A stretch of 64,000 nt of DNA, from NCBI GenBank assembly GCA_943357985.1, contig CALRGR010000001.1, forward strand, positions 14,731-78,730, read 5' to 3'. The translations under genes and the position numbers were made by a program. How positions within the stretch are numbered: position 1 is the first letter of the stretch; every line of letters starts with the position of its first letter. Positions 1 to 64,000 of the stretch are shown here, one piece after another. The notes beneath the pieces are model-generated. The model did no database searches and had not been told where the DNA came from. It saw nothing but the letters and a program-made list of their open reading frames with translations. This DNA comes from Candidatus Levybacteria bacterium GW2011_GWA1_37_16 (lineage in GTDB: Bacteria; Patescibacteriota; Microgenomatia; Levybacterales; UBA12049).

Positions 1-183
1 GTGAATTATATTTTTCTTTGCGGCTTTATCAACAATGCTCACAGCTTCTCTGAAGTTTTTTTCATCTATCTTCTTAGAAGCATTTTTGATGGCTTTTTTT
101 AGAAGTTCTTTAAGCTTTTTGTTTGCTATAGTTCTCTTTTTATCCTGTCTTAATTTTTTCTTGGCTGATTTTATTACTGGCAT
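1..183 (-). CDS. rpsT: 30S ribosomal protein S20, partial (C-terminus runs off the window edge)
   Basis: Reverse-complement translation from the ATG at 183 gives MPVIKSAKKKLRQDKKRTIANKKLKELLKKAIKNASKKIDEKNFREAVSIVDKAAKKNIIH. This has the S20 signature (MPxIKSAKKr..., lysine-rich). The supplied ORF track does not list it, because it is cut by the window edge. Confidence 0.7.
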   Translation of the reverse strand, partial: MPVIKSAKKKLRQDKKRTIANKKLKELLKKAIKNASKKIDEKNFREAVSIVDKAAKKNIIH

Positions 184-197
184 GTGGAGATTTTACC

Positions 198-1919
198 ATG
201 ATATACTGTAAATCACAAGCCTGCCTGCCGGCAGGTATTATTATGCCTACTGATTTTTTCAAAAAAGGTTTTAATCTTCTTCTTGCCCGCCAAACTAATA
301 TTATTTCCGCAGCATTTGTAATCATGATAACTGTCATTTTGTCTCAGGCATTAGGTCTTGTTAGGCAAAGATTGCTTGCTTCCATATTTGGGGCATCAGA
401 TATTTTGGGAGTATACCTTGCATCATCCCGGCTTCCGGATTTTTTATTTCAGCTTGTTATTGCAGGCGCTTTATCATCTGCTTTCATCCCTATTTTTTCG
501 GGATACTTGGCAAAGAATAAAAGGGAAGAGGCAAATAGGCTTGGCTCAACACTTCTTGTTTTTAGCCTTCTAATTTTTTCAATTCTGGCAGTTATACTTT
601 TTATATTCGCTGAATACTTTTCAAACCTTATGGCTCCCGGATTTTCCCATGACCAGGTTATTTTAATGGGAAATTTAACAAGAATAATAATTTTTGGAGA
701 AATTTTATTTATGATTGGAAGTTTCTTGTCAGCAGTGCTCCAGTCTAATAATCATTTTTTTGTTGCAGGTATTGCAGCCGCTTTATATAATCTTGGAATA
801 ATTATTGGGATATTTGTACTTTCTCCAATCCTTGGAATATATTCTGCTGCTTATGGTGTGGTATTAGGAGCTCTCATATTTGTCTGCGCACAAATTCCAG
901 GAGTCTTAAAAGTTGGTTTTTCCTTTAAGCCGTCTTTAAATTTTAGAGAAAGCGGCATGAAAGAAGTTATACAGCTTATGTGGCCAAGAACAATTGGGAT
1001 AGCTATATTCCAGCTTGGAGCGCTTCTTACCGTGACTCTTGTTTCATTACTTCCGGATCCAGGTAGAAGTTATGTAATTTTTGATTATGCACAGATTTTA
1101 TCTTTTGCTCCAATTGTTCTTTTTGGTCAGTCAATAGCGCAAGCGGCTTTTCCGGTTTTATCCAAAGAGAAAGATCAACTTTCAGAATTTAAAACTGTTT
1201 TTACGAACAGCTTTAACCAGATACTTTACCTGATGCTTCCAATCTCCGCACTTTTTCTGGTTCTTAGGATTCCAATTGTCAGACTTATTTTTGGAGCAGG
1301 GGCTTTTGATTGGCAGGCAACAGTTTTAACAGGAAGAACGTTAGCTTTTTTTAGCATATCACTTTTTGCACAGGCTCTTGTGTATCTTGTGTCACGCGGG
1401 TTTTATGCAATGCATGATGCAAAAACGCCCCTTTATGTTGGTGTTTTTAGTACAGCATTAATGCTTTCTCTTGGATTTTTATTAATTTCTTTTTATCACT
1501 TTGGAGTTGAGGGAATTGCTTTCGCTTTTTCAATTGGAAACATTATTAACTTTCTTCTTCTTTTTATATTTCTTGATAAGAAAGTTAATTTTGACAAAAT
1601 TTCCATGAGTATTTCTATTACTAAAATATTTGTAGCAACTTTTTTTACAGGATTTGCTCTTTATATTCCAATAAAACTTTTAGATCAATTGGTTTTTGAT
1701 ACAACCAGAACTGTAAATCTTCTAATATTAACCGGGATTGCAAGCTTTGCCGGACTTAGTCTTTATCTTTTTTTAACATGGATTTTGAATGTTGAGGAGG
1801 CAAAAACTTTTCTTTATGTGTTTAGAAAAATCGGAAACCTGTCTCGCGGCAAGGCGGGCTGGAAAGAAATTCTGGGAAAAAGTGAAGAAGTCATCGGTCC
1901 TCCAAGAACCAACCCCTAA
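198..1919 (+). CDS. murJ: Lipid II flippase MurJ/MviN. The probable true start is the ATG at 243 (MPTDFF...).
   Basis: 573-aa polytopic membrane protein. The N-terminal block LARQ..ISAAFVIMITVILSQALGLVRQRLLASIFGASDILGVYLASSRLPDFLFQLVIAGALSSAFIPIFSGYL matches the conserved MurJ N-lobe. Confidence 0.85.
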   Translation: MIYCKSQACLPAGIIMPTDFFKKGFNLLLARQTNIISAAFVIMITVILSQALGLVRQRLLASIFGASDILGVYLASSRLPDFLFQLVIAGALSSAFIPIFSGYLAKNKREEANRLGSTLLVFSLLIFSILAVILFIFAEYFSNLMAPGFSHDQVILMGNLTRIIIFGEILFMIGSFLSAVLQSNNHFFVAGIAAALYNLGIIIGIFVLSPILGIYSAAYGVVLGALIFVCAQIPGVLKVGFSFKPSLNFRESGMKEVIQLMWPRTIGIAIFQLGALLTVTLVSLLPDPGRSYVIFDYAQILSFAPIVLFGQSIAQAAFPVLSKEKDQLSEFKTVFTNSFNQILYLMLPISALFLVLRIPIVRLIFGAGAFDWQATVLTGRTLAFFSISLFAQALVYLVSRGFYAMHDAKTPLYVGVFSTALMLSLGFLLISFYHFGVEGIAFAFSIGNIINFLLLFIFLDKKVNFDKISMSISITKIFVATFFTGFALYIPIKLLDQLVFDTTRTVNLLILTGIASFAGLSLYLFLTWILNVEEAKTFLYVFRKIGNLSRGKAGWKEILGKSEEVIGPPRTNP

Positions 1920-1935
1920 ATGTTATAATCTCCCA

Positions 1936-3699
1936 ATGAATCAATCTCAAATTAGGAATTTTTGTATTATTGCGCATGTTGACCACGGTAAATCCACGCT
2001 TGCGGATAGACTTTTGGATATTACGGGAACTGTTTCAAAGCAGAAGATGCAGGAGCAGTATCTAGATAGTAATCCAATCGAAAGAGAACGCGGAATAACT
2101 ATAAAACTTGCTCCAGTGCGTATGAACTATTCGCTCGGCGGAGAGGATTACGAACTGAATTTGATAGATACTCCAGGGCATGTAGATTTCTCTTATGAAG
2201 TTGTTAGAACTCTTTATGCTTGCGAAGGAGCGGTTTTACTTGTCGATGCGACCAAGGGAATTCAGGCTCAGACTGTTGCCAATTACAATTTTGCAAAGAA
2301 CCAGGGGCTTACTGTAATTGCCGCAATAAATAAGATTGATTTGGAGTCTGCCAGAATTGATGAGGTAGAGAAAGAACTCCTAGATACCTTTGGTTTTTCA
2401 AAAGAAGAAGTTCTCTTGGTGTCCGCAAAAACCGGAGATGGAGCCGAGGATATATTAAAAGCAGTTGTTGAGAAAATTCCCACTCCTTCAGGTTCATCTC
2501 AGTTTCCAACACAGGCCTATATCTTTGACTCTATTTATGATGAGCATAGAGGAATTGTAATATTTGTAAGAATTAAAAACGGAAGTATAAAAAAGGGAGA
2601 TGAAATAATTTTTCTTTCGGACAATACCTCCGCACTTGTTTTAGATGTTGGTTTTATGAAGCCACAGTTTGAAGTTTGTGGGGAATTACTAAATGGGGAG
2701 GTTGGGTACATAATTACAAATATTAAAGATATTGAGCAAGCAAAAGTAGGAGATACAATTACGACTACTAAAAATAGAGGCGCCGCGCTTCCGGGATTCT
2801 TAAGTCTTAAGCCTTTTGTATATTTATCTATTTATCCAACCTCAAATTCCGAGTATCAAAGTCTTAGGAAAGCGATTTATAAACTCAAACTTAATGATGC
2901 TTCACTTGTTACTGCACCTGAGCAATCAATAATTTTTGGCCCTGGTTTTAGATGTGGATTTTTAGGTCTCTTACATTCTCAAGTTGTAATAGAAAGGTTA
3001 GAAAAAGAAAGCGGAGTTGATGTATTTACAGCACCTCCAACAATTGAATATCTTGTTGATGGTAAATCTGTAACAAGTCCTAAAGATTTTAGAAATGATG
3101 CTCTTGAAACAAAAGAGCCCTATATAATAGGTGAGATTTATACACCGGTTCAATATGTTGGGGGACTTCTTGAAATTATAAATGCGAGGCGTGGAAGACA
3201 AAAAGATGTTTTCTACTTTGGTTCTCAGGCAAAGCTTATTTTTGAAATTCCACTTGCTTCTGTTGTTTATGATTTTTATGACAAACTAAAATCCGCTTCC
3301 AGCGGCTTTGCATCTTTTGATTATGAAATATCAGAATATAGAGTGTCGGATCTTGTCCGTGTGGATATCTCTGTAAATGAAGATATAATTCCTGAACTTT
3401 CTTTTATAGTTCACAAGAGCGAGATGGAAAGTTTTTCAAGAAGAATTGTAGAAGTTTTATGCGAGGCAATTCCAAAACATCAATTTGTTATTTCTGTTAG
3501 GGCACAGCAGGGAGCAAAAATTATTGCAAGCGATAAGATAGGAACACTTAGAAAGAATGTTCTATCTAAGATGTCCGGTGGAGATAGAACAAGGAAAGAT
3601 AAATTATTAGATAAGCAGAAAGAGGGAAAAAAGAAAATGAAACAGATTGGAAAAATTTCAATTCCTAAAGAGGCATTTTTATCCGTCCTCAAAGTTTAG
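1936..3699 (+). CDS. lepA: Elongation factor 4 (LepA)
   Basis: NFCIIAHVDHGKSTLADRLL G1 motif, a DTPGHVDF motif, and the LepA-specific C-terminus ...KQKEGKKKMKQIGKISIPKEAFLSVLKV. The start is taken at ATG 1936 (MNQSQIRNF); the ORF-track start at 1789 overlaps murJ. Confidence 0.9.
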   Translation: MNQSQIRNFCIIAHVDHGKSTLADRLLDITGTVSKQKMQEQYLDSNPIERERGITIKLAPVRMNYSLGGEDYELNLIDTPGHVDFSYEVVRTLYACEGAVLLVDATKGIQAQTVANYNFAKNQGLTVIAAINKIDLESARIDEVEKELLDTFGFSKEEVLLVSAKTGDGAEDILKAVVEKIPTPSGSSQFPTQAYIFDSIYDEHRGIVIFVRIKNGSIKKGDEIIFLSDNTSALVLDVGFMKPQFEVCGELLNGEVGYIITNIKDIEQAKVGDTITTTKNRGAALPGFLSLKPFVYLSIYPTSNSEYQSLRKAIYKLKLNDASLVTAPEQSIIFGPGFRCGFLGLLHSQVVIERLEKESGVDVFTAPPTIEYLVDGKSVTSPKDFRNDALETKEPYIIGEIYTPVQYVGGLLEIINARRGRQKDVFYFGSQAKLIFEIPLASVVYDFYDKLKSASSGFASFDYEISEYRVSDLVRVDISVNEDIIPELSFIVHKSEMESFSRRIVEVLCEAIPKHQFVISVRAQQGAKIIASDKIGTLRKNVLSKMSGGDRTRKDKLLDKQKEGKKKMKQIGKISIPKEAFLSVLKV

Positions 3700-4832
3700 A
3701 AAGCAAGAAGAAGCGCGCCTAATATAGAAAGCATTATTCCCATGGCTCCAATTCCTACAATTTTATCTCCTGGACCTACCACTAGGGGGGGCGGGGGGGT
3801 AACTGTAAGGATAGGCGTAGTTTCTGCCACAGTTGGTGCCACTGTTGGTATTGCTGTTGGGGCTACAACTACACCGCCAGAGCCACCCGTTGATCCTGCG
3901 CTTGTTCCTCCTGCGCTTGTTCCTCCTGTTACCGTTATGGTCGTTGTACACGTTGTAGTGGCGCTTGTTGAATTTTGATTATCGGTTAGTACTGCCGAGG
4001 CAGTGTATGTTCCTGCATTTTGATATGTATGAGAGATTTGCGCATTAACCTTATTTGTGCCAATTCCTCCTGCCTGTGTGACATCCCCTATTTTTCCATT
4101 TCCAAAAGCAAAGCTTACTTTAGTTATTGTTCCATCATCATCTTTCCCCGTTGCCGTAAGAGTTAATGAATAAGGAGCGGCGCCAGTTGCGCTTCTGTCA
4201 AGGACAAGGCCACTACAAATAGGATCCTTATTTGTAGATGTTGTAGCGGAACTTCCGCCTTTGATAGTAACTGTTGCAGGAGTTGGTTGGCCTGGAACAA
4301 GTACATCTTCATTTGCCTGGTCCTTTGCTCCTACGGATAATACTTGCGTCTGTGTCCTGACGACTTCGATAGATGTTGTTGCACCATTCGTTCCGGCGAT
4401 TGCCTTTAAATTAATAGTGGCAATTTTTGTTGATGCTGAAATAATTTTTGTCAGATCTGAGCCAACAGATAAGGTTATGGATACATTTCCGGTGGTGTAG
4501 GTTGGCCCTTGAAGTGCAGTATCGCCGAAAGCTACTTTGTTCCAGGTAAAACCGTTACTTTGGTCTATGCTGAATTTTGTCTCATCATATTTAACAGTTA
4601 ATTTCACAAAGGAAACTTGATTTGTTCCCGGATCCATCGTCACATCGACTTTCACTATATCTCCAATACTTGCGGGTTGGGTTTGAGGCGTAAGAATAAG
4701 AGTTGTGGCCGGCGCTGCCTGGCTGGTTACTTGCTGGCTTTTTTGAGTCAGAAACACGGTTAAAGGAATTGCAAAAAGAAGAACAATAATAAAACCTAGG
4801 AGGAAGATTTTTTTACCTGAAAATAATGACAT
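3696..4832 (-). CDS. Cell-surface protein with an N-terminal signal/TM anchor, a cohesin-like beta-sandwich region, a PKD domain, Gly/Thr-rich linkers and a C-terminal hydrophobic segment
   Basis: Probable start MSLFSGKKIFLLGFIIVLLFAIPLTVF at 4832; the ORF track extends to 4892. It has a PKD-like block (FAFGNGK...HTYQNAGTYTASAVLTD) and a cohesin-like block (DIVKVDVTMD...VSFVKLTVKYDETKFSI). The C-terminus reads PPPPLVVGPGDKIVGIGAMGIMLSILGALLLAF. The gene contains the G7CG7 tract and a 15-bp tandem duplication. Confidence 0.6.
   Translation of the reverse strand: MSLFSGKKIFLLGFIIVLLFAIPLTVFLTQKSQQVTSQAAPATTLILTPQTQPASIGDIVKVDVTMDPGTNQVSFVKLTVKYDETKFSIDQSNGFTWNKVAFGDTALQGPTYTTGNVSITLSVGSDLTKIISASTKIATINLKAIAGTNGATTSIEVVRTQTQVLSVGAKDQANEDVLVPGQPTPATVTIKGGSSATTSTNKDPICSGLVLDRSATGAAPYSLTLTATGKDDDGTITKVSFAFGNGKIGDVTQAGGIGTNKVNAQISHTYQNAGTYTASAVLTDNQNSTSATTTCTTTITVTGGTSAGGTSAGSTGGSGGVVVAPTAIPTVAPTVAETTPILTVTPPPPLVVGPGDKIVGIGAMGIMLSILGALLLAF
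3785..3799. repeat. Homopolymeric tract GGGGGGGCGGGGGGG (C7GC7 on the coding strand, encoding PPPP) inside the surface-protein gene
   Basis: Read directly from the sequence. These are by far the longest G/C runs in an AT-rich window. Confidence 0.9.
3896..3925. repeat. Perfect 15-bp tandem duplication (cctgcgcttgttcct x2) encoding GGTSAGGTSAG in the surface protein
   Basis: Read directly from the sequence. Confidence 0.85.
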
Positions 4833-4917
4833 ATTTGCGATACAAAAACGCCTAGATTTATCGTATATAAGAAAGAGGTGGGTGTCAAGCAACTTCCTGC
4901 CTTGTCGGCAAGGCGGG

Positions 4918-4947
4918 TTGACATTAAAGAAGCATTCTTGTTATACT
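4918..4947 (+). promoter_or_regulatory. Putative sigma70-type promoter for groES-groEL (TTGACA, 18 nt spacer, TATACT). The GC-rich palindrome cctgccttgtcggcaaggcggg lies immediately upstream at 4897-4918.
   Basis: Consensus hexamers read from the sequence. No CIRCE element is present here. Confidence 0.45.
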
Positions 4948-4968
4948 CTGTCAACTGATTTTTAAGCT

Positions 4969-6908
<1,940 letters not shown>

Positions 6909-6939
6909 AATCTTTTAGGTCTTCTGATATAATCGTTTT

Positions 6940-7266
6940 ATGCCGACAGTAAATATCTATTTTGAAGAAAATCCTGAGTTATAATCGTTAACCCCAGACC
7001 TTAAACAATTTATTGCTGAAAAGCTTACTTGTGGAGATATTAAATTAACCCCTGAGGAAATAAGCGTTAGATTTATTAGAATCGATGGGGGACAAATGAT
7101 CGGAGACATCGAACTTGAGATTTCGGCACATGCCTTTGAAGAAAGAGTAAAGAAGCAGGATGAGATTTGTCTGGAGGTCATGAATTATCTAAAAAATAAA
7201 AAACCAAGCCTTGGTAATGTAAAAGTTTGGTTGAAATTATCTGAATTGGGACACAGCTGGGAATAG
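6940..7266 (+). pseudogene. Tautomerase-superfamily (4-OT/PptA/DUF1904-like, Pro1) gene interrupted by one in-frame TAA at 6982-6984
   Basis: A single frame reads MPTVNIYFEENPEL*SLTPDLKQFIAEKLTCGDIKLTPEEISVRFIRIDGGQMIGDIELEISAHAFEERVKKQDEICLEVMNYLKNKKPSLGNVKVWLKLSELGHSWE*. The MPxVxIxF start and the roughly 107-codon length resemble PptA/4-OT-like tautomerases. It is absent from the ORF track because each piece is under 60 aa. Confidence 0.5.
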
Positions 7267-7340
7267 ACTAGATTGTCCCGTTAGCCTCTTTGTGTTATAT
7301 TATTCTGACTCCTGTCTGCCGCGCGGGCAGGGCTTTTTCT

Positions 7341-8180
7341 ATGAAAAGATTTCTCATGTGGGTTGTTCCTCTTCTTATAGCAATCCCTGTTTTTATAGGA
7401 ACGGTTGTAATTTTGGCTCAAAAAACAGGAAAAGGTGCGCTTCAAGTTACATCTATTCCTGGTAGTCAAGTCTATCTTGACGGAAAATTAATTGGAAAAA
7501 CTCCGCTTTGCAAATGTGAGACCGCGGACATGATTCCTGTTGGAGACTATGCTGTAAGACTTGTTCCGTCAAGTGGAAATTTTCTGCCCTTTGAGGAAAA
7601 AATTACAATTTACAAATCAGTTCTCACGGTTTTAGATAGAACTTTTGGAAACGGCGCGTCATCTGAGGGAGTAGTTATAACCCTTACCCCAATTTCGGAT
7701 AAAAATGCTTCCCAATTTTTTTCAATTTCTTTTCCGGATAAGGCACAGGTTTTTCTTGACGGAAGTCCTGTTGGAAAAACAGCACTTCTTTTACCAAACA
7801 TTAGTCCATCGGATCATGAAGTAACCTTTAAAAAGGAAGGATACAAAGATAAAATAATTAGATTGAGAGCTGTTAAGGGATACAAGCTTAGCTCAATTGT
7901 CTTCTTGGGAATTTCGGACGCTATAGCAAGTCCCTCAGCAGTTGCTTCTTCATCTGCTGTGCCTGTAGTCGCAAAAATATTGATTCTTGCAACTCCAACA
8001 GGTTTTTTAAATGTTAGAGCATCCTCTTCTTTGTCAAGTGCAATTGTTGATAAAGTAAATCCCGGGGAGAGTTTCGAACTTGTTTCAGAAGTAAGCGGAT
8101 GGTATGAGATAAAGCTTGAGTCCCCAGCTGACGGAGTGAAAACAGGATGGATTAGTTCTTCATACGCCTCAAAGCAGTAG
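7341..8180 (+). CDS. Membrane-anchored protein with two PEGA domains and a C-terminal bacterial SH3 (SH3b) domain
   Basis: N-terminal TM (MKRFLMWVVPLLIAIPVFIGTVVILA). PEGA-like repeats (VTSIPGSQVYLDGKLIGKTPL and AQVFLDGSPVGKTALLL...HEVTFKKEGYKD). SH3b-like C-terminus (GFLNVRASSS...GWYEIKLESPADGVKTGWISSSY). The ORF track starts at 7290. Confidence 0.6.
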   Translation: MKRFLMWVVPLLIAIPVFIGTVVILAQKTGKGALQVTSIPGSQVYLDGKLIGKTPLCKCETADMIPVGDYAVRLVPSSGNFLPFEEKITIYKSVLTVLDRTFGNGASSEGVVITLTPISDKNASQFFSISFPDKAQVFLDGSPVGKTALLLPNISPSDHEVTFKKEGYKDKIIRLRAVKGYKLSSIVFLGISDAIASPSAVASSSAVPVVAKILILATPTGFLNVRASSSLSSAIVDKVNPGESFELVSEVSGWYEIKLESPADGVKTGWISSSYASKQ

Positions 8181-8197
8181 CTTGTCTGTCGGCAGGA

Positions 8198-9193
8198 TTA
8201 AGGACCAACAATATAAACGATTACTAGAACCATTATGATCCAGAGTATAACGGTTGAAAGAAGTGCCTTGTCTGAAAGTAGAACCTTCTCTGGGCTTTCT
8301 CCTTCATGTTTCTCATAAATGTCTTGAAGGTAGCGCATAAGTCCATAAACAACAGGGATGATTGTTATCATAAGCCACTTTCTTTGGAAAAACGCCGGCA
8401 AAAAATCAGGAAGAATAATATTTATTCCAGGCTTAAATCCTTGAGGATTTTCAAGGAAAGTAAAAAGAGAATAAGAAATAAAAATTGATGTTGCAAAGAT
8501 AGATGCATATACATCAAGAAGCCTTTCGGAATAATGGGAAAGAGTTTTTCTAATAGCCGCTATATTTGTTTCTTTGTTTTGAGAAATAAGAGTAAGCTCA
8601 CTTCGTCTTTTTCCAATTGCCAGGAAAAGTGCTAAGGAAATTGCTGTTAAAAGAAGCCAGACGGAAATATGAGATTCACCTGCTAATTCCCCTGCATAAA
8701 CTCTTATTATGTATCCTGAGGCAATTGCCAAAATATCTATAATGGTGATGCCTTTAAAAAACATTGAGTAAAAAAGTTGAATTGCAAAATATGCAACGGC
8801 TACTACAAAAAATGAAGGAGTAATGTAGAGAGAAAAATAGATAGAAGAAATCATTAGAGCTATAGCAATGGAAATGGCTACGGGTGTTGAAATATCTCCA
8901 TGTGCCAGCGGACGGAATTTTTTAAAAGGATGTAATTTATCTTTTTCAATATCGAAAACGTCATTAATAATGTAAGACGCAGAAGATAGTCCACAGAAAA
9001 TCAAGAAACCTGCTGTTACGCGTCCTAAAATATCTAAATCAAATAATTGTCCGGAAAATGTAATCGCCGCAAAAATGGCAATATTTTTAATCCATTGCCG
9101 GGGTCTCAAAAGTCTTATTATATTTAGCTCAAGCCTGTTTGTTGTCATTATGTCTATTAATTGTAATATGTAAAAAGAGAAGTCCTCCGCCAA
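8198..9193 (-). CDS. UbiA-family prenyl/phosphoribosyl transferase (decaprenyl-phosphate 5-phosphoribosyltransferase-like)
   Basis: Polytopic membrane protein with LRPRQWIKN and the NDxxDxxxD motif (IINDVFDIEKDKLHP), which is characteristic of the Rv3806c/DPPR-synthase branch of the UbiA superfamily. Confidence 0.7.
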   Translation of the reverse strand: MAEDFSFYILQLIDIMTTNRLELNIIRLLRPRQWIKNIAIFAAITFSGQLFDLDILGRVTAGFLIFCGLSSASYIINDVFDIEKDKLHPFKKFRPLAHGDISTPVAISIAIALMISSIYFSLYITPSFFVVAVAYFAIQLFYSMFFKGITIIDILAIASGYIIRVYAGELAGESHISVWLLLTAISLALFLAIGKRRSELTLISQNKETNIAAIRKTLSHYSERLLDVYASIFATSIFISYSLFTFLENPQGFKPGINIILPDFLPAFFQRKWLMITIIPVVYGLMRYLQDIYEKHEGESPEKVLLSDKALLSTVILWIIMVLVIVYIVGP

Positions 9194-10193
9194 CTATGAT
9201 GCCTACCATGATAAGCGCAAATAACTTTCCACGACTCTCAAGCAGTAATGAAAGTGAGCCCAATATAGCAGAAATCATCCAGTAAAACAATGCAACATGT
9301 GGTTGCCTAAATCCAATATCTAAAAGTAAGTGATGTAAGTGTTTTTTATCATGCCAGAAAGGAGAACGGCCGGTTAAGATTCGTCTTGAAATTGTAAACA
9401 TACCATCAATCATGGGAACTCCCATAACAAGTATTGCTGTGGCAAGTTTTGCGCTTGAAAGCATAGATACTGCTGCAAGAAGAAGATAAATTGCCGTTGC
9501 TCCGTACCCCGGGAAAATTCTGGCAGGATAGAAGTTAAAAATAAGAAACCCAAGTGATGAACCTGCAATTATAAAAGAGAGTTTTGCTGAAAGAATAGAT
9601 AAATCATCAAAGCCAAACCTAAGACTCAAAAGCCCAATTACAATTGCAGATATTGCAACGACTCCCGGCATTTGTCCATCTACACCTTTACTCCAATTAA
9701 GTATATTCATAACCCAGACAATCCATATAACCGCGATAACTTGTGATAATAGAATATTAAAAGGCAGAATGACACTATTTAAATACACAATTCCTCCAAG
9801 CGGATTTGTTATAAACGGAATGCTTATTCCGCTTGCAACAACAATAATTGCACACAGAATGTTTATTGGTAGGCGAATGTATGGGGATAGATCAAATTTA
9901 TCATCCAGTACTCCTATTAGTAGTGCTATAAATCCCGCAAGAAGAAGCGCCATAACGGTGTTGGTCATTGGTAAAAGAAATATGCTTGCTATTAAAACTC
10001 CCGCAAAAAGCGGAATTCCTCCCCCTCTTGGTATTGGTTTTTTATGAATTATTGCCGGATGTTTATGTTTTGTCGGATCATCTATTATGCCAAATTTTTT
10101 AATAAGTATTAAAGAAAGGGGGGTTGCAATTACTACTGCCAAAAATGAAAGAACCAATGGAAGAAAAATTATACTGCTATTAGAATAAATCAT
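9129..10193 (-). CDS. Polyprenyl-phosphate N-acetylhexosamine-1-phosphate transferase (GT4 family, MraY/WecA-like)
   Basis: 10-TM-like protein with a DDxxD motif (VLDDKFDLS), an NxxNxxxGxDG motif (NILNWSKGVDGQ) and an His-rich HDKKHLHH motif. It is assigned to the MraY/WecA/TagO family; MraY versus WecA cannot be decided from the sequence alone. Confidence 0.65.
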   Translation of the reverse strand: MIYSNSSIIFLPLVLSFLAVVIATPLSLILIKKFGIIDDPTKHKHPAIIHKKPIPRGGGIPLFAGVLIASIFLLPMTNTVMALLLAGFIALLIGVLDDKFDLSPYIRLPINILCAIIVVASGISIPFITNPLGGIVYLNSVILPFNILLSQVIAVIWIVWVMNILNWSKGVDGQMPGVVAISAIVIGLLSLRFGFDDLSILSAKLSFIIAGSSLGFLIFNFYPARIFPGYGATAIYLLLAAVSMLSSAKLATAILVMGVPMIDGMFTISRRILTGRSPFWHDKKHLHHLLLDIGFRQPHVALFYWMISAILGSLSLLLESRGKLFALIMVGIIVGGGLLFLHITINRHNDNKQA

Positions 10194-10547
10194 TTAAATT
10201 ACCAAACTTATAATAACAAAACTAAAAATTAGTATTAAAAAAGTTGCAAGCAAACTTGTAACAGCAAGAATACGAGAAAGAAGAGGACTTTTGTCATACA
10301 TATATGAAGATAGAGTTATGTTGCTTGCCATTATAAGAATAGTTATTGCAGGAGGAATAAATATAAAAATTTTGGATCCAATTCTGTTATCTCCCCAAGG
10401 AAGTTGGTTGAAGATGGGAATGAAGGGAGGAAGACTAAAAAAACGTAAAACTATGTAAAGAAGTGTTATTCCTATCATAAAGCACGATGCTAAAAAAGCT
10501 CTACTAATGATATTATCCGTTCTTGCCGGTTTAAAAAACTCTCTCAT
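10194..10547 (-). CDS. Small hypothetical polytopic membrane protein
   Basis: 117-aa ORF with three hydrophobic helices, packed with no gaps between two glycosyltransferase genes on the same strand. Confidence 0.4.
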   Translation of the reverse strand: MREFFKPARTDNIISRAFLASCFMIGITLLYIVLRFFSLPPFIPIFNQLPWGDNRIGSKIFIFIPPAITILIMASNITLSSYMYDKSPLLSRILAVTSLLATFLILIFSFVIISLVI

Positions 10548-12003
10548 AAATTTTTGCGTTCCCTATATTATTAACTTCCTTGTATTCCATAAGCGGAATT
10601 TGTAAAGGCGGAACATTTGGCATTGTTATTATAAATTTAGGTTTATTCTGCTCAATGCCTTTTCTTGTATTTTCTATGCCGTCCTTGTACCCTGTTATGT
10701 GATATGCAACTGCGTATCTTCCTGGAGGAAGTTTGCCTGTAAGCGCATAGACTTGTGCGTTATCCCCCCAAATAAAAATATTGTCGTTTTTGTTTGTATG
10801 CATCTTTATAAATTGAACAAGCTGATAATCCCTTGGAATATTCCTGTCAAAAAACGCTCGATACTGCGTAATGGATTTATTGGATGTGATAAATGAAATA
10901 AAATTCTGATAGTAGAAAACTGTTTTTCCATAATATCCAAAGTTTTTTAAAATTAAAATAAAACTTATGACAAAAATTAGAAGGGTAAATTTCCTAAGTT
11001 TTTGTTCTGCTGCAATAAGGCCAATAAAAAGACAGAAACTAGGTAAGAGCACCAAGAGATAATGTGTGTATGGGCGTCCGGAAAAGAATGCGTTAAAAAG
11101 AGAAAAGGCAAACCAAAGAGAAATAAAAATAAAAGTTCTTGAAAAATTAACCCTTTTGATAAAAAGAAAGAGTGTGCCCCCAAATAGAATAATTAGTTTT
11201 AATATAAGTAGCCCCTGGGGAATTATAAATTTATTTCCGTATCCGACATACCCTACATTTTGTAAAAAAGAAGCCTCGATAAAATCACCAATAGCGCCTC
11301 TAAATAGAAAGTATATAGCTGTGCCTAAGATAGGAAGAATAAACCCAATTAAAAAAGGAAAAAGATTCTTTGTTTCTTGAATCAGAAATTTTTTTACTTC
11401 TCTAAAGTTAGTAATTTTCAGGCTTTGAGGAGCACTTATAACAAGCAGAAATAGAAAAAAAGCAGCAAAATCAAAAATACCAACAATTTTAATTAAAAAT
11501 GCAAGAGACACCAGCAGCCCCGCAAGCAGTCTGTATCTTTGCGATTTAACAAGAATAAGTCCTGCCAAAATTAATGGAAGAAGCATAAAATTTTCTGAAT
11601 TTGCAATATTGCCTTCAAGAAGCGGAAGGCCAAAGAGAAGGGCAAATAACCCGGTTGTCCATAGTGTAATTTTAAACTTTTCTCTAAAAAGTTCCCTTGC
11701 AAGGGTATGAAACGCTATAACAGATGCAATTCCGAAAAGAAGAGAAACAAATCTTATAACAAATTGATCTGAGTTGAAAAATGCGTAAATAAGATAAAGA
11801 AGAGGAGGTTTGTTGTCCCAGATATCCGCATATAGAAGTCTTCCATTTCTTATGGCATATCCCAAGACCTGATATATTCCCTCATCTCCATACCAGTAAG
11901 GTTCAAAAAGTGAAGGAAGACGAAGTAAAAAAAAGAAAAATGAAGTAATGATAAGAAACCAAAAGCTAATACTTTGCTCAGCCTTTGATATGATTTTCAT
12001 CAT
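10531..12003 (-). CDS. GT-C fold membrane glycosyltransferase (ArnT/PMT, GT39/GT83-like)
   Basis: About 12 TM helices and the first-loop motif YWYGDEGIYQVLGYAIRNGRLLYADIWDNKPPL, which carries the DE and acidic residues typical of polyprenyl-phosphate-sugar-dependent GT-C enzymes. Confidence 0.65.
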   Translation of the reverse strand: MMKIISKAEQSISFWFLIITSFFFFLLRLPSLFEPYWYGDEGIYQVLGYAIRNGRLLYADIWDNKPPLLYLIYAFFNSDQFVIRFVSLLFGIASVIAFHTLARELFREKFKITLWTTGLFALLFGLPLLEGNIANSENFMLLPLILAGLILVKSQRYRLLAGLLVSLAFLIKIVGIFDFAAFFLFLLVISAPQSLKITNFREVKKFLIQETKNLFPFLIGFILPILGTAIYFLFRGAIGDFIEASFLQNVGYVGYGNKFIIPQGLLILKLIILFGGTLFLFIKRVNFSRTFIFISLWFAFSLFNAFFSGRPYTHYLLVLLPSFCLFIGLIAAEQKLRKFTLLIFVISFILILKNFGYYGKTVFYYQNFISFITSNKSITQYRAFFDRNIPRDYQLVQFIKMHTNKNDNIFIWGDNAQVYALTGKLPPGRYAVAYHITGYKDGIENTRKGIEQNKPKFIITMPNVPPLQIPLMEYKEVNNIGNAKIYERVF

Positions 12004-13511
12004 AGTTTTTCCGTTACCTTATATTCTAACCTTTTTCCAAACATAAGTTGTGTGTGAGAAATAAGAGCTGGCAGTGTTGAAAGGAAAAATCCTGCAATCG
12101 GAAGAAGTATAAATTCAAGGGGGAAAAGGATGTGTCTTAAAAGAGATGCCTTTGCGTATTTTGGTCTGTGCTTGTAGTCAATAAGAACCATTGCAAAAAG
12201 CGCTAGAAGACACGAGGTTAGAATTATTCCTGCAATGCTTGAAAGTCTGTAACCCAAGGCAGTTCTTGAAAAAACCGGATTGACTAACGTTGTAACGTTT
12301 GCGGCAATTGTAATTATGAACCAGTTAACAGGCCATAGGAAATGATCAAGTAAAACATTGTAAAGCATTATTGTTTTTCTGATAAATGGAACGCCCGGTA
12401 CTGTAAACCACCACTTAATAAATAAAGGATCATCCGATACTCCCCATGACCAGCGTCTTTCTTGCTCATATTTATTTGCAAGAGTTTTTAAAAAGCTTGA
12501 GGATTTTGGAGAGTCCATAGACGTTCTTAAAAATATAGGGTCAACCCAACACTCTCCTTTTAGTTTGTAGAAGGCCTTAAAGAATATTCTGTAATCTTCC
12601 GGAATTACATCTGTATCCCAAAACCCAATATTTTTAAGAAGTTTAAAAGAAAGAGAGTATGTTGAATTTGCTACCATTCGGTCGCCTTGAATAAGAAGCG
12701 CGGTTCTGTGCAGGCTTCCAAAAAAAGCAATAACTCTAACAGGAGCAGGAACGCTCCAGAAATTATTGTAGTGAACATTTGCCGACTGCCAGAATTTATG
12801 ATAGCGCTTTGGATCATTTAAGAATTTATATGTAAGATATGCAAAATATTGCTTGTCAAAAATAGAGTCAGCATCAACAGAGGAGATTGTGGCAAAGTCA
12901 AGATCGATAATATTCTCTCTAACTAGTTTTTGATATGCGGCTTTTCCTGCAAATGCCTCATTTGAGGATTTGCCTTTTACTTCGCCTTCTATATCCGGAT
13001 GAAATGTTGAAAATATTATGCCGAATTCTTTTGCAAACTCGCGGGTTAAAATATCTGCTTTTTCTCTTGCGCCATTTTCTCTTTTTTCCATTCCCAGAAC
13101 TACATAAATACGTTTAGCAGGAAAAGTCTGAGAAGCAATGTGCTCCAAAGTCTTTCTTAGTTTCTCTAAAGTTTCTTTATAGTTTGGAATAACTACAACA
13201 TGAGTTACCTTTTTAAAATCATTATTTTCTTGTCCAAGTTTTACCCAATCTAATTTCTCTGCTCTTTTAATTCTGGTCGAAGCAATGTAGGCAGTAATTG
13301 CCAAAGAGAAAGATTTATAAAGCCAGTAGACATCAAAAAACAAAATAAAGTAAGCAAGGGTATATGGGATAAATAAAGATCCCCAAATTGGGAAGAAGAT
13401 TAATGTCCATGATACAAAGCCCGGTAGAATTTCAAGAGCCCTCTTTGTCTTTATAGGGTATCTTGAGAAAACTTTGTCAAAAAATGTAGTCATAAAATTA
13501 GCGACTAGCAA
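12000..13511 (-). CDS. Membrane-bound family 2 glycosyltransferase (GT-A fold with flanking TM segments)
   Basis: VVIPNYKETLEKLRKTLEHIASQ (the GT2 N-terminal Rossmann start) and an SVDADS (DxD-like) motif. There are N- and C-terminal TM helices. Confidence 0.55.
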   Translation of the reverse strand: MLVANFMTTFFDKVFSRYPIKTKRALEILPGFVSWTLIFFPIWGSLFIPYTLAYFILFFDVYWLYKSFSLAITAYIASTRIKRAEKLDWVKLGQENNDFKKVTHVVVIPNYKETLEKLRKTLEHIASQTFPAKRIYVVLGMEKRENGAREKADILTREFAKEFGIIFSTFHPDIEGEVKGKSSNEAFAGKAAYQKLVRENIIDLDFATISSVDADSIFDKQYFAYLTYKFLNDPKRYHKFWQSANVHYNNFWSVPAPVRVIAFFGSLHRTALLIQGDRMVANSTYSLSFKLLKNIGFWDTDVIPEDYRIFFKAFYKLKGECWVDPIFLRTSMDSPKSSSFLKTLANKYEQERRWSWGVSDDPLFIKWWFTVPGVPFIRKTIMLYNVLLDHFLWPVNWFIITIAANVTTLVNPVFSRTALGYRLSSIAGIILTSCLLALFAMVLIDYKHRPKYAKASLLRHILFPLEFILLPIAGFFLSTLPALISHTQLMFGKRLEYKVTEKL

Positions 13512-14342
13512 CTAGTGATTAGCGTTTAGTTTGAAGATATTACTCGCGTTCTCACTCGTTATTTTAGTAATCTTTTCAAAAGGAATGCCTTTTGTCTGTG
13601 CGATAAACCTAGCTACTATTATAACATGGGAGGGTTCATTTCTGCTACCACGGTGGGGCAAGGGGGTTAAAAACGGACTATCTGTTTCTGTGACAATCCG
13701 TTCTATTGGGGTATATTTAACCAACTCGGAAAGCTGCGTAATTTCGCCCGGTGCTAGTCCTGGATAAGTGATATTTCCGTCAAAACCCACATAAAATCCA
13801 AGCTCGAGAACTTCTTTTAGGAAATCCAAATTGCCTGACATGCAGTGGAACATTCCTGGAATTTTGAGAAGTTCGGATTTGTGTTGTTTGAGTATTTCGA
13901 TAATGTCCATTCCTGCATGGCGATTGTGGATTTGAAGAGGAAGCTTAAGTTTATGTGCAAGTTCTATTTGGGCAACAAATGCATCAACTTGCACTTTTTT
14001 ATCCACAATTCCATTTGATTTATAAGAATAATAATCAAGGCCGATTTCTCCAATTCCAACAACTTTTTCATCTTTTGCAATTTTTTCAAGCTCCGTTAGC
14101 CAATCTTTTTGTATTTCTCCTTCAAATTCTACGTCTGTTTTATCTGCATGGTGGGGATGGACTCCGACAATTGCATATATGTTTGGAAACTTGTGAGCAA
14201 GCTCAACTGCCCGTCTACTTGACGGAATGCTTGTTCCAACATTTATAATTTTTGTAACCCCAGAATCGAAAGCCCGATTTGCAACTTCTTCCCAGTCACT
14301 ATCGAATGCGTGTAAATTTAAATGACAATGCACATCAACCAT
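13512..14342 (-). CDS. tatD: TatD-family metal-dependent DNase/hydrolase
   Basis: MVDVHCHLNLHAFDSDWEEVANRAFDSGV...VGVHPHHA...GEIGLDYY are the TatD signature motifs. Confidence 0.85.
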   Translation of the reverse strand: MVDVHCHLNLHAFDSDWEEVANRAFDSGVTKIINVGTSIPSSRRAVELAHKFPNIYAIVGVHPHHADKTDVEFEGEIQKDWLTELEKIAKDEKVVGIGEIGLDYYSYKSNGIVDKKVQVDAFVAQIELAHKLKLPLQIHNRHAGMDIIEILKQHKSELLKIPGMFHCMSGNLDFLKEVLELGFYVGFDGNITYPGLAPGEITQLSELVKYTPIERIVTETDSPFLTPLPHRGSRNEPSHVIIVARFIAQTKGIPFEKITKITSENASNIFKLNANH

Positions 14343-14357
14343 ATTTTTAGATTAGAA

Positions 14358-15797
14358 CTAATTTATTCTTGGAAAAAGGGGAGCAGAGCTTTTTATTTTT
14401 TCTCCTTTGAATTGTTCCTCAATTTTATTAGCAGTTTCAGGTAAAAACGGTTCAAGTAGTGCTGCAATTTCTTGAATTTGGTCAACCGCGTGAGCCAGAA
14501 CTGATTTTAATTTTGAATTTCCTGTGCTAAGTGCCCAAGGTTTCTCTTCATTAATATATTTATCAAGATTCGTAATTTTTGTCCAAACAAAGGCAAGAGC
14601 GTCGTTGAATTTGAACTCGGAAAGAGCCTGCGAATATCCTTCAACTTCTATTAAATGTACAGAGGTATCATTTTCAGGAACCCGTTGAGAGTAGTTTGAG
14701 TTTTCGCAAAGTTTTGCCACCCTTGCTATTAAATTTCCCAATCCATTTGCCAAGTCTGAATTATAAGCCTGCTTTATTTTTTCCTCAGAAATATCACTAT
14801 CCTCTGTAATGTTTGTGTATCTTAAAAGATAATAGCGGACACCATCTGCTCCATATTTTTTAACCAAATCTGAAGGTCTGATTACATTGCCCAAAGACTT
14901 GCTTATTTTCTGACCGTTTATATTAAGAAAGCCGTTTACCAAAATTGTTTTTGGCAGTTCTATATTTGCAGCTTTTAGCATTGCCGGCCACAAAAGTGCG
15001 TGCCAACGGAGATTATCTTTTCCTAATATATGAATATCCGCGGGCCAAAATTTTTCGAATAGCTTTTTATCTTTCAAAAATCCAACTCCTGTTAAATAAT
15101 TTGCCAGTGCGTCAAACCAAACGTAAACAACTTGCTCTTTATCTTCAGGAACTGGAACTCCCCAAGTAAAATCTTTTCTTGAAATTGGAATATCCGTAAT
15201 ATTCTTTGCAAACTCGAGCATTTCATTTGCTCTGTAGCTTGGGAAAATAAAATCTTTGTTGTCTTTTATGTGTTTTATCAGAAAATCTTTATAGTCAGAC
15301 CATTTGAAAAAGTAATTTTTCTCGGTTACTTTCTTTATCTCTCCATTTGGGTGAATTGGGCATTTCCCGTCAACCAATTCATTCTGATTATAATAAGCTT
15401 CACATCCCTCGCAATAAAGGCCGGTGTATTCCCCGGGGTAAATTTTGCCGGCATCTTTAACTCTATTCCAGATTTCTTCAACTACTTTTGTATGATCTTT
15501 GTCGGTTGTTCTAATAAAACGGTCGTAGGAAATATTAAGAGCGTCTTGTTCCTTTTGGTCTGAATCAGAAATTTTCTTTACAAACTCGGAAGAAGAAATA
15601 CCTGCTTTATCTGCGGCTTGCTCTGCCTTTTTGCCATATTCATCCGTACCTGTTAAGAAAAAAACATTTTCTTTTCCAAGAATAGTTCTTTGGTAGCGGG
15701 CCAAAACATCGGCTGCAACTTTCTGAAAGGCGTGCCCAATATGAATAGTGTCATTGACATAATCAATAGCTGTTGTAATATAAAATTTGTTATTCAT
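14358..15797 (-). CDS. metG: Methionyl-tRNA synthetase (short form)
   Basis: A HIGH-region block (DYVNDTIHIGHAF), zinc-knuckle cysteines (CEGCEAYY...CPIHP) and KISKSLGN (KMSKS). Confidence 0.9.
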   Translation of the reverse strand: MNNKFYITTAIDYVNDTIHIGHAFQKVAADVLARYQRTILGKENVFFLTGTDEYGKKAEQAADKAGISSSEFVKKISDSDQKEQDALNISYDRFIRTTDKDHTKVVEEIWNRVKDAGKIYPGEYTGLYCEGCEAYYNQNELVDGKCPIHPNGEIKKVTEKNYFFKWSDYKDFLIKHIKDNKDFIFPSYRANEMLEFAKNITDIPISRKDFTWGVPVPEDKEQVVYVWFDALANYLTGVGFLKDKKLFEKFWPADIHILGKDNLRWHALLWPAMLKAANIELPKTILVNGFLNINGQKISKSLGNVIRPSDLVKKYGADGVRYYLLRYTNITEDSDISEEKIKQAYNSDLANGLGNLIARVAKLCENSNYSQRVPENDTSVHLIEVEGYSQALSEFKFNDALAFVWTKITNLDKYINEEKPWALSTGNSKLKSVLAHAVDQIQEIAALLEPFLPETANKIEEQFKGEKIKSSAPLFPRIN

Positions 15798-15856
15798 GCA
15801 GCCATTTTAACAGAGAGCAGCTACCTTTCGCAAAGATTCGAAATACCTTTAATTCA

Positions 15857-15878
15857 ATGGTTCAAACTATTGAACCAT
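15857..15878. promoter_or_regulatory. Perfect 9-bp-arm palindrome ATGGTTCAA-N4-TTGAACCAT immediately upstream of metG (minus strand)
   Basis: Read directly from the sequence. It lies 60 nt upstream of the metG start and is a candidate operator or attenuator. Confidence 0.35.
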
Positions 15879-15889
15879 ACATAATAAAT

Positions 15890-16198
15890 TTAGTTGCGTT
15901 TGAAAAATAAATACAAGGTTATGAAAAGAATTATAAAAAGCAGAAGGAAAAATGGTTGTTTAAGCCCCAAGGTTCGTACTACTAAATAAGATACAACGGA
16001 AACGCTGATTAGAGTTGCCTGAATATTGCTTTTGAGAGTAAATTCTGCAAAGAACCAGAGAGAGAAAAAAAGCAAAGAGAAAAAGGCGATAGCGGGAATG
16101 TCTAGGCTCGGCGGAAAGTTCAGTGCGACATAAATAAATCCACTAAAAAACAATATCCCAAGTATTAACTGCCACAACTTTCTTTTTTCATTCCTCAC
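15890..16198 (-). CDS. Small hypothetical membrane protein (3 TM)
   Basis: 102-aa hydrophobic ORF with no recognisable motif. Confidence 0.35.
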   Translation of the reverse strand: MRNEKRKLWQLILGILFFSGFIYVALNFPPSLDIPAIAFFSLLFFSLWFFAEFTLKSNIQATLISVSVVSYLVVRTLGLKQPFFLLLFIILFITLYLFFKRN

Positions 16199-16297
16199 AA
16201 TTTAAGTTTAACACTTTTAATCTATTCCCTCCAAAGGCGGGCAGGCATGCTGCGATTTCAGAGGGCTCTTCGTCGTAAATTTATTAAAATTTGACCC

Positions 16298-16334
16298 TTG
16301 ACAAATGTTAGCAGTCATAATACAATACTGCTAA
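16298..16334 (+). promoter_or_regulatory. hrcA promoter (TTGACA 16298-16303, 17 nt, TACAAT 16321-16326) overlapped by a CIRCE-like operator TTAGCAGTC-N9-TACTGCTAA (16308-16334)
   Basis: The inverted repeat has CIRCE geometry (9-N9-9, consensus TTAGCACTC-N9-GAGTGCTAA). It sits upstream of hrcA-grpE-dnaK, the classic HrcA regulon arrangement. Confidence 0.75.
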
Positions 16335-16348
16335 TCTCGAAATAGTCT

Positions 16349-17077
16349 ATGCATGATTTAACTCAAAGGCAAGTTGAAATACTTAAGAGTTTGATTGAAG
16401 AATATATAGAAACCGCAGAGCCTGTTGGTTCTGAAACGCTTGAGAAAAAGCACAATCTTAGTGCATCTCCCGCAACTATTAGAAATGAAATGGTAAAGCT
16501 CACAGATTTGGGGTATCTTAAAAAGCCCCATGCTTCTGCAGGCCGTGTTCCAACATCCGAGGGAATGCAATTTTATGTAAAGCAACTTATGAGAGAGAAA
16601 GAACTTTCCGTTGTCGAAGAAGTTGCCATGAGAGAAAAAGTTTGGGATTACAGAGAAAGATCAGACAGATTTCTTAGAGCTTTGGTAAAGTCTTTAGCAG
16701 ATAGAACAAAAGCTTTGGCAATTGCCACAACTGAGGACGGAGACGTATATATATCAGGATACGCGAATATTTTAGATATGCCGGAGTTTTTTGATATTGA
16801 CGTGACAAAAAATTTACTTGAAACACTTGATGAATTGGGAGTAATTCAAAGCATTTTCGCAGGAGTTATAGGAGATGAAACTATACATATTCTTTTGGGA
16901 GACGAATTAGGCCCAAGACTAAAAGGACCTTACGGATGTGTCTTTGCAAATTATAAATCACCAAAGCATGCAGGGGAAATTGGAGTTATAGGACCTTCCC
17001 GTCTAAATTATACTAATATTGTGCCAACGGTTAGATATTTTGGAGATTTAACATCTGAAATTGCACTAGGATGGTAG
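16349..17077 (+). CDS. hrcA: Heat-inducible transcription repressor HrcA
   Basis: LTQRQVEILKSLIEEYIETAEPVGSETL...SASPATIRNEMVKLTDLGYLKKPHASAGRVPT is a canonical HrcA N-terminus. Confidence 0.9.
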   Translation: MHDLTQRQVEILKSLIEEYIETAEPVGSETLEKKHNLSASPATIRNEMVKLTDLGYLKKPHASAGRVPTSEGMQFYVKQLMREKELSVVEEVAMREKVWDYRERSDRFLRALVKSLADRTKALAIATTEDGDVYISGYANILDMPEFFDIDVTKNLLETLDELGVIQSIFAGVIGDETIHILLGDELGPRLKGPYGCVFANYKSPKHAGEIGVIGPSRLNYTNIVPTVRYFGDLTSEIALGW

Positions 17078-17083
17078 ATTGGT

Positions 17084-17110
17084 AATTAAGAATTAAGAAT
17101 TAAGAATTGA
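17084..17110. repeat. Tandem heptamer AATTAAG x3.7 in the hrcA-grpE spacer
   Basis: Read directly from the sequence. It places a TAA stop in all three forward frames. Confidence 0.8.
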
Positions 17111-17118
17111 AAACAGAG

Positions 17119-17595
17119 ATGGCAAAGAAACAAACAAAAAAAATAGATGAGTCGCAAAAGAAAATTATAGAGCTTGAAGAGCAGGTTAAGAGAAGTTTGG
17201 CGGATTATCAGAACCTTGAAAAAAGAACGGCAGAAGAAAGAGGAAGTTGGATAAAAAAAGCAAATAAGGATTTAGTTTTAAGACTCTTGCCGGTTTTAGA
17301 TACATTAATGCTTGCAAATGCGCACGTACAAAATGAAGGTTTGATGTTGAGCATTAAACAATTTTTAGATATATTAAGAAATGAGGGAATTGAAAAAATA
17401 GAAACAGAAGGGCAGCTTTTTGACCCTGTGACAATGGAAGGAGTAGGCTTTGTAGAAGGAAACCCTTCGACAGGCTCAGGGCCATGGGAAGGAAAAGTAG
17501 TTAATGAAATAAGAGCAGGATTCAGATATAATGGTGAAGCAGTGTTAAGACCGGCACAAGTCCTTGTTGGTTCTGCAAAGCAGAACACAAATTGA
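17119..17595 (+). CDS. grpE: Nucleotide exchange factor GrpE
   Basis: LEEQVKRSLADYQNLEKRTAEERGSWIKKANKDLVLRLLPVLDTL is the GrpE coiled-coil/four-helix region. The ATG at 17119 is preferred over the TTG at 17107. Confidence 0.9.
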   Translation: MAKKQTKKIDESQKKIIELEEQVKRSLADYQNLEKRTAEERGSWIKKANKDLVLRLLPVLDTLMLANAHVQNEGLMLSIKQFLDILRNEGIEKIETEGQLFDPVTMEGVGFVEGNPSTGSGPWEGKVVNEIRAGFRYNGEAVLRPAQVLVGSAKQNTN

Positions 17596-17633
17596 CCATT
17601 TACTATTGACGATTGACTAATTAAATTAAAATT

Positions 17634-19574
17634 ATGGGAAAAATAATAGGAATAGATTTAGGAACAACAAATAGTGCAGTAGCTGTTATGGAGGGTGGAT
17701 CACCAAAAGTTATTCACTCTGCAGAAGGTCGTAATGTAATCCCATCTGTTGTTGACCCGATTTCTCATATTGTGGGAGATGTTGCAAAAAGACAATTAAT
17801 ATTAAAGCCTAAAACAACCATTTTTTCCATAAAGAGACTTATGGGAAAAAGATTTAAAGACGAGTCAGTTCAAAGGGACATGAAATGGCTTCCTTACACA
17901 GTTAAATCAGGTAGGGATGGAATGGCTGTTGTTGAAGTTGATGGAAAAACTCTTACTCCTCAGGAAGTATCAGCGGTAATTTTGCAAAAAATTAAAGCAG
18001 ATGCAGAAAGCTATCTTGGCGGAAAAGTAACACAGGCTGTAATTACAGTCCCTGCATATTTTGATGATTCACAAAGACAGGCTACGAAACAGGCAGGAGA
18101 AATTGCAGGCTTGGAAGTTCTGCGTATTATAAATGAACCGACAGCCGCAGCTTTGGCTTACGGACTTGATAAGAAAAATGCTCACACAATTGCAGTTTAT
18201 GATTTGGGTGGAGGAACTTTTGATATCTCAATTTTGGAGCTTGGAGAAGGAGTTTATGAAGTAAAGTCAACAAACGGAGATACACATTTGGGAGGAGATG
18301 ATTTTGATCAGGCAATTATTGGTTACCTTGCAGACGAGTTCAAAAAAGAAAATGATGTAGATTTAAGACGCGACCCACAGGCACTTCAAAGGCTACGTGA
18401 ATCTGCTGAAAAAGCAAAAATAGAATTGTCAACTTCGCAGGAAGCAGAAATTAACCAACCGTTTATAACTCAAGGAGCAAGTGGACCGCTTCATTTGACC
18501 ATGAAGTTAACCCGTTCAAAGATGGAGCAGATAGTTGATGATCTAATTGCCAAAACGATAAAGCCGGTTGAGCTGGCCTTAAAAGACGCAAAGTTAAAAG
18601 CAACTGATATTGATGAAGTGGTTTTAGTTGGTGGAATGACAAGGGTGCCAAAGATTGTTGAGGTAGTTACTAAATTCTTTGGTAAAGAGGTTAATAAGTC
18701 TGTTAATCCGGATGAAGTTGTTGCAATTGGAGCAGCAATTCAGGGCGGAGTTTTGGGCGGAGAAGTAAAAGATGTTTTGCTTTTGGACGTAACACCGCTA
18801 ACTTTGGGGCTTGAGACTTTGGGTGGAGTTTCAACACCTCTTATTGAAAGAAATACAACAATTCCAACCTCAAAATCTCAGATTTTCTCAACTGCTGCAG
18901 AGAATCAAACCCAAGTTGAAATAAATGTTTTGCAGGGAGAGCGTTCAATGGCAGCAGATAATAAGTCACTCGGACGTTTTGCATTAGACGGAATTCCACC
19001 TGCTCCAAGAGGAGTCCCGCAAGTTGAAGTTACATTTGATATTGATGCAAGCGGAATACTTTCTGTTAAGGCGGCAGATAAAGCAACGGGAAAAGAACAG
19101 AGCATTAAGATTACAGGTTCAACTGGACTTTCAAAAGAAGAAGTTGAAAAAATGCAAAAAGATGCAGAAGTTCATGCAACAGAAGATGCAGAGAAAAAAG
19201 AAAAAGTTGAAGTTAGAAACATGGCCGATTCTCTTATATTTACAGCAGAAAAAACCTTGAAAGATGCCGGAGACCTTTCGACAGGCTCAGGGCAAGTAAA
19301 GATTTCGGAAGAAGATAAAAAAGAGGTTGAAGAAAAAATTGCTGTACTTAAGTCAATTCTCGACACCGGCTCTAAGGAAGATTTGGAAACAAAAACTAAA
19401 GAACTATCGGACGCTTTACAAAAAGTAGGAGCGGCAATGTCCAGTCAAGGACAACAGTCAACTTCTAACGAACAACAATCAACGGAGGACAGCTCGGAAG
19501 AAAAATCCTCCTCCGATAAAGCTTCGGAGGACAAGAAGGACGAAGAGCCCGTTGAAGGAGAAGTAGTTAATTAG
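17634..19574 (+). CDS. dnaK: Chaperone DnaK (Hsp70)
   Basis: [22 protein letters not shown]...[12 protein letters not shown]...[18 protein letters not shown] are canonical Hsp70 motifs. Confidence 0.97.
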
Positions 19575-19607
19575 CGGATAGAGATTAGCGTATAGCGTAT
19601 AGTTTTG

Positions 19608-19627
19608 AGCGCGAAAGCGCTTTTTTA
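19608..19627 (+). terminator. Rho-independent terminator after dnaK (AGCGC-GAAA-GCGCT followed by T6)
   Basis: GC stem with a GAAA tetraloop and a U-tract, read from the sequence. Confidence 0.7.
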
Positions 19628-19640
19628 GTATAATATAACT

Positions 19641-20414
19641 ATGTTAGAACAAGGATTTTGGAAAATAGACCCACATGCCCATTCGATAAGGAGCGATGGA
19701 AGCATATCTCTAGTCGAACGCGCAACATTGGCTTACCAAGCAGGACTTGATGGATATGGAGAAACAGACCATGATGTTTGGGCAAGAGATGAAGAGCCAT
19801 ACGATGAACTAATCCCTCGCCTAAAAGGAGTAGAGGTCACAACAGGAATGGGGCACTTATTGGTATATGCGCCAAAAGGAACAGACCCAAAAAAAATTCC
19901 AATGGGATACTCTTTGGTAGAAACAGTTAGGAGAGTTCAGGGGGAGGGATACAAAGTAATAGTTCCTCATATGAATTTTGGCCCAATTCCTGCATCAGTG
20001 TCATTGAATGCCCTAAGAAGGTTATATGACGCCGGCTATTCTGTTAATGGGATTGAAGCAGAACATACTTTTTATACAAAAAAACATAGATCAAAAGCTA
20101 AAAGTGTAGCAAGAGAATTTAATATTGCAGAAGTTGGCACAGGAGATGATCATACAGGAAACATTGGAAGACGGTTTTATACTCTCATCCCGTGCGTTTC
20201 TAATGATCCAATTGCTGATTTTTATTTATCGCTTGAAAACAGAACAAGTGTACCAATTAAATCCGAATTAGATTTATTGCCTACGCCTTCTGGAAAAAAC
20301 GCCTTTCGTCATATTCGCGCGCTTTTTGTAGGATTACCAGCGAAAGTAATTTGTTTACCACGTTTTGCTCATACAGTAGCTCAATATTATATGGAGGAAT
20401 TACGAAGGAGATAA
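19641..20414 (+). CDS. PHP-domain (polymerase/histidinol-phosphatase family) metal-dependent phosphoesterase
   Basis: WKIDPHAHSIRSDGS...GYGETDHD His/Asp motifs are typical of PHP domains. The gene is inserted between dnaK and the dnaJ-like gene. Confidence 0.6.
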   Translation: MLEQGFWKIDPHAHSIRSDGSISLVERATLAYQAGLDGYGETDHDVWARDEEPYDELIPRLKGVEVTTGMGHLLVYAPKGTDPKKIPMGYSLVETVRRVQGEGYKVIVPHMNFGPIPASVSLNALRRLYDAGYSVNGIEAEHTFYTKKHRSKAKSVAREFNIAEVGTGDDHTGNIGRRFYTLIPCVSNDPIADFYLSLENRTSVPIKSELDLLPTPSGKNAFRHIRALFVGLPAKVICLPRFAHTVAQYYMEELRRR

Positions 20415-20417
20415 CCT

Positions 20418-21311
20418 ATGGCAAAAGATTATTATCAATCCTTAGGGGTTACAAAATCTGCATCTGCAGATGAGATAAAAAAAGCTTACAGAAAATTAGC
20501 GCTTCAATACCACCCGGACAGGAATAAATCTAAAGAGGCTGATGGAAAATTCAAAGAGGTAACCAAGGCTTATGAAGTTTTATCAGATGCGGGCAAGAAG
20601 CAGACGTATGACCAATATGGACATTCTGCTTTTGATCCTTCGGCAGGCTCAGGACCTTTTGGGCAGGGTGGACAACAGGGTGGTCGTTATGGTCCATTCA
20701 CATATTCTTATACGACTAACGGCGGAGGACCAGCAGAAGGATTTGATTTTGATTCTGGAGGATTTTCTGACCCTTTTGATATCTTTGAGCAATTTTTTGG
20801 AGGCGCAAATCCCTTCGGCGGAGCTCAAGCTCGCAGACGACAGACTTACTCTTTAACAATAGATTTTAAGGATGCTGTTCATGGCGCGGAGAAGAAAGTA
20901 ACTATTGGAGGTAAAACTCAAAATATAAAAATTCCGGCAGGAGTTGATAATGGTTCAAGAATGAGATTTGGAGATTTTGATGTTGTCTTTGAAGTAAAAG
21001 GAAATCCAAAATTTAAAAGAGAAGGAAATGACATAATCTCCGAGCAAGAACTTTCTTTTGCCGATGCAGCTTTAGGAATAGAAGCAGAAGTTGAGACGAT
21101 TCATGGAAAATTAAAAATAAGAATTCCTTCAGGAACGCAACCAAATACTGTTATTAGGCTTGGAGGAAAAGGTGTGCCAAATCTTAGGGGTTCCGGACAC
21201 GGCGACCATTATGTTAGAATAAAATTAGTTGTTCCTAAGAATTTAACATCCCGTCAAAAAGAGTTGCTCCGCGAGTTTGAAGGAACAAAAAATAAGAAAA
21301 CCTGGTTCTAA
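20418..21311 (+). CDS. dnaJ: DnaJ-class co-chaperone lacking the Cys-rich zinc-finger domain (type II/CbpA-like)
   Basis: A J-domain with HPD (YYQSLGV...[15 protein letters not shown]), a G/F-rich region and C-terminal substrate-binding domains. No CxxCxGxG repeats are present. Confidence 0.85.
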
Positions 21312-21675
21312 TGCAAAAATTAATTCTACAATCTATTTTTACCTTTTATCCGCAGTCGGCATCGTGCTTCTTATAATTGGAGTATTCAATAGTTTTCATT
21401 ATGTTGTTGGTATAACAGCCTATGATAAGTATCCACTAAAATATGGGAATGAATCCCGCTGTCAATACATGCCGATTCCTGCCAAGGAAATTAGCGCAGA
21501 AACACCAGCGGACACAGTGGATCAAGAAAAAGCTAAGAAAGAGTGCTTAGATAGTCTTGAAGTAGAGAGAAAAAATACAAAAGTTGATGATCTTGAAAAG
21601 TCAATTGCTTTTACAGTTATTGGTCTTTTAGTTTTTGCTTCTCATTTCTACTTCGCCCGCAAACGAGTGAGTTAG
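21277..21675 (+). CDS. Small hypothetical membrane protein; the start is uncertain and overlaps the dnaJ-like gene end
   Basis: The ORF has an N-terminal and a C-terminal TM helix, with a middle part rich in charged residues. Confidence 0.3.
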
Positions 21676-21745
21676 ACATTTTCAGACTAATGCTCGCTCG
21701 CAATTAACTAAAAGCTATACGCTATTCTCTATACGCTGCCTATCA

Positions 21746-21774
21746 TTGAAGCCGAGCCTCAATTCTGATATACT
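21746..21774 (+). promoter_or_regulatory. Putative nusA promoter (TTGAAG, 17 nt, TGaTATACT extended -10)
   Basis: Hexamers read from the sequence. Confidence 0.45.
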
Positions 21775-21783
21775 AGCGAAACT

Positions 21784-22920
21784 ATGCCAGCAGTTCAAAG
21801 AAGAAGTGAATTTGAGTTAGCATTAAATCAAGTCGCCAATGAAAGGGGCGTTGATGTATCCGTCGTTTTAGATACAGTTAAAAACGCAATTTTGGCAGCC
21901 TATAAAAAAGATCATCCTGAAGCTGAAGTTGAAGAATATGAAGCAACTTTAGATAGAAATACAGGAGAGGCAAAAATTTTTAACAAAGGTAAAAAAGACG
22001 TAACGCCTCCGGGATTTGGAAGAATTGCGGCCCAAACTGCAAAACAGGTAATACTTCAAAAAATCCGTGAAAAAGAGAAAGAAGCAATTCTTACAGACTA
22101 TAAAGGAAAAGTAGGGGCAATAGTAAATGGGATGGTTTTAAGATTTGCAGGGCCAAATATTATTGTAGATATTGGAAAAACAGAAGCTCTAATGCCGCCT
22201 CAAGAGCAGATTCCAAATGAAAAATATCATTTAAATCAAAGACTTACGGTTTATATTCTTGACATTAGAGAAGGGATAAAGGGCGAAGAAATAATTGTTT
22301 CAAGGGCAAATAGTGGACTTATTGAAGGGCTTTTCAAAAGAGAAGTTCCGGAAGTAGCACAGGGAAGTGTTGTTATAAAAGAGATAGCGAGAGAGCCGGG
22401 AAGTAGAACTAAGATTGCAGTTGCTTCAAATCAGAGCGGAATTGATCCTGTTGGAAGTTGTGTTGGCCAAAAAGGAGTAAGAATCCAAGCAATCATTGCG
22501 GAATTTTCCGGTTTTGAGAAAATAGATGTTATTCAATGGCATGAAAATCCAAAAAATTATATTGCTCAGTCTTTGTCTCCTGCTAAAAATGTAGAAGCTA
22601 CGGTTGATGAGAAAAGCAAAACTGCCCATGTTATCTTACCTAAAGAGGAGTTGTCACTTGCTATTGGAAAAGAAGGACAAAATGTCCGTCTTGCATCAAA
22701 ACTTACTGGATACAGAATTGAAATAGAAGGAAAAGAGGAGGAGATTTCAGAAGCTGCTGGTAGCACTTCGCACGTTTTAGATGACTCTCAGCCAGCTCCA
22801 GTGGAAGCACCAAGCTCAGAACCCGTTTCCAGTTCATCTGAAAGTGAAAATGTTCCCGTCGTCTCCAAAGCAAATGAAGAAGAAGTAAAGAAAGAAGAAG
22901 TTCAAGCTAGTCAGTCTTAA
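21784..22920 (+). CDS. nusA: Transcription termination/antitermination factor NusA with an acidic Ser-rich C-terminal tail
   Basis: NusA N-terminal domain, S1 and tandem KH regions (GAIVNGMVLRF..., GSRTKIAVASNQSGIDPVGSCVGQKGVRIQAI). The tail reads EAAGSTSHVLDDSQPAPVEAPSSEPVSSSSESE. Confidence 0.9.
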   Translation: MPAVQRRSEFELALNQVANERGVDVSVVLDTVKNAILAAYKKDHPEAEVEEYEATLDRNTGEAKIFNKGKKDVTPPGFGRIAAQTAKQVILQKIREKEKEAILTDYKGKVGAIVNGMVLRFAGPNIIVDIGKTEALMPPQEQIPNEKYHLNQRLTVYILDIREGIKGEEIIVSRANSGLIEGLFKREVPEVAQGSVVIKEIAREPGSRTKIAVASNQSGIDPVGSCVGQKGVRIQAIIAEFSGFEKIDVIQWHENPKNYIAQSLSPAKNVEATVDEKSKTAHVILPKEELSLAIGKEGQNVRLASKLTGYRIEIEGKEEEISEAAGSTSHVLDDSQPAPVEAPSSEPVSSSSESENVPVVSKANEEEVKKEEVQASQS

Positions 22921-22952
22921 GCTATGAGAACTTCTTTGTCTTATCAAAAAAT

Positions 22953-24413
22953 ATGGATAAAAACTCAGATAAATCTACAACTTCAGATTCTTTGATAGTT
23001 CCCGTTGTTGCAGTACTGGGTCACGTAGATCACGGAAAAACCACACTTCTTGATGCAATAAGGAAAACCGATATTGCAAGTCGCGAGCATGGGGGAATTA
23101 CTCAGAGTATTGGTGCCTCAAAAATAGAACTTGTCCATGAAGGAAAGAAACGATTTATAACTTTTATTGATACGCCTGGACATGAAGCCTTTGCAAAAAT
23201 GAGAGGAAGGGGCGCACAAGCTGCGGATTTGGCTCTTCTTATTGTTTCTTCCGTTGATGGAGTAATGCCACAAACAAAAGAGAGTATCCAAATTATAAAA
23301 GCAGCAAAAGTTCCTTTTATTGTAGTTTTGACCAAATCCGATTTACCTGATAAAAATATTGAAATGGTAAAACAGCAATTGGTAAAAGAGGAAGTAATGA
23401 TTGAGGGATACGGTGGAGATGTTCCTGTTATTGAAGTCTCTTCAAGGAAAGGTGACAACATAAAAGAACTTTTGGATTTAATTTTGCTTGTTATGGAAAT
23501 GTCAGGAGAGAAAAAAGGATCCGAAAATGGAGAGCTTGAGGCTATTATTATTGAATCAAGGCTTGATCAAAAGTCAGGCCCAAAAGCCACCGTTGTTGTT
23601 AAAAATGGAACTTTAAATGTAAGAGATGAGGTTTGGGCAGGAGACGCAAAAGCAAAAATAAGAGCCTTGATTACAGATAAAGGAGATCAGGTTAAAAGTG
23701 TGACCATTGGGGAAGCGGTTGAAATTTTGGGGTTTGAAAAAGTTCCGCCAGTTGGATCCGTAGTTCATAAAGGCTTTATCACGTCAACAATACAGACTGA
23801 AGCAACTCAAGAGCCTGCAGCGTATAATCCAAATTTTTCAGAGCAGGAGCATCCTGTTTCAATTATTCTAGCAGCAGACACTCAAGGTTCTCTTGAAGCA
23901 CTTTTAAATGCTTTGCCGCCTGAGATAAATATTGTTCTTGCAAAAACCGGCGATATTTCTACTGCAGACGTATTGCTTGCAAAACCAACAAAGGCATTAG
24001 TTATCGGTTTTAATAAAAAGATTTCCGGTGATGTTGCAAATCTGGCAAGAACAGAGAAAATAATTGCTAAAAATTATAATCTAATCTATGAATTAATAGA
24101 TGAATTAAAAGACGCACTTGTTGGTAAGAAGCTTTCATTTGAAGAAAAGATATTCGGTGTCGCACAAATTCTGGCATCTTTCCCATTTGATAAACAAATA
24201 GTTATTGGAATTAAAATAACAGACGGCAGAATTGCAAAGGGAGATAAAGTTAGAATTGTCAGAGGGGAAAATATTATTGGAGAGTCATCGGTTACATCTC
24301 TTAGGCAAGGGAAGAATACCCTCTCTAAAGTAGAAGGGGGTCAGGAAGCGGGAGTAATACTTTCTCCCCAAATTGACTTTAATGTTGGCGATATGCTAAT
24401 ATCCCATGACTAA
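22953..24413 (+). CDS. infB: Translation initiation factor IF-2 (short form without the N-terminal extension)
   Basis: [22 protein letters not shown]...DTPGHEAF G-domain, followed by the IF2 beta-barrel and C-terminal domains. Confidence 0.9.
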   Translation: MDKNSDKSTTSDSLIVPVVAVLGHVDHGKTTLLDAIRKTDIASREHGGITQSIGASKIELVHEGKKRFITFIDTPGHEAFAKMRGRGAQAADLALLIVSSVDGVMPQTKESIQIIKAAKVPFIVVLTKSDLPDKNIEMVKQQLVKEEVMIEGYGGDVPVIEVSSRKGDNIKELLDLILLVMEMSGEKKGSENGELEAIIIESRLDQKSGPKATVVVKNGTLNVRDEVWAGDAKAKIRALITDKGDQVKSVTIGEAVEILGFEKVPPVGSVVHKGFITSTIQTEATQEPAAYNPNFSEQEHPVSIILAADTQGSLEALLNALPPEINIVLAKTGDISTADVLLAKPTKALVIGFNKKISGDVANLARTEKIIAKNYNLIYELIDELKDALVGKKLSFEEKIFGVAQILASFPFDKQIVIGIKITDGRIAKGDKVRIVRGENIIGESSVTSLRQGKNTLSKVEGGQEAGVILSPQIDFNVGDMLISHD

Positions 24414-24415
24414 AC

Positions 24416-25498
24416 ATGAATGAGCCTAGCTTTTCTCAAGCAAGAGAACTTATTGATAATAATGAAGCCATTGGAATAGTTGTTGGAAAAAATCCCAACA
24501 CGGATGCGATGGGGGCCGCTCTTGCTCTATATTTATCTCTCCAAGCCTCCGGTAAGAAAGTTTTCATAGCATCTGCAACACAGCCTATTGTAGAACTTTC
24601 AAATCTTGTTGGAATTGATAAAGTTAAGGATAGCTTTGAGGGAGAAGGCGGGGATTTGATAGTATCTTTTCCTTACAAAGAAGGAGAAATAGATAAAGTT
24701 TCCTATACTCTTGAAGAAGGTTTTCTTAATATTGTTGTAAAGCCCGGAGAATTAGGACTTTCTTTTACGGAACAGGATGTAATCTATAGAAGAAAAGGAC
24801 AGTATCCGGGACTTATTTTTACAGTTGGAGTGCCTAGAATTTCTGACCTTTCCTCTGTTTTTGACATAAGTGCTTTAAAAGATACCCAAATTATTAATAT
24901 AGATAACGGTGCGGAAAATCAGGGATATGGGGACGTAGTTATTATTGACCTTAACTCTTCTTCTGTTTCTGAACAAGTTACAAAACTTATAGTATCTTTA
25001 GGATTTGAGATAGATTTGGATGTTGCTCAAAACTTATTTTCTGGAATCGCACAGGGTACAAGCAACTTTCAGGATATAAGTACATCTCCTCAAGCTTTTG
25101 AAATGGCTGGAATGCTTATGAATAAAGGCGCAATTAGGCAAAGAGTTGAAAGAATGGAAAAAACTATTCAGTCTCAGGAAGAAAATTTATTTGAACCCCA
25201 AAATCCGGGAGAAGTATTACAACAACTGTCTCAAATACAAGGATATCGTGGACAGCAACAAAAGAGATTTGAGAATAAGGGAACCCGCTTGCAATCGCCT
25301 CGCGGCGCATCTAGTGGCGGGCAGGGAAATTTCCCTCAAAAAGTACAACAAAATCAATTAAGACCACAAAAGCAAGAGCAACCTCAATCTCAGGAGCAAA
25401 CCCAAAACCCAGACCTGCCTGTCGGCAGGCAGGATCTTAAAAATCCACCCGAAGAATGGCTTACGCCAAAAGTTTACAAAGGTTCCACCAACGTCTAG
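24416..25498 (+). CDS. NrnA-like DHH-family protein with degenerate catalytic motifs and a Gln-rich low-complexity C-terminal tail
   Basis: It aligns with NrnA, but motif I DPD has become NPNTD (VGKNPNTDAMGAAL) and motif III DHH has become DNG (NIDNGAENQGYGDV). No GGGH DHHA1 motif is present. The tail contains QQQKRFENKG...QKQEQPQSQEQTQ. Confidence 0.6.
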   Translation: MNEPSFSQARELIDNNEAIGIVVGKNPNTDAMGAALALYLSLQASGKKVFIASATQPIVELSNLVGIDKVKDSFEGEGGDLIVSFPYKEGEIDKVSYTLEEGFLNIVVKPGELGLSFTEQDVIYRRKGQYPGLIFTVGVPRISDLSSVFDISALKDTQIINIDNGAENQGYGDVVIIDLNSSSVSEQVTKLIVSLGFEIDLDVAQNLFSGIAQGTSNFQDISTSPQAFEMAGMLMNKGAIRQRVERMEKTIQSQEENLFEPQNPGEVLQQLSQIQGYRGQQQKRFENKGTRLQSPRGASSGGQGNFPQKVQQNQLRPQKQEQPQSQEQTQNPDLPVGRQDLKNPPEEWLTPKVYKGSTNV

Positions 25499-25509
25499 TA
25501 AATCTACTC

Positions 25510-25538
25510 TTGAGATAAGCGTAAGAAGCTGGTATAAT
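25510..25538 (+). promoter_or_regulatory. Putative rpsO-pnp promoter (TTGAGA, 17 nt, TGgTATAAT extended -10)
   Basis: Hexamers read from the sequence. Confidence 0.5.
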
Positions 25539-25594
25539 ACATTCTTAGTTCAACGAAATTATAAATTTTGAATTTTAAATTATAAATTAACTTT

Positions 25595-25867
25595 ATGCCG
25601 CTATCGCCAACAGTAAAAAAGGAAGTTATAAAACAATTTCAAACCGTAGAGGGAGACACGGGAAGTCCTGAAGTGCAAATTGCTCTTTTAACTACTAGAA
25701 TTGATAGACTTGCAGAGCATCTTAAAATGCACATTCATGATGTACACTCAAGGCGCGGACTTTTATCTATGATTGCAAAAAGAAGAAGACTTGTGAACTT
25801 CCTAAAAAAGGTGGATAAAACCCGCCACACCACAATTGTTAAGAAAATTGGAATTAAGGATAATTAA
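25595..25867 (+). CDS. rpsO: 30S ribosomal protein S15
   Basis: GDTGSPEVQIALLTTRIDRLAEHLKMHIHDVHSRRGLLSMIAKRRRLVNFLKK is a canonical S15 sequence. Confidence 0.93.
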   Translation: MPLSPTVKKEVIKQFQTVEGDTGSPEVQIALLTTRIDRLAEHLKMHIHDVHSRRGLLSMIAKRRRLVNFLKKVDKTRHTTIVKKIGIKDN

Positions 25868-28167
25868 TGGAAAAAAATAAAATAGAAGAAACCCTCAAAA
25901 TTGCAGGAAAAACTCTCACTTTCCAAATAGGAATGTTGGCTGTTCAAGCAACGTCATCAGTGTTGGCGCGTCTTGGAGATACTGTGGTTTTAGTAACCGT
26001 AGTTGAAGGCGGAAAAAGTGACTTAGACTACTTCCCTCTCTCGGTTGATTATGTTGAAAGGCTTTATGCCGGAGGAAGAATTAAAGGTTCGCGTTGGGTA
26101 AAACGTGAAGGAAGACCATCTGATGAAGCAATTCTTGCTGGGCGACTTATTGACCGTTCAATACGTCCTCTCTTCCCAAAAGCATTCAAAAACGAAGTAC
26201 AAATAATTGTTACAGTTTTGTCTGTTGATGGAGAGAATGATCCGGATATTTTAGCCTTAAATGCAGTATCTGCAGCAATAGCAATTTCCAGAATTCCATG
26301 GAACGGTCCAATAGCAGCAGTAAGAGTTGGATATGACGGGAAGGATATTGTTATTAATCCAAGTGCAGAACAATCAAAAGATATGGATCTTGTTGTCTCC
26401 CAATTAAAAGATAAAACTGTCATGATTGAGGCTGGCGCAAATCAGATAACGGAGGAAATTTTGGTTGAAGGAGTTGAAAAGGCACACATTGAAACTATCA
26501 AAATTATTGAGGCAATTGAAAAATTAGTAAAAAAAGCTGGACAAGCAAAGCTTACGGTTCCGGAAGAAACTAAGCTTTATGAAATAACAGCCTTGGTTGA
26601 AAAATCTTATAAAGAAGAAGTTCAAAAATTAATTGAACTTAGGGTTGGTAAAGAAGGCGGTGGAAATGAAACACATTCTCTAGTTGATAAAATTTACGAA
26701 GATACAAAGTTAAAAGATCCTGCAGCGGAAATAGATAAAAAGACAATAGCGGCAGCTGTTGAAAAAGTAATGTTTAAGATAATCCGTACAAATGTTCTAA
26801 AAACAGGAAGACGCGCAGACGCAAGAAAAATGGATGAAATCCGCCCTCTTGATATGAGTGTTGGACTTTTACCTAGGACCCACGGATCTGCTTTATTTCA
26901 AAGAGGAATTACACAAGCCTTGTCAGTTGTTACTTTAGGATCGCCTAGAATGGAGCAATTGATAGAGTCTGCAGAAGGCGAAGTAAGTAAAAGATATATG
27001 CACCACTATTCGGGACTTCCTTATTCATTTGGTCAAACAGGAAGAGTTGGTACTCCTTCAAGACGTGAAATAGGACATGGAGCACTTGCTGAAAAAGCAA
27101 TCATTCCAGTTATTCCAAGTCAGGAAGATTTTCCTTATACAATTCGCGTAGTTTCGGAGGTTTTGTCGCAGAACGGTTCAAGCTCTATGGCATCAACTTG
27201 CGGTTCAACCCTTGCTCTTATGGATGCGGGTGTGCCAATTACAAAACCTGTGGCCGGAATTTCAATTGGAATGATATCGGATGAAAGCAAATATGAGCTT
27301 TTGACAGATATTATTGGAATTGAAGATTTTTGTGGAGACATGGATTTCAAAGTTGCAGGAACAGATGCAGGAGTTACTGCAATTCAACTGGATGTAAAAA
27401 TTCCGGGGCTTACAGTTGAACAAATTAAAGCTATTTTTGCAAGATCAAAGACTGCCAGACTAGAAATCCTTAAAAAGATGCTAGAAGTTATTCCAGCACC
27501 AAGAGCAAATATTTCTCAGTATGCGCCTAAGATTGAAACAATTCATATTCCTGTTGATAAAATTGGGGAACTTATTGGACCCGGCGGGAAAATGATTAAA
27601 CATATAATTGCAACAACTGGAGCACAAGTTGATGTTGAAGACGATGGAAAAGTTACCGTTTCCGGAGTTGAACAAGAAGCAGTTGCCAAAGCAGCCAATT
27701 GGGTGAGGGATATGATGAGAGAAGTTGTAGTTGGGGAAATTTTTGAAGGAGAAGTAAAAAGAATCCTTCCTTTTGGAGCATTTGTTGAATTCTTACCAGG
27801 GAAAGAAGGAATGGTACACGTTTCTCAAATGTCACAAGGATTTGTAAAAGATCCCCGTGACGTTGTTAATATTGGAGACAAAGTTAAAGTTAGGGTATTT
27901 GAAGTTGATGAGCAGGGAAGAATAAATCTTTCAATGCTTATGGATGGAGAGAAAAAGGAAACACAGGCTTCGGGCAGGCATGGAAGAGACGAAGGCTCTC
28001 GGGAAGAAGTCGAAGAAAGACAGCCAGATCAAAGACAGCCTGAAGTGCCACAAGCAGGAGAAGTGCATCCGTTAGTACAGCAATTTAGAAGGGAAAGATT
28101 TTCAAAACCAGGCGGACCAGGACGTCGCCCGGGATTTGGTAACCGTGACCGCAAGCCCCACTACTAA
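25867..28167 (+). CDS. pnp: Polyribonucleotide nucleotidyltransferase (PNPase) with an Arg/Gly/Pro-rich C-terminal tail
   Basis: Two RNase PH domains followed by KH and S1 domains (GEIFEGEVKRILPFGAFVEF). The tail reads ...GGPGRRPGFGNRDRKPHY. Confidence 0.95.
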   Translation: MEKNKIEETLKIAGKTLTFQIGMLAVQATSSVLARLGDTVVLVTVVEGGKSDLDYFPLSVDYVERLYAGGRIKGSRWVKREGRPSDEAILAGRLIDRSIRPLFPKAFKNEVQIIVTVLSVDGENDPDILALNAVSAAIAISRIPWNGPIAAVRVGYDGKDIVINPSAEQSKDMDLVVSQLKDKTVMIEAGANQITEEILVEGVEKAHIETIKIIEAIEKLVKKAGQAKLTVPEETKLYEITALVEKSYKEEVQKLIELRVGKEGGGNETHSLVDKIYEDTKLKDPAAEIDKKTIAAAVEKVMFKIIRTNVLKTGRRADARKMDEIRPLDMSVGLLPRTHGSALFQRGITQALSVVTLGSPRMEQLIESAEGEVSKRYMHHYSGLPYSFGQTGRVGTPSRREIGHGALAEKAIIPVIPSQEDFPYTIRVVSEVLSQNGSSSMASTCGSTLALMDAGVPITKPVAGISIGMISDESKYELLTDIIGIEDFCGDMDFKVAGTDAGVTAIQLDVKIPGLTVEQIKAIFARSKTARLEILKKMLEVIPAPRANISQYAPKIETIHIPVDKIGELIGPGGKMIKHIIATTGAQVDVEDDGKVTVSGVEQEAVAKAANWVRDMMREVVVGEIFEGEVKRILPFGAFVEFLPGKEGMVHVSQMSQGFVKDPRDVVNIGDKVKVRVFEVDEQGRINLSMLMDGEKKETQASGRHGRDEGSREEVEERQPDQRQPEVPQAGEVHPLVQQFRRERFSKPGGPGRRPGFGNRDRKPHY

Positions 28168-28205
28168 GCTTTGCTCGTGATATACTAAAGTTAGACCTCT
28201 TAATT

Positions 28206-29861
28206 ATGGACAATAAAATATCTTTTATACCTCTTGGAGGCCCCGGTGATGTAACGCGCAACATGTATCTTTATGAGTACAGAAACGAAATACTCATTGT
28301 AGATTGTGGCCTTGGATTTGCTGATGAATCAATGCTTGGAGTTGATCTTCTTTTGCCGGACATATCGTATTTAACCGCGACTAAAAAAAGAATTGTGGGA
28401 ATGGTTTTAACACACGGTCATGAAGATCACATAGGAGCACTGCCTTTTATTTTACCTCAACTGCCAAAAATTCCGGTTTATGGATCTCCGTTAACAGCAG
28501 CTCTGGCCAATGAAAAACTCATAGAATTTGGAATAGTTGATAGGGTAAATGCTGTGCCTTTTGAAAATAATACGGTCTCAATTAGCTCTTTCACATGTTC
28601 TTTTATAAGAGTTACTCATTCCGTGCCGGATACTTCTCATATTTTTATAAAAACTCCTGTAGGTAATTTCTATCATGGTAGTGATTTTAAATTTGATAAC
28701 ACGCCACATGATGGGAAAGTAAGTGACTATGAAAAAATTAAAAAATATTGCCAGGAGGGAATAGTTGCTTTAATGTCGGATTGTTTGGGATCTGAAAGAA
28801 AAGGCCGTACAAACTCGGAAATTATTATACCTCCAATAATTCAGAAAGAACTGGAAAGATGTAAGGGAAAATTTATAGTTACGACTTATTCTTCAAATAT
28901 TGCAAGACTTAATCAAATCATTTCAGCATCGGAAAAGATAGGAAGAAAAGTGTGTTTTGTGGGCCGTTCACTTATAAGAACAAAAGAAGTCGCAAAAAGA
29001 ATAGGATATCTTAATATTTTACAAGGAACGGAAATTGAGATAGGGGAAATAAGAAACTATCCGGACAATAGATTGACGCTTGTTATTGCTGGAAGCCAGG
29101 GTCAGGAAAATTCAGGGATGGCAAGGGTTGCAAATGGAGAACATCGGGATATAAAACTTTCCGAAAATGACACGATTATTTTTTCTTCAGACCCAATTCC
29201 CGGTAATGAAGTCTTGGTTTATGAACTTATAGATACGCTTGCTAAAAAGGGGTGTAGGGTTTTGTATTCTGGATATACTCAAAATGTCCATGTTTCAGGG
29301 CACGCATCACAAGAGGAAATGTTGGAGCTTATTTCTCTGACGAAGCCCGCCAATTTAATACCAATTGGCGGAAATTTTAGGCATATGGCTGCTTATAGAA
29401 GCTTGGTAGAAAGCAATGGATTTAGAAGACAAAATGTTTTCCTAATTGAGGATGGGCAAGAAATTATTTTTTCGGGAAATTTAGCAAAACAAGGAAGAAA
29501 AATTCCTATTAAAAATGTATTCGTGGATCAGATTTCAGGTGGAGAAATTGAACAATTTGTAATTCGCGACAGGCAAAAAATCTCCCAGGAGGGAATAGTG
29601 GTTGTAATGGCGGAAGTAGATGTGCAGACAGGACAAATAGTAAATAAGCCAACAATTATTTTACGAGGTCTTCCATTGAAGGATTCTGATTTAATAAATG
29701 AGAGAGTGCCAAGGGAACTTAAAAAAGCACTATCTAAAAACCGTGGGAGAGTCACAAATCTTCTTAATATAAGAAAGTTTATAAATGAAGTTTCAAACAC
29801 GGTAATATTTAGGGCTACAAGACGCCGCCCTCTAATTATCCCTGTCGTGATTGAAGTTTGA
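28206..29861 (+). CDS. rnj: Ribonuclease J (beta-CASP metallo-beta-lactamase)
   Basis: VLTHGHEDHIGALPFI (HxHxDH) followed by beta-CASP motifs; the length matches RNase J. Confidence 0.85.
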   Translation: MDNKISFIPLGGPGDVTRNMYLYEYRNEILIVDCGLGFADESMLGVDLLLPDISYLTATKKRIVGMVLTHGHEDHIGALPFILPQLPKIPVYGSPLTAALANEKLIEFGIVDRVNAVPFENNTVSISSFTCSFIRVTHSVPDTSHIFIKTPVGNFYHGSDFKFDNTPHDGKVSDYEKIKKYCQEGIVALMSDCLGSERKGRTNSEIIIPPIIQKELERCKGKFIVTTYSSNIARLNQIISASEKIGRKVCFVGRSLIRTKEVAKRIGYLNILQGTEIEIGEIRNYPDNRLTLVIAGSQGQENSGMARVANGEHRDIKLSENDTIIFSSDPIPGNEVLVYELIDTLAKKGCRVLYSGYTQNVHVSGHASQEEMLELISLTKPANLIPIGGNFRHMAAYRSLVESNGFRRQNVFLIEDGQEIIFSGNLAKQGRKIPIKNVFVDQISGGEIEQFVIRDRQKISQEGIVVVMAEVDVQTGQIVNKPTIILRGLPLKDSDLINERVPRELKKALSKNRGRVTNLLNIRKFINEVSNTVIFRATRRRPLIIPVVIEV

Positions 29862-29979
29862 CAAGCATTTCGTGCTTTGATAGTATCTAGTTTGCCATGG
29901 TGATGGATCGACTAGATGCTGCAGGAAATCAAGAGCCAGGAACTCAAGTTGAATCAAGAATTGATGTTATAAGGCACCT

Positions 29980-30534
29980 TTGTCCGCCGAAACTCAGAGA
30001 CTTGTTGAACAATTAAAACAAGAAGGATACGCTATCTATGATCTTGTAGGGAAAACTCCAGTAACTCTAAGAACAGAAGGCATGTCGTTTCGGTATATAA
30101 ATCCAGGTCTTGAGAACGCTTCAACTCTTCCTTCTCTTGTTGCATTTAGACCTAATCCTTCAGAGTTTTTCCTAAAAGGAAGTCAGGGGATTCCGTACGA
30201 GGCACAGCTTAATCTTCTTAAAAAAGAACAAGAAAGAGTTGAAAAACAATATCCTGGCGCCAGCCTTGTTGCTAGAGTTGGTAAGCCTTCCGAATGGGCT
30301 GAAGTGGCTTATGAACATTTTAAAGCAACCGATGGAAGGGTACGTATTTTTGGAAGAGACTATGTATATATTTCGACTTGGACAGACGCTTATGAATCTG
30401 ACGAACCGGGCGCCGACCGTGCCGCTGTAGGAAATTGGCACGAGACTGATGGTTTGCATGTCAATTTCGCTCTTCCCGACGGCGTCCATCCGCGCTTGGG
30501 GTTGGCTTCTCTGGTAGAAATTCCCAGGAAATAG
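29980..30534 (+). CDS. Hypothetical protein (TTG start) in a locally GC-enriched segment
   Basis: 184-aa ORF with no recognisable motif. Its GC content is visibly higher than neighbouring genes (for example ggcgccgaccgtgccgctgtagg). Confidence 0.35.
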   Translation: MSAETQRLVEQLKQEGYAIYDLVGKTPVTLRTEGMSFRYINPGLENASTLPSLVAFRPNPSEFFLKGSQGIPYEAQLNLLKKEQERVEKQYPGASLVARVGKPSEWAEVAYEHFKATDGRVRIFGRDYVYISTWTDAYESDEPGADRAAVGNWHETDGLHVNFALPDGVHPRLGLASLVEIPRK

Positions 30535-30628
30535 GAAATTATTTTTTTGAGATTTTTGTCTTCTTGATTATTAGCTTTTCCGAAAATCATACCTGGCTTG
30601 ATGAGGCTTTTTATAGTATGATATCCGT

Positions 30629-32722
30629 ATGGCAAGAAGGCATTACAGAAAAAGAAAATTCAAGTTAAAGCTTAAGAATGAAACAATCTATTCAATTTTT
30701 TCTTTTGGACTTATACTTGCCGGAATAATGCTTGGGATTTCTTTTAGCAGAAGTGCTGGATCATTAACCACAGTAAATGATATTTTAAAAAGTTATTTTG
30801 GGACAGCAGCTTATCTTTTTCCACTGGTTTTAATTTTATTTGGGTTTTTATTCTTGCGCCTTAAATTGTTTCTTTCACGCCCACATGTTGTTCTAGGATT
30901 TATAATAGTCTTTGTAGCAGTAGATGGTCTATTGAAGGGTGGAATTTTAGGCAACTATCTTTTTCAAAATCTTTCAGATGTTTTAACAGATATTGGAGCA
31001 TATCTAGTTTTCTTGGTTGGAATTTTTGTTGGGATAATTGTCCTTTTTAATACATCGGTTGATGAATTAGTTGCTTTTGGGGTAGCAGTTGGGGGTGTAG
31101 TGCAAAGGCTTCTTCCGAGAAAGATTCTTTCCTTTTTTAAGACTAAAAATGAGCCTTTTCTTGGCAATAAATCTTTGATGATAAAAGGAGACAAAAATTT
31201 TGCAACCGGTATGTCATCAGCACCTCCAATTGTTAAGAAGCAGCCAAATCTTATCTCAGATAGATTAGTGGTAAATACGTTGGCGGCAGACGGAATATGG
31301 GAATATCCACCTTTAGATCTTCTTTCTGAGGAATCACAGAAAGCAAATAGAGGAGATATTAAAAAGACAGCAGCAACAATTGAAAAGGCACTTGAAAGTT
31401 TTGGAATTGGTGCGCGTGTTGCAGAAGTAAATTTAGGTCCTGCTGTTACTCAATATGCATTAGAAATTGCTCAAGGTACAAAAGTTTCAAAAATTACATC
31501 TTTGGCAAATGATTTGGCTCTTGTTACGGAGGCTCCAACGGGTCAGATTAGGATTGAGGCCCCTATTCCGGGAAGAAATTTAGTGGGAATAGAAATTCCG
31601 AATAGATCACTTGAAATTGTTCCCCTTAAGACAATGCTTGCGTCAGACATTATGAGAAAAAGTAAGTCAAAGCTTACAGTTTCTCTGGGTCTTGATGTTT
31701 CAGGTAGTCCTGTAGTTGCGGATATTGCGAAAATGCCTCATGTTTTGGTTGCGGGAACAACAGGTTCCGGTAAGTCTGTGCTTATTAATTCGTTTATCTC
31801 AACTCTTCTTTTTAGAGCATCGCCCTCTGAAGTAAAACTTATTATGATAGATCCAAAAAGAGTTGAGCTTACCGGATATAACGGAATACCGCATCTTATG
31901 ACACCGGTTATTGTTGAAGTTGAAAAAATACTAGCCTCGCTTAAGTGGGCAATGGATGAAATGGATAGACGCTATAAAACTTTTGCAGAAAGGGGAGTGA
32001 AAAATATTGATTCTTATAATGAACTTGCGGGTTTTCAGGCACTTCCTTATATTGTTATTTTTATCGATGAACTTGCAGACCTTATGTCATTTGCCCCTGT
32101 TGATGTTGAAGACGCAATTGCACGCCTAGCTCAAATGGCAAGAGCAACAGGTATTCATCTTGTTGTTTCAACGCAGAGGCCTTCTGTTGATGTTATAACA
32201 GGGCTTATAAAAGCAAATGTTCCGTGCCGTATTGCTTTTAACGTTTCTTCAATGATTGACTCAAGGGTTATCCTAGATACTCCAGGTGCCGAAAAACTTC
32301 TAGGTCGTGGAGATATGCTTTATGTCCCGCCGGATCAGGCAAAACCTTCAAGAATTCAGGGTGCATTTATATCTGATAAAGAAGTTAAAAGGCTTGTTGA
32401 TTTTCTTAAATCAAAAAATCCGCCTGTTGAGTACACTGAAGAAATTACGTCTATGCCTTTAGTTCTTAAAAAAGGAATGGTGGGTACATCACCCGGTGGG
32501 AATGACCCACTTTTTGATGAAGCAATTCGTGTAGTTTGTCAATATGACAGAGCATCCGCATCACTTCTTCAGCGTAAATTATCAATTGGCTATTCAAGAG
32601 CTGCCAGAATTTTGGACCAGCTTGAATCAGTAGGACTTGTTGGGCATGCTGAAGGTTCAAAACCAAGAGATGTGCTCTCCGGCAATGCTGAAGAATTTAT
32701 AAATAGCCTACATGAGCAATAG
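30629..32722 (+). CDS. ftsK: DNA translocase FtsK/SpoIIIE
   Basis: N-terminal TM segments, Walker A VLVAGTTGSGKSVLINSFISTL, and a C-terminal gamma domain (winged helix: LLQRKLSIGYSRAARILDQLE). Confidence 0.93.
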   Translation: MARRHYRKRKFKLKLKNETIYSIFSFGLILAGIMLGISFSRSAGSLTTVNDILKSYFGTAAYLFPLVLILFGFLFLRLKLFLSRPHVVLGFIIVFVAVDGLLKGGILGNYLFQNLSDVLTDIGAYLVFLVGIFVGIIVLFNTSVDELVAFGVAVGGVVQRLLPRKILSFFKTKNEPFLGNKSLMIKGDKNFATGMSSAPPIVKKQPNLISDRLVVNTLAADGIWEYPPLDLLSEESQKANRGDIKKTAATIEKALESFGIGARVAEVNLGPAVTQYALEIAQGTKVSKITSLANDLALVTEAPTGQIRIEAPIPGRNLVGIEIPNRSLEIVPLKTMLASDIMRKSKSKLTVSLGLDVSGSPVVADIAKMPHVLVAGTTGSGKSVLINSFISTLLFRASPSEVKLIMIDPKRVELTGYNGIPHLMTPVIVEVEKILASLKWAMDEMDRRYKTFAERGVKNIDSYNELAGFQALPYIVIFIDELADLMSFAPVDVEDAIARLAQMARATGIHLVVSTQRPSVDVITGLIKANVPCRIAFNVSSMIDSRVILDTPGAEKLLGRGDMLYVPPDQAKPSRIQGAFISDKEVKRLVDFLKSKNPPVEYTEEITSMPLVLKKGMVGTSPGGNDPLFDEAIRVVCQYDRASASLLQRKLSIGYSRAARILDQLESVGLVGHAEGSKPRDVLSGNAEEFINSLHEQ

Positions 32723-32736
32723 TTTCAACTTATTTT

Positions 32737-33369
32737 ATGTTAAAAGCAGGAGAAAGACTCAAGGAGCAAAGATTGGCAAAGGGAATAACTTTAGAAGAAG
32801 CTTCCCTAGCGACAAAAATCCGTTTCTCATTTTTGTCTCACATTGAAAAAAGTGAATATGGAAAACTTCCTTCAGCTGCTTACGCTACGGGATTTGTTAG
32901 GAATTACGCAGATTATTTAGGATTACCGGAAAAAGAAATACTGGCGCTATTTAGGCGTGAATTTGATGAAAATAAAACATATAAAGTTTTACCACAGGGG
33001 ATGCCCAGGAAAGAAGACTTTCCTCTAAGAAGGCTTAAGCTCAAACAAGCTGTTATTTTAGGAGTTTTATTTTTTGCGGTCTTAGCCTTTTACATCCTGT
33101 TTCAATACCGTTTTGCATTTTTAGGTCCAACTCTAGATGTAGCAAGTCCCAAGGATAAGGCAGTAGTTTCCTCTTCAAATGTTTTAGTATCAGGCAAGAC
33201 GTCTCCTGAGTCTACGATTTTTGTAAATGATAATCCCGTTGCAGTAACAGGCAATGGATCTTTTAAGAAGGAGATAAATGTTTTTCCCGGAGATAATAAA
33301 ATCACTATTCGCTCAATTAACAGATTTGGCCGTGAAACTGTGGTTACAAGAGATGTAAAGGCGGAGTGA
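32737..33369 (+). CDS. rodZ: RodZ-like cytoskeletal protein (XRE-type HTH, one TM, extracellular domain)
   Basis: LKEQRLAKGITLEEASLATKIRFSFLSHIEKSEY...GFVRNYADYLGL is the RodZ HTH domain, followed by a TM helix (VILGVLFFAVLAFYILF). Confidence 0.65.
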   Translation: MLKAGERLKEQRLAKGITLEEASLATKIRFSFLSHIEKSEYGKLPSAAYATGFVRNYADYLGLPEKEILALFRREFDENKTYKVLPQGMPRKEDFPLRRLKLKQAVILGVLFFAVLAFYILFQYRFAFLGPTLDVASPKDKAVVSSSNVLVSGKTSPESTIFVNDNPVAVTGNGSFKKEINVFPGDNKITIRSINRFGRETVVTRDVKAE

Positions 33370-33422
33370 GTATGTTTGATAATGTTGACACTCTCCTCTT
33401 GGGATGTTAATGTATTAATACT

Positions 33423-33689
33423 ATGGATCCTGCCCAGGTAGCACTATTTTTAGTAATAATAGCTTTGACCATCCTCCTTTTGGTTTTAGGTATTCAGGTC
33501 TTTTTTATTCTTAAAGACCTTAGGCAAACAATTGCCAAAACAAACAAAGTTTTAGATGAGGCAGGACTAATTACAGAAAGTGTTTCAGCCCCCTTATCAA
33601 GCATATCCGCTTTAGCAATGGGACTTAAAACAGGAGCATCTCTTGCAGGCTTTTTTAAAGGAAATTCTAATAAAAAACATCATGAATGA
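33423..33689 (+). CDS. Small membrane protein (DUF948/YtxH-like; N-terminal TM followed by a helical region)
   Basis: 88-aa ORF with a TM at residues 6-30. Confidence 0.35.
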   Translation: MDPAQVALFLVIIALTILLLVLGIQVFFILKDLRQTIAKTNKVLDEAGLITESVSAPLSSISALAMGLKTGASLAGFFKGNSNKKHHE

Positions 33690-34032
33690 CAATAGAGGAA
33701 ATGGTTCTTCGGGGTTTATATTGGGTCTTATTATAGGCGGAGCCGCTGTATTTTTATTGGGTACCGATAAGGGAAGGAAGATTTTAAAATCTTTGACCGA
33801 AGAAGGATTTGGGGAATTTTCACAGTTTATAGAAAGAGCCGAAGAAGAGATTGAAGATCAGGATGAGGTTGCAGTTCCTAAAGTTAGAAAAGCAAGAGCC
33901 CGCCTTGACGACGCGAGGCAGGTTATCGAAGAAGAATTTGAAGAGCCTATCAGTAATGGAGTAAAAAGCAACGGCCACACGTATGAGCCTGTTATAAAAA
34001 GAAGATTCTTCCGCCGCACTCCAAAATCCTAA
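33682..34032 (+). CDS. YtxH-like general stress protein (N-terminal TM plus an acidic coiled coil)
   Basis: GFILGLIIGGAAVFLLGTDKGRKILKSL resembles the YtxH N-terminus. The start is taken at ATG 33682; the ORF track starts at 33643. Confidence 0.4.
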   Translation: MNDNRGNGSSGFILGLIIGGAAVFLLGTDKGRKILKSLTEEGFGEFSQFIERAEEEIEDQDEVAVPKVRKARARLDDARQVIEEEFEEPISNGVKSNGHTYEPVIKRRFFRRTPKS

Positions 34033-34992
34033 TTATTTTATATATTTCTTTACGTTTTGGTTATGTTCTTCCAAAGTTTTTGCGTAGTGATTTGCCCCGT
34101 TCTCATCTGATAGGTAGTAAAGGTAGTCTGTTTTTGCAGGATTTAATGTTGCTTCTAGAACTGCGCTTCCCGGATTTGAAATGGGTGATGGCGGAAGTCC
34201 TGCATTTGTATAGGTATTGTATGGTGAGGAAATTTTTAAGTCAGCAAAAGTGAGATTTTTCTTCCACCATGTTTTTTCGCTTGCTTGATATCCTAGGAGA
34301 TATTGAATTGTTGCGTCAATATTAAGAGCCATACCTAAATCAAGCCTGTTTTTAATAACAGATGCAACCATTGGCCTATCGCTTGCAAATCTTGCTTCTC
34401 TTTCAACAAGTGATGCTATTATTACGATTTCATTTGTTGTAAAAATTTTACTTTGTGGTCCATTTAAAGCAGCATATTTATTGTTAAAATTATTTTTCAT
34501 TAGAGTTACAATCTGATCTATAGTTGCTTCTCTTGGAATAAGATATGTATCCGGGAAAAGATATCCCTCATTTGCTGCAAGAGTTGTTCTCCATAAAGAT
34601 TGATAGGTTGGAATACTTTTTTCTAAAATATCCGCAATTTCTGCAGCTCTGTTTCCTTCTGGAACTGTTACCCAAATATCCAGAGTTCCATGAGTCAAAT
34701 TCTGAGCTATATCATATGCACTCATTGAGGGATTTAATCTAAAGTCTCCAGCTTGAACTTTTGTATCAAGCCCTAATTTTCTAGTGAGTAAGAAAAATAC
34801 AATTGGATCGCGAATAAGACCTTTGGTTTTTAAGTCATTTGAAATTTTTCTCATGCCCTCACCCTTATCAATTACAAATATTTGGGCAGTATGGTCTTTG
34901 GAGTTTGCAGGCATAGTTCCATTCTTCCACCATACTATAGAGGCTGCTGTAACAAAAATAAGGAAGACAATTAAAGTTAATATTCTTTTCAT
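34033..34992 (-). CDS. mltG: Endolytic murein transglycosylase MltG (YceG-like)
   Basis: N-terminal TM. The YceG core reads LASLVEREARFASDRPMVASVIKNRLDLGMALNIDATIQY. Confidence 0.85.
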   Translation of the reverse strand: MKRILTLIVFLIFVTAASIVWWKNGTMPANSKDHTAQIFVIDKGEGMRKISNDLKTKGLIRDPIVFFLLTRKLGLDTKVQAGDFRLNPSMSAYDIAQNLTHGTLDIWVTVPEGNRAAEIADILEKSIPTYQSLWRTTLAANEGYLFPDTYLIPREATIDQIVTLMKNNFNNKYAALNGPQSKIFTTNEIVIIASLVEREARFASDRPMVASVIKNRLDLGMALNIDATIQYLLGYQASEKTWWKKNLTFADLKISSPYNTYTNAGLPPSPISNPGSAVLEATLNPAKTDYLYYLSDENGANHYAKTLEEHNQNVKKYIK

Positions 34993-36281
34993 ATTATGCC
35001 TATTATTTTAAAATTTTCTAAGGCCTTTTTTGTTTCGTTCAAATTATACACGGTTTGACTAAATAATGTATATACCGTTTCTCCTTTTTCAAATTTTTCT
35101 CCAATCTTTTTATTTAGGTAAATTCCTGAGGCCTTTTCTATAGGAGCACCTAGTAATTTTGCTATGATAGTTAGGTTTTTGCCATTGATTTGCTTAACTT
35201 CTCCACGTCCACGAGACTTTACTTCAAAAGAAAATTTTCCCGGTTTTAAATCTCCACTTTTTATTCTTGGATTTCCTCCTTGTGCTTTTATAATTTCCTT
35301 AAGTTTTAAAAGAGCACTACCATCTTGTAGGAGTTTTGTAGCCCACTCAAAACCATTTCCATATTCCTCTTTAATTTCATCTTGTAGTTTCTTTGGAGAA
35401 TCCGTAAGGCAAAGATCTAAAAGGTTGCCTGCCAAATTTAGGCTTCTTGTTTCAAGATCTGCCGCTCTGTTAGGTTTTTGTTCCAATACCATTAATGCTT
35501 CGCGGGTTTCAAGTACCGGACCAATTCCTCGTCCAGCAGGTTCATCTGTTCTGTGAATTAGAACCCTAATTTTTATATGAAACCTTTTTGCTAAATATTC
35601 AAACTTATTTTTTAAAATTTTTGCATCGTCAACGTTATGGACTTTTGCCATTTTTCCGTATGGAACATCAATTACAACATGATTTGACCCAAAGGCAATT
35701 TTTTTTGCCATTATAGAAATCAGTACCTTATCATAACTTTCAAAAAGAAGAGGTCTCTCAATGTTGATAAGAATGTCATCTGCGGGGGCCAGATTAAATT
35801 TTCCTCCCCACACAAGGCAACCGTTGGTTTTTTCAACTACTTCATAAATTTTTTCTTTTGTAAGTTCAACAGGAGCAAGTATTTCCATGTCGTCAGCAGT
35901 TCCTGTTGGGGTAGTTATTGCCCTGGATGAACTTTTGGGAATTTTAAATCCTGCGGCTGCGATAATTGGGACAACTATTAAAGTAGTTCTTGTTCCTGCA
36001 ATTCCGCCAATTGAATGTTTGTCTGCAACTATCCCTTTGAATTCTAGTTTGTCTCCTGTATCAACCATCGCCTTTGTAAGAAAGTAGAGTTCCTGATTAC
36101 TAAACCCTTTTGAATATCCGGAGGCGGCAAAGTAGGTAGTTAAGACATCGCCAAGTCTTTTATTCACTATCTCATCCATTATGGAGTAGACATCTTTATA
36201 ATTTAGTTTTTTTCCAACTAATTTTTTTCTAATTGCGTCTAGAGCTCTTGCTTGAAGTTGTGCTTCGTCAGATGTTGTCAT
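34989..36281 (-). CDS. deoA: Thymidine/pyrimidine-nucleoside/AMP phosphorylase family enzyme (glycosyl transferase family 3, DeoA-like)
   Basis: DKHSIGGIAG (KHSTGGVGD-type phosphate loop) and TTPTGTADDME, with the overall family layout. Substrate specificity is undecidable from the sequence. Confidence 0.75.
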   Translation of the reverse strand: MTTSDEAQLQARALDAIRKKLVGKKLNYKDVYSIMDEIVNKRLGDVLTTYFAASGYSKGFSNQELYFLTKAMVDTGDKLEFKGIVADKHSIGGIAGTRTTLIVVPIIAAAGFKIPKSSSRAITTPTGTADDMEILAPVELTKEKIYEVVEKTNGCLVWGGKFNLAPADDILINIERPLLFESYDKVLISIMAKKIAFGSNHVVIDVPYGKMAKVHNVDDAKILKNKFEYLAKRFHIKIRVLIHRTDEPAGRGIGPVLETREALMVLEQKPNRAADLETRSLNLAGNLLDLCLTDSPKKLQDEIKEEYGNGFEWATKLLQDGSALLKLKEIIKAQGGNPRIKSGDLKPGKFSFEVKSRGRGEVKQINGKNLTIIAKLLGAPIEKASGIYLNKKIGEKFEKGETVYTLFSQTVYNLNETKKALENFKIIGII

Positions 36282-37009
36282 TATATTTTTTCAAGCCTTG
36301 CTTTTATAACAAGTCTTTTCCATATTGTCCCGGGCGGAGTACAGGTAATTAAGGTTAAATATGAGTTGTCGTAATTTTGGGTAAACACAGATGTATCATT
36401 GGCATCAACGACGTAGATATTATAAATCTTATATGAATAAGTAACACCACCAACATTGGTAAAAATTTGATCTCCCGTTTTAAGATCCAATACATGTGCA
36501 AAAATTGTTTTGTAATCATTCGGATCATAAAGCTGAGGAAGTGTGGAGTGCCCAAATATTACAGCATTTCCTGCATTTGGTGGAGTTGATGTCCCCATGT
36601 AATTAACTAAATGTTTTGAAAGGTCATAGTCGCTTGTTGAAACCTCTGCATTTTTAATATTGAGGGCAGGAATTGAGAGAGTATAGGATAAAGATTTGCC
36701 GGAGTTTGCTTGAACTCTAAAACCGGGAAACCAGTTTTGGGCATTTGTGTAATCGACTCCGGATATTGAACTTTTTGCCTGCGCAATAAGCATTTGAATA
36801 AGTGCCGGATTAAGAACGTTTTTTCTGGGAATTGGAGCTTCAATGTTTTGAGATGTAAGAGCAGGAGCAGAATAAATTTGCCATAAAATAAGAGGAGAGA
36901 ATATGTATAAGCATACTAAAATACCAATTGTAAAAAGTCCGAGACCAACTCCTTTTATAAATTTTTTTAAATTTATTTTGTTTCTCTTTTTATAGTAGAT
37001 TTTACTCAT
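36281..37009 (-). CDS. Sortase-family transpeptidase with an N-terminal membrane anchor
   Basis: Catalytic His (AVIFGHS), the Cys motif YLTLITCTPPG (TLxTC), and a downstream Arg (WKRLVIKARL). N-terminal TM GLFTIGILVCLYIF. The gene overlaps the upstream gene end by 8 nt, so they form an operon. Confidence 0.75.
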   Translation of the reverse strand: MSKIYYKKRNKINLKKFIKGVGLGLFTIGILVCLYIFSPLILWQIYSAPALTSQNIEAPIPRKNVLNPALIQMLIAQAKSSISGVDYTNAQNWFPGFRVQANSGKSLSYTLSIPALNIKNAEVSTSDYDLSKHLVNYMGTSTPPNAGNAVIFGHSTLPQLYDPNDYKTIFAHVLDLKTGDQIFTNVGGVTYSYKIYNIYVVDANDTSVFTQNYDNSYLTLITCTPPGTIWKRLVIKARLEKI

Positions 37010-39245
37010 TGGAATTAATTGAAAACTTTATTTTTCCTGCTGTAGGAAGAGTTTTTGGGAAAAGGGGGATGTTGGGAGAAATGTTAATATTAGCATTTGA
37101 TATCTGAGAAATATTTGTCAAAATATTTTGAGCAGTTGTAATGTTTTTTCCACTAATTTGTTTTGCAAGATTTGCCTCGTCAATCTTTGGAAGAAGAAAG
37201 CCGGAAATCTCTAAAGTTGTCCCTGCTTCACTACCACTTTTTACTTTAATATTTTTTGCATTTGTTGCTATCCTGCTTTCATCAAAAATGAGACTGTCTT
37301 GGATTTGTAAAATTGTTTTGGCAAAAGAAATTAAGTCACTTTTATTGTAAGTAATGCTTTTATAACTAACGTCTGCTTTTAGAGTTACTTTACTTGTCTC
37401 ATCTCCCTCTTTCTTATCAAAGTCTTTTTTGCCTAGAGTCTCACTTACAAATACAGGAAGAATAACTCTATCCCCCGAAGCCTTTTTTGAAACATCATTT
37501 CTTGCTTTTTCTTCTAAATTTTTAATAAGATCGCTTTCAAGTTTTGCAACATCATCTTTTGAAACAACAGTTATGCTTTTTTTAGTTCCACCCGAAAAAG
37601 GATTATCATTTTTTGCAGCGATTGATGAGTCGCTAAAAGAAAATTTGGTGTTGGACGGCAGGTTATAGTTAGTTCCAATATCCGCTGCCGTAACTGTTAC
37701 ATTTGTTGTACCAGGATTAGTGGGTGAAAATTGGTCTTTAGCAGATGCCGATGCAACTGTTATCGATTTGTCGATTATAAATTTAAGATTATTTGAAGAG
37801 GTGATTGTGCTATTTGCTGGAATATTTATCGAAGATAGATTTTGATTAAAAATAGTTACAGTTCCTTTTGCAGCAGTTCCAATATTTTTTTTTCCAGTTG
37901 CATTCGTTGTCGTACTCCCATTTTCGGTTACATCTACAAACTCGGCCGCAATTATGTTTTTACTGGCATCTGTTGAGGAGCTTGTACTAAAAACTACGTC
38001 TTTTTCCTCGCTTACCTTTTTGCCTTCCAAAGAAAGTGTGACTGTTGCATTTCTGCCAAAGAGATAAACAGAAAGAAGAAGTAAGAAGAGTATTAAAAAA
38101 AGAGCTGGAATAGCAATAAATTTATTTCCTTTTGGAATGGAAATAGATGAAATAATGGGAAGTTTTGAAAAGCTGTTTTTTAGTACTTTAAATAATTTTG
38201 GCAATATACTTATTGCTCCTAAAAGTACTTCGTTTGCGTTTGTAGATAAAGGTTTTCTTTCTTCTATGACTTGTTGTTGGTCGGGTATCTCGTCTATTAT
38301 ATTTGAAACAGCCATATTTTCCTCTACTGCTTCAGTTTTTTGTTGGATGTTTTTTGCAACATCTCTATCTTTGACAAATCCAAAAGGTTCTTCCGGTAAG
38401 TCTTCTGAAATTTCTGTTGATGTTTTTTCAACGGATAGAGACTCCTTGGTATTTTTTTCTGTTATTTTAGAAGTAGTCCCCTTAGGTGTTTCACCTAAAA
38501 TTTGAAATCCCATTTCTGATGCAGCGCCAGATAAAACTGCCTTTGCATCAAATCCTTGTTCAAGATTGCTTATTTGAGGAAGATGTAAAAAAGGTAAAGT
38601 TTTGCTCCATGTATGTCCGATAAATTCCTGAGTTAGATCTTTTTCTCCATTAAAAATGATTACGCGGGATGGAAGTACTTCTACGTCTTCAAAATATTTG
38701 AGGAGTGTATCAACTGTTTGGGTAGTACTTCCTTCAAGCTTTGCGCTTTTTACTTCAATAATTTTTCCGGCCCTAATTAAAGAAACTGAAACGTAGTCTT
38801 TGTCAATTTCTGCCAAAACTGCAGAAACAGGCGCGCCTTCTTCTTTTGCCAGGAAGTGTGCTACGGCTTCCGTAGTAATAAGAAAACCGACTGGTACGAG
38901 TCCAAGCTCCTCGCTTATTTTTTTAAGTTTCCCTAAATATTCTTTTTTAATTTTACTGTCTTCAATCCAATTTTCTTTTAATCCAAAAATTGTTTTTTGG
39001 GTTTCAACATTCCCAGGAAGTACACTTTCTGCTTTTGAAATTGTCTTATCCACTACGTTTAGTAGCTGTTCATCTGTTGCTGTTTCTATGGAATCTTGAA
39101 AATTTTCAGAGGCTTGATTTATAATCTTTACTGTTCCGCCTGATTCTTCAAAAATGACGGCGTTTGCCTTATTGTGTCTTAGCACCAGGACTAAAAAATA
39201 TGAAAGATCTTCTTTTTTTGCGAAAATTTGGAGAGATAGTTTCAT
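37002..39245 (-). CDS. Large bitopic membrane protein. It has a cytoplasmic N-terminal domain of about 350 aa (possibly an FtsA/PilM-like actin-fold domain), a single TM, and an Asn/Ser/Thr-rich extracellular domain of about 370 aa ending in LPTAGKIKFSINSNE.
   Basis: TM helix FIAIPALFLILFLLLLSVYLF at about residue 360. The extracellular part is beta-rich and low in charge. The gene is co-operonic with the sortase gene. Confidence 0.45.
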   Translation of the reverse strand: MKLSLQIFAKKEDLSYFLVLVLRHNKANAVIFEESGGTVKIINQASENFQDSIETATDEQLLNVVDKTISKAESVLPGNVETQKTIFGLKENWIEDSKIKKEYLGKLKKISEELGLVPVGFLITTEAVAHFLAKEEGAPVSAVLAEIDKDYVSVSLIRAGKIIEVKSAKLEGSTTQTVDTLLKYFEDVEVLPSRVIIFNGEKDLTQEFIGHTWSKTLPFLHLPQISNLEQGFDAKAVLSGAASEMGFQILGETPKGTTSKITEKNTKESLSVEKTSTEISEDLPEEPFGFVKDRDVAKNIQQKTEAVEENMAVSNIIDEIPDQQQVIEERKPLSTNANEVLLGAISILPKLFKVLKNSFSKLPIISSISIPKGNKFIAIPALFLILFLLLLSVYLFGRNATVTLSLEGKKVSEEKDVVFSTSSSTDASKNIIAAEFVDVTENGSTTTNATGKKNIGTAAKGTVTIFNQNLSSINIPANSTITSSNNLKFIIDKSITVASASAKDQFSPTNPGTTNVTVTAADIGTNYNLPSNTKFSFSDSSIAAKNDNPFSGGTKKSITVVSKDDVAKLESDLIKNLEEKARNDVSKKASGDRVILPVFVSETLGKKDFDKKEGDETSKVTLKADVSYKSITYNKSDLISFAKTILQIQDSLIFDESRIATNAKNIKVKSGSEAGTTLEISGFLLPKIDEANLAKQISGKNITTAQNILTNISQISNANINISPNIPLFPKTLPTAGKIKFSINSNE

Positions 39246-39250
39246 ATAAC

Positions 39251-41140
39251 CTAAACATTCGCGTAAATTCTTCTAAGGCCGCGCCCAAGATTTTCCTGCT
39301 TAAATATAGTAAACCTTTTTAGCTCTCCTGTAAAATTAACATGAGGCCCGCCACAAAACTCCTTAGAATAAGCCTCTTGTGGTGAGCTTGTCGAACCACC
39401 TATAAAATAAACTTTCACATTATCCTCATATTTTTCATCAAAGAGTCCAATGGCTCCAATATCTTTTGCTTTTTCAAGTGGAAGCATTTCAAAATGAACA
39501 GGTAAATTCTCTTTAATCTTCTTATTTATGATTTCCTCGATTTTTTTAACTTCTTCTTCCGTCAGGGCTTTATCGTAATTAAAATCAAATCTTACACGCT
39601 GCGAGGTTATGTTAGATCCGGCCTGATGAATATGATCTCCCAGTACGTCACGAATTGCCTGGTGAAGTAAGTGAGTTGCTGTATGTCCCATTATAGTTTG
39701 CGTATTTGTGTCGGCAAGTCCGCCAGCAAATTTTTGCGCAGCACCTTCTCTTGAGAGTTTTTGGTGTTCTTCCATTTTGTTTGCAAATGCCCGGTCGTCA
39801 AAAGTGTAACCAAGACTCTTAATTTGCGAAGGAGATAATCCATGCGTTGAATATAAAATGAAAGCATCTTCTGCTGAAATTTTTGATATTCCCATAAGTT
39901 CATCTCCAACCTTCCTGCTCGCCTCGCTTCGAAGCGGGCCGGCAGGCAGGGGCGGATATTTTTTGTGCATAAATTCTTTAGCTTTTTTTTGAGTTTGATT
40001 GTAACTTTGCTGTTCTTCTAAAATTACATTTTTTATTTTTTCAAAATCTTTCGCTAGTTTTCCATCTGTATTTTTATATTGCTCAACGATAATCTTTATG
40101 ATTGGGGAGATATCGGAAGATTCAAGTTGGAATAAACTATCTAAGCTTCGTCTTAAAAGTCTTCTCAAAATATACCCTTGCTCTTTGTTTGATGGAATAA
40201 CGCCGGCAGAAATTATAAACGAAGATGCTACGAAGTGATCTGCGATAATTCTTATCTTTTCTTTATTTTCGTCGTATGTTTTTCTTGTAATTTTTTCGAT
40301 AGTTTTAATAACAGGACTAAGCAGAGATGTTTGAAAAATGTCATTTTGATTTTCCGTTGCTGCTAATAATCTTTCGAGTCCTCCGCCAAAATCAACGTTT
40401 TTTTGTGGAAGTTCAACAAATGATCCATCTGATTTTTTTTGATATTGCATAAAAACTGAGTTTCCAATTTCTAGATATCTTCCACAATCACAATTTGTAT
40501 GACACTTTTGTCCAAACTTTTTGTCATGCTCTGTTTCAAAATCAAAAAATATTTCTGTGTCTGGTCCTCCGGGTTCGCCGGCCGGCATATTTTGGGGAAG
40601 TCCCGCTCTTGACCACCAATTCTTATCAACTCCATAAAAAGAAATTTTTTCGCGTGCATCAAGTCCTGCTTTTTCAAAAATTTCTTTCCAGATTTCATAA
40701 GACTCGTTGTCTTTTTCAATATCATTAAAACCATTAAAAATGGTTACGTATAATTTTTCTACGGGGAGTTTTAACCTATCTGTTAAAAATTCCCAAAGCC
40801 ATGGGATTTGTTCTGCTTTAAAATACCCGCCTCGACTCGTTGTCTTTTGCGAGGCGGGCTTTCCCAAAGACCAGTTGCCTAGCATTCTAAAAAAGGTTGT
40901 ATGTCTGTTGTCTCCAATTTCTTCAATGTCTTGTGCCCTAAAACAATTTTGTACATTAACAAGTCTTTTGCCTGCAGGATGTTTTCCTCCTAATAAATAT
41001 AGAACAAGAGGTTGCATCCCGGAACTGGTAAATAAAGTTGTTGGATCATTTTCCGGAACTAGTGAAGAGTTTGGAATTCTAATATGATCGCGGCTTTCAA
41101 AGAATTTAATATACTTTTCAATAATTTGCGAGGCTGTCAT
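39251..41140 (-). CDS. alaS: Alanyl-tRNA synthetase (catalytic plus editing domains, lacking the C-Ala domain)
   Basis: LFTSSGMQP...RLVNVQNCFRAQDIEEIGDNRHTTFFRMLGNWS class II motifs. HTATHLLHQAIRDVLGDHIHQAGS is the editing-domain zinc site. Confidence 0.9.
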   Translation of the reverse strand: MTASQIIEKYIKFFESRDHIRIPNSSLVPENDPTTLFTSSGMQPLVLYLLGGKHPAGKRLVNVQNCFRAQDIEEIGDNRHTTFFRMLGNWSLGKPASQKTTSRGGYFKAEQIPWLWEFLTDRLKLPVEKLYVTIFNGFNDIEKDNESYEIWKEIFEKAGLDAREKISFYGVDKNWWSRAGLPQNMPAGEPGGPDTEIFFDFETEHDKKFGQKCHTNCDCGRYLEIGNSVFMQYQKKSDGSFVELPQKNVDFGGGLERLLAATENQNDIFQTSLLSPVIKTIEKITRKTYDENKEKIRIIADHFVASSFIISAGVIPSNKEQGYILRRLLRRSLDSLFQLESSDISPIIKIIVEQYKNTDGKLAKDFEKIKNVILEEQQSYNQTQKKAKEFMHKKYPPLPAGPLRSEASRKVGDELMGISKISAEDAFILYSTHGLSPSQIKSLGYTFDDRAFANKMEEHQKLSREGAAQKFAGGLADTNTQTIMGHTATHLLHQAIRDVLGDHIHQAGSNITSQRVRFDFNYDKALTEEEVKKIEEIINKKIKENLPVHFEMLPLEKAKDIGAIGLFDEKYEDNVKVYFIGGSTSSPQEAYSKEFCGGPHVNFTGELKRFTIFKQENLGRGLRRIYANV

Positions 41141-41187
41141 CGTGAGCTCTATTATAGCAGAATTTTACTTTTTCTAAGCTAACGTTG

Positions 41188-41790
41188 TTAACGGGAGATA
41201 ATTAGTCCTTTTGCCGCCTCATAGTAAGAAGGGATAATAAGAGTAACTATTGTTTCAAGAAGTTCCGTTTCTTCCAATTTTCCCCTTGCAGTTTGCGGTA
41301 AATCCAAAACCCCTTTTTTGTCAAAGAAGCTTGAAAATGTTTTGTCTTCCCTTACTCTTCTAAACATTCTTTGCATAGAGTCAGGCTGTATGGTTTCTAT
41401 ATGGCTTTCCGGTGTCCTCCATTGGGGCAAGAGCGTTCTCATTGTTGCGCTATTATATCTGTCAAAGAAGCCTTTTGTAGAAAACTCTCCCTCTATGAGA
41501 GTTGCTTCTAATTCTGGCAGTAGGCTGGCAAATATAATTCCGCCCTGACTTATAAGAAAAAGATTTCTGTCGTGATGAGATAGGCCATTATATACTTCTT
41601 CTCTTGTTGGTCTGTGGGTAACTGTTGAATTGCCTTCAAAGTGTTGGGCCAGTTTTTTCTGCTCTTCATGAGCTTCCTTTAGCATGAATTGAGCCAAGAA
41701 CTCTATTGGCGACATGTCCCTTTTGGATTCTCTGGCTTGCATGATGGGTTCTATGTCAACTGGTTGTCCTTCTGTAATCTCTCTAAGCAT
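41188..41790 (-). CDS. Hypothetical protein (200 aa, soluble, no recognisable motif)
   Basis: ORF of gene-like length and composition; no motif recognised. Confidence 0.35.
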   Translation of the reverse strand: MLREITEGQPVDIEPIMQARESKRDMSPIEFLAQFMLKEAHEEQKKLAQHFEGNSTVTHRPTREEVYNGLSHHDRNLFLISQGGIIFASLLPELEATLIEGEFSTKGFFDRYNSATMRTLLPQWRTPESHIETIQPDSMQRMFRRVREDKTFSSFFDKKGVLDLPQTARGKLEETELLETIVTLIIPSYYEAAKGLIISR

Positions 41791-41798
41791 GAGCGGAA

Positions 41799-42416
41799 TT
41801 ATACAATATAAGTTCTAAGAGGACAATCTAAATGTTTGCAGCGGGCGGTGCAATATTCTCTTCCATAATAAATTAATCCCAAAGCAAAGTGGCGCCATTC
41901 GCTTTTTGGCAGCAATTCCATTAAATCTTTTTCTATCTTCACGGGATCGTGGTTGGAAGTAAGCCCAAATAGACTTGACAATCTCCTAACATGAGTATCC
42001 ACAACTATTCCTTCTGTCTTTCCAAATGCTTCCTGTAAAATTACATTTGCGGTTTTCCTACCGATGAATGGGAGCTCGATTAGTTCTTCCATAGTTTCCG
42101 GCATTTTCCCTTTATACTTCTGCGCAACAATATCTGCAGCATTTTTAATTGCTTTTGCCTTGCCTTTATAAAAATTAATGCTTTTAATATCGTTAGAGAA
42201 TTCCTCGAGAGTCGCCTTCCTATAGTCATCAAGAGTTCGGTATTTCTTAAATAGTATGGGTGTTACTTTATTAACCCCAACATCTGTTTGTTGTGCAGAA
42301 AGCGCAACTGCAACATAAAGTTCCCATGGGTTTGAATAGATGAGGGGAGTCTTGGGATTTGGAAACAATTTTTTAAGAACTGTATAGATTTCTTTTGCCT
42401 TGTCTTCTTTGCTCAC
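41799..42416 (-). CDS. nth: Endonuclease III (HhH-GPD DNA glycosylase with a 4Fe-4S cluster)
   Basis: An HhH motif (LIELPFIGRKTANVILQEAFG), the catalytic Lys/Asp region, and the cysteine cluster CTARCKHLDCPL. Confidence 0.9.
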   Translation of the reverse strand: MSKEDKAKEIYTVLKKLFPNPKTPLIYSNPWELYVAVALSAQQTDVGVNKVTPILFKKYRTLDDYRKATLEEFSNDIKSINFYKGKAKAIKNAADIVAQKYKGKMPETMEELIELPFIGRKTANVILQEAFGKTEGIVVDTHVRRLSSLFGLTSNHDPVKIEKDLMELLPKSEWRHFALGLIYYGREYCTARCKHLDCPLRTYIV

Positions 42417-42432
42417 AGAGGTATTATATCAA

Positions 42433-43125
42433 TTATGATGCTTTTTGGATTGGGGCAAGGGCGCCTGCCGGAATTCCGCTTTGCTCTCTGGCTGTAGTTT
42501 TCTCTTGAAGTTTTGTAGCAATTTTAATTTTGTCCTCAATGGGTAACTCTTTCATTTTAGAAATTGCAGCTTCATTCTGAATCACACCGCCTGCAGTTGT
42601 GAGATCAAAAGCATTAATAGCAGTATCCCAATCATTTGCTTCTAAAGCTCCGGTTCCAAATCCTTCAAGAAAAGCTCTAGTATTGTCCTTATAGTATGTA
42701 TCATCTTCTGGATATGGTTGTTCTCTTTTTCCATAGCTTTCTCTGAGATGGTTTTCCCTTTTCTGCCAAGCTTTGTATAAATCTCTTGGTAGATCAGATC
42801 TTTTGTATTCTCCCACGCCAGTTTTTTCAATAGCTAAGTTATCGCCATAAGCATTTGGCCCAAATAGTTGTTTCACATCTGCGTCGCTTATTAATTGGAT
42901 GGTATTTATATCTTGGCCATCAAAATTTTCATAATAGCTTTTGCCATTTGCATTTATTTTCTCAAGGAGTTGTTGGTTTAAGACTTCTTTATGAGAATCT
43001 AAGTCCTGCTGGGATATTGCAAGAGCAGAAAGAATATCAGGAGATATTGTCCCTGGTTTTTTAGGTTGTTCAGTGATTTCTGCTGGTGGGCTTATCCCAT
43101 CTGCTCCTGGTCCTTGTGGTTCCAT
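42433..43125 (-). CDS. Hypothetical protein (230 aa, acidic, Pro/Gly-rich N-terminus, no TM)
   Basis: ORF only; no motif recognised. Confidence 0.35.
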   Translation of the reverse strand: MEPQGPGADGISPPAEITEQPKKPGTISPDILSALAISQQDLDSHKEVLNQQLLEKINANGKSYYENFDGQDINTIQLISDADVKQLFGPNAYGDNLAIEKTGVGEYKRSDLPRDLYKAWQKRENHLRESYGKREQPYPEDDTYYKDNTRAFLEGFGTGALEANDWDTAINAFDLTTAGGVIQNEAAISKMKELPIEDKIKIATKLQEKTTAREQSGIPAGALAPIQKAS

Positions 43126-43168
43126 TTAATAAATCTTTGCATGAAAAGAGAGTATTGTCAATGGGCTA

Positions 43169-43197
43169 TTGACAGAGTGGTGATACTGTGATATAAA
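43169..43197 (+). promoter_or_regulatory. Putative rpoBC promoter (TTGACA, 17 nt, TGaTATAAA). The -35 element lies inside the perfect palindrome TGTCAAT-gggct-ATTGACA.
   Basis: Hexamers and palindrome read from the sequence. A weak hairpin plus T8 (43225-43254) follows in the leader. Confidence 0.5.
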
Positions 43198-43289
43198 TAA
43201 TTCACTTTAAACAATCTCGTTTGTAGGGGGTTTTGTGCCCTCTGCATTTTTTTTGTTGAGGTACTGCCGAACTCATTTATTATTTCCAG

Positions 43290-46200
43290 ATGCCTAAAGA
43301 CGCACAAACAAAAAATACAAAGAAAATTAGAAACAACTGGGGAAGAGATTTTGAATTTTTACCTCAGTTAGATTTACTAGCAGTACAAAAAGAATCATAT
43401 AAGTGGTTTGTTGAAAAAGGCATAGGCGAAGTTCTCCAGGAAATATCCCCAATAGATGATTTTACAGAAAAAAACTGGACACTTACTTTTAAGGACTACA
43501 GAATTGGAAAAGCAAAGATTACAAAAGAATTGGCTTTGGAAAAAGGTCTTACTTTTGATGCGCCTCTATATGTCAAAGCAACACTCGTTAACAAAAAAAC
43601 AGGCGGAACAATTGACCAAGAAGTCTTCTTGGGAGATATTCCTCAAATGACAGATCAGGGAACATTTATTGTAAATGGAATTGAAAGAGCAGTTGTTAAT
43701 CAGTTGGTACGTTCTCCTGGAGTTTTCTTCACAGCGGTTCAGGATAATGTAACAGGAAAAACTTTATATGTTGCAGAAATTAGACCGGTTCATGGTTCTT
43801 GGCTTGAATTTTCAACCACGAGACATGACACAATTACAGTTAAAATAGATAGAAGAAGAAAGTTTTTGACATCAACATTTTTAAGAGCTATTGGAATTTC
43901 CTCAAACGATGAAATAAGGGAAAAGTTTAAGGATATGGAAGCAGATGGCGGAACGTCTTTTATAGAAAACACACTTCTAAAAGACGAAACTGGAGATTCA
44001 ACAAGCGCACTTTTGGAAATATTTAAGAAAATGCACCCCGGAGAACCAATAGTTATTGAGAAAGCAAAAGAAAATTTCTACGGAACGTTCTTCAATAACA
44101 GAAGGTATGATTTAGGAGCAGTTGGAAGATACAAAATGAACAAAAAACTAAAAGATGCTCCAGGATTTGTACCATCCGGGGAAAGAGTTTTGACAATTGA
44201 AGACATTGTTGCAACGCTTAAATTTCTTGTTCTTTTAGCACGTGGGTTTAACGGAGTAGATGACATTGACAGCTTAGCAAATAGACGCGTAAGAAGAGTT
44301 GGGGAATTAGTTGCAAGTACCGCTTTTAGAGTTGGAGCATTAAGGCTTGAAAGAAGTGTAAAAGAGAGAATGAGCCTTATCCAGCCTGAAACTCCGGTTT
44401 CAATTGCAAATCTTATAAATGCACGTCCAATTATGGCTTCAATTAATGAGTTCTTTAGAACTTCACAGCTTTCAGCTATTTTGGATCAGACAAATCCGCT
44501 TTCTGAAATTGATAACTTAAACCGCTTAACAGTTATGGGAACAGGCGGAATTTCAAGAGAAAGAGCAGCCTTTTCAATCCGTGACATAAACAGTTCTCAA
44601 TACGGAAAAATTTGTCCAATCAGAAGTCCCGAAGGACCAAATATAGGACTAGTTACTTATATGAGTTTGTATGCAAGAGTTAACGAACACGGATTTTTGG
44701 AAGCACCTTTTAGGAAAGTTGAGCACAAAAAAGATGGAAGAAAAGAAACAAGTAAAGCAACTTCAGAATTTGCGTATATGATGGCAGATGATGAAAGAGA
44801 GCATTATGTAACTCATTCCGGTGTTCTTTCTCCTGATGACACAATTGCGCAAGACAGAGTACCTAGCCGCTACAGAGGAGAATTTATTGAAATTGATAAA
44901 GACAAGATAGAGTTTGTTGATATTGCGCCCCGTCAAGTTGTTGGTACGGCAGCATCTCTTATTCCATTTGTATCACACGATGAAGCAAACAGAGCTCTTA
45001 TGGGAACTCACATGCAGTGTCAAGCAGTGCCTCTTGTAATACCCGATAGCCCAATTGTTGGAACAGGAATGGAAAAAGCAGTAGCGGAAGTTATGGGCAG
45101 AGTTATAAGGGCACCATTCGATGGTAAAGTAGTTTACGCAGATGCAAGAAAAGTTACAGTTCGCGGAAATAAAAAAGGCGAAGAAGAAACATATCTTCTC
45201 AATTCTTTTAAAAGAACATCAAATGCAACTGCTTACACTCAAAAAACAATCATTTCCTCAGGTGAAAAAGTAACAAAAGGAGATTTGCTTATTGATGGTC
45301 CGTCATCTGAAGATGGAGAATTAGCGCTTGGAAAAAATCTTCTCATTGCGTATGCATCTTTAGACGGTCTTGGATATGAAGATGCTATCGTGATTTCAGA
45401 TAAACTTGTAAAGCAGGATTTGCTTTCCTCAATTCATATTGAAAGACACGATTCATCCGTTGTTGAAACAAAACTTGGACCAGAAGAGACAACCAGAGAT
45501 ATTCCAAATGTTTCAGAAGATGATTTGGCAAATCTTGATGAAGACGGAATTATAGTAGTGGGTAGTGAAGTAAGTCCAGGAGACATTTTGGTTGGTAAGA
45601 TTGCTCCAAAGGGAGAAACAGAATTAACCGCCGAGGAAAGACTTTTAAGAGCTATTTTTGGAGAACAAGCAAGGGAAGTAAGAGACACATCTCTTAGAAT
45701 GCCAAATGGAGAACGCGGAACCGTTATAAATGTTCAAATCCTTGATAGGAAAAAGGGAGATGAATTAGAACCTGGAGCACTTAAGAAGATAATTGTAGAA
45801 GTTGCACAATTTAGACACGTTGTTGTTGGAGATAAGCTTGCAGGTAGACATGGAAACAAAGGTGTTATTTCAAAGATTTTGCCAGAATCTGATATGCCTT
45901 ATCTAGCAGATGGAACGCCGGTTGATATTATAATCTCTCCAATTTCCGTACTTGCGCGTATGAATTTGGGACAACTTTTGGAAGCTCATCTTGGATGGGC
46001 TGCGCAGAAGTTGGACATGAAAATTGGAGTTCCTGTTTTTGAAGAAGTTGGAGAAAATAGAATTACGCAGCTTTTAAAGCAAGCTGGACTTCCGATTGAT
46101 GGAAAAGTTACCTTATATGATGGTCGCAGCGGGGAAGCTTATGAGAATCCTGTTGTTGTTGGAATTGAATATATTATGAAACTCATACACATGGTTGAAG

Positions 46201-46715
46201 ACAAGACTCACGCACGTTCAACCGGGCCATACTCTTTAGTTACACAACAGCCATTGGGCGGAAAAGCACAAATGGGAGGACAAAGGCTTGGAGAAATGGA
46301 AGTCTGGGCACTTGAAGCACATAGAGCAAAATATACTCTTCAGGAAATGCTTACAATCAAATCTGATGATGTTGTTGGACGCGCCAAGGCTTTTGAGGCA
46401 ATTGTTAAGGGAACAGATATTCCAACACCAAAAGTTCCTGAATCATTCAAGGTTTTGATAAAAGAATTAGCAGCTCTTGGGCTCGATGTTCTTCCTGTTG
46501 GTGCAACAGTTGTAGCAGAGCCTCTTCTTGCAGAGCCTTTACCGCTGGCAATTGCTGAGGAAAAAATTGACAAGGCAGTTGAGGAAGAGGCAAAAGAATT
46601 AAGGGAAGAATTGGGAGCAACAGAAGTTCCGGAAAATGCAGAAGGAACATTAACAGCGGAGAAGGAACTAATTGAAGAGTCAAAAGAAGGAACGGAGCCA
46701 GAAGTACATGAATAA
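43290..46715 (+). CDS. rpoB: DNA-directed RNA polymerase beta subunit with an acidic C-terminal tail
   Basis: Conserved along its full length (for example GDKLAGRHGNKGVISKILP..., NLGQLLEAHLGW). Confidence 0.97.
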   Translation: MPKDAQTKNTKKIRNNWGRDFEFLPQLDLLAVQKESYKWFVEKGIGEVLQEISPIDDFTEKNWTLTFKDYRIGKAKITKELALEKGLTFDAPLYVKATLVNKKTGGTIDQEVFLGDIPQMTDQGTFIVNGIERAVVNQLVRSPGVFFTAVQDNVTGKTLYVAEIRPVHGSWLEFSTTRHDTITVKIDRRRKFLTSTFLRAIGISSNDEIREKFKDMEADGGTSFIENTLLKDETGDSTSALLEIFKKMHPGEPIVIEKAKENFYGTFFNNRRYDLGAVGRYKMNKKLKDAPGFVPSGERVLTIEDIVATLKFLVLLARGFNGVDDIDSLANRRVRRVGELVASTAFRVGALRLERSVKERMSLIQPETPVSIANLINARPIMASINEFFRTSQLSAILDQTNPLSEIDNLNRLTVMGTGGISRERAAFSIRDINSSQYGKICPIRSPEGPNIGLVTYMSLYARVNEHGFLEAPFRKVEHKKDGRKETSKATSEFAYMMADDEREHYVTHSGVLSPDDTIAQDRVPSRYRGEFIEIDKDKIEFVDIAPRQVVGTAASLIPFVSHDEANRALMGTHMQCQAVPLVIPDSPIVGTGMEKAVAEVMGRVIRAPFDGKVVYADARKVTVRGNKKGEEETYLLNSFKRTSNATAYTQKTIISSGEKVTKGDLLIDGPSSEDGELALGKNLLIAYASLDGLGYEDAIVISDKLVKQDLLSSIHIERHDSSVVETKLGPEETTRDIPNVSEDDLANLDEDGIIVVGSEVSPGDILVGKIAPKGETELTAEERLLRAIFGEQAREVRDTSLRMPNGERGTVINVQILDRKKGDELEPGALKKIIVEVAQFRHVVVGDKLAGRHGNKGVISKILPESDMPYLADGTPVDIIISPISVLARMNLGQLLEAHLGWAAQKLDMKIGVPVFEEVGENRITQLLKQAGLPIDGKVTLYDGRSGEAYENPVVVGIEYIMKLIHMVEDKTHARSTGPYSLVTQQPLGGKAQMGGQRLGEMEVWALEAHRAKYTLQEMLTIKSDDVVGRAKAFEAIVKGTDIPTPKVPESFKVLIKELAALGLDVLPVGATVVAEPLLAEPLPLAIAEEKIDKAVEEEAKELREELGATEVPENAEGTLTAEKELIEESKEGTEPEVHE

Positions 46716-49700
46716 CGATAACAAAAAACAAAAAGATATAACAATAGTTGATTTTAATGCTTTAAAAATTGTTCTTGCTAACCAGCGGGATATTTTGGAC
46801 TGGTCATACGGAGAAGTTACAAAGCCTGAAACAATCAACTATAGAACCCTACGGCCTGAAAAAGACGGATTATTTGATGAGCGCATTTTTGGTCCTACTA
46901 AAGATTGGGAATGTTATTGTGGAAAATATAAGAGAATAAGACACAGAGGTGTTGTTTGTGATAAATGTGGAGTTGAGGTTACTCTTTCTAGGGTGAGAAG
47001 AGAAAGAATGGGACATATCGTTCTTTCATCTTCTGTGTCACATGTTTGGTTTTCTAAGGGTTCATCTTCCCCACTCTCTCTGATTTTGGATATTCCTCAG
47101 AAAGCGCTGGAATCTGTTATTTATTATGCTTCATATATTGTTATTGAAGTTGATGATAAAAAGAAAAAAGAAGCATTAGCTGAGTTTGCTCAAAACATAA
47201 ATGATAGAAAGAATATTCAAAAAGAAGAACTTGCATCTGAAGAAAAGAAAATAAATGAAGAATTGGATAAAAAGAAAAAAGAAACTGTAACTGCAAATAG
47301 CAAAAAGGGAGAGCAAAAACAGCTTATTGATCAAGAATTAGAATTGACGAAGAGACAAAAAATTGCAGCTCTAACTGAAAGAATTGCAGCGGAAGAGAAA
47401 AAATTGGATGAAATTTCAGATGCACTCTTAAGACTTCTTAAAAGCCTACAGGTGGGTTCGGTTTTGTCTGAAGACGAATATTTTAAAATTCTTGAATACG
47501 ATATTCCTGTTTTCTTTACAATTAAAACAGGAGCAGAGGGAATTCTAAATCTTTTAAGCAGAGTTGATTTGCCAGGAGTTATTATGCAAATCAGAGAAGA
47601 AATTGAAAAATCAAAGGGACAAAAGTATTTAAAGCTTATTAAGAGACTGAGACTGATTGAATCAATGAGAAAAGCAGGAATTGATGTTTCTGCCATGATT
47701 CTTGGAGTCTTGCCAGTTATTCCTCCGGATCTTCGTCCAATGGTTCAACTTGCAGGTGGACGTTTTGCAACAAGCGATCTTAATGATTTGTACAGAAGAG
47801 TTATCAACAGAAATAACAGACTTAAGCACTTAATTTCTCTTGGCGCACCTGAAATAATTTTGAGAAATGAAAAAAGAATGCTCCAGGAGTCTGTTGATTC
47901 CTTGATAGATGTTTCGCAACGAACATCTCAAATTGCTACCTCATCTCTTAGGTCTCTTTCAGACATGTTAAGAGGAAAACAGGGAAGGTTTAGGCAAAAC
48001 TTGCTTGGAAAAAGAGTAGATTATTCTGGACGTAGCGTTATTGTTGTTGGGCCTCAGCTTAAACTATCTCAATGTGGTCTTCCTAAGGAAATGGCTCTTG
48101 AAATGTTTAAGCCATTTGTTCTTCGCGAAGTAATTCTTAGAGGGTTTGCGCCAAACATAAAGAGCGCTAAAAGATTTATTGAGAAAAGACCACCTGAGGT
48201 TTTTGATATTTTGGAAGAGATTACAAAGAATCATCCAGTTCTTCTAAACCGTGCTCCGACACTTCATAAGCTTGGTATCCAGGCATTTTATCCGGTTCTT
48301 ATTGAAGGTGCTGCAATTCAACTTCATCCTTGTGTTTGTACTGGATATAACGCTGATTTTGATGGAGACCAAATGGCTGTACATATTCCTCTTTCTGTTA
48401 AAGCTCAAGAAGAAGCAATCGAGCTTATGATGCCAAAAAACAATCTTTTAAAGCCTTCAGACGGAAGCCCGATTACTCTTCCAAACAAAGAAATGGCAGT
48501 TGGAGTTTTCTATCTTACATCAATGAATGAAGATTTGAAGAAAGAAGATGCCCTGGTTTTTGTCTCAGACCAAGAGGCAATACTTGCACATACTTTGAAA
48601 AAGATAGCTCTTAGACAATCAATTCAGCTAAGAGTAGATAATAAGATTATTGAGACTACGGTTGGACGAGTTTTATTTAATGAGCTTTTGCCTGAGAAAA
48701 TGCGATTTATAAATGAAAGCATTAAGGCGTCCGGTATTAAAAAGATTATAACCGAAGCCATAAAAACTCAAACCGCAGATGAAGTAGAAGCTTTAATTGA
48801 CGGAATCAAAAAGCTTGGATTTTATGCTTCTATGATTTCAGGTATTTCAGTTTCCGTATTTGATAATAAAATGGTTCCGCAAAAAGATGGAATGATTGAG
48901 GTTACTAATAAGAAAATAAAGGAAATAGAATCGGAATATCAGCAGGGACTTATTACCAACGAAGAAAGAAAAAGACTTTCTAATGATGCATGGTTTAAGA
49001 CAACAGATGAAATTGCGAATTTAACTTGGGACAACCTTAAGAAAGAAAACGCAATCAAGCTTATTATTGACTCAGAGGGTGCAAGGGCTGGAAAAGAACA
49101 GCTTAAGCAGCTTTCAGCTATGAGAGGGCTCATCTTGGATCCACTTGGAAAGATTGTTGAGCTTCCTATCAAATCAAACTTCAGAGAAGGTCTTTCTATT
49201 TTTGAATACGTGGCATCCGCCCGTGGTTCAAGAAAAGGCTTAACAGACTCAGCATTAAAAACTGCAAATGCAGGATATTTAACCCGTAGACTTGTTGATG
49301 TATCTCACGATGTAATTATAAGACAAGAGGATTGTGGAGCTACTGTTGGAATTACAATTTTAAGAAACGAAGAAGAGAGAGAAGCGTCACTTTCTTTTAG
49401 GGCCATGGGAAGAGTTGCCGCAGTAAATGTGCTTTCCAAAACAAAAAAAGTTATTCTTAAGGCAGGAGAAGAAATAACTGAAGAAAAGGCAAAGGAAATA
49501 GAAGCATCAGATGTGAGTGAGGTAATTGTACGTTCTCCTCTCACATGTAAGCTAGAATATGGAATTTGTGCTAAGTGTTATGGTTGGGACTTTTCTGTTA
49601 AGACAAAAGTAGAGCAAGGAGTTCCTGTTGGGGTTATAGCAGCTCAATCAATCGGAGAGCCGGGAACTCAGCTTACTATGAGGGTAAGACATTTTGGTGG

Positions 49701-50445
49701 AATTGTAATGAGAGACGTAACGCAAGGTCTTCCGCGTGTTGAAGAACTTTTTGAAATGAGAACACCCAAGAATCTTTCTCCTGTTTCAGAAATTCCAGGA
49801 AGGGTAAAGATTGAAACAAATGACGAAGGTTATGTAATTACAGTAAGAAATAACAAGATGAAGCCAGCAGATGAGAGGGAATATTTTGTGCCTTTGGCTG
49901 CAGAATTAATTGTTAAAGACAGCCAAGACATAACTGCTGGAACTCCATTTGCGGCAGGATACCTTGATCCTAAGGAAATTCTTAAAATTAAGGGATTAAC
50001 AGATGCTCAGTTCTATATATTAAAAGAAGTTCAAAAAGTTTATGAATCTCAGGGAATTGCAATTTCAGACAAACATTTTGAAGTAATTCTTAGAAAAATG
50101 TCAGATAAGGTTATTGTTGAAACAGTTGGAGATGCATCGTTAATTCCAGGAGACTTTATAACTAAGTCTCGATTTGAAGAAATAAACGCGGAAGTGTTGT
50201 CTCAAGGTGGAGAACCGGCAACTGCAAGGCAAACGATACTTGGAATTACAAAGTCATCCCTATTCTCTGATTCATGGCTTTCTGCAGCTTCATTTCAGGA
50301 AACAACCAAAGTCTTAACAGAAGCAGCTCTTCAGGGACAGGAAGACAAGCTTATTGGACTTAAGGAAAATGTTATTATCGGCCGCCTTATTCCTGTTGAC
50401 TCCGGCCAGACCGGAATTGAAGGTCACGTCTCGGATGAGGTATAA
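46708..50445 (+). CDS. rpoC: DNA-directed RNA polymerase beta' subunit
   Basis: Zinc-binding [23 protein letters not shown] and the catalytic [12 protein letters not shown] motif. The start ATG at 46708 overlaps the rpoB stop (ATGAATAA). Confidence 0.97.
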
Positions 50446-50456
50446 TACATACTCGT

Positions 50457-50951
50457 ATGCCAACATTATCACAGCTTGCTAAAAAAGGAAGAACTAAAAA
50501 GGTAAAGAAAATACGCTCAACTGCGATGCGGCGTTTTTATAATGCAAAAGAACAGCGCTACAAGAATTTGGTAGCACCTATGAAAAGAGGAGTTGTGACT
50601 TTAGTTAAAACAATGACTCCAAAAAAGCCAAACTCCGCACTTCGCAAAGTTGCGCGTGTGAGGCTTTCAAACCGTATGGAAGTTACAGCATATATTCAGG
50701 GAGTTGGACATAGTCTTTCCGAGCATGGAATCGTTTTGGTTCGTGGAGGAAGAGTTAAAGATTTACCGGGTGTTAAATACCACATAGTGCGTGGTAAATA
50801 TGACTTACTGGGAGTTGAAGGAAGAAAGACATCAAGAAGTAAATATGGAGCAAAAAGAAGCGGTGGAGGAGCAGCTGCTCCAAGAGTAGCAACAGGAACA
50901 CCAGCACCAGCAGCCGCCGAGGCGCCTGCGGCAGCCGCACCAACAGAATAA
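50457..50951 (+). CDS. rpsL: 30S ribosomal protein S12 with an Ala/Pro-rich C-terminal extension of about 30 aa
   Basis: [12 protein letters not shown]...[18 protein letters not shown]...[19 protein letters not shown], then ...[29 protein letters not shown]. Confidence 0.93.
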
Positions 50952-50952
50952 T

Positions 50953-51426
50953 ATGAGACACAAAAAAGTTAAAAAAAGAGAAACGGTCCCAGATAAGATT
51001 TACGGAAGCAGATTGGCTAGCAAGTTTATAAATTCCATGATGAAAGATGGAAAGAAGACTATTGCCGAAAATCTTTTTTATGATGCAATAAAGAGAATTG
51101 AGGAAAAAGAAAAGGACGCAATTTCATTATTTGAACGCGCGGTTGCAAATGTTGGTCCAAGACAGGAAATTAAACCCCGAAGAGTTGGAGGAGCATCTTA
51201 TCAAATTCCTATTGAAGTAAGAGGAGAAAGAAAAACATCCTTGGCTATCCGTTGGATAATTCTAGCTGCAAAAGCACGTCCAAATAAAGAATATCACACA
51301 TTTTCAGAAAAACTTGCAGCAGAACTTTTAGATGCAATTGAAAATAAAGGTGAAGCGGTAAAGAAAAGAGACACAGCCCACCGCATGGCAGAAGCAAATA
51401 AGGCTTTTAGTCATTTCCGCTGGTAA
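50953..51426 (+). CDS. rpsG: 30S ribosomal protein S7
   Basis: The S7 fold sequence (DKIYGSRLASKFINSMMKDGKK...RVGGASYQIPIEV...) and the operon position. Confidence 0.95.
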   Translation: MRHKKVKKRETVPDKIYGSRLASKFINSMMKDGKKTIAENLFYDAIKRIEEKEKDAISLFERAVANVGPRQEIKPRRVGGASYQIPIEVRGERKTSLAIRWIILAAKARPNKEYHTFSEKLAAELLDAIENKGEAVKKRDTAHRMAEANKAFSHFRW

Positions 51427-51697
51427 AGTCTCACTTGTCTAAATCTTACTCTTAGGTATTTAATAGAAGCATGAATACAGAAACCCCACATAATATAACT
51501 ACTTAGGAAATTTTTGTTGATCGATGGGTTGCTCGTGAGATAGCTAGGAATGGTAAACCACTAAGGATAGTTAATCCTACCTTGAGACTTGTCTATCAAC
51601 ATGAGGCTATAAAGTCCGTTGGGACTAGTCGAAGAGGTTCAAGTTAAAACACAGACCGAAAAGTTATAGAATTTCCTACGCCCTTGGTCTAAACGTA

Positions 51698-52300
51698 TTA
51701 TTCTACACTGACTTCTAGGATTTTGTCGCCGACAACTATATTTTTTACTACGTCCATTCCTTTTGTAACTTTTCCAAAAATTGTGTAATTGTTCGGCAAG
51801 GCATTATCTGCAAGCATTATAAAAAACTGGCTGCCGTTTGTATTAGGCCCGGAATTTGCCATAGCAACTACGCCCTCTTTATAACCTGCTTTATAACTTG
51901 GCGTATTTGGATTTAATTCATCTTCAAATTTTGCTCCATAGATTGAAGTTCCTCCGGTTCCATTTCCATTTGGGTCTCCGCCTTGGATTACAAAGTTTGG
52001 TTCAACGCGGTGGAAAGTTAAATTATTGTAATATCCTCTTTTTGACAGTGTTGCAAAATTTGTGACTGTTTTAGGCGCATCCTGCGGATACAATTCTATC
52101 TCGATAATGCCCTTTGCGGTGGTTATTGTCGCTTTCTTCGCGGAAATAAAATCATTTGGAGTTGGGGTTGGTGTGGGAGTTGTAGTTGTCATGTTTGTTA
52201 AATCCGCTTGACTTGGTTTAATACTTTGGTTGCCAAGCATGGCTACTCCAAAATATCCTAGAATCGCTACTGCCAAGACTATAATAACAGCTTTCATCAT
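51698..52300 (-). CDS. ppiB: Cyclophilin-type peptidyl-prolyl cis-trans isomerase with an N-terminal membrane anchor
   Basis: FHRVEPNFVIQGGDPNGNGTGGTSIYG...FFIMLADN are cyclophilin motifs. The probable start is MMKAVIIVLAVAILGYFGV at 52300; the ORF track extends to 52438. Confidence 0.8.
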   Translation of the reverse strand: MMKAVIIVLAVAILGYFGVAMLGNQSIKPSQADLTNMTTTTPTPTPTPNDFISAKKATITTAKGIIEIELYPQDAPKTVTNFATLSKRGYYNNLTFHRVEPNFVIQGGDPNGNGTGGTSIYGAKFEDELNPNTPSYKAGYKEGVVAMANSGPNTNGSQFFIMLADNALPNNYTIFGKVTKGMDVVKNIVVGDKILEVSVE

Positions 52301-52350
52301 TTGATACTTTGTTATTTTGCCAGAAATAAAAATCAATTTCAATAGCCTAA

Positions 52351-52379
52351 TTGATTGAGTACGGCTAGTGTGGTATAAT
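52351..52379 (+). promoter_or_regulatory. Putative promoter upstream of fusA (TTGATT, 17 nt, TGgTATAAT extended -10)
   Basis: Hexamers read from the sequence. Confidence 0.45.
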
Positions 52380-52386
52380 TTTTGTG

Positions 52387-52417
52387 TCTTCCCGCAAGAT
52401 CTGGGGAAGATTTTTTT
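52387..52417 (+). terminator. Terminator- or attenuator-like hairpin TCTTCCC-N10-GGGAAGA followed by T7, 21 nt before the fusA start
   Basis: Perfect 7-bp GC-rich stem with a U-tract on the plus strand only. Confidence 0.5.
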
Positions 52418-52438
52418 CATCCAAAGGATGATTGACAT

Positions 52439-54556
52439 ATGGCTGCAACAAACAGAAATTTTACATTAGATAAAATTAGAAATATTGGTATTATTGCCCA
52501 CATTGATGCGGGTAAAACTACAACTACGGAACGTATCCTTTATTACACAGGAAAAACCTACAAAATCGGAGATATTGATGAAGGAAATACTCAGATGGAC
52601 TGGATGGAGCAGGAAAAAGAGCGTGGTATTACTATTGTATCTGCTGCTACAACCGCTTTTTGGAAAGAGCACAGAATAAATATTATAGACACCCCAGGAC
52701 ACGTTGACTTTACAGCAGAAGTTGAAAGGTCACTTAGAGTTTTGGATGGTGGAATTACAGTTTTAGACGCAGAAGAAGGAGTTCAATCCCAATCTGAGAC
52801 TGTCTGGAGACAGGCAGATAAATATAAAGTTCCAAGACTTTGCTTTGTAAACAAAATGGATAAGCTTGGAGCTGATTTTTTGGCAACAATAAAAAGTATT
52901 GAGGATAGGCTTGGTGCAAATCCCGCAATTATGGTCTTGCCAATTGGAGTAGAGCATACTTTTAAGGGAACAGTAGATCTTCTAACTCAGCAATGTTTTA
53001 TTTGGGGATCGGATGATTTGGGAGCAGAATTTGAAACAACAGATAAGATTCCAGAAGATATGAAAGCTCAAGTTGCAGAGTACCGCAGCAAGCTTATTGA
53101 AAAAATTGCAGAAACAGATGACGCACTCCTCGAGAAATATTTGGCAGGAGAGGAGCCAAGCGTAGATGAATTAAGAGCAGCGCTAAGACGTGCAGTTATT
53201 GCCTATAAATTAGTTCCAATTTATGCAGGATCTTCCCTTCGCAACAAAGGTGTTCAGCCACTTTTGGATGCTGTTATTGACTACCTTCCTTCTCCTTTAG
53301 ATACCTCGTCTGCAAAGGGAAATGGAATAAATCCTAAAACAGGTGAGGTAGTTGAGAGAGCGCCTGATCCAAAAGGACCCTTTGCTGGGCTTGCTTTTAA
53401 AATTCAAATAGATCCTCATGTAGGAAAACTTACATATTTTAGAGTTTATTCAGGAACATTTGAATCCGGTTCTTATATTTACAATAGCTCAAAAAATACA
53501 AGAGAAAGAGTCGGCCGTATACTTTTAATGCACGCAAACACAAGAGAAGAAATAAAAGAAGCAACAGCCGGGGAAATTGTTGCTTTGGTTGGACTAAAAG
53601 AAACAACAACCGGAGATACTCTTTGTGATGAGGCAAATCCAATAGTTTTGGAAAAAATTACATTTCCTGAGCCAGTTATCTCTCTTGCAATTGAGCCTAA
53701 AACAAAGTCAGACCAAGAGAAACTCGGGTTTTCTCTTAAAAGACTTATGGAAGAAGATCCAACTTTTACTGTTAAAACAAATCATGAGACAGGACAGACA
53801 ATTATCTCAGGAGTCGGAGAACTTCAGCTTGAAATTATGGTTGATAGAATGAAAAGAGAATTTGGAGTTTTGGCAAATGTTGGAGCGCCTCAAGTTGCTT
53901 ACAAAGAAACTATTGCACAGGAAGCGCAAGCCGAAGGAAAATATATTAAGCAAAGTGGTGGACGCGGACAATATGGGCATTGTTTCCTTCGAGTTACACC
54001 AAAGCCCCGTGGTGAAGGATATGAATTTGTCAATGCAATTAAAGGCGGAGCAATTCCTGCTGAATTTATAAAAGCGGTTGCCAAAGGTATTGTTGAGGCT
54101 ATGGAAAACGGAATTCTTTTGGGATATCCCTTGGTAGATATGGCAGTTACATGTTATGACGGAAGCTATCATGATGTTGATTCATCTGAAATTGCTTTTA
54201 AAATTGCTGCATCTCAAGCTCTTCAAGCAGCAACCAGAAAAGCAGAGCTAAGACTTTTGGAGCCTATTATGAAAGTTGAAGTTACAACTCCATCTCAATT
54301 TTTAGGAGATGTGATTGGAGATCTGTCTGCAAAAAGAGGACAAATTATTAGCACAGAAGAAAGAAGCAAGGCGACGATTGTTTTAGCATCTGTTCCTCTT
54401 GCAGAGCTTTCTGGATATGCAACGACACTTAGAAGCATGTCTCAAGGTCGTGCTTCTTACTACATGGAGCCATCGCATTATCAAGAAGTCCCACAAAATA
54501 TAGTAGCGGAAATGCTTGAAAAGTCTACATTTACAGGCCGCATCAACGCCCAGTAA
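52439..54556 (+). CDS. fusA: Elongation factor G
   Basis: [23 protein letters not shown]...DTPGHVDFT...; conserved along its full length. Confidence 0.97.
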
Positions 54557-54593
54557 TAACCTCGTTTGTGTTTTGCCTAAGAAATATCCTATA

Positions 54594-55562
54594 ATGGCTT
54601 TTATGGCGCAAATTCACGAAATTGGTCCTCGGATTGACGCAACACATTCTCCAATTACCACAGACGTTACGCTTGAAGAAATATCTAGAATTGTTAGACC
54701 AGGTTCTTTCGATAGGATACATGAAATATTTTATGAGTTAGGAGCTATTCCTCGAGGTGAACAATTAGTGTTTAATAATCCACCTATAAAGCATGAGAGA
54801 GGAGGAAAAGTTTCTGGTTTTGTGTATCCTTATCAAAGAGATCATGGAGAAAATGAATTGCTGGTATCATGGGGGCAAGCTACTAAACGGAGCTTGCCGC
54901 ATTTTCATTTACATCCCGACGGTATAACTGATGTAAGTGAGATATATCATTGGGTTGATGGTAAAGCAAAATTAAATATGGAGGGAGATGAAGTTGATCT
55001 AAGCGAAGAAAATCCAGTTGTGATTGTTCCTCCGGGGGTTAAGCATCAACTTAGCACAGACAATTTTTCTCTCACTGTTATAGAAATGGTAAATATAGCG
55101 AAGATTCCAGAAGAAGATCGGCATAGAGGTCCAAAAGAAGTTCTAATCTCTTCTGAATTGCACCGGGCAATAGGAGTTGATTTCCGCGATGATGTGAAAT
55201 GGGCAATAGGAGGGGTAGCTGAGGATAGAGAATTTAACGAACCTTTATATCGGTATGATGGACAAGACCATATATTTATTTTTGAAGGAATTTTAGGCAA
55301 TCAGTATGTTGAAGCATTTATTCTTCCTCCTAATAGCGAAGTTAATCAGCGCGAAAGAAAAAAATTCAGACAATATCGTGTAATAAGAGGCAAGATGACC
55401 TTGGACATAGACGGAAAATTTCAGGAAGTCGATGCTGTTGATGCTAAATCCGTTCCATCAGATCAACATAGAATATATACAAGCGACAAGCCCGCATTAA
55501 TTATTAGTAGATCGATAATTGGTCCCTCTATCAAAAAAGAACCAAGGCATTTGGATCATTGA
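54594..55562 (+). CDS. Cupin-domain protein (probably bicupin)
   Basis: Cupin motif 1 PHFHLHPDGITDVSEIYHWVDG and motif 2 VVIVPPGVKHQL. The start ATG at 54594 is after the fusA stop; the ORF track starts at 54516, inside fusA. Confidence 0.5.
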   Translation: MAFMAQIHEIGPRIDATHSPITTDVTLEEISRIVRPGSFDRIHEIFYELGAIPRGEQLVFNNPPIKHERGGKVSGFVYPYQRDHGENELLVSWGQATKRSLPHFHLHPDGITDVSEIYHWVDGKAKLNMEGDEVDLSEENPVVIVPPGVKHQLSTDNFSLTVIEMVNIAKIPEEDRHRGPKEVLISSELHRAIGVDFRDDVKWAIGGVAEDREFNEPLYRYDGQDHIFIFEGILGNQYVEAFILPPNSEVNQRERKKFRQYRVIRGKMTLDIDGKFQEVDAVDAKSVPSDQHRIYTSDKPALIISRSIIGPSIKKEPRHLDH

Positions 55563-55608
55563 CCATTTTACCCGCACTTATACCCTCAGAGCAAGTAAGA
55601 GCTATTAG

Positions 55609-55797
55609 ATAGAATTTTATCTTTATTCTGATAGTAGCTATAAGGGTTGGGAAACAGCAAAGCATGCAGCCGAAAGAACAATACGTGTAGTCTCTCATAT
55701 TATGGATGACAATGTTGGGAAAACCGTAGCAATTATTGGACATGGAGCAGTCGTGTCTAGACCGCGATACATTGAGAACGGTTTAAGTACAAATTAA
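55609..55797 (+). pseudogene. C-terminal remnant of a histidine-phosphatase (phosphoglycerate-mutase family) gene
   Basis: The frame reads ...AAERTIRVVSHIMDDNVGKTVAIIGHGAVVSRP..., which matches the conserved C-terminal block of PGAM-family enzymes (...GKTVLIVSHGGVIRAL). There is a stop upstream at 55606 and no N-terminal catalytic RHG region. Confidence 0.45.
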
Positions 55798-55819
55798 AGG
55801 AGCTTACAGTGGCTCGTAT

Positions 55820-56229
55820 ATGCGAGCCTACACAATACTTCCAGTTAATGTTATTCGTACTGCCGATCTTTCAAAGATGCTCTTAAGAGACTATACTGGA
55901 TGGATTGGTACCAAGCTCATGGTAAGAATGCCGAAGGTACCTGTAGGCATTTTGGTATCTCCAAAAGTGTATTTTACCGCTGGAAGAATCGATACAAGCC
56001 CTACAATCTTAAAACCCTTGAGGATGACAAGAGCAGCAGAAGACCACATAAAGTGCGGGAGATGACAACAGCACCAGCTGTTCTTGCGCGTATCTATGAT
56101 ATTCGCTTTCTCGATCGGGAGAAGAGTAAGTACGAAATCCAGGAAGAGCTAAAACGGGAAGGTATTATCTGTGGCCGCTCAGCAATCCAGAAGGTTATTA
56201 ACCGCCATGGAAAACTTCTTCGTATTTAA
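55820..56229 (+). mobile_element. Truncated, frameshifted IS481-family-like transposase N-terminal (HTH) fragment. There is no DDE core and no recognisable terminal inverted repeats.
   Basis: ORF 55900-56229 reads DWYQAHGKNAEGTCRHFGISKSVFYRWKNRYKP...SRRPHKVREM..., typical of the IS481/IS3-type N-terminal HTH (RHFGVSRSTFYKW..RY). The likely N-terminus (LPVNVIRTADLS...) lies in a different frame at 55820-55899. Nothing integrase-like follows. Confidence 0.5.
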
Positions 56230-56671
56230 AAGGTAATCAAAGCGAACAAGAGTACGCCAAAGGTGTTTTAGATTTCTATGAGGGTCTTGGTCTAGATCGG
56301 GATCAAATTTTGACTTTGGCTAAGCAGCAAAATGAAGCGACTGTGCCTGTACCGGCCCAATAGATAAACTTCCAGTTAAAAAATCGGTGTAAAATGGAAT
56401 TAGATGCAACCCTTTCTAATTTTTTTTGGCGAACTTGTCTTTCTGTTTTTTCTTTCCAAAATTTTAATCGCGGATTTGGGCCAGCTGCTGCTTAGAGTAA
56501 CTAAAAGCAGGAAGTGGTCTATATATATTCTTTCGTTTTTGTTTTTGCCCGGTACCGCCCATGAAATTAGAACAGAAAGCTTTGCATTAAATATAATCAT
56601 AATGAGAAATGTAACTTCTATTCCTAAGGATCGTAGACACATTTCTGTATAAAGTCGTTGTATTTTCCCTC

Positions 56672-56700
56672 TTGACGCAGGCATATAAATGTTGTATATT
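56672..56700 (+). promoter_or_regulatory. Putative tuf promoter (TTGACG, 17 nt, TATATT)
   Basis: Hexamers read from the sequence, 38 nt upstream of the tuf ATG. Confidence 0.45.
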
Positions 56701-56737
56701 AAATTAAGCCTTTTTGAGAGGTTTTTATTTTTAATAT

Positions 56738-57925
56738 ATGGCAGAAGCAGCAAAATATCAAAGAACAAAACCACATTTAAATATTGGTACCATTGGTCAC
56801 GTTGACCATGGAAAGACCACATTAACCGCAGCTATTACAACCGTTCTTTCTAAAAAGGGAATGGCGACAGCTAAAAAATATGAAGATATTGATAATGCTC
56901 CAGAGGAAAGAGCTCGTGGAGTTACTATTAATATTTCCCACCAGGAATACGAAACAGAAAAAAGACACTACGCTCACATTGACGCTCCAGGTCACGCAGA
57001 TTATGTTAAAAACATGATTACGGGTGCCGCTCAAATGGACGGTGCAATTCTGGTAGTTTCTGCTCCAGACGGTCCAATGCCTCAGACAAGAGAGCATATT
57101 TTACTTGCACGCCAGGTTGGAGTTCCTTCAATTGTAGTTTTCCTTAACAAATGCGATATGGTTGACGACGAAGAGCTTTTAGATTTGGTTGAAATGGAAA
57201 TCCGCGAACTTCTTACAAAATACCAATACCCGGGAGCTGAAACACCAATTATAAGAGGTAGTGCTCTTAAAGCTTTAGAGGGCGACCCAGAAGCAGAAAA
57301 ACAGATTATGGCACTTATGGATAAGGTTGACGAATATATTCCAACCCCAGTAAGAGACACAGATAAGCCATTCTTGATGCCTGTTGAAGACGTTTTTTCA
57401 ATTAAAGGACGCGGAACAGTTGTAACCGGAAGAATTGAAAGAGGAAAGATTAAAATAAACGAAACAGTTGAAATTGTTGGAATTAAAGCCACAAAATCTT
57501 CTGTTGTAACAGGAGTTGAAATGTTTAAGAAACAACTTGAAGATGGTCAAGCCGGAGACAATGTTGGACTTTTGCTCCGTGGAGTTGAAAAAGCAGATGT
57601 AGAACGTGGACAAGTTATCGCAAAACCAGGAAGCATTACTCCTCACACAGACTTTGAAGGAGAAATTTATATCTTGGCAAAAGAAGAAGGCGGACGTCAC
57701 ACACCTTTCTTTACAGGATATAGACCTCAATTTTATATCAGAACAACTGATGTAACAGGAGAAGTAACTCTTCCAACAGGCGTTGAAATGGTTATGCCAG
57801 GAGACAATACAAAAATGACTGCAAAGCTTATAGTGCCAGTTGCTTTGGAAGAAGGAGTTAGATTTGCAATTAGAGAAGGCGGAAAAACAGTTGGAGCAGG
57901 TGTTATTAGCAAGATACTCAAATAA
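56738..57925 (+). CDS. tuf: Elongation factor Tu
   Basis: [20 protein letters not shown]...[26 protein letters not shown]...; conserved along its full length. Confidence 0.98.
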
Positions 57926-57936
57926 GCTCGGAACAC

Positions 57937-57994
57937 GATCTGAAGGTTTGCTCACATGGGCTTAGTCCTGAGCTTGCCGAAAGATCTTTTTTTT
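57937..57994 (+). terminator. Complex GC-rich hairpin region ending in T8 downstream of tuf. It contains the reverse-oriented copy of the 19-nt GC motif (57965-57983).
   Basis: GATCT...AGATC outer stem with an inner GCTCA-N14-TGAGC stem, then TTTTTTTT. Confidence 0.55.
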
Positions 57995-58032
57995 GCTAAA
58001 ATGCACATTACGCACTTTAAAAGGAGAAGCAT

Positions 58033-58341
58033 ATGCCAAAAGGAAGAATTAGAGTAAGACTAAAAAGTTACGACGCAAGGGTGATAGACCTTTGTTCTCA
58101 GCAAATTTTAGATACGGCAATAAGAACCGGAGCTAAAATCGTGGGCCCGGTACCTCTTCCAACCAGGCGAACAGTTTATGCAGTTAACCGCTCTCCTTTT
58201 ATAGATAAAGACGCACGTGACCACTTTGAAATGCGTGTCCACAAAAGACTTATTGATATAGTTTCCCCAACAGACAAAACAATTGATTCTTTAACCCACC
58301 TAGAACTCCCCGCCGGAGTTTCTATTGAGATCCGCATGTAG
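58033..58341 (+). CDS. rpsJ: 30S ribosomal protein S10
   Basis: [41 protein letters not shown]... Confidence 0.95.
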
Positions 58342-58455
58342 TCTTCTCCTAGCCTTGTTCTCTATTGCAATTAGGCAGGAGTTTAGATATAATTACCCTA
58401 GTTTAAGTCATGATAAACCTAAAGGAGGTTCCTTTGACTACATAAAGCTCATTTT

Positions 58456-58505
58456 TAGGAAAGTATTTTCCTGAAAACACGGCGGCTCTATGTAGCCGTT
58501 TTTTT
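58456..58505 (+). promoter_or_regulatory. Structured leader between rpsJ and rplC. Hairpin AGGAAA-gtat-TTTCCT at 58456-58471, then terminator-like hairpin ACGGC/GCCGT with T7 at 58479-58505.
   Basis: Read from the sequence. The rpsJ-rplC spacer is 200 nt, whereas the other ribosomal genes in this cluster are separated by 0-50 nt. Confidence 0.45.
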
Positions 58506-58542
58506 GGTTTTATCCTTCGGCAGGCTCAGGACTTAGTAAGAT

Positions 58543-59394
58543 ATGCAAGCAATAATTGGTCAAAAAGTCAGTCAAACACAGAAATTTTTGGAAGACGGAA
58601 GAAGAATCCCTGTAACAGAGATTATGATTTCCGGCGGAAATGTTGTTGTGCAGACAAGAACCGTTGGAAAAGAAGGATATAATTCAATTCAGCTTGGTTT
58701 TAAAAGCAAAAAAAATGGAAATAAGCCACTCATAGGACATGTAAAGAAAGCCTCACTTGATGAGGCTCCTCTTTTTTTAAGAGAGGTAGAGGTCGAGGGA
58801 GAAGATTTCCCTGAAATTGGAAGTGTAATCAAGGCCTCAGATGTTTTTAAGCCTGGAGACATAGTTGATGTGATTGGAATTTCAAAAGGAAAAGGATATG
58901 CGGGAGGAGTAAAAAGGCATCATTTTAAAGGTGGACCCAGAACTCACGGACAAAGTGACAGAGAAAGAGCGCCTGGATCTATTGGACAATCTACAACTCC
59001 GGGAAGAGTTTATAAAGGAAAAAGAATGGCAGGAAGAATGGGACATGAAAGAGTGACAGTTGCGAATTTACAAGTTGTTGAAGTGACAGATGATGGAGTT
59101 TTGATAAAAGGACTAGTTCCGGGAGGAGTTAATAATCTTATTATGATTAAAAAAGTTGGAGAATCTAAAAAATTTGTGCCTTTATACAAAGAGCCAAGTG
59201 AAGAACCAGAGGTATCGGCCGAGGAAGTCGTAGTTGAACCAGTTATCGAAAGTGTGAATGAAGCCGCCGGTAGCACTTCCGTTTCAGATGACGCTGCGCC
59301 AGTTATTGAGGAACCACCTGTAGTTTCAGAAGAAAAATCGGAGGAAACATCCCCCGACACTAAAGTTATGGAGGACAAGGAAAATGCCAGTTAA
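58543..59394 (+). CDS. rplC: 50S ribosomal protein L3 with an acidic C-terminal extension of about 70 aa
   Basis: L3 core (GHVKKASLDEAP..., KGKGYAGGVKRHHFKGGPRTHGQS), then PSEEPEVSAEEVVVEPVIESVNEAAGSTSVSDDAAPVIEEPP.... Confidence 0.93.
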   Translation: MQAIIGQKVSQTQKFLEDGRRIPVTEIMISGGNVVVQTRTVGKEGYNSIQLGFKSKKNGNKPLIGHVKKASLDEAPLFLREVEVEGEDFPEIGSVIKASDVFKPGDIVDVIGISKGKGYAGGVKRHHFKGGPRTHGQSDRERAPGSIGQSTTPGRVYKGKRMAGRMGHERVTVANLQVVEVTDDGVLIKGLVPGGVNNLIMIKKVGESKKFVPLYKEPSEEPEVSAEEVVVEPVIESVNEAAGSTSVSDDAAPVIEEPPVVSEEKSEETSPDTKVMEDKENAS

Positions 59395-60121
59395 TAAAGT
59401 CAAAAGTCAAAAGTCAAAAGTCAAAAGTTTGGTAGTAACAAAAAAAGCAGTTGCTAGAAAAAAAGTTAACGCTTTGAGTGCACAGGTTTTTGATGTAACA
59501 GGAAAAGCTGCAGGATCTTTTGAATTACCAAAAGAAATCTTTGGAGCAGAGGTTAACAAGCCTCTTATTGCGCAAGCTGTCAGAGTATATCTTGCAAATC
59601 AAAGACAGGGTACATCTTCAACCAAATCCAGAGGAGAAATTACTGCTTCAACAAGGAAGATTTGGAGACAAAAAGGAACAGGAAGAGCAAGGCATGGAGC
59701 ATTATCGGCACCTATTTTTGTTGGAGGAGGAGTGGCTCATGGTCCAAAGCCAAGGGATTATTCTCTAAAACTTCCTAAAAAAATGAAAAAACTTGCACTT
59801 ATTAGTGCATTATCTGCAAAGCAGCAAGATGGGCATATAAAAGTATTAGCAGGACTTGAAAAAATAGAGCCAAAGACAAAAAATGTTGCAGCGTTAATTA
59901 AAAAACTAGGACTTGAAAATAGCAAAGTGCTTTTGATAATTCCAGAAGGAGTTAAAAAAGGATTCGAAAATGTTTACAGAGCATCAAGAAATATAGAAAA
60001 TCTAAATATTTTGAACTCAAAAACACTTAATGCATATGAAGTTTTGGATAATAAGATGATTCTTTTTATGAAAGCTTCTATTGATGCTTTGAAAGAAAAT
60101 TTAACAAAGGAAAAAGAATGA
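59384..60121 (+). CDS. rplD: 50S ribosomal protein L4 with a Lys-rich N-terminal extension containing a heptamer tandem repeat
   Basis: L4 core (LANQRQGTSSTKSRGEITASTRKIWRQKGTGRARHG). The ATG at 59384 overlaps the rplC stop (ATGCCAGTTAA). Confidence 0.9.
   Translation: MPVNKVKSQKSKVKSLVVTKKAVARKKVNALSAQVFDVTGKAAGSFELPKEIFGAEVNKPLIAQAVRVYLANQRQGTSSTKSRGEITASTRKIWRQKGTGRARHGALSAPIFVGGGVAHGPKPRDYSLKLPKKMKKLALISALSAKQQDGHIKVLAGLEKIEPKTKNVAALIKKLGLENSKVLLIIPEGVKKGFENVYRASRNIENLNILNSKTLNAYEVLDNKMILFMKASIDALKENLTKEKE
59396..59428. repeat. Tandem heptamer repeat (CAAAAGT/AAGTCAA) of about 4.7 copies at the 5' end of rplD
   Basis: aaagtcaaaagtcaaaagtcaaaagtcaaaagt, read directly from the sequence. 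The unit length is not a multiple of 3. Confidence 0.85.
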
Positions 60122-60417
60122 ATATAGCAGAAGTTATTATCGCACCAGTAATTAGTGAAAAGTCTATGAAAGACGCAGGCTTGGGCCGTTTTACTTTTAA
60201 AGTTGCAACGGGAGCAGATAAAAAAAATATTAGAAAAGCAGTGCAAGACAAGTTTAAAGTTACTGTTTTATCAGTTTCAACAATGAACGTTAAAGGTAGA
60301 CAGAAAAGATTTGGAGCAAGAAGAATTGAAGTTACACTTCCTTCTTGGAAAAAAGCAATAGTACAACTTAAATCTGGTGAAAAAATTGATTTATTTGAAG
60401 TTCCGGCGTCAAAATAA
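60118..60417 (+). CDS. rplW: 50S ribosomal protein L23
   Basis: VIIAPVISEKSMKDAG...RFTFKVATGADKKNIRKAVQDKFKVTV... Confidence 0.93.
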   Translation: MNIAEVIIAPVISEKSMKDAGLGRFTFKVATGADKKNIRKAVQDKFKVTVLSVSTMNVKGRQKRFGARRIEVTLPSWKKAIVQLKSGEKIDLFEVPASK

Positions 60418-60466
60418 TTATGACCCATTCGATAAACTCAGGGTCATACTGAACGGAGTTGAATGT

Positions 60467-61207
60467 ATGAGAAAACTTAAAACTATTAAAAAGCAAATGT
60501 CAGGAAGAGACAGCGCAGGAAGAGTTGCAGTTAGGCATCAGGGTGGACAGCATAAAAGATTTATCAGAAATGTAGATTTTAGGCGCGATAAAAAGGACGT
60601 TTCAGGAAAAGTCGTTGGAATGGAATACGATCCAGGCAGAACCGCTGATGTAGCACTTGTGCATTATATAGATGGAGAAAAAAGATATATTTTGCGGCCT
60701 GAGGGTTTAAATTTGGGAGATGTTGTTATTTCCGGAAGAGAAGTTGAAATTAAAGTAGGAAACGCTTTGCCGTTGGAATTTTTGCCAATTGGTACGGTAG
60801 TTCACAATGTAGAGCTTATGCCAGGCCGCGGAGGGCAGCTTGCAAGAAGCGCAGGAGTATCGGCAGTTGTTGCAGCCAAGGAGGCTGGTCTGGTACACTT
60901 GAAACTTCCATCCGGAGAAATAAGAAAAGTAAGACAGCAATGTTTTGCAACCGTTGGCCAGCTTGGAAATATAGATTGGAAAAATGAAGTTATAGGATCA
61001 GCCGGTAGAAAAAGACACATGGGAATTAGGCCAACAGTTAGAGGAGTTGCCCAAAATCCTAGAAGTCATCCCCATGGAGGGGGAGAAGGAAAAAGCGGAA
61101 TTGGAATGAGTACGCCTAAGACTTTTGCCGGAAGACCTGCAGTTGGAAATACAAGAAGACCGAAGAAATATTCAAATAAATATATTGTTACAAAAAGAAA
61201 GAAATAG
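60467..61207 (+). CDS. rplB: 50S ribosomal protein L2
   Basis: GRDSAGRVAVRHQGGQHKR...VHNVELMPGRGGQLARSAG...GVAQNPRSHPHGGGEGK. The start is at ATG 60467 with a GGAG RBS; the ORF track starts at 60377, inside the preceding spacer. Confidence 0.93.
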   Translation: MRKLKTIKKQMSGRDSAGRVAVRHQGGQHKRFIRNVDFRRDKKDVSGKVVGMEYDPGRTADVALVHYIDGEKRYILRPEGLNLGDVVISGREVEIKVGNALPLEFLPIGTVVHNVELMPGRGGQLARSAGVSAVVAAKEAGLVHLKLPSGEIRKVRQQCFATVGQLGNIDWKNEVIGSAGRKRHMGIRPTVRGVAQNPRSHPHGGGEGKSGIGMSTPKTFAGRPAVGNTRRPKKYSNKYIVTKRKK

Positions 61208-61231
61208 CCCGTTTACGGGCTCAGGGTAATT

Positions 61232-61516
61232 ATGAGTAGATCGTCTAAAAAAGGACCATACATAGATAAAAATCTTGCTAAAAAGATTCTAAAACAAAAA
61301 GAGACAGGAGATAAGTCTGTAATTAAAACATGGGCAAGAGCAAGCCAAATTCCTCCAGAATTTGTTGGGCATACATTTGGAGTTCATAATGGTAAAGTTT
61401 TTATAAACGTTTTGGTAACTGAAGGAATGGTTGGACACAGGCTTGGAGAATTTTCGCAAACCAGAACTTTTAGAAGTCACGGAAGAGTTGTTTCAAGAGA
61501 AGTATCAAAAACATAA
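61232..61516 (+). CDS. rpsS: 30S ribosomal protein S19
   Basis: [14 protein letters not shown]...[25 protein letters not shown]... Confidence 0.95.
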
Positions 61517-61519
61517 CAT

Positions 61520-61861
61520 ATGGAAACTAATATAGCAGTTGCGCAAAGTAAGGGAGTTAGGGTTAGCACAAGGAAAGTAAGACTTGTTGCTGATTTAATT
61601 CGAAAAATGAGCATAGAACAGGCGTTGGCTACTCTTTCGCAGCTTAGTAAAAGAGGATCTGTTTCTTTGGATAAAACTATTAAAAGTGCTGTTGCAAATG
61701 CAACAAATAAAGGCATGGCAAAAGATAAGCTGTATATAAAAAGCTTGGAGATTAATCAAGCACCATCTCTTAAAAGATATCACCCATCGACCAGGGGAAG
61801 AATACATCCGTACAAAAGAAAAAGCTCTCATATAAAAGTAGTTTTGGAGGAAAGAAAATAA
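61520..61861 (+). CDS. rplV: 50S ribosomal protein L22
   Basis: VRVSTRKVRLVADLIRKMSIEQALATLS... and the conserved operon position. Confidence 0.9.
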   Translation: METNIAVAQSKGVRVSTRKVRLVADLIRKMSIEQALATLSQLSKRGSVSLDKTIKSAVANATNKGMAKDKLYIKSLEINQAPSLKRYHPSTRGRIHPYKRKSSHIKVVLEERK

Positions 61862-62505
61862 TGGGACAAAAAATTAATCCAAATATATTGCGTCTTGGTC
61901 CAGTTTACAGCTGGCACAGTAGATGGTTTGATGATAAAAGATACAAAGATCTTTTGCTTGAAGATTACAAAGTAAGAAAAATATTAATGGATAGACTTAA
62001 AACTGCGGGAGTTTCAGATATTGAGATTGAAAGGTCCATTAATAATATCAACCTTATTATTTATGTTTCGCGTCCTGGGTTGGTTATTGGAAGAGCAGGA
62101 ACCGGACTTGAGGATTTGAGAAAATTTCTTACAACAATTCTTGCAAAAGGAAAAACCGTAAAAAATGTGCCAAAGTTGGATATTAGAGTAGAGCCAATTA
62201 AGGATGCTAATCTTGATGTCTATCTTGTTGCTAGGAATATTTCTGACCAGCTGATAAGGAGAATGCCTCATAAAAGACTTATGACTCAAGCAGTTGAAAG
62301 AGTTATGTCATCAGGCGCCAAAGGAGTAAGGATTATTTTATCAGGAAGAATAAACGGAGCAGAGATTGCAAGACGGGAGAAGATGCAAAAAGGAACGGTT
62401 CCACTTTCAACAATTAGAGAACACGTAACTTTTGCAAGCGTTCCATCTCTTACTAAAAAAGGTTATATCGGAGTGAAGGTTTGGATAAACAGGGGAGATA
62501 AATAA
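61861..62505 (+). CDS. rpsC: 30S ribosomal protein S3
   Basis: [14 protein letters not shown]...; KH and S3-C domains. Confidence 0.95.
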
Positions 62506-62506
62506 T

Positions 62507-62923
62507 ATGTTAGCACCAAAAAGAGCAAAATATAGAAAACAACAAAGAGGAAGTATGAAGGGAAATGCTCATTCTGGAACTAAGGTTTCTTTTGGAGAGT
62601 ATGGTATTTTAACGGAAGAGCAGGGCTGGATAACTAGTAGGCAAATTGAAGCAGCCAGACGTGCAATAACTCATTACATTGCAAGAGGTGGAAGAGTTTG
62701 GATAAGAATTTTTCCGGATAAGCCAATCACAAAAAAACCGGCCGAGACTAGAATGGGTGGAGGAAAGGGAGATATTTACGAACATGTTGCAAGAGTTTTG
62801 CCAGGAAGAATGCTTTTTGAAATGGGAGGAGTTTCAAAAGAGACGGCATTTCAAGCATTAAGGCTTGCTTCTCATAAATTGCCGGTATTAACAAGAATCG
62901 TTGCCAAGGAGGATCAAATTTAA
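62507..62923 (+). CDS. rplP: 50S ribosomal protein L16
   Basis: [15 protein letters not shown]...[16 protein letters not shown]... Confidence 0.95.
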
Positions 62924-63138
62924 TGAAATCAAGAAATATTAAAGATTTACACACAAAGACAATTGAAGAGCTTAAAGGCATGTATAAAAATTTAAAAAAT
63001 GAGGTTTTGCAGCTTAATTTAGAAAAAGCACAAAATAAACTTAAAGATACAAGGTCTATATTTTGGAAGAAAAAAGACATTGCAAGAATTTTAACAATTT
63101 TGAAAGAAAAGGAGCTTATGGATGAAAAAACTAATTGA
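62923..63138 (+). CDS. rpmC: 50S ribosomal protein L29
   Basis: Small helical protein at the conserved position after rplP; LHTKTIEELKGMYKNLKNEVLQL. Confidence 0.85.
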   Translation: MKSRNIKDLHTKTIEELKGMYKNLKNEVLQLNLEKAQNKLKDTRSIFWKKKDIARILTILKEKELMDEKTN

Positions 63139-63355
63139 AGGTAAGGTAATTTCGGTAAAAATGGGAAGTGTTGTAGTGGTTGAGGTAAAAAGAAAAATTC
63201 CTCATCCTCTTTACAAAAAACTTATTAACAAAAGTAAAAAATACAAAGCCCAAGTTGGAGATATAGAAGTATCTTTGGGAAACAAAGTTAGAATTGCGCA
63301 AACGCGTCCAATTTCAAAAGATACTCATTTTAAGATAATGGAGGTTATTAAATGA
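63122..63355 (+). CDS. rpsQ: 30S ribosomal protein S17
   Basis: [27 protein letters not shown]... Confidence 0.9.
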
Positions 63356-63726
63356 TTCAACACAGGAGTATTTTAACAGTTGCGGATAATAGTGGAGCGA
63401 AATCGCTCTTGGTGATACAGGTTTTTGGCGGATCTAAGAGAAAATTTGGATTTATTGGTGACGTATTAAATTGTGTAGTTAAGGATGCCAACTCTACGGG
63501 TACTGTAAAAGATAGTCAAATAGTCAAAGCAATCCTCGTGCGTTCTAGAAAAGAATACAGGAGAGATGATGGTTCCTATATTAGATTTTCAGATAATGCG
63601 GCTGTTGTAATAGATAATGCAAAAGACAAAAATCCTGTTGGAACAAGAATATTTGGGCCAATAGCAAGAGAAGTAAAGGAAAAAGGGTTTGCAAAGATTG
63701 CAAGTATGGCAAGTGAGGTTATATAA
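63352..63726 (+). CDS. rplN: 50S ribosomal protein L14
   Basis: [17 protein letters not shown]...; canonical. Confidence 0.95.
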
Positions 63727-63727
63727 T

Positions 63728-64000
63728 ATGAAACTTAAGAAAAACGATATAGTTACAGTTATGAAAGGTAAAGATAAAGGAAAAACAGAAAAGATTGAGA
63801 AAGTTTTTACGAAAGAAGGAAAAGTTTTAATAACGGGAGTAAATCAGTTCAAGAGACACATAAAAGGAAGAGCAGGGGGACAAAAATCTGAAATTACAAT
63901 CATCACAAAGCCAGTTTCTGTTGCAAACGTAAAACTTGTTTGCCCAAAGTGCAAAAAGTTGACTAGAGTTGGATATCTTGTTCAAAAGACAGGAAAAGTT
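63728..64000 (+). CDS. rplX: 50S ribosomal protein L24 (partial, continues past the window end)
   Basis: MKLKKNDIVTVMKGKDKGKTEKIEKV... KOW motif, at the conserved position after rplN. Confidence 0.85.
   Translation, partial: MKLKKNDIVTVMKGKDKGKTEKIEKVFTKEGKVLITGVNQFKRHIKGRAGGQKSEITIITKPVSVANVKLVCPKCKKLTRVGYLVQKTGKV

Follow-up and report, generated by a model that had tools for sequence, protein, structure and literature searches.

Short, GC-rich palindromic DNA has been described in several systems. The mobile GC clusters of yeast mitochondrial DNA and the GC-rich PstI palindromes of Neurospora mitochondrial DNA have been viewed as transposable, the enzyme not having been identified, and the mitochondrial clusters are mostly intergenic, with additional in-frame insertion polymorphisms in the var1 protein gene (PMC8811140). 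REP elements, with stems of 5–13 bp and loops of 2–20 nt, are considered non-autonomous and dependent on mobilisation in trans (PMC3733652), and Rickettsia palindromic elements (RPEs) are in-frame selfish palindromic DNA found in many unrelated housekeeping genes (PMC10969869). We found no report of such elements in the literature for CPR bacteria, the host group considered here.

The palindromes analysed below lie in 64,000 nt (the window) of the genome of a Candidatus Levybacteria (CPR) bacterium with 37.5% GC. Like the yeast and Neurospora clusters, they are short, GC-rich, palindromic and scattered through an AT-rich genome, and they share with the mitochondrial clusters a fast change of loops and the merging or nesting of copies into new clusters (PMC8811140). 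The mitochondrial clusters differ in being organellar, fungal and usually 30–50 nt long; their AG/TAG terminal repeats have been taken as target duplications, whereas the palindromes here have no duplication, and coding GC clusters in Magnusiomyces are bypassed by the ribosome, whereas the coding copies here are in frame and presumably translated. As with REPs (GTAG- or CGTC-tagged, and intragenic in Opitutus terrae and Rickettsia conorii), single units occur between genes and, in flexible loops, inside them, and one GC-rich contig (L157) bears the palindrome CCTGCCTGCCGGCAGGCAGG with a GTAG head. Unlike REPs, the window copies lack a GTAG/CGTC terminus and a CCA-like tail, form no head-to-head dimers, and are intragenic in over half of cases; no RAYT gene was found near them. 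RPEs also inhabit a reduced, AT-rich genome and add peptide segments, but they are ~100–150 bp long with a conserved peptide module, whereas the palindromes here are bare hairpins of 16–33 nt, five to ten times shorter.

The palindrome family and its non-coding copies

Arms at the window sites follow CCYGCCYYG...CRRGGCRGG. Family members are 16–33 nt long (composites up to 48 nt), have a GC content of 70–85%, and consist of a hairpin only, with stems of 6–9 bp. The pattern CCYGCC-N2-30-GGCRGG matches the window five times, compared with 0.045 in 200 dinucleotide shuffles, and with the arm order reversed it has no match in the window; CTGCC-N0-6-GGCAG gives five window matches versus 0.13 expected. 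This enrichment is much greater than chance would give. Among GC-rich 6-mer hairpin arms in the window and 1.1 Mb of related CPR loci taken together, CCTGCC..GGCAGG ranks first in frequency, and more family copies lie in L008, L058, L061 and L232; other CPR lineages carry the same family, at different sites. Density is modest, at nine copies in 64 kb (~1 copy per 7 kb), and a further 17 kb of the same genome contains no family copies.

Eight of the nine palindromes cited in an initial annotation are real, with coordinates that had been shifted by 1–20 nt. Six of these eight fold clearly better than shuffles (z −2.0 to −4.95); with one further candidate counted in, z is −2 to −5 in seven of nine copies, and the strongest folds (z −3.4 to −4.95) start at 220, 4896, 25414 and 40826. 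The ninth cited site, the low-complexity tail of S12 (50904–50941), does not belong to the family. It has no fold (z +0.15), an Ala/Pro tail is present in every homologue tail inspected (59 of ~120 listed, all 142–204 aa), and on this comparison the tail is ancestral. Plain Ala/Pro/Gly coding accounts for some GC-rich islands of the window, among them the tail of S12 and the GGM tail of groEL. An exact pattern match at 3991–4004 was also rejected, being ordinary conserved PKD-domain coding sequence.

For every copy that allowed base-for-base alignment with an empty site, the copy is additional sequence compared with the orthologous loci of relatives. It starts at (or ~1 nt from) the left arm's first C (CCYGCC..) and stops at, or close to, the final G of the right arm (..GGCRGG). 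Neither a target-site duplication at the element boundaries nor a conserved terminal tag, GTAG/CGTC included, is visible on the window copies. The sites of E1–E3, E5, E6 and E8 are empty in relatives. The earlier reading of the palindromes as REP-like or mini-insertion elements thus stands as to insertion, at six of the eight real sites, and fails for REPs in the strict sense, given the missing GTAG/CGTC terminus.

The non-coding copies have arbitrary lengths (16, 17, 22 and 22 nt). E1 (220–235, previously 232–249; no strand assigned, as for E3 and E5) is a 16-nt hairpin, CCTGCCTGCCGGCAGG, in the murJ 5' leader, with a conserved TGaTATACT −10 box upstream and the murJ ATG (243) downstream. It folds at −13 kcal/mol (z −4.0) and is missing in L288 (murJ 88% identical in amino acids), L289 (83%), L204 and L206, all of which can be aligned with the window base by base on either side of it. 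E3 (4896–4917, previously 4897–4918) is a 22-nt hairpin, CCTGCCTTG-TCGG-CAAGGCGGG (−14.8 kcal/mol, z −3.9), in the spacer between the divergent PKD-protein and groES genes, where it sits between the −35 boxes of the two promoters. Both TTGACA boxes are kept in L289, L204–L207 and L214, none of which has the hairpin; at the empty-site junction in L289, AACTG directly abuts TTGACA. E4 (7311–7332, + strand, previously 7313–7334), a 22-nt hairpin, CCTGTCTGCCGCGCGGGCAGGG, with CTTTTTCT and then the PEGA/SH3 start codon after it, occupies the 5' leader directly 3' of a TG-TATATT promoter (−14.7 kcal/mol, z −2.1); a promoter-like site lies upstream at 7273–7301. In L204, L207, L209, L213 and L224 the −10 box is followed by a 14–25 nt leader with no hairpin, a comparison at the level of hairpin presence or absence. 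E5 (8181–8197, previously 8183–8197) is a decayed 17-nt copy, CTTGTCTGTCGGCAGGA (−5.9 kcal/mol, z −2.0), that takes up all of the space separating the stop codons of the convergent PEGA and UbiA-family genes; this space is 0–1 nt in L005, L010, L204 and L213.

Such locations invite the view that the hairpins are functional signals selected in place: 5' stem-loops on the murJ and PEGA mRNAs, with a role in mRNA stabilisation or attenuation, a terminator that works in both directions between PEGA and UbiA, and an operator in the spacer separating the PKD and groES promoters. E1 and E4 begin within a few nucleotides of a predicted transcription start, E4 gives a terminator-like call with a U-run after it, E5 is placed exactly between convergent stop codons, a hairpin of similar kind in L061 follows a TATAAT box upstream of a gene, and the window encodes RNase J. 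We nevertheless consider this unlikely. Relatives that retain the promoters and genes retain none of the copies, five of the nine copies are in coding sequence, and E3, upstream of both −35 boxes, would be untranscribed; it is also unlike the CIRCE-like inverted repeat found in relatives, which lies 3' of the groES promoter. No one function suits an untranscribed spacer, leaders, coding loops and a gap between stop codons, and the operator sites that had been suggested lack support, given these mutually inconsistent contexts and the absence of the hairpins from relatives with conserved promoters.

In-frame copies and shared hot spots

Copies in genes have lengths that are multiples of 3 nt, contain no stop codons, and fall in surface loops or disordered linkers. 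E2 (1838–1858, + strand, previously 1843–1862) is a 21-nt in-frame insert, CCTGTCTCGCGGCAAGGCGGG, encoding LSRGKAG in the C-terminal region of murJ, with a gap of exactly 21 nt in L288, L289 and L204–L206. The murJ product has 558 aa here, compared with 551–555 in most of ~120 homologues (560–563 in a few). E2 is a degenerate hairpin (z −0.99). E6 (25414–25433, + strand, previously 25421–25440), CCTGCCTG-TCGG-CAGGCAGG, has a perfect 8-bp stem (−16.9 kcal/mol, z −3.4) and with one extra base makes a 21-nt in-frame insert encoding LPVGRQD in the gene of a DHH-family protein (Pfam DHH match). It lies in a disordered linker directly before a conserved C-terminal xEWLxPKxYKG peptide; in 17 relatives the linker is hypervariable and the peptide conserved, and L016, which has no insert, reads ..EPDDLNPPTDWL in a protein-level comparison. 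A candidate absent from the initial annotation, E9 (33899–33922, + strand), was found as a pattern match, CCCGCCTTG-ACGACG-CGAGGCAGG (−13.9 kcal/mol, z −3.8), within a small, poorly conserved ORF (33643–34032) for which no orthologue was found for an empty-site comparison.

Two copies are in alaS, on the minus strand. E7 (39908–39955, previously 39925–39958) is a composite insert at hot spot D that encodes PPLPAGPLRSEASRKV and consists of CCTGCCTGCCGG, a nested CCCGCTTCG-AAG-CGAGGCGAG, then CAGG, the inserted segment being ~45 nt (−21.3 kcal/mol, z −2.65). Site D has at most six residues in 57 of 120 AlaRS homologues and longer inserts in the other 63; the closest relative, L203 (AlaRS 90% identical), has a different insert, of the 19-nt class described below, at the same place. 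E8 (40826–40858, previously 40846–40877), CCCGCCTCG-N15-CGAGGCGGG, is a 33-nt in-frame insert at hot spot A that encodes PASQKTTSRGG and corresponds exactly to the hairpin (−20 kcal/mol, z −4.95), with an exact 33-nt gap in L203. Homologous palindromic inserts occupy the same codon in L284–L287 and in ~11 of 120 homologues, and the copies in L284–L287 stay palindromic though the sequence changes (CCCGCCTCG/CGAGGCGGG, CCTGCCCGC/GCAGGCGGG, CCTGCCTCG/CAAGGCGGG). Over the 120 homologues, hot spots A, D and E show patchy, differing inserts; the site-A insert takes nine changes for ten carriers, like random assignment, a rough count from a poorly resolved NJ tree. The proposal that the palindromes add in-frame segments to essential proteins is borne out by these orthologous empty sites.

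A link to a 19-nt motif (GAYCCTTCG-N-GCTCAGGRC; PSTSSGQ in proteins) had also been suggested and is supported. This motif likewise forms exact in-frame inserts (24 nt, in dnaK and grpE), and it has intergenic copies in the same genome, in both orientations. The dnaK copy (19275–19298, + strand), CTTTCGACAGGCTCAGGGCAAGTA, encodes LSTGSGQV; others are at 17464 (grpE), 20637 (dnaJ), 58514, 57964 (−), 60420 and 39371 (−, alaS hot spot E). The inserts are missing in all aligned relatives (33 for dnaK, 31 for grpE), and the identical dnaK codon is occupied in L017 by a CCTGCC..GGCAGG palindrome. Both families have a TCGGCAGG core, a half-site that is indeed present at 8189, 20640, 25422 and 58517, and both use the dnaK codon and AlaRS sites D and E. 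The motif differs in its short 4–7 bp stem and conserved 11-nt loop, where the palindromes have a long GC stem and a tetraloop; it is asymmetric, hence oriented, and is much more widespread among AlaRS homologues. At the AlaRS and DnaK hot spots, one family member is exchanged for another from one close relative to the next, and rapid gain, loss and replacement of elements at hot spots is the best reading of these alignments.

Origin of the palindromes

It is equally doubtful that the palindromes arose with no transposition at all, through local events at permissive positions prone to indels, such events being template switching or hairpin-templated repair with symmetric arm duplication, their likeness stemming from (CCTG)n/(CAGG)n arms around CCGG as a favoured outcome. 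The arms do resemble tandem duplications, (CCTG)2..(CAGG)2, site D of L203 has triplicated left and duplicated right arms, alaS site D changes much faster than its flanks and toward perfect palindromy, and the same codon positions are hit repeatedly. Since the closest relatives are only ~74–85% identical in DNA, there is room for a stepwise local origin of the non-coding copies. However, the arms do not derive from local flanks, coding copies must have arisen in a single in-frame step, and inserts of 21–22 nt in different genes of different species (E2 and the L017 dnaK insert, CCTGCCTGACGGCAAGGCAGG) are identical at 17 of 21 nt. At site A, the inserts of the window and of L285 have ~4 differences in 33 nt, in proteins that are 66% identical.

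A little less probable still is an origin as short patches of foreign or paralogous DNA that entered by natural transformation and were integrated through homologous or microhomology-mediated recombination, with no element-specific enzyme. CPR bacteria encode competence systems, the elements are far above the host genome in GC, the inserts at sites A and E are patchy, tree-independent and at identical positions, and CCTGCCTGCCGGCAGGCAGG, a perfect palindrome, recurs in unrelated, mostly GC-rich contigs, its GTAG head in L157 being like that of genuine REPs. Against such patches, insert edges coincide with hairpin edges, with no patches of donor flank, and the Lys codon flanking alaS site A, specific to the window/L203 clade, is retained. 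DNA uptake sequences, which elsewhere in bacteria occur as inverted pairs and also inside genes, or an artefact, due to chance or composition, of GC-rich codons, as in the islands of plain Ala/Pro/Gly coding, are highly improbable and largely refuted: ~1 copy per 7 kb is far under known uptake-sequence densities, the copies are insertions rather than motifs made by point mutation, chance is excluded by the shuffle controls, and the two compositional or native coding sites (S12 tail, PKD 3991) had already been removed.

We therefore favour, as the probable though by no means certain explanation, a family of very short GC-rich REP-like selfish mini-insertion elements, tolerated only at permissive positions. 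The elements would be selfish or neutral DNA: existing copies would serve as the source, and each new copy would be inserted in the form of a folded single strand by a trans-acting enzyme encoded outside the window, for which an HUH/Y1 (RAYT- or IS200-like) transposase is the leading candidate. Neither the window nor a flanking 17 kb of the same genome encodes any HUH-type transposase. In a related CPR genome (L032), a Y1_Tnp gene is most similar to REP-associated tyrosine transposases, which places this class of enzyme in the group; the hairpin repeats flanking that gene are unrelated to the palindrome family. Purifying selection would purge insertions that are out of frame or at intolerant positions, and copies may decay through C-to-T/A changes and be lost by precise hairpin deletion or overwritten. 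Because four near-identical population samples (99.98–100% identity) show no presence/absence polymorphism of copies, mobility is a past-tense reading from relatives' loci.

Effects on the host would be side effects: two mRNAs that are otherwise nearly leaderless gain a stable 5' stem-loop, a hairpin separates convergent genes, and MurJ, the DHH protein and AlaRS gain 7–16 flexible residues. Judged from the aligned loci, the insertions into this AT-rich CPR bacterium are precise and recent. Having hit promoter spacers, 5' leaders and essential genes, selfish hairpin DNA would be a remodeller of core proteins, and these elements may represent a bacterial counterpart of mitochondrial GC clusters and of intragenic REP elements.

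Occurrence and anatomy of the hairpin family

The pattern CTGCC-N0-6-GGCAG has five matches in the window, where 0.13 are expected, and CCYGCC-N2-30-GGCRGG also has five, against 0.045 in 200 dinucleotide shuffles and none for the reversed arm order. Other CPR loci of low GC content, 1.58 Mb in all, contain the latter pattern 25 times versus 2.2 (reversed order, four). In the window plus 1.1 Mb of related CPR loci, CCTGCC..GGCAGG ranks first of all GC-rich 6-mer hairpin arms; k-mer enrichment over all GC-rich islands of CPR loci gave no informative signal, the islands being heterogeneous. In all family members the left arm is rich in C and the right arm in G, CCYGCC(Y)YG ... CR(R)GGCRGG, and the centre is mostly YCGG or CGG. 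Thus written, E6 (25414–25433, in the linker of the DHH-family protein) is CCTGCCTG-TCGG-CAGGCAGG, E3 (4896–4917, PKD/groES spacer) is CCTGCCTTG-TCGG-CAAGGCGGG, E2 (1838–1858, murJ C-terminus) is CCTGTCTCG-CGG-CAAGGCGGG, E8 (40826–40858, alaS site A) is CCCGCCTCG-N15-CGAGGCGGG, and E1 (220–235, murJ leader) is CCTGCCTGCCGGCAGG. By sequence, E4 (7311–7332, PEGA leader) and E5 (8181–8197, between the PEGA and UbiA stop codons) look like copies bearing C-to-T changes in the left arm, and E7 (39908–39955, alaS site D) can be parsed as an element resembling E1 in which a hairpin like E8 is nested behind the CCGG centre; E9 (33899–33922, in a small ORF) is a candidate. The elements span 16–33 nt (E7 up to 48), with stems of 6–9 bp, loops of 3–15 nt and a GC content of ~70%–85%, versus 37.5% for the genome. 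Most copies have predicted folds of −13 to −21 kcal/mol (z −2 to −5), and E2 is a degenerate hairpin (z −1.0). Nine copies in total were seen in 81 kb (~1 per 7 kb in the window), and five of the nine are intragenic.

The initial annotation had cited nine such sites, of which eight exist, at coordinates that had to be shifted by 1–20 nt. The ninth, in the tail of S12, is not a member: it folds no better than shuffles (z +0.15), and a similar Ala/Pro tail in all S12 homologue tails inspected (59 of ~120 listed) indicates that the tail is ancestral. That tail (S12, 50457–50951) comprises 25–35 Ala/Pro-rich residues with a conserved APRVxxGT start, and the listed homologues are 142–204 aa long. 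An exact pattern match at 3991 was likewise rejected, as it is conserved PKD-domain coding sequence.

The gene content first described for the window, whose GC content is 37.5%, is correct: murJ, lepA, a PKD-domain protein, groES/EL, a PEGA/SH3 protein, a UbiA-family gene, hrcA-grpE-dnaK-dnaJ, a DHH-family protein, alaS, rpoBC and the S12 and S10 operons. Retrieval by dnaK, with one genome per species, points to Candidatus Levybacteria (Microgenomates, CPR), the best relatives having 87%–88% DnaK identity. Contigs of three other public samples match the window at 99.98%–100%, elements included, so the palindromes are not assembly artefacts. Scans of the window matched zero Rfam families at gathering thresholds and found no tRNA or tmRNA.

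Empty sites at orthologous loci

Orthologous loci were fetched via dnaK, via groEL and by exact-protein matching of close homologues of AlaRS and MurJ. Judged from these alignments, the palindromes are insertions relative to the orthologous loci. This is our key result, and it supports the mini-insertion interpretation in the initial annotation, with empty sites at the murJ, PKD/groES, PEGA/UbiA, DHH and alaS site-A loci. The murJ leader and promoter are near-identical in two close relatives, L288 (88% amino acid identity) and L289 (83%); at E1 the window reads cacaag|CCTGCCTGCCGGCAGG|tattattATG and the relatives cacaatccctattATG or cacaagcgttactATG. At the other end of the gene, exactly the 21 nt of E2 are missing from L288, L289 and L204–L206, and most of ~120 MurJ homologues are 551–555 aa long. 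Both −35 boxes around E3 are conserved among relatives, the 22-nt hairpin between them being found in the window only. The relatives' PEGA leader is 14–25 nt long and lacks the E4 hairpin, and the convergent PEGA and UbiA stop codons, 17 nt apart in the window at E5, are 0–1 nt apart in relatives. E6 lies in a hypervariable linker directly before a conserved C-terminal peptide, and the L016 orthologue lacks the hairpin. At E8, the 33-nt gap in L203, the closest AlaRS relative (90% identical), equals the hairpin to within one base. For the host ORF of E9 and for ORF 42433–43125, no orthologues were found.

Where boundaries could be placed at base level, inserts start on the left arm's first C or no more than ~1 nt from it, and they end on or close to the right arm's last G; these empty-site alignments show 0 duplicated nt, at most 1. 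No target motif shared by the empty sites is convincing; sequence 5′ of the inserts frequently finishes in A or AC (GAAAC, GAGAC, CAGAC), a weak tendency. Coding copies are 21, 21, 33 and ~45 nt long and non-coding copies 16, 17, 22 and 22 nt, a pattern expected under reading-frame selection. A less likely alternative is that such palindromes were generated locally by template switching.

In L289 the PKD/groES spacer (9900–9960) holds at the E3 position a different 14-nt hairpin, CGAGTTTGACTCGG, flanked by duplicated TCAAGC; this resembles a separate mini-insertion event that duplicated 6 nt of target. A small ORF starting MPTVNIYF, tautomerase-like by eye, occupies the interval from groEL to the PEGA gene (6940–7266). 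An in-frame TAA interrupts it 14 codons in, and it is possibly a pseudogene or a mis-start; the interval is gene-free in L204 and L207. Directly downstream of alaS, on the minus strand (37002–39245), is a gene for a 747-aa protein with a weak Baseplate_J-like domain; in relatives it adjoins a sortase-like gene, an arrangement conserved in L284–L287.

Regulatory readings and insert turnover

The initial annotation had also proposed that the palindromes are operator sites. This reading is not supported. Their contexts are mutually inconsistent (an untranscribed promoter spacer, two leaders, the interval separating a pair of stop codons, and loops in three proteins unrelated to one another), and copies are absent from relatives whose promoters and genes are conserved. 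Since no single function fits all contexts and the relatives lack them, the palindromes are most likely REP-like mini-insertion elements, selfish or neutral, whose survival is limited to permissive positions. Less probably, individual copies have been exapted as 5′ stem-loops or terminators. An intrinsic terminator closes a transcription unit at its 3′ end with a GC-rich hairpin and a trailing U-run. Among the copies a U-run is confined to E4, which is located between promoter and start codon; E1, E2, E3, E6, E7 and E8 lack one or are intragenic. A HrcA/CIRCE operator is a conserved inverted repeat between promoter and start of groES/dnaK operons, and this possibility was rejected for E3, which lies upstream of a −35 box and is absent in all relatives. 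Relatives L204, L207, L213 and L214 have a different, CIRCE-like inverted repeat (AGCAGTCACT-N-AGTGAC/T) that separates the −10 box of groES from its start codon; of this repeat only CTGTCAACTGA is left in the window (4918–4968) and in L289, despite the presence of hrcA in the window (16349–17077). A DNA uptake sequence, one short motif at ~1 per kb that arises by substitution within conserved sequence, is dismissed by a density of only ~1 per 7 kb and by the finding that all tested copies are insertions.

In most window genes the −10 box lies ~6–20 nt from the start codon, and Shine-Dalgarno-like sequences precede just 13 of 40 genes, which suggests that short-leader or leaderless mRNAs are the norm here. 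A TATAAT-like box ending 6–20 nt before the start, with no Shine-Dalgarno sequence, was seen at lepA, nusA, rnj, ftsK, alaS, S12, S15, nth and others.

Among 120 aligned Levybacteria-type AlaRS sequences, short inserts appear and disappear at at least three positions. Site A has PAS..RGG or PAR..AGG inserts in ~11 of the 120, which at the DNA level are still palindromes, with paired changes in both arms. Sites D and E are occupied in more than half, mostly by the 19-nt class (PSxxSGQ) and in some cases by LPAG or LPKG types. Between the window and L203, site A is present versus absent and site D holds different elements. On a weakly resolved neighbor-joining tree, the site-A insert requires nine state changes for ten carriers, equal to the random-assignment value; this hints roughly at inserts that are often gained, precisely lost or laterally exchanged. 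A less likely alternative is that short patches are imported by transformation and recombination.

The 19-nt class is a sister family, GAYCCTTCG-N-GCTCAGGRC, read as PSTSSGQ in proteins, with at least seven copies in the window (17464–17483, 19275–19298, 20637–20655, 58514–58532 and 60420–60447, and on the minus strand 57964–57987 and 39371–39397). Copies in grpE, dnaK and dnaJ share one reading frame, PS[TA]GSG; those in dnaK and grpE are in-frame, add eight residues and are missing from every aligned relative. A reverse-oriented copy follows tuf and precedes a T-run, a terminator-like arrangement. In the window dnaK, a 24-nt insert of this class follows the conserved ..AGD codon and is absent in 33 of 33 aligned relatives; at the identical codon, dnaK of L017 carries a 21-nt CCTGCCTGACGGCAAGGCAGG palindrome, 17/21 identical to the window murJ insert. 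Since these inserts occupy the same codon, the 19-nt and CCYGCC..GGCRGG families behave alike and share sites. A possible resemblance of the 19-nt motif to the 5′ end of 16S rRNA (GATCCTGGCTCAGGAC) was set aside. Peptides of the 19-nt class (PSTSSEQ, PSASSGQ) are inserted in the Ala/Pro tail of a few S12 homologues (P0251, P0288 and P0289, among P0241–P0360). The acidic Ser/Glu/Lys C-terminal tails of DnaK and L3 have in common a 51-nt stretch with 73% identity (19485–19535, 59329–59379), of which the DnaK copy contains an 8-bp hairpin, TCCTCCGA..TCGGAGGA.

Known mini-elements, mobilisation and significance

REPs are 20–40 bp imperfect stem-loop palindromes, mostly extragenic, often in head-to-head dimers and present in tens to thousands of copies, and they accompany a RAYT (Y1/HUH) transposase gene that has the same repeats on its flanks. 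A conserved GTAG or CGTC tetranucleotide marks one terminus, and intragenic units are documented in Opitutus terrae and Rickettsia conorii (PMC3733652). The window elements are likewise short imperfect stem-loop palindromes, but GTAG or CGTC next to the stem is absent in the directly read flanks of E1–E8, five of nine copies are intragenic, dimers number zero, and there are nine copies in 81 kb. Of the compared copies, only that in the GC-rich viral-collection contig L157 has a REP tag beside the stem. A scan of viral contigs found the perfect 20-nt palindrome CCTGCCTGNCGGCAGG to be widespread, its matches lying mostly in GC-rich contigs and probably representing unrelated REPs or chance. MITEs are 50–500 bp long, with terminal inverted repeats and target-site duplication. 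RPEs insert in frame as 100–150 bp units encoding a conserved peptide (PMC10969869). The window elements share the in-frame habit of RPEs but differ from both classes in being 16–48 nt long, with no unique internal region and no duplication. By analogy, the best behavioural match is the GC clusters of yeast mitochondria, short GC-rich palindromes in AT-rich DNA that cause in-frame var1 polymorphisms, change rapidly in their loops and merge, and whose AG/TAG terminal repeats are read as a target-site duplication (PMC8811140). Our elements resemble them as GC-rich palindromes in a 37.5% GC genome whose in-frame copies in murJ, alaS and the DHH gene are present or absent depending on the genome, but lack an AG/TAG-type terminal duplication. 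We rate them as untagged REP-like or GC-cluster-like, in a lineage where such elements are not expected. CPR/Patescibacteria genomes are small, streamlined and usually called repeat-poor. A literature search for palindromic or REP-like elements in CPR/Patescibacteria, and for the peptide and DNA motifs, found no relevant report, an absence that is not proof.

Hairpin-only anatomy with no duplication is a product of single-strand, hairpin-recognising HUH/Y1 transposases such as RAYT and IS200/IS605 (PMC3733652; established knowledge), and the elements might have been moved in this way. Against this route, no RAYT/HUH transposase gene lies in the 64-kb window or 17 kb of flanks, and the GTAG/CGTC tags are missing. 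With an IS200-like query, genuine Y1 genes were recovered by tblastn only from L068 (Anaerolineales) and L032 (Gottesmanbacteria), and none from the window. The L032 gene (1138–1927) encodes a 224-aa Y1_Tnp protein whose best NCBIfam match, below cutoff, is REP-associated tyrosine transposase; copies of CCGGATGTGTCTAGCTGTATCACACCTGGTGTGATA flank it on both sides as 39-nt inverted repeats. A CPR genome thus contains a unit of RAYT or IS200 type, but its repeats are unrelated in sequence to the window elements. Elsewhere in the window, ORF 55900–56229 has transposase-type helix-turn-helix domains (HTH_28, HTH_32, HTH_Tnp_1) and no catalytic domain; this ORF, with other short ORFs that overlap one another, lies in the interval from a cupin gene to tuf (55820–56830) and is probably a decayed insertion sequence.

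Hairpins of 16–33 nt, most likely selfish, have here been written into the leaders and frames of essential genes, those for the MurJ flippase and AlaRS and, via the sister family, DnaK and GrpE, with inserts exchanged at the same codons between close relatives. This explains many odd GC-rich "low-complexity" peptides of CPR proteins (LPAGRQ, PAS..RGG, PSTSSGQ) and is relevant to annotation, alignment and phylogenomics; the elements also serve as natural markers of permissive loops in core proteins, and provide a bacterial system in which to study how mitochondrial GC clusters, untagged REPs and other palindromic mini-elements are mobilised. A more far-reaching proposal, which we think rather unlikely at present, is that mobile elements of a class not described before, ultra-short and made up of a hairpin alone without a tag, reside in CPR bacteria, with CCYGCC..GGCRGG and PSTSSGQ as two families that integrate with base precision and no duplication, home repeatedly and move from lineage to lineage. 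Homing would recur at the same codons of essential genes (dnaK, grpE, alaS, murJ), and a non-RAYT mobilisation might apply, for example the integration of nuclease-resistant hairpin single strands imported by competence. If this is true, such elements would be a general and ongoing supply of loop and linker insertions to reduced-genome proteomes.

Follow-up and report, generated by a model that had tools for sequence, protein, structure and literature searches.

Within the 64-kb stretch of DNA analysed here (the window), which comes from an uncultured Candidatus Levybacteria (CPR) bacterium, an open reading frame on the minus strand (3696..4832, from its ATG) encodes a conserved Levybacteria surface protein of 378 aa that is identical to the database protein P0001. 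This gene, here called gene X, is convergent with lepA, their stop codons overlapping by 4 nt, and is preceded by a promoter-like site (TTGACA-17-TACGAT; 4860..4888, minus strand) that is divergent from a promoter-like site of groES (4918-4947, plus strand); both sites are consensus matches only. Gene X is single-copy and syntenic in all 14 of the Levybacteria loci compared (groEL-groES / X / lepA-murJ).

The protein begins with a predicted transmembrane (TM) helix (residues 7-33; 4734..4814, this and the following features being on the minus strand), which is conserved better than any other segment of the family. It is followed by a predicted cohesin-fold domain (residues 43-191; 4260..4706): the AlphaFold model (mean pLDDT 86) has cohesins as its top Foldseek matches in the PDB, with target TM-scores of 0.76-0.82 against 6kgf (E 1e-9), 1g1k and 5nrm (the last at 0.82), while the Pfam cohesin profile (PF00963) finds no match in the window protein itself and is precomputed for several homologues. 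A PKD domain comes next (residues about 205-302; 3927..4220), assigned from its predicted structure and from a match to PF00801 over residues 216-296 (40.3 bits against a gathering score of 23.5, E 3.3e-10). The following stalk (residues 303-357; 3762..3926) is predicted to be disordered (pLDDT about 44-54); it is rich in Gly/Ser/Thr and then in Pro/Thr/Val/Ala, and ends with PPPP and LVVGPGDK, in that order, before a predicted C-terminal TM helix (residues 358-377, IVGIGAMGIMLSILGALLLA; 3702..3761) that falls in the last 21 residues of the protein. The open reading frame, the Pfam match and the predicted fold thus bear out the anatomy given in the earlier note, in which PPPP stands just before the C-terminal hydrophobic anchor of a PKD/cohesin-like surface protein. 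Like cellulosomal and surface scaffold proteins, gene X combines cohesin and PKD modules: type I cohesins can be superposed on the model of residues 43-191, and the PKD domain scores above the Pfam cut-off. Unlike them, it has a single cohesin-like module, at about 20% identity to cohesins, and its product is a CPR protein that is small and has two TM helices.

Two tandem repeats lie in the stalk region: a perfect 15-bp duplication (3894..3928, minus strand; 2.3 copies, 100% match, TRF) encoding GGTSA-GGTSA, and an imperfect 12-bp repeat (3825..3849, minus strand; 2.1 copies, 92% match, tandem-repeat search) encoding PTVA-PTVA. The former, which is absent from the relative that encodes protein P0003 (locus L002), had been read as a sign of repeat-mediated variation. 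The duplication is real and the linker does evolve by slippage or duplication, but the repeat is in frame and uninformative on phase variation.

The tract under study, C7-G-C7 on the coding strand and G7-C-G7 on the plus strand, sits at exactly the position claimed for it (3785..3799; GGGGGGG at 3785-3791, C at 3792 and GGGGGGG at 3793-3799). It runs from the second base of the Thr345 codon (ACC) through the codons of Pro346-349 (CCC CCG CCC CCC) to the first base of the Leu350 codon (CTA), such that the coding strand reads ACC CCC CCG CCC CCC CTA (T345-P346-P347-P348-P349-L350), with CCTGGACCTACCACTAG and TAACTGTAAGGATAGG as its flanks in gene X. The description of the tract as the only long homopolymer in the window has to be corrected: 12 A/T runs of 8-9 nt are also present, and the tract is the longest G/C run only, G/C runs of at least 7 nt being found nowhere else in the 64 kb. 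Single G7 runs are not enriched in the window (2 observed, against 2.48 +/- 1.89 expected from dinucleotide shuffles), but the composite G7CG7 is unexpected by chance, with 0.02 occurrences expected in random DNA when 2 mismatches are tolerated. Given the peptide T(ACC)-PPPP-L(CTA) and the Pro codon usage of the window, in which CCC makes up 11.5% of Pro codons, one C run of at least 7 has a probability of P = 0.14 and two have P = 0.0015; three of the four CCC codons of gene X fall within the tract. With so odd a C-rich codon choice, the DNA itself may have been under selection, or the tract may have arisen by slippage.

The consequences of a slip can be read from the frames. A loss of one base in either run leads to an immediate TAG, falling right at the end of the tract (CTAG), and to a clean anchorless product of 349 aa that ends in PPPP or PRPP (...TPPPP or ...TPRPP); a gain of one base in the tract adds seven residues (...SGRSRR) before a TAA, for a product of 356 aa. 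The C-terminal peptide expected from a slip, or from +1 recoding, is ...ETTPILTVTPPPP. All +/-1 products are without the C-terminal helix, as had been proposed, both directions ending before it. The accompanying view that the protein would be released or truncated holds for truncation, since the helix is lost, but release is uncertain: the conserved N-terminal TM segment, as predicted, is perhaps uncleaved and may keep the protein tethered after loss of the C-terminal helix.

The segment lost with the anchor resembles a sorting signal. At the site of the family's LPXTG-like motif, whose consensus is [LI]-x-P-T-G-P-G-[DE], the window allele has P-L-V-V-G-P-G-D (L350-V-V-G353-P-G-D-K at 3762..3785, minus strand), a degenerate version with no Pro or Thr before G353. 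An LPXTG-type pentapeptide is therefore lacking in the window allele, the C-terminal hydrophobic segment is present, and there is no positively charged tail, the protein ending ...LGALLLAF. The glycine-rich hydrophobic tail is kept in 118 of the 120 homologues listed, and these all end in hydrophobic residues, the two exceptions being P0007 (a partial protein by its NCBI name) and P0040 (with an internal Lys and a terminal Arg). In NCBIfam, two homologues that carry the consensus tail matched nothing at E <= 1, and the window protein matched one unrelated domain below threshold (residues 221-237) and no sorting-signal model. A predicted sortase gene (36281..37009, minus strand; 242 aa, PF04203 E 3.4e-21, TLITC active-site motif) lies elsewhere in the window, not next to gene X, so that enzymes of the class acting on LPXTG-type tails are encoded in this genome; no other protein in the window carries the tail of gene X. 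Like the LPXTG/sortase signals of Gram-positive bacteria, the family's tail has the [LI]-x-P-T-G motif ahead of a hydrophobic helix at the very end of the protein, and a sortase gene is present in the window; unlike them, it has no positively charged end and, in the window allele, lacks the Pro and Thr of the motif. In our literature search, sortases and LPXTG signals in CPR bacteria received incidental mention only.

Records of the same lineage show a single tract length. Five contigs are available (from NCBI, ENA and Logan), four of them encoding exactly P0001 and one encoding P0002 (Q50P), all in frame; the DNA of one (L001) is identical base for base (100% over 6415 nt) and is assembled straight through the tract. 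An exact look-up of eight slip products (+/-1, +/-2 and compensated) in a collection of 15 billion proteins found none of them, and in the protein homologue search the matches above 69% identity were P0001 and P0002 only, with no truncated near-identical protein. Two pattern searches gave 0 matches in collections from which this lineage is absent: the tract flanks with a variable gap, covering any tract length, in GTDB genomes and JGI metagenomes, and the back-translated pattern LVVGPGDKI[VI]GIG in JGI metagenomes. The comparison of strain variants suggested in the earlier note therefore yields no difference in tract length among five contigs, a small sample of consensus assemblies in which minority length variants cannot show.

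Across the family the tract is not conserved. It is absent in the 14 orthologous loci, which were found with a 15-sequence alignment and of which the nearest in GTDB, with only 57% identity, is too far removed to say anything about the tract; CCA and CCT are used there, with no G/C run of at least 7 in the gene. The alignment sets the PPPP of the window on P-T-P-T of the family (T-P-T-P-T-L in the family, T-P-P-P-P-L in the window). The single relative with the same tail segment (L002) has PPPP as well, with run 1 changed to CCCCTCC by a synonymous C>T; it carries the second C7, and its total tract length equals that of the window. The tail common to both falls in a recombination-like block of 92-100% identity and so represents one shared segment, not independent conservation; we accordingly give little weight to the retention of PPPP in P0003 as a sign of selection on the protein. 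The comparison with the homologous gene in related genomes, also proposed beforehand, thus reveals a lineage-specific tract whose run 1 is interrupted in L002.

We conclude that the tract is real and its anatomy correct. Nothing available shows it slipping, and most probably it is plain coding sequence; a role as an evolved on/off switch is unproven and disfavoured. Probably it is a by-product of coding a lineage-specific tetra-proline where the Pro/Thr-rich stalk ends, in a linker that evolves fast and is prone to slippage, and not a contingency switch kept by selection. T-P-P-P-P-L stands where the family has T-P-T-P-T-L, and its C-rich codons make two 7-nt C runs that are physically able to slip; we hypothesize that two A>C (Thr>Pro) changes turned the one into the other. 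For runs of 7 nt, slips would be expected to be rare (about 1e-8 to 1e-5 per generation in the bacteria studied) and, since the anchor is kept across the family, to be purged by purifying selection. What stands of the slipped-strand switch first suggested for this tract is that the tract could slip and that the mechanism is a recognised one; against it are the lack of length variation, the restriction of the tract to one lineage and the broken run 1 in L002.

True C-terminal phase variation, whereby slippage in either C7 would reversibly toggle between a form with the helix or sorting tail and a truncated form, altering the surface hold of the cohesin-PKD ectodomain, is in our view unlikely. 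The tract does reach the minimum published G/C cut-off of at least 7, but this is the lowest cut-off in use, and its authors warn that tracts of that length may mutate at less than 1e-5 (PMC6321876); a 7G tract in M. smegmatis suffers 3.1e-8 frameshifts per generation (PMC10334774). The two adjacent runs double the target, they are the sole G/C runs of at least 7 in 64 kb, and two C7 are improbable given PPPP (P about 0.0015); G/C tracts are nevertheless not generally enriched in the window, a synonymous change breaks run 1 in L002, and the family as a whole does not keep the tract. Every +/-1 outcome loses the helix, with -1 stopping at once, and surface proteins are the usual target class, yet the gene belongs to the syntenic core, nearly all homologues keep the tail, and the conserved N-terminal TM helix may tether the protein anyway. 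Precedents for C-terminal switching exist in Helicobacter canadensis (Snyder 2010, PMC2823697) and Neisseria gonorrhoeae (Zelewska 2016, PMC5320596), where, as here, a tract of poly-G/C sits close to the 3' end of the ORF and a change in its length alters or shortens the C-terminus without silencing the gene; those tracts are of G10 or longer and of G8, respectively, and vary in length in reads or strains, whereas the two 7-mers found here are shorter than any demonstrated C-terminal example, unconserved, and show no variant in five contigs or among 15 billion proteins. Loss of a cell-wall anchor motif brought about by simple sequence repeats (SSRs) also has precedents: in the account that PMC5320596 gives of Janulczyk 2010, a repeat lies upstream of a sortase-type tail, so that slippage deprives a surface protein of its anchoring signal, as it would here, but those proteins carry a canonical LPXTG and differ from strain to strain, whereas the PLVVG of gene X is degenerate, its tail is not basic, and variants of it are not known. 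Closest in tract length are the 7-nt tracts of the Mycobacterium tuberculosis complex (glpK 7C; ppe13 3' end), which recur as indel hot spots and behave as phase-variable sites with reversible frameshifts, one hot spot lying 15 bp from a stop codon (PMC10334774); there, however, thousands of independent arisals are seen in 31,428 isolates at a neutral rate of only 3e-8 per generation, against the five contigs available here.

Non-heritable recoding, whereby some ribosomes would shift +1 on CCC-C, or RNA polymerase would slip, so that the TAG is read and a minor anchorless PPPP isoform accompanies a mostly anchored protein, is very unlikely. Poly-proline such as PPPP slows peptide-bond formation, an established part of EF-P biology, and the next codon in the 0 frame, CTA, accounts for 9% of Leu codons. 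In the sequence CCC CCC C|TAG, slipping +1 on the final Pro codon would bring TAG into the A site, so that the product would be exactly ...TPPPP, and CCC-N Pro codons are established +1 slippery sites (PMC7577736), with other studies on CCC-C also in the literature; but 23 of the 82 CCC codons in the genome precede C, so the context of the tract is not special, run 1 is not conserved in L002, the second run alone being common to both, and error-level frameshifting is expected at many sites without programming. There is also no known stimulatory element or RNA family nearby: Rfam at E <= 1 and a terminator search around the tract returned no RNA element and no terminator-like site. The plus strand, the template strand of gene X, reads GGG-G-GGG-C-GGG-G-GGG, a canonical three-tetrad G-quadruplex motif with 1-nt loops located 86 nt downstream of the lepA stop, and a G-quadruplex there might make polymerases pause, or lend stability to the 3' ends of lepA transcripts that read through, a role that we hold to be extremely improbable. 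The motif is the sole canonical one on either strand of the window, the ViennaRNA G-quadruplex model favours it by calculation (-42.3 vs -9.0 kcal/mol, 3770-3815), and lepA and X, which converge and overlap, have no predicted intrinsic terminator between them; nonetheless, 11.5% of simulated windows contain at least one such motif, which makes its presence not significant, it is degraded to G7-C-GG-A-GGGG in L002 and absent in the other orthologous loci, PPPP coding explains it fully, and the reach of lepA transcripts to the tract is only supposed. Some sequencing platforms are error-prone at homopolymers, and the tract might in principle be a sequencing or assembly artefact; homopolymer miscalling is, however, effectively refuted because independent assemblies agree, with the identical in-frame protein on four contigs (NCBI, ENA, Logan) and the Q50P variant on the fifth, the DNA of L001 identical base for base, and the same second C7 in L002.

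As a probable ordinary coding stretch, the tract is of cautionary interest, in that a short G/C run coding poly-proline in a Pro/Thr stalk passes a formal phase-variation cut-off without any sign of switching. At best it is a further candidate of known C-terminal phase variation. That C7-G-C7-TAG is a working device, yielding anchorless as well as anchored cohesin-PKD protein in a CPR bacterium through heritable slippage or through +1 recoding at CCC-C-UAG, is distinctly unlikely; were it true, it would stand alone within the candidate phyla radiation as an example of repeat-mediated surface switching, as far as could be found by a full-text literature search, which returned no paper that combines phase variation, homopolymeric tracts and Patescibacteria. 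CPR surface proteins probably mediate attachment to host cells. If the tract does switch, repeat-driven surface variation, so far centred on pathogens, would extend to ultra-small uncultured CPR bacteria, and the conserved cohesin-PKD protein would be a target of fluctuating selection. The by-products of the analysis may prove more useful in the long run; they include the anatomy of a phylum-wide surface protein encoded beside groESL, the LPXTG-like tail of that protein, which lacks a basic end, and the presence of a sortase gene in this genome.

The tract and the anatomy of the gene that carries it are confirmed. G7-C-G7 occupies window positions 3785-3799 of the + strand (G7 at 3785-3791, C at 3792, G7 at 3793-3799), exactly as the earlier note gave its position and composition, and lies within gene X, an ORF of 378 residues on the - strand (ATG at 4832, TAA at 3696-3698) whose product is the surface protein P0001. 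On the coding strand the tract, with its two C7 runs (runs 1 and 2), reads ACC CCC CCG CCC CCC CTA: Thr345, Pro346-349 and Leu350. Its description as the only long homopolymer of the window holds for G/C, where runs elsewhere are 6 nt at most, but fails for A/T, with 12 runs of 8-9 nt. The number of single G7 runs (2) is no higher than in dinucleotide-preserving shuffles, which give 2.48 +/- 1.89; the composite 15-mer G7CG7 is expected 0.02 times in random sequence even with two mismatches allowed. A sequencing or assembly artefact as the tract's origin was ruled out by independent assemblies.

The gene X protein contains a PKD domain (Pfam E 3.3e-10, above cut-off), and an AlphaFold model with 120 homologues as input (mean pLDDT 86) predicts a TM helix (residues 7-33), a cohesin-like first beta-sandwich (43-191), a second sandwich corresponding to the PKD domain (205-302), a disordered stretch (303-357) and a terminal helix (358-377). 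In a Foldseek search of the PDB the first sandwich superposes on cohesin modules 6kgf, 1g1k and 5nrm (target TM-score 0.76-0.82), and many homologues carry precomputed PF00963 cohesin matches; together with the PKD match, these bear out the PKD/cohesin-like assignment made from sequence. The proposed 15-bp tandem duplication in the linker is likewise present (3894-3928; 2.3 copies, 100% match), coding for GGTSA-GGTSA, and a weaker 12-bp repeat at 3825-3849 codes for PTVA-PTVA. Conservation within the family is highest in the N-terminal TM segment, from which both peptide patterns chosen automatically from the alignment for the locus search derive.

A glycine-rich hydrophobic C-terminal segment with no basic residues beyond it is found in 118 of the 120 homologues listed, the exceptions being P0007 (a partial protein by its NCBI name) and P0040 (internal Lys, terminal Arg). 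Across the Levybacteria family it is preceded by the consensus [LI]-x-P-T-G-P-G-[DE]; motif and hydrophobic segment resemble an LPXTG sortase signal but differ from it in having no charged tail, and no NCBIfam model matches the family tail. The pattern extends over homologues P0003-P0120, and in the window this tail spans 3696-3785. In the alignment the window allele P-P-P-P-L-V-V-G-P-G-D stands against P-T-P-T-L-A-P-T-G-P-G-D in relatives, so that PPPP takes the place of the final P-T-P-T in the stalk and the window lineage has a degenerate form of the sortase-like motif (PLVVG). The window has a sortase gene at 36281-37009 on the - strand (PF04203, E 3e-21; TLITC motif), which shares 8 nt with the end of an ORF of 747 aa (37002-39245, - strand). 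This ORF contains an internal hydrophobic segment and gives no Pfam match; the two genes may form a sortase-associated surface protein operon.

Every combination of run lengths 5-9 was enumerated. Loss of one base from either run reads ...CCC TAG and stops translation at once, leaving 349 aa with TPPPP or TPRPP as the last residues; gain of one base appends SGRSRR before a TAA (356 aa); and compensating changes in the two runs exchange one residue. Both the -1 and +1 products end before the hydrophobic segment, so the predicted loss of the anchor stands. Of the further prediction that the protein would be released or truncated, truncation holds; release is less clear, since the conserved N-terminal TM segment, if not cleaved, would still tether the slip product.

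The slip mechanism proposed is of a known kind, C-terminal phase variation being a described class (PMC2823697, PMC5320596); the second of these papers cites S. agalactiae, where cell-wall anchor motifs are lost. The runs reach the lowest cut-off in use for G/C tracts, 7 or more (PMC6321876), and in M. tuberculosis tracts of 7 nt recur as hot spots for indels, one such site being 15 bp away from a stop codon (PMC10334774). The codon choice is also unusual: CCC makes up 11.5% of Pro codons, the stalk Pro codons beside the tract are CCA or CCT, and with T(ACC)-PPPP-L(CTA) taken as given, one C run of at least 7 has P = 0.14 and two have P = 0.0015. Even so, that the tract is an evolved switch shedding the anchor by slippage is unlikely. 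The authors of the cut-off warn that 7-mers may mutate below 1e-5 (PMC6321876), frameshifting in a 7G tract was measured at 3.1e-8 per generation (PMC10334774), and demonstrated C-terminal tracts are longer than these 7-nt runs: G8 in N. gonorrhoeae, and G10 and longer, with read-level variation, in H. canadensis. The tract is in frame in all five contigs on record in NCBI, ENA and Logan assemblies (four encode P0001 exactly, the fifth a Q50P variant), one of them base-identical to the window over 6.4 kb and assembled straight across the tract. None of eight predicted slip products is present in a collection of 15 billion proteins, and the homologues found by search include no near-identical but truncated protein. 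Since nearly all its members keep the anchor, the family evidently does not tolerate alleles without it at the consensus level. Comparison with relatives also went against the switch: none of 14 orthologues has a G/C run of at least 7 in the gene, marking the tract as specific to one lineage, and in L002, a Logan contig from SRR13727527 at ~80% nucleotide identity and the one relative that shares the tail of the window allele, run 1 is broken by a synonymous CCC>CCT that keeps PPPP. That tail lies in a block (window ~2970-3870; 92-100% identity to L002, flanks 55-88%) made up of the 3' third of lepA and the 3' end of gene X, with third-codon-position identities of 0.84 within and 0.65 beyond it in lepA, and 0.78 and 0.54 in gene X. 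One boundary falls near 3870, in the low-complexity linker of gene X, and more distant relatives have no comparable identity peak in gene X. The block has the appearance of an exchange between lineages by recombination, or of a short contig that is chimeric, and the L002 tail therefore counts as one shared segment, not as independent conservation.

Two other explanations concern the same bases. Non-heritable recoding by a +1 ribosomal shift on the last CCC would put TAG in the A site, and CCC-N is the classic +1 slippery proline codon (PMC7577736); the CCC-C context, however, occurs at 23 of 82 CCC codons of this genome, and neither a stimulatory element nor an Rfam family was found near the tract. 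Alternatively, a G-quadruplex may be the functional feature: the + strand, template for gene X, is a perfect G3N1G3N1G3N1G3, the sole canonical motif on either window strand, scoring -42 against -9 kcal/mol in ViennaRNA's G4 model and lying 86 nt past the lepA stop, where the two convergent genes overlap with no predicted terminator. Yet the motif arises in 11.5% of simulated windows, is degraded in L002 and is accounted for by the coding of PPPP. We consider it probable that the tract is instead an ordinary poly-proline-coding stretch within a slippage-prone stalk, whose frameshift potential would be incidental and low-rate; that a CPR bacterium here switches its anchor, by means of a repeat or of recoding, is unlikely.

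Named homologues belong to Candidatus Levybacteria/Levyibacteriota, which fall in the Microgenomates group within Patescibacteria. In each of the 14 orthologous loci that cover both flanks, gene X has groES-groEL as its divergent and lepA-murJ as its convergent neighbours, which makes it a syntenic core gene present in a single copy; the remaining window is housekeeping (dnaK/dnaJ/hrcA, with the repressor gene hrcA at 16349-17077, nusA/infB, pnp, RNase J, ftsK, rpoBC and ribosomal proteins). The stop codons of lepA (+) and gene X (-) overlap by 4 nt (3696-3699), with no terminator-like hairpin predicted for either gene, and divergent promoter-like sites of gene X (4888-4860, -) and groES (4918-4947, +) have perfect TTGACA -35 boxes. 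The mechanical lepA ORF (636 aa, start 1789) has 131 nt in common with the 3' end of murJ (198-1919); the real start is probably downstream of 1789, since LepA has 587 aa in database gene calls. Near gene X, downstream of groEL, a PEGA plus SH3_3 protein (7290-8180, +) is a probable further envelope or surface protein. Four related loci from GTDB MAG records (L004, L013, L014, L016) are titled 'uncultured Gammaproteobacteria bacterium' yet have the Levybacteria-type groESL-X-lepA-murJ order at a GC of 35-39%, and these titles are probably mislabelled.

Follow-up and report, generated by a model that had tools for sequence, protein, structure and literature searches.

The closest described relatives of the repeat analysed here are the REP and REPIN elements, palindromes of 20-40 nt mobilised by RAYT transposases (TnpA-REP, HUH-Y1), whose cognate single-copy gene is flanked by the repeats in a REPtron. 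The foot of the REP hairpin carries a conserved tetranucleotide, GT[AG]G or CGTC, and REPs are sometimes found in frame inside genes that remain unbroken (PMC3733652, PMC6006769). Rickettsia palindromic elements (RPEs) are selfish palindromic DNA lying in frame in the housekeeping genes of a reduced genome, where they encode loop-like peptides (PMC3733652, PMC1779305); they measure about 100-150 bp and are confined to Rickettsia, and some short RPE-4/6 are REPs of the CGTC type. Two further systems invite comparison. MITEs are non-autonomous, short and dispersed, may be transcribed and may sit in genes; they measure 70-300 bp, end in inverted repeats and duplicate their target site. The uptake sequences of Neisseria (DUS) and the Pasteurellaceae (USS) are over-represented duplex words without stem covariation, lineage-specific and present about once per kb.

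The window, a 64,000-nucleotide stretch from the AT-rich genome of a small-genome bacterium, Candidatus Levybacteria, contains copies of a 24-nt unit that matches none of these systems in full. Like REPs and REPINs, the unit is a short GC-rich imperfect palindrome whose empty sites are seamless, with no target duplication; in GC-rich genomes it is also dispersed, mostly intergenic and often arranged as inverted doublets. Unlike REPs, it bears no GT[AG]G or CGTC tag: its feet read RYCCT / AGGRC or CCGTTC / GAACGG, GTGG is present merely as one of several stem variants, and the recognition information apparently resides in an invariant 11-nt loop, not in stem plus foot. Whereas REPs are normally lineage-specific, the loop of the unit is common to many phyla; no cognate RAYT was found in the loci searched, and the copies in the window are solo, low in number and mostly intragenic. 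The unit resembles RPEs in lying in frame within functional genes (DnaK, GrpE, AlaRS, EF-G), but differs from them in its length, unrelated sequence, Levybacteria host and occurrence in many phyla. As with DUS and USS, a short word is over-represented; it also appears in coding sequence, where frame and variable protein segment tolerate it, and in inverted pairs close to the ends of genes. The unit nevertheless has neither their duplex character, their density nor their restriction to one lineage. It shares with MITEs its non-autonomous, short and dispersed nature, but has neither terminal inverted repeats nor target-site duplications.

Copies in the window

A preliminary description had reported five copies of a 19-nt motif, which we recovered at 17464-17482 (+), 19275-19293 (+), 20637-20655 (+), 57965-57983 (-) and 58514-58532 (+). 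With at most 3 mismatches allowed, the 64-kb window holds five matches against 0.03 expected, and none of 100 shuffles reaches five. A sixth copy was found within alaS, with a different stem, an exact loop and a compensated stem. The window thus contains six solo copies in 64 kb, four of them intragenic:

17461..17487, + strand: in-frame block in grpE, AAC CCT TCG ACA GGC TCA GGG CCA TGG, encoding N-P-S-T-G-S-G-P-W; core at 17464-17482
19275..19298, + strand: 24-nt in-frame insertion in dnaK, CTT TCG ACA GGC TCA GGG CAA GTA, encoding L-S-T-G-S-G-Q-V
20635..20655, + strand: 21-nt segment of the dnaJ G/F region, ATCCTTCGGCAGGCTCAGGAC, encoding D-P-S-A-G-S-G
39374..39397, - strand: 24-nt in-frame unit in alaS, GGT TCG ACA AGC TCA CCA CAA GAG, encoding G-S-T-S-S-P-Q-E; stem variant GTGGT/ACCAC
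57965..57985, - strand: non-coding copy in the tuf-rpsJ spacer, ATCTTTCGGCAAGCTCAGGAC, overlapping a -35-like TTGCCG
58512..58532, + strand: non-coding copy in the rpsJ-rplC spacer, ATCCTTCGGCAGGCTCAGGAC

As had been described, one and the same 21-mer is present in dnaJ and between rpsJ and rplC. The grpE, dnaK and dnaJ copies are read in one frame, TCG RCA GGC TCA, and the alaS copy (GGT TCG ACA AGC TCA CCA) is in the same frame; indeed all full-length coding copies in long ORFs read TCG-RCA-RGC-TCA. The claim that these codons are rare was borne out, TCG making up 6% of Ser codons, and GGC and GGG 13% and 10% of Gly codons. The four coding units are in-frame parts of essential genes and map to variable surface loops of GrpE, DnaK, DnaJ and AlaRS, where they add or overwrite about eight codons for small amino acids, reading P/G-S-T/A-G/S-S-G/P-Q.

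Loops rich in Gly and Ser occur often, and the DnaJ G/F region is motif-like to begin with, which might suggest chance recurrence or convergent selection on the peptide S-T-G-S-G. We consider these explanations, together with an assembly or contamination artefact, to be extremely improbable. Against them stand the expected number of matches (0.03), the existence of non-coding copies, the conservation of rare codons across copies and covariation of the stem at the nucleotide level. In addition, 8 contigs drawn from NCBI, ENA and Logan assemblies encode the identical insert-bearing DnaK protein, and all three operon copies (grpE, dnaK, dnaJ) are present in L121, which derives from a separate run.

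Both non-coding copies had been said to abut terminator hairpins. This holds for the rpsJ-rplC copy, which lies 11 nt 3' of a terminator-like hairpin (58481-58500) and 10 nt 5' of the rplC start codon, but not for the tuf-side copy, which takes the place of the tuf terminator stem of the close relative L124 (~87% nucleotide identity). Nor is a functional inverted pair around rpsJ supported, as the tuf-side copy is absent in L124, and independent single copies occupy the tuf-rpsJ spacer in either orientation in L156 (-) and L021 (+). The motif was also considered as an intrinsic terminator, a GC-rich stem with a 3-8 nt loop and a T-run after it, and rejected: its loop is 11 nt long, a terminator scan calls only the neighbouring hairpin at 58481-58500, and folding is weak.

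Orthologous sites in related genomes

The idea that the coding copies are lineage-specific insertions was upheld by alignment of orthologues for DnaK and GrpE (8 codons each), but not for DnaJ. The DnaK insert, in a loop of the C-terminal lid, is unique among 120 sequences, as none of the 119 nearest homologues (81-90% identity) has it, and the 24-nt insertion is also seen in a codon-level DNA alignment with L122 and L123. GrpE shows a net gain of 8 codons at a site where the relatives L122, L329 and L330 have a single codon, and alignment with T. thermophilus GrpE (3a6m) leaves an 8-residue gap at the insert; the gain is likewise seen in alignment at the codon level. The copy, originally placed at the C-terminus, belongs to a loop within the C-terminal domain. 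In dnaJ the copy stands in for a segment of the same length that codes for E-Q-G-A-G-Q-G. At this site DPS[AT][GS]SG is found, patchily, in 16 of 120 relatives, and the closest relative (P0242, 89% identity) does not carry the allele.

The AlaRS site is a hot spot in Levybacteria, empty in 48 and filled in 72 of 120 relatives. Occupancy among these relatives is patchy, sites being empty, filled, variant-swapped or decayed, and the 120-taxon tree requires a minimum of 34 state changes for this hot spot and of 23 for a second one in AlaRS. The inserted peptides range from a perfect translation of the unit through to degenerate sequence. In L325, whose AlaRS is 90% identical in amino acids to that of the window, the flanks are the same and the stem and loop variants are swapped (CCT..AGG); L327 carries an identical 27-nt element between diverged flanks, and in L326 the site is seamlessly empty. 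A further site, in EF-G, holds the unit in L124 and L135 and a degenerate form of it in L183, whereas the window has none there. Comparison of filled with empty sites revealed no target-site duplication and no terminal inverted repeats. The patchy occupancy of the hot spots could in part reflect recombination between lineages or repeated loss. Short antisense-strand lookalikes, LPKG/LPAG, are present at one AlaRS hot spot, so that the orientation bias is not absolute.

These comparisons bear on whether the motif is a functional RNA or DNA cis-element, that is, a regulator, RNase or sRNA site serving to coordinate chaperone and ribosomal operons of high expression, be it by way of the HrcA regulon, mRNA stability or the like. 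Copies do occur in highly expressed operons (dnaK, S10, tuf), with modest clustering (p ~0.03), most are in sense orientation, and the rpsJ-rplC copy provides an AGGA that precedes the start codon of rplC by 11 nt; a CIRCE-like operator also lies upstream of hrcA (16308-16334), as a site separate from the motif. We nonetheless regard this explanation as quite improbable, because copies are absent from the same operons in close relatives, decay at orthologous sites, have hosts that include alaS, fusA, xseB and PKD-like genes, and form an intergenic high-copy repeat in other phyla. The predicted RNA hairpins are unstable, and neither the window nor 12 motif-rich loci yielded an Rfam family at the gathering threshold; an Rfam search by E-value with a doublet returned a chance miRNA match only. 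The specific link to the HrcA regulon that had been drawn is unsupported, as grpE-dnaK-dnaJ is just one operon and other copies reside in alaS in the window and, in other genomes, in fusA, xseB and a gene for a PKD-like protein. The CIRCE/HrcA operator, an inverted repeat of the form TTAGCACTC-N9-GAGTGCTAA, was rejected as an identity for the motif, the sequences being unrelated.

Hairpin structure and distribution across phyla

The 19-nt motif is the core of a GC-rich hairpin unit of about 24 nt. Its stem covaries and is 4-5 bp long (up to 11 bp), and the 11-nt loop that it closes, TCGRCARGCTC, is invariant; the consensus in the Levybacteria lineage is CCT TCG RCA RGC TCA GGR CAA GWR. A single strand of the unit forms a hairpin, its stem variable in sequence yet complementary. 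The base preceding the motif covaries with R18 (C-G 66, T-A 36, C-A 20, T-G 3; Fisher p = 2e-13), and among 85 copies chosen on the loop alone the inner stem pairs switch between UA, CG and GC: none of 500 shuffles matches the score, and paired cells amount to 57.8% versus 32-41% in slid controls. The window hairpins are thermodynamically weak (z-scores -1.5 to +2), and a stable RNA hairpin was rejected on account of this weak predicted folding. The unit also appears to resemble the 5' end of 16S rRNA (ATCCT|TCGACA|GGCTCAGGACGAACG).

A genome scan returned at least 120 loci in many phyla and a scan of viral contigs at least 120, the unit being present in Proteobacteria, Chloroflexota, Acidobacteriota, Cyanobacteria, Bacteroidota, CPR bacteria and viral contigs; 70 copies among the matches listed carry the tail GAACGG. 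In these groups the copies lie mostly between genes, often paired as inverted doublets or repeated in tandem every 24 nt. In GC-rich genomes the unit is intergenic and often lengthened to a 33-nt hairpin, CCGTTC...GAACGG; up to 7 copies are seen in 8 kb, and doublets in L106, L077 and L045. Copies on plasmids are intergenic, with at most 20 per Sphingobium chromid; a plasmid oriT/nic site was rejected, the Moraxella plasmid copy lying between a histidine kinase gene and narL. Copies are sparse in Levybacteria, roughly one per 10-100 kb (some 10 copies in 0.77 Mb of relatives). A Pfam search of the translated repeat arrays matched no family. The unit is REP-like dispersed DNA.

The structure and distribution also bear on a DNA uptake signal, under which motif alleles would be favoured in transformation and spread among relatives by homologous recombination. 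Such a drive would explain the same-length replacements in dnaJ and the tuf-rpsJ spacer, the patchiness of filled alleles among relatives, and the confinement of coding copies to tolerant frames and variable loops, to which USS in Haemophilus coding regions are restricted as well. We consider it unlikely, however. The stem varies while remaining complementary and therefore points to a single-strand structure, not a duplex word; the density is 10-100 times below that of known uptake sequences; the same loop occurs in unrelated phyla and viral contigs; and 24-nt tandem arrays and inverted doublets are present. Furthermore, the L327 AlaRS element is identical while the directly adjoining codons have diverged, so any recombination tract must coincide with the element itself.

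Tblastn with E. coli RayT against some 0.9 Mb of Levybacteria-related sequence and the remaining loci gave no significant match, apart from one Y1-like ORF in L059; this ORF is unflanked by copies, and its plasmid homologues lie outside motif-rich replicons. All-versus-all clustering of ORFs from the 120 genome and 120 viral loci listed revealed no recurrent neighbour gene family; the clusters near copies comprise only unrelated housekeeping or phage head genes. Full-text literature searches returned nothing relevant on the motif, its halves or its translated peptides and nothing specific to CPR, and REP classification papers and one supplement offered only a loose resemblance, to the Pseudomonas REP GTGGTGAGCGGGCTTGTCGAA. 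We thus found no matching description in the literature searched; in-frame REPs and RPEs are themselves already known.

Proposed mode of spread and its significance

The six solo units are recent acquisitions in this genome. We propose, with a probability of roughly 0.7, that the unit is a miniature REP-like hairpin of about 24 nt, selfish or neutral, recently acquired and filtered by selection to the Gly/Ser frame. The units would then be selfish or neutral DNA and not a regulatory signal. This agrees with one option raised in the preliminary description, a small sequence-specific insertion element tolerated in frame, which fits the 8-codon insertions in DnaK and GrpE and the dispersed repeat family; the uptake-signal and RNA-target options raised alongside it are disfavoured by stem covariation, low copy density and decay at orthologous sites.

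Under the proposed REP-like reading, the units would spread by a mechanism specific to the single-stranded hairpin. A candidate route is peel-and-paste transposition by an HUH/tyrosine (RAYT-like) enzyme acting in trans, and an alternative is copy-conversion from other copies. With a single-strand mechanism of this kind, insertion, excision and overwriting would be precise and leave no target duplications, and the reading frame would be kept automatically, the length of the unit being divisible by three. Selection may then retain only those copies whose frame and orientation encode a flexible Gly/Ser linker at a tolerant loop. Inserted copies would decay into ordinary loop sequence, and the element would in this way generate loop indels in housekeeping proteins. 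Simple transposition does not lead one to expect replacements of equal length, as the dnaJ and tuf-rpsJ copies appear to be.

A more far-reaching and tentative possibility, to which we give less credence, is an undescribed pan-bacterial nano-element whose invariant 11-nt loop is read by a broadly conserved or phage-borne ssDNA enzyme that writes, erases and overwrites exactly eight codons at sites it prefers. The outcome in CPR bacteria would be templated Gly/Ser loop insertions in essential proteins (DnaK, GrpE, DnaJ, AlaRS, EF-G), and site re-use and variant swapping would represent targeted copy-conversion and not random transposition. Invariance of the loop across phyla is unusual for REP-like repeats and suggests that the partner recognising it is conserved or moves horizontally.

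Culturable high-copy hosts are available in Sphingobium, Comamonas and Moraxella. For metagenome-assembled genomes the units are a potential source of error in alignment, phylogeny and gene-calling, and their translations appear in spurious ORFs as PSTGSGQ, LRQAQGER, PFDKLRANG, VRPELVEG and similar peptides. If the proposed REP-like reading is true, in-frame selfish DNA, described from Rickettsia and a few REP-rich species, would extend to the CPR/Patescibacteria, and the unit would be a concrete source of lineage-specific loop insertions in CPR housekeeping proteins.

Motif copies in the window and the hairpin unit

Allowing up to three mismatches, we found five matches to the motif CCTTCGRCAGGCTCAGGRC in the window, where 0.03 are expected; none of 100 shuffles reached five, which confirms the five copies of the preliminary description, at the positions given there. 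The genes around them lie in the order hrcA, grpE, dnaK, an unannotated ORF of 257 aa and dnaJ, followed further along by tuf, rpsJ and rplC. The three coding copies, in grpE, dnaK and dnaJ, do share a common frame (TCG-RCA-GGC-TCA), and the codons described as rare are so in this 38%-GC window: TCG makes up 6% of Ser codons, and GGC and GGG 13% and 10% of Gly codons. A search with the central 11-mer and any flanking stem brought out a sixth copy, in alaS on the minus strand (ggt GGT TCG ACA AGC TCA CCA CAA GAG, translated as G-S-T-S-S-P-Q-E). Its frame matches that of the other coding copies, and its stem is GTGGT/ACCAC instead of YCCT/AGGR. Clustering of the six copies is modest (P ~0.03), and exact unit boundaries are ambiguous by 1-3 nt.

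Other features around these genes in the window
16308-16334, + strand: CIRCE-like inverted repeat TTAGCAGTC-N9-ACTGCTAA, 15 nt upstream of hrcA
19641-20414, + strand: 257-aa ORF between dnaK and dnaJ
51698-52438, - strand: cyclophilin-type PPIase gene between rpsG and fusA, on the opposite strand
54516-55562, + strand: cupin-like 348-aa ORF between fusA and tuf
57984-58010: T-rich block (GTTCTTTGA / GATCTTTTTTTTGCTAAAATGC) just upstream of rpsJ
58365-58393: promoter-like site, rpsJ-rplC spacer
58481-58500: terminator-like hairpin, rpsJ-rplC spacer

The association with the HrcA regulon that had been drawn from the three chaperone genes is an accident of three matches in one operon, the CIRCE-like operator being separate and upstream of hrcA. 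The position of this repeat makes HrcA control of the hrcA-grpE-dnaK-dnaJ operon plausible, independently of the motif. In the 257-aa ORF, which gave no Pfam match, the N-terminal part has a PHP-like motif (DPHAHSIRSDGS). The ORF is absent from the relatives L122 and L123, whose dnaK is followed immediately by dnaJ, and from L329, in which the two genes lie just 68 nt apart. The PPIase gene and the cupin-like ORF both break the usual str-operon order.

Among 127 copies from other genomes, the base preceding the motif covaries with R18 (C-G 66, T-A 36, C-A 20, T-G 3; P = 2e-13 by Fisher's exact test). A further 85 copies were chosen on the loop alone, so that their stems were unconstrained by the search; here the inner stem pairs interchange freely among UA, CG and GC, the covariation score of 0.358 compares with 0.190 for shuffled data, none of the 500 shuffles reaching the observed value, and 57.8% of cells are paired, compared with 32-41% in slid controls. 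This stem covariation identifies the unit as a hairpin with a covarying stem of 4-5 bp and an invariant 11-nt loop, TCGRCARGCTC. As G-U pairs are rare, covariation alone does not support an RNA-only reading; folding prediction gave no thermodynamic stability as RNA for the short hairpins of the window copies. Given the match statistics, the existence of non-coding copies, the nucleotide covariation and the recovery of insert-bearing proteins from several assemblies in NCBI, ENA and Logan, we exclude chance, convergence at the peptide level and artefact.

Filled and empty sites in relatives

None of the 119 nearest DnaK homologues (81-90% identity) has the segment LSTGSGQV (8 residues, 24 nt), and a codon alignment agrees with a 24-nt insert; where a source is named for the nearest homologues, it is Candidatus Levybacteria (Microgenomates, CPR). 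GrpE has a net gain of eight codons relative to L122, L329 and L330; in the alignment with T. thermophilus GrpE, these residues face an 8-residue gap within a loop. In the DnaJ G/F region, EQGAGQG is replaced by DPSAGSG at equal length, with about ten substitutions in 21 nt and conserved flanks. The proposed lineage-specific insertion thus holds for DnaK and GrpE, the DnaJ copy being an equal-length overwrite. The DPSAGSG-type allele is patchy, occurring in 16 of 120 relatives, and the closest (89% identity) lacks it.

The alaS copy occupies a hot spot between VYFIG and YSKEFCGGPHV that is filled in 72 and empty in 48 of 120 relatives. At this first hot spot some inserts translate the unit exactly (PSAGSGQEA, GSTSSPQEA, PSTSSGRP), others are degenerate, and the rest form a continuum between the two; a neighbour-joining tree requires a minimum of 34 state changes here, and of 23 at a second hot spot between KKY and GDELMG. 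The alaS genes of the window and of L325 (90% amino acid identity) have identical flanks around different variants (GGT..ACA AGC..CCA and CCT..GCA GGC..GGA), separated by six changes of which four are compensatory stem swaps. L327 (74% identity) is identical to L325 over 27 nt, even though the two differ at neighbouring synonymous sites; L326 is seamlessly empty at the first hot spot, and L328 carries a nested, expanded version.

At the EF-G site between TTAFW and RINIID, L124 and L135 have an in-frame unit and L183 a decayed one, and the window is empty. In the tuf-rpsJ spacer, L124 (~87% nucleotide identity) has an ordinary terminator stem at the window's motif position, and independent copies are present in L156 (- strand) and L021 (+ strand). 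The net gain is 24 nt, except in two EF-G copies with 27 nt. In these alignments, then, the unit has been gained, lost and overwritten precisely and with no target duplication; the same sites are reused across lineages, and copies decay once inserted. A conserved regulatory site is unlikely, since the closest relatives lack copies and copies decay at orthologous positions.

The second AlaRS hot spot of the window holds an in-frame block (39908-39955, - strand; 48 nt, 73% GC) that is strongly self-complementary (PPLPAGPLRSEASRKV), with a predicted fold of -28.6 kcal/mol when 6 nt of flank on each side are included; relatives have PSAGSGQV-type units or nothing there. A second GC-rich palindrome family, CCTGCCTG[CT]CGGCAGG(CAGG), gave nine matches, both strands counted, against 0.12 expected. 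It has CGGCAGGC in common with the main motif, encodes L-P-A/V-G in three ORFs and fills the mid hot spot of L326 AlaRS (ELPAGRKEG).

Positions of the second palindrome
Window 220-239
Window 8181-8196 (weaker)
Window 25414-25433
Window 39935-39950, - strand
Relatives: L135:9320, L147:11096, L326:3398, L330:8584

The rpsJ-rplC junction is also variable, being a 200-nt spacer in the window (58342-58542) and about 1.3 kb in L124 (6135-7420), where it contains two ORFs (182 and 190 aa) on the reverse strand. The T-rich block upstream of rpsJ is partly common to relatives (alignment of L124, L125, L127, L132 and L156); it is a candidate promoter or boxA-like element for the S10 operon.

The family beyond the window

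Scanning a single genome for each species, we found the unit at 120 or more loci. The matches listed come from Alpha-, Beta- and Gammaproteobacteria, Chloroflexota/Dehalococcoidia, Acidobacteriota, Cyanobacteria, Bacteroidota, Planctomycetota, Saccharibacteria, Peribacteria and others, many of these labels being MAG labels; viral contigs also carry it, and the matches listed are a lower bound. By our own estimate, about 35 chance matches are expected in the whole collection under a uniform-composition model and up to about 100 at 65% GC. However, 70 copies among the matches listed share an extra tail, GAACGG, and many have CCGTTC in front, giving a 33-nt hairpin. Inverted doublets (L106, L077, L045) and tandem arrays in which the unit recurs every 24 nt exactly (L119, L001) occur, and in annotated replicons the plasmid and chromid copies are intergenic, with up to 20 per Sphingobium chromid and others in Comamonas and Moraxella osloensis. 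We found no Rfam family for the unit, no Pfam family for translated unit arrays, and no match to the motif or its translated peptides in full-text literature searches.

XseB of L113, from a 44%-GC genome, ends in two tandem in-frame units (~7724-7770; PSTSSGQAPSTGSGQA), and a large phage or GTA-like protein on viral contig L301 contains DAPSTGSGQG; in-frame tolerance therefore reaches beyond CPR. In a Saccharibacteria MAG, a 1482-aa protein, PKD-like by eye, has W-N-F-G-D followed by the unit. With its common tail (ATCCT, TCGACA, GGCTCAGGACGAACG) the unit resembles the 5' end of bacterial 16S rRNA (GATCCT-GGCTCAGGACGAACGCTGG, the 27F primer region), perhaps by coincidence; in this likeness (family consensus; window 20631-20655) 15 nt match without interruption and a further 5 nt match beyond a 6-nt gap.

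An uptake signal would account for same-length replacement and patchy alleles, but this model is contradicted by the stem covariation, the low copy density, the cross-phylum distribution and 'tracts' that are only element-sized.

Possible movement and relation to known repeats

The invariant loop, pairing-only stem, seamless empty sites, doublets and tandem arrays would fit movement by an enzyme acting on a single-stranded DNA hairpin. The best-known such enzymes are HUH/Y1 transposases of the IS200/IS605-RAYT type, with scarless excision and insertion (PMC6006769). Alternatively or in addition, non-allelic copy-conversion would explain both the variant swap in alaS and why dnaJ and the tuf spacer show replacements of equal length. 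A length of 24 nt would keep the reading frame automatically, and the frame may be filtered by selection, favouring copies that read as a flexible Gly/Ser linker where the loop tolerates one; such selection would best explain the near-exclusive S-T/A-G/S-S frame in long ORFs, other frames giving LRQAQG, FDRLR, ALSLSK or PEPVEG, or a stop codon.

We found no mobilising enzyme: about 0.9 Mb of related CPR DNA contained no RayT-like sequences, and no gene recurred beside copies in the neighbourhoods of the listed loci. A 279-aa ORF in a Sideroxydans MAG (L059:4245-5084) has an HUH-like NHYHIVV motif and in tblastn shows a weak likeness to E. coli RayT (E = 0.002). There is a motif copy at a distance of 3 kb, but the ORF is not flanked by copies, and the replicons that carry its plasmid homologues are not rich in the motif.

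In general behaviour the unit is like REP/REPIN sequences, and its copies within genes behave like Rickettsia RPEs. REPs lying in frame within housekeeping genes are on record (PMC3733652, PMC6006769). It differs from REPs in its very small size, invariant loop and sharing across phyla, and it is without the GT[AG]G or CGTC tag that defines classified REPs. As the tag is missing and the loci searched gave no cognate RAYT, we call it REP-like rather than a family member. The feature is real, and is most likely a miniature palindromic repeat, one that can also enter genes in frame. It is of interest for its presence in essential genes of CPR bacteria, for the dynamics of its hot spots and for its pan-phylum loop.
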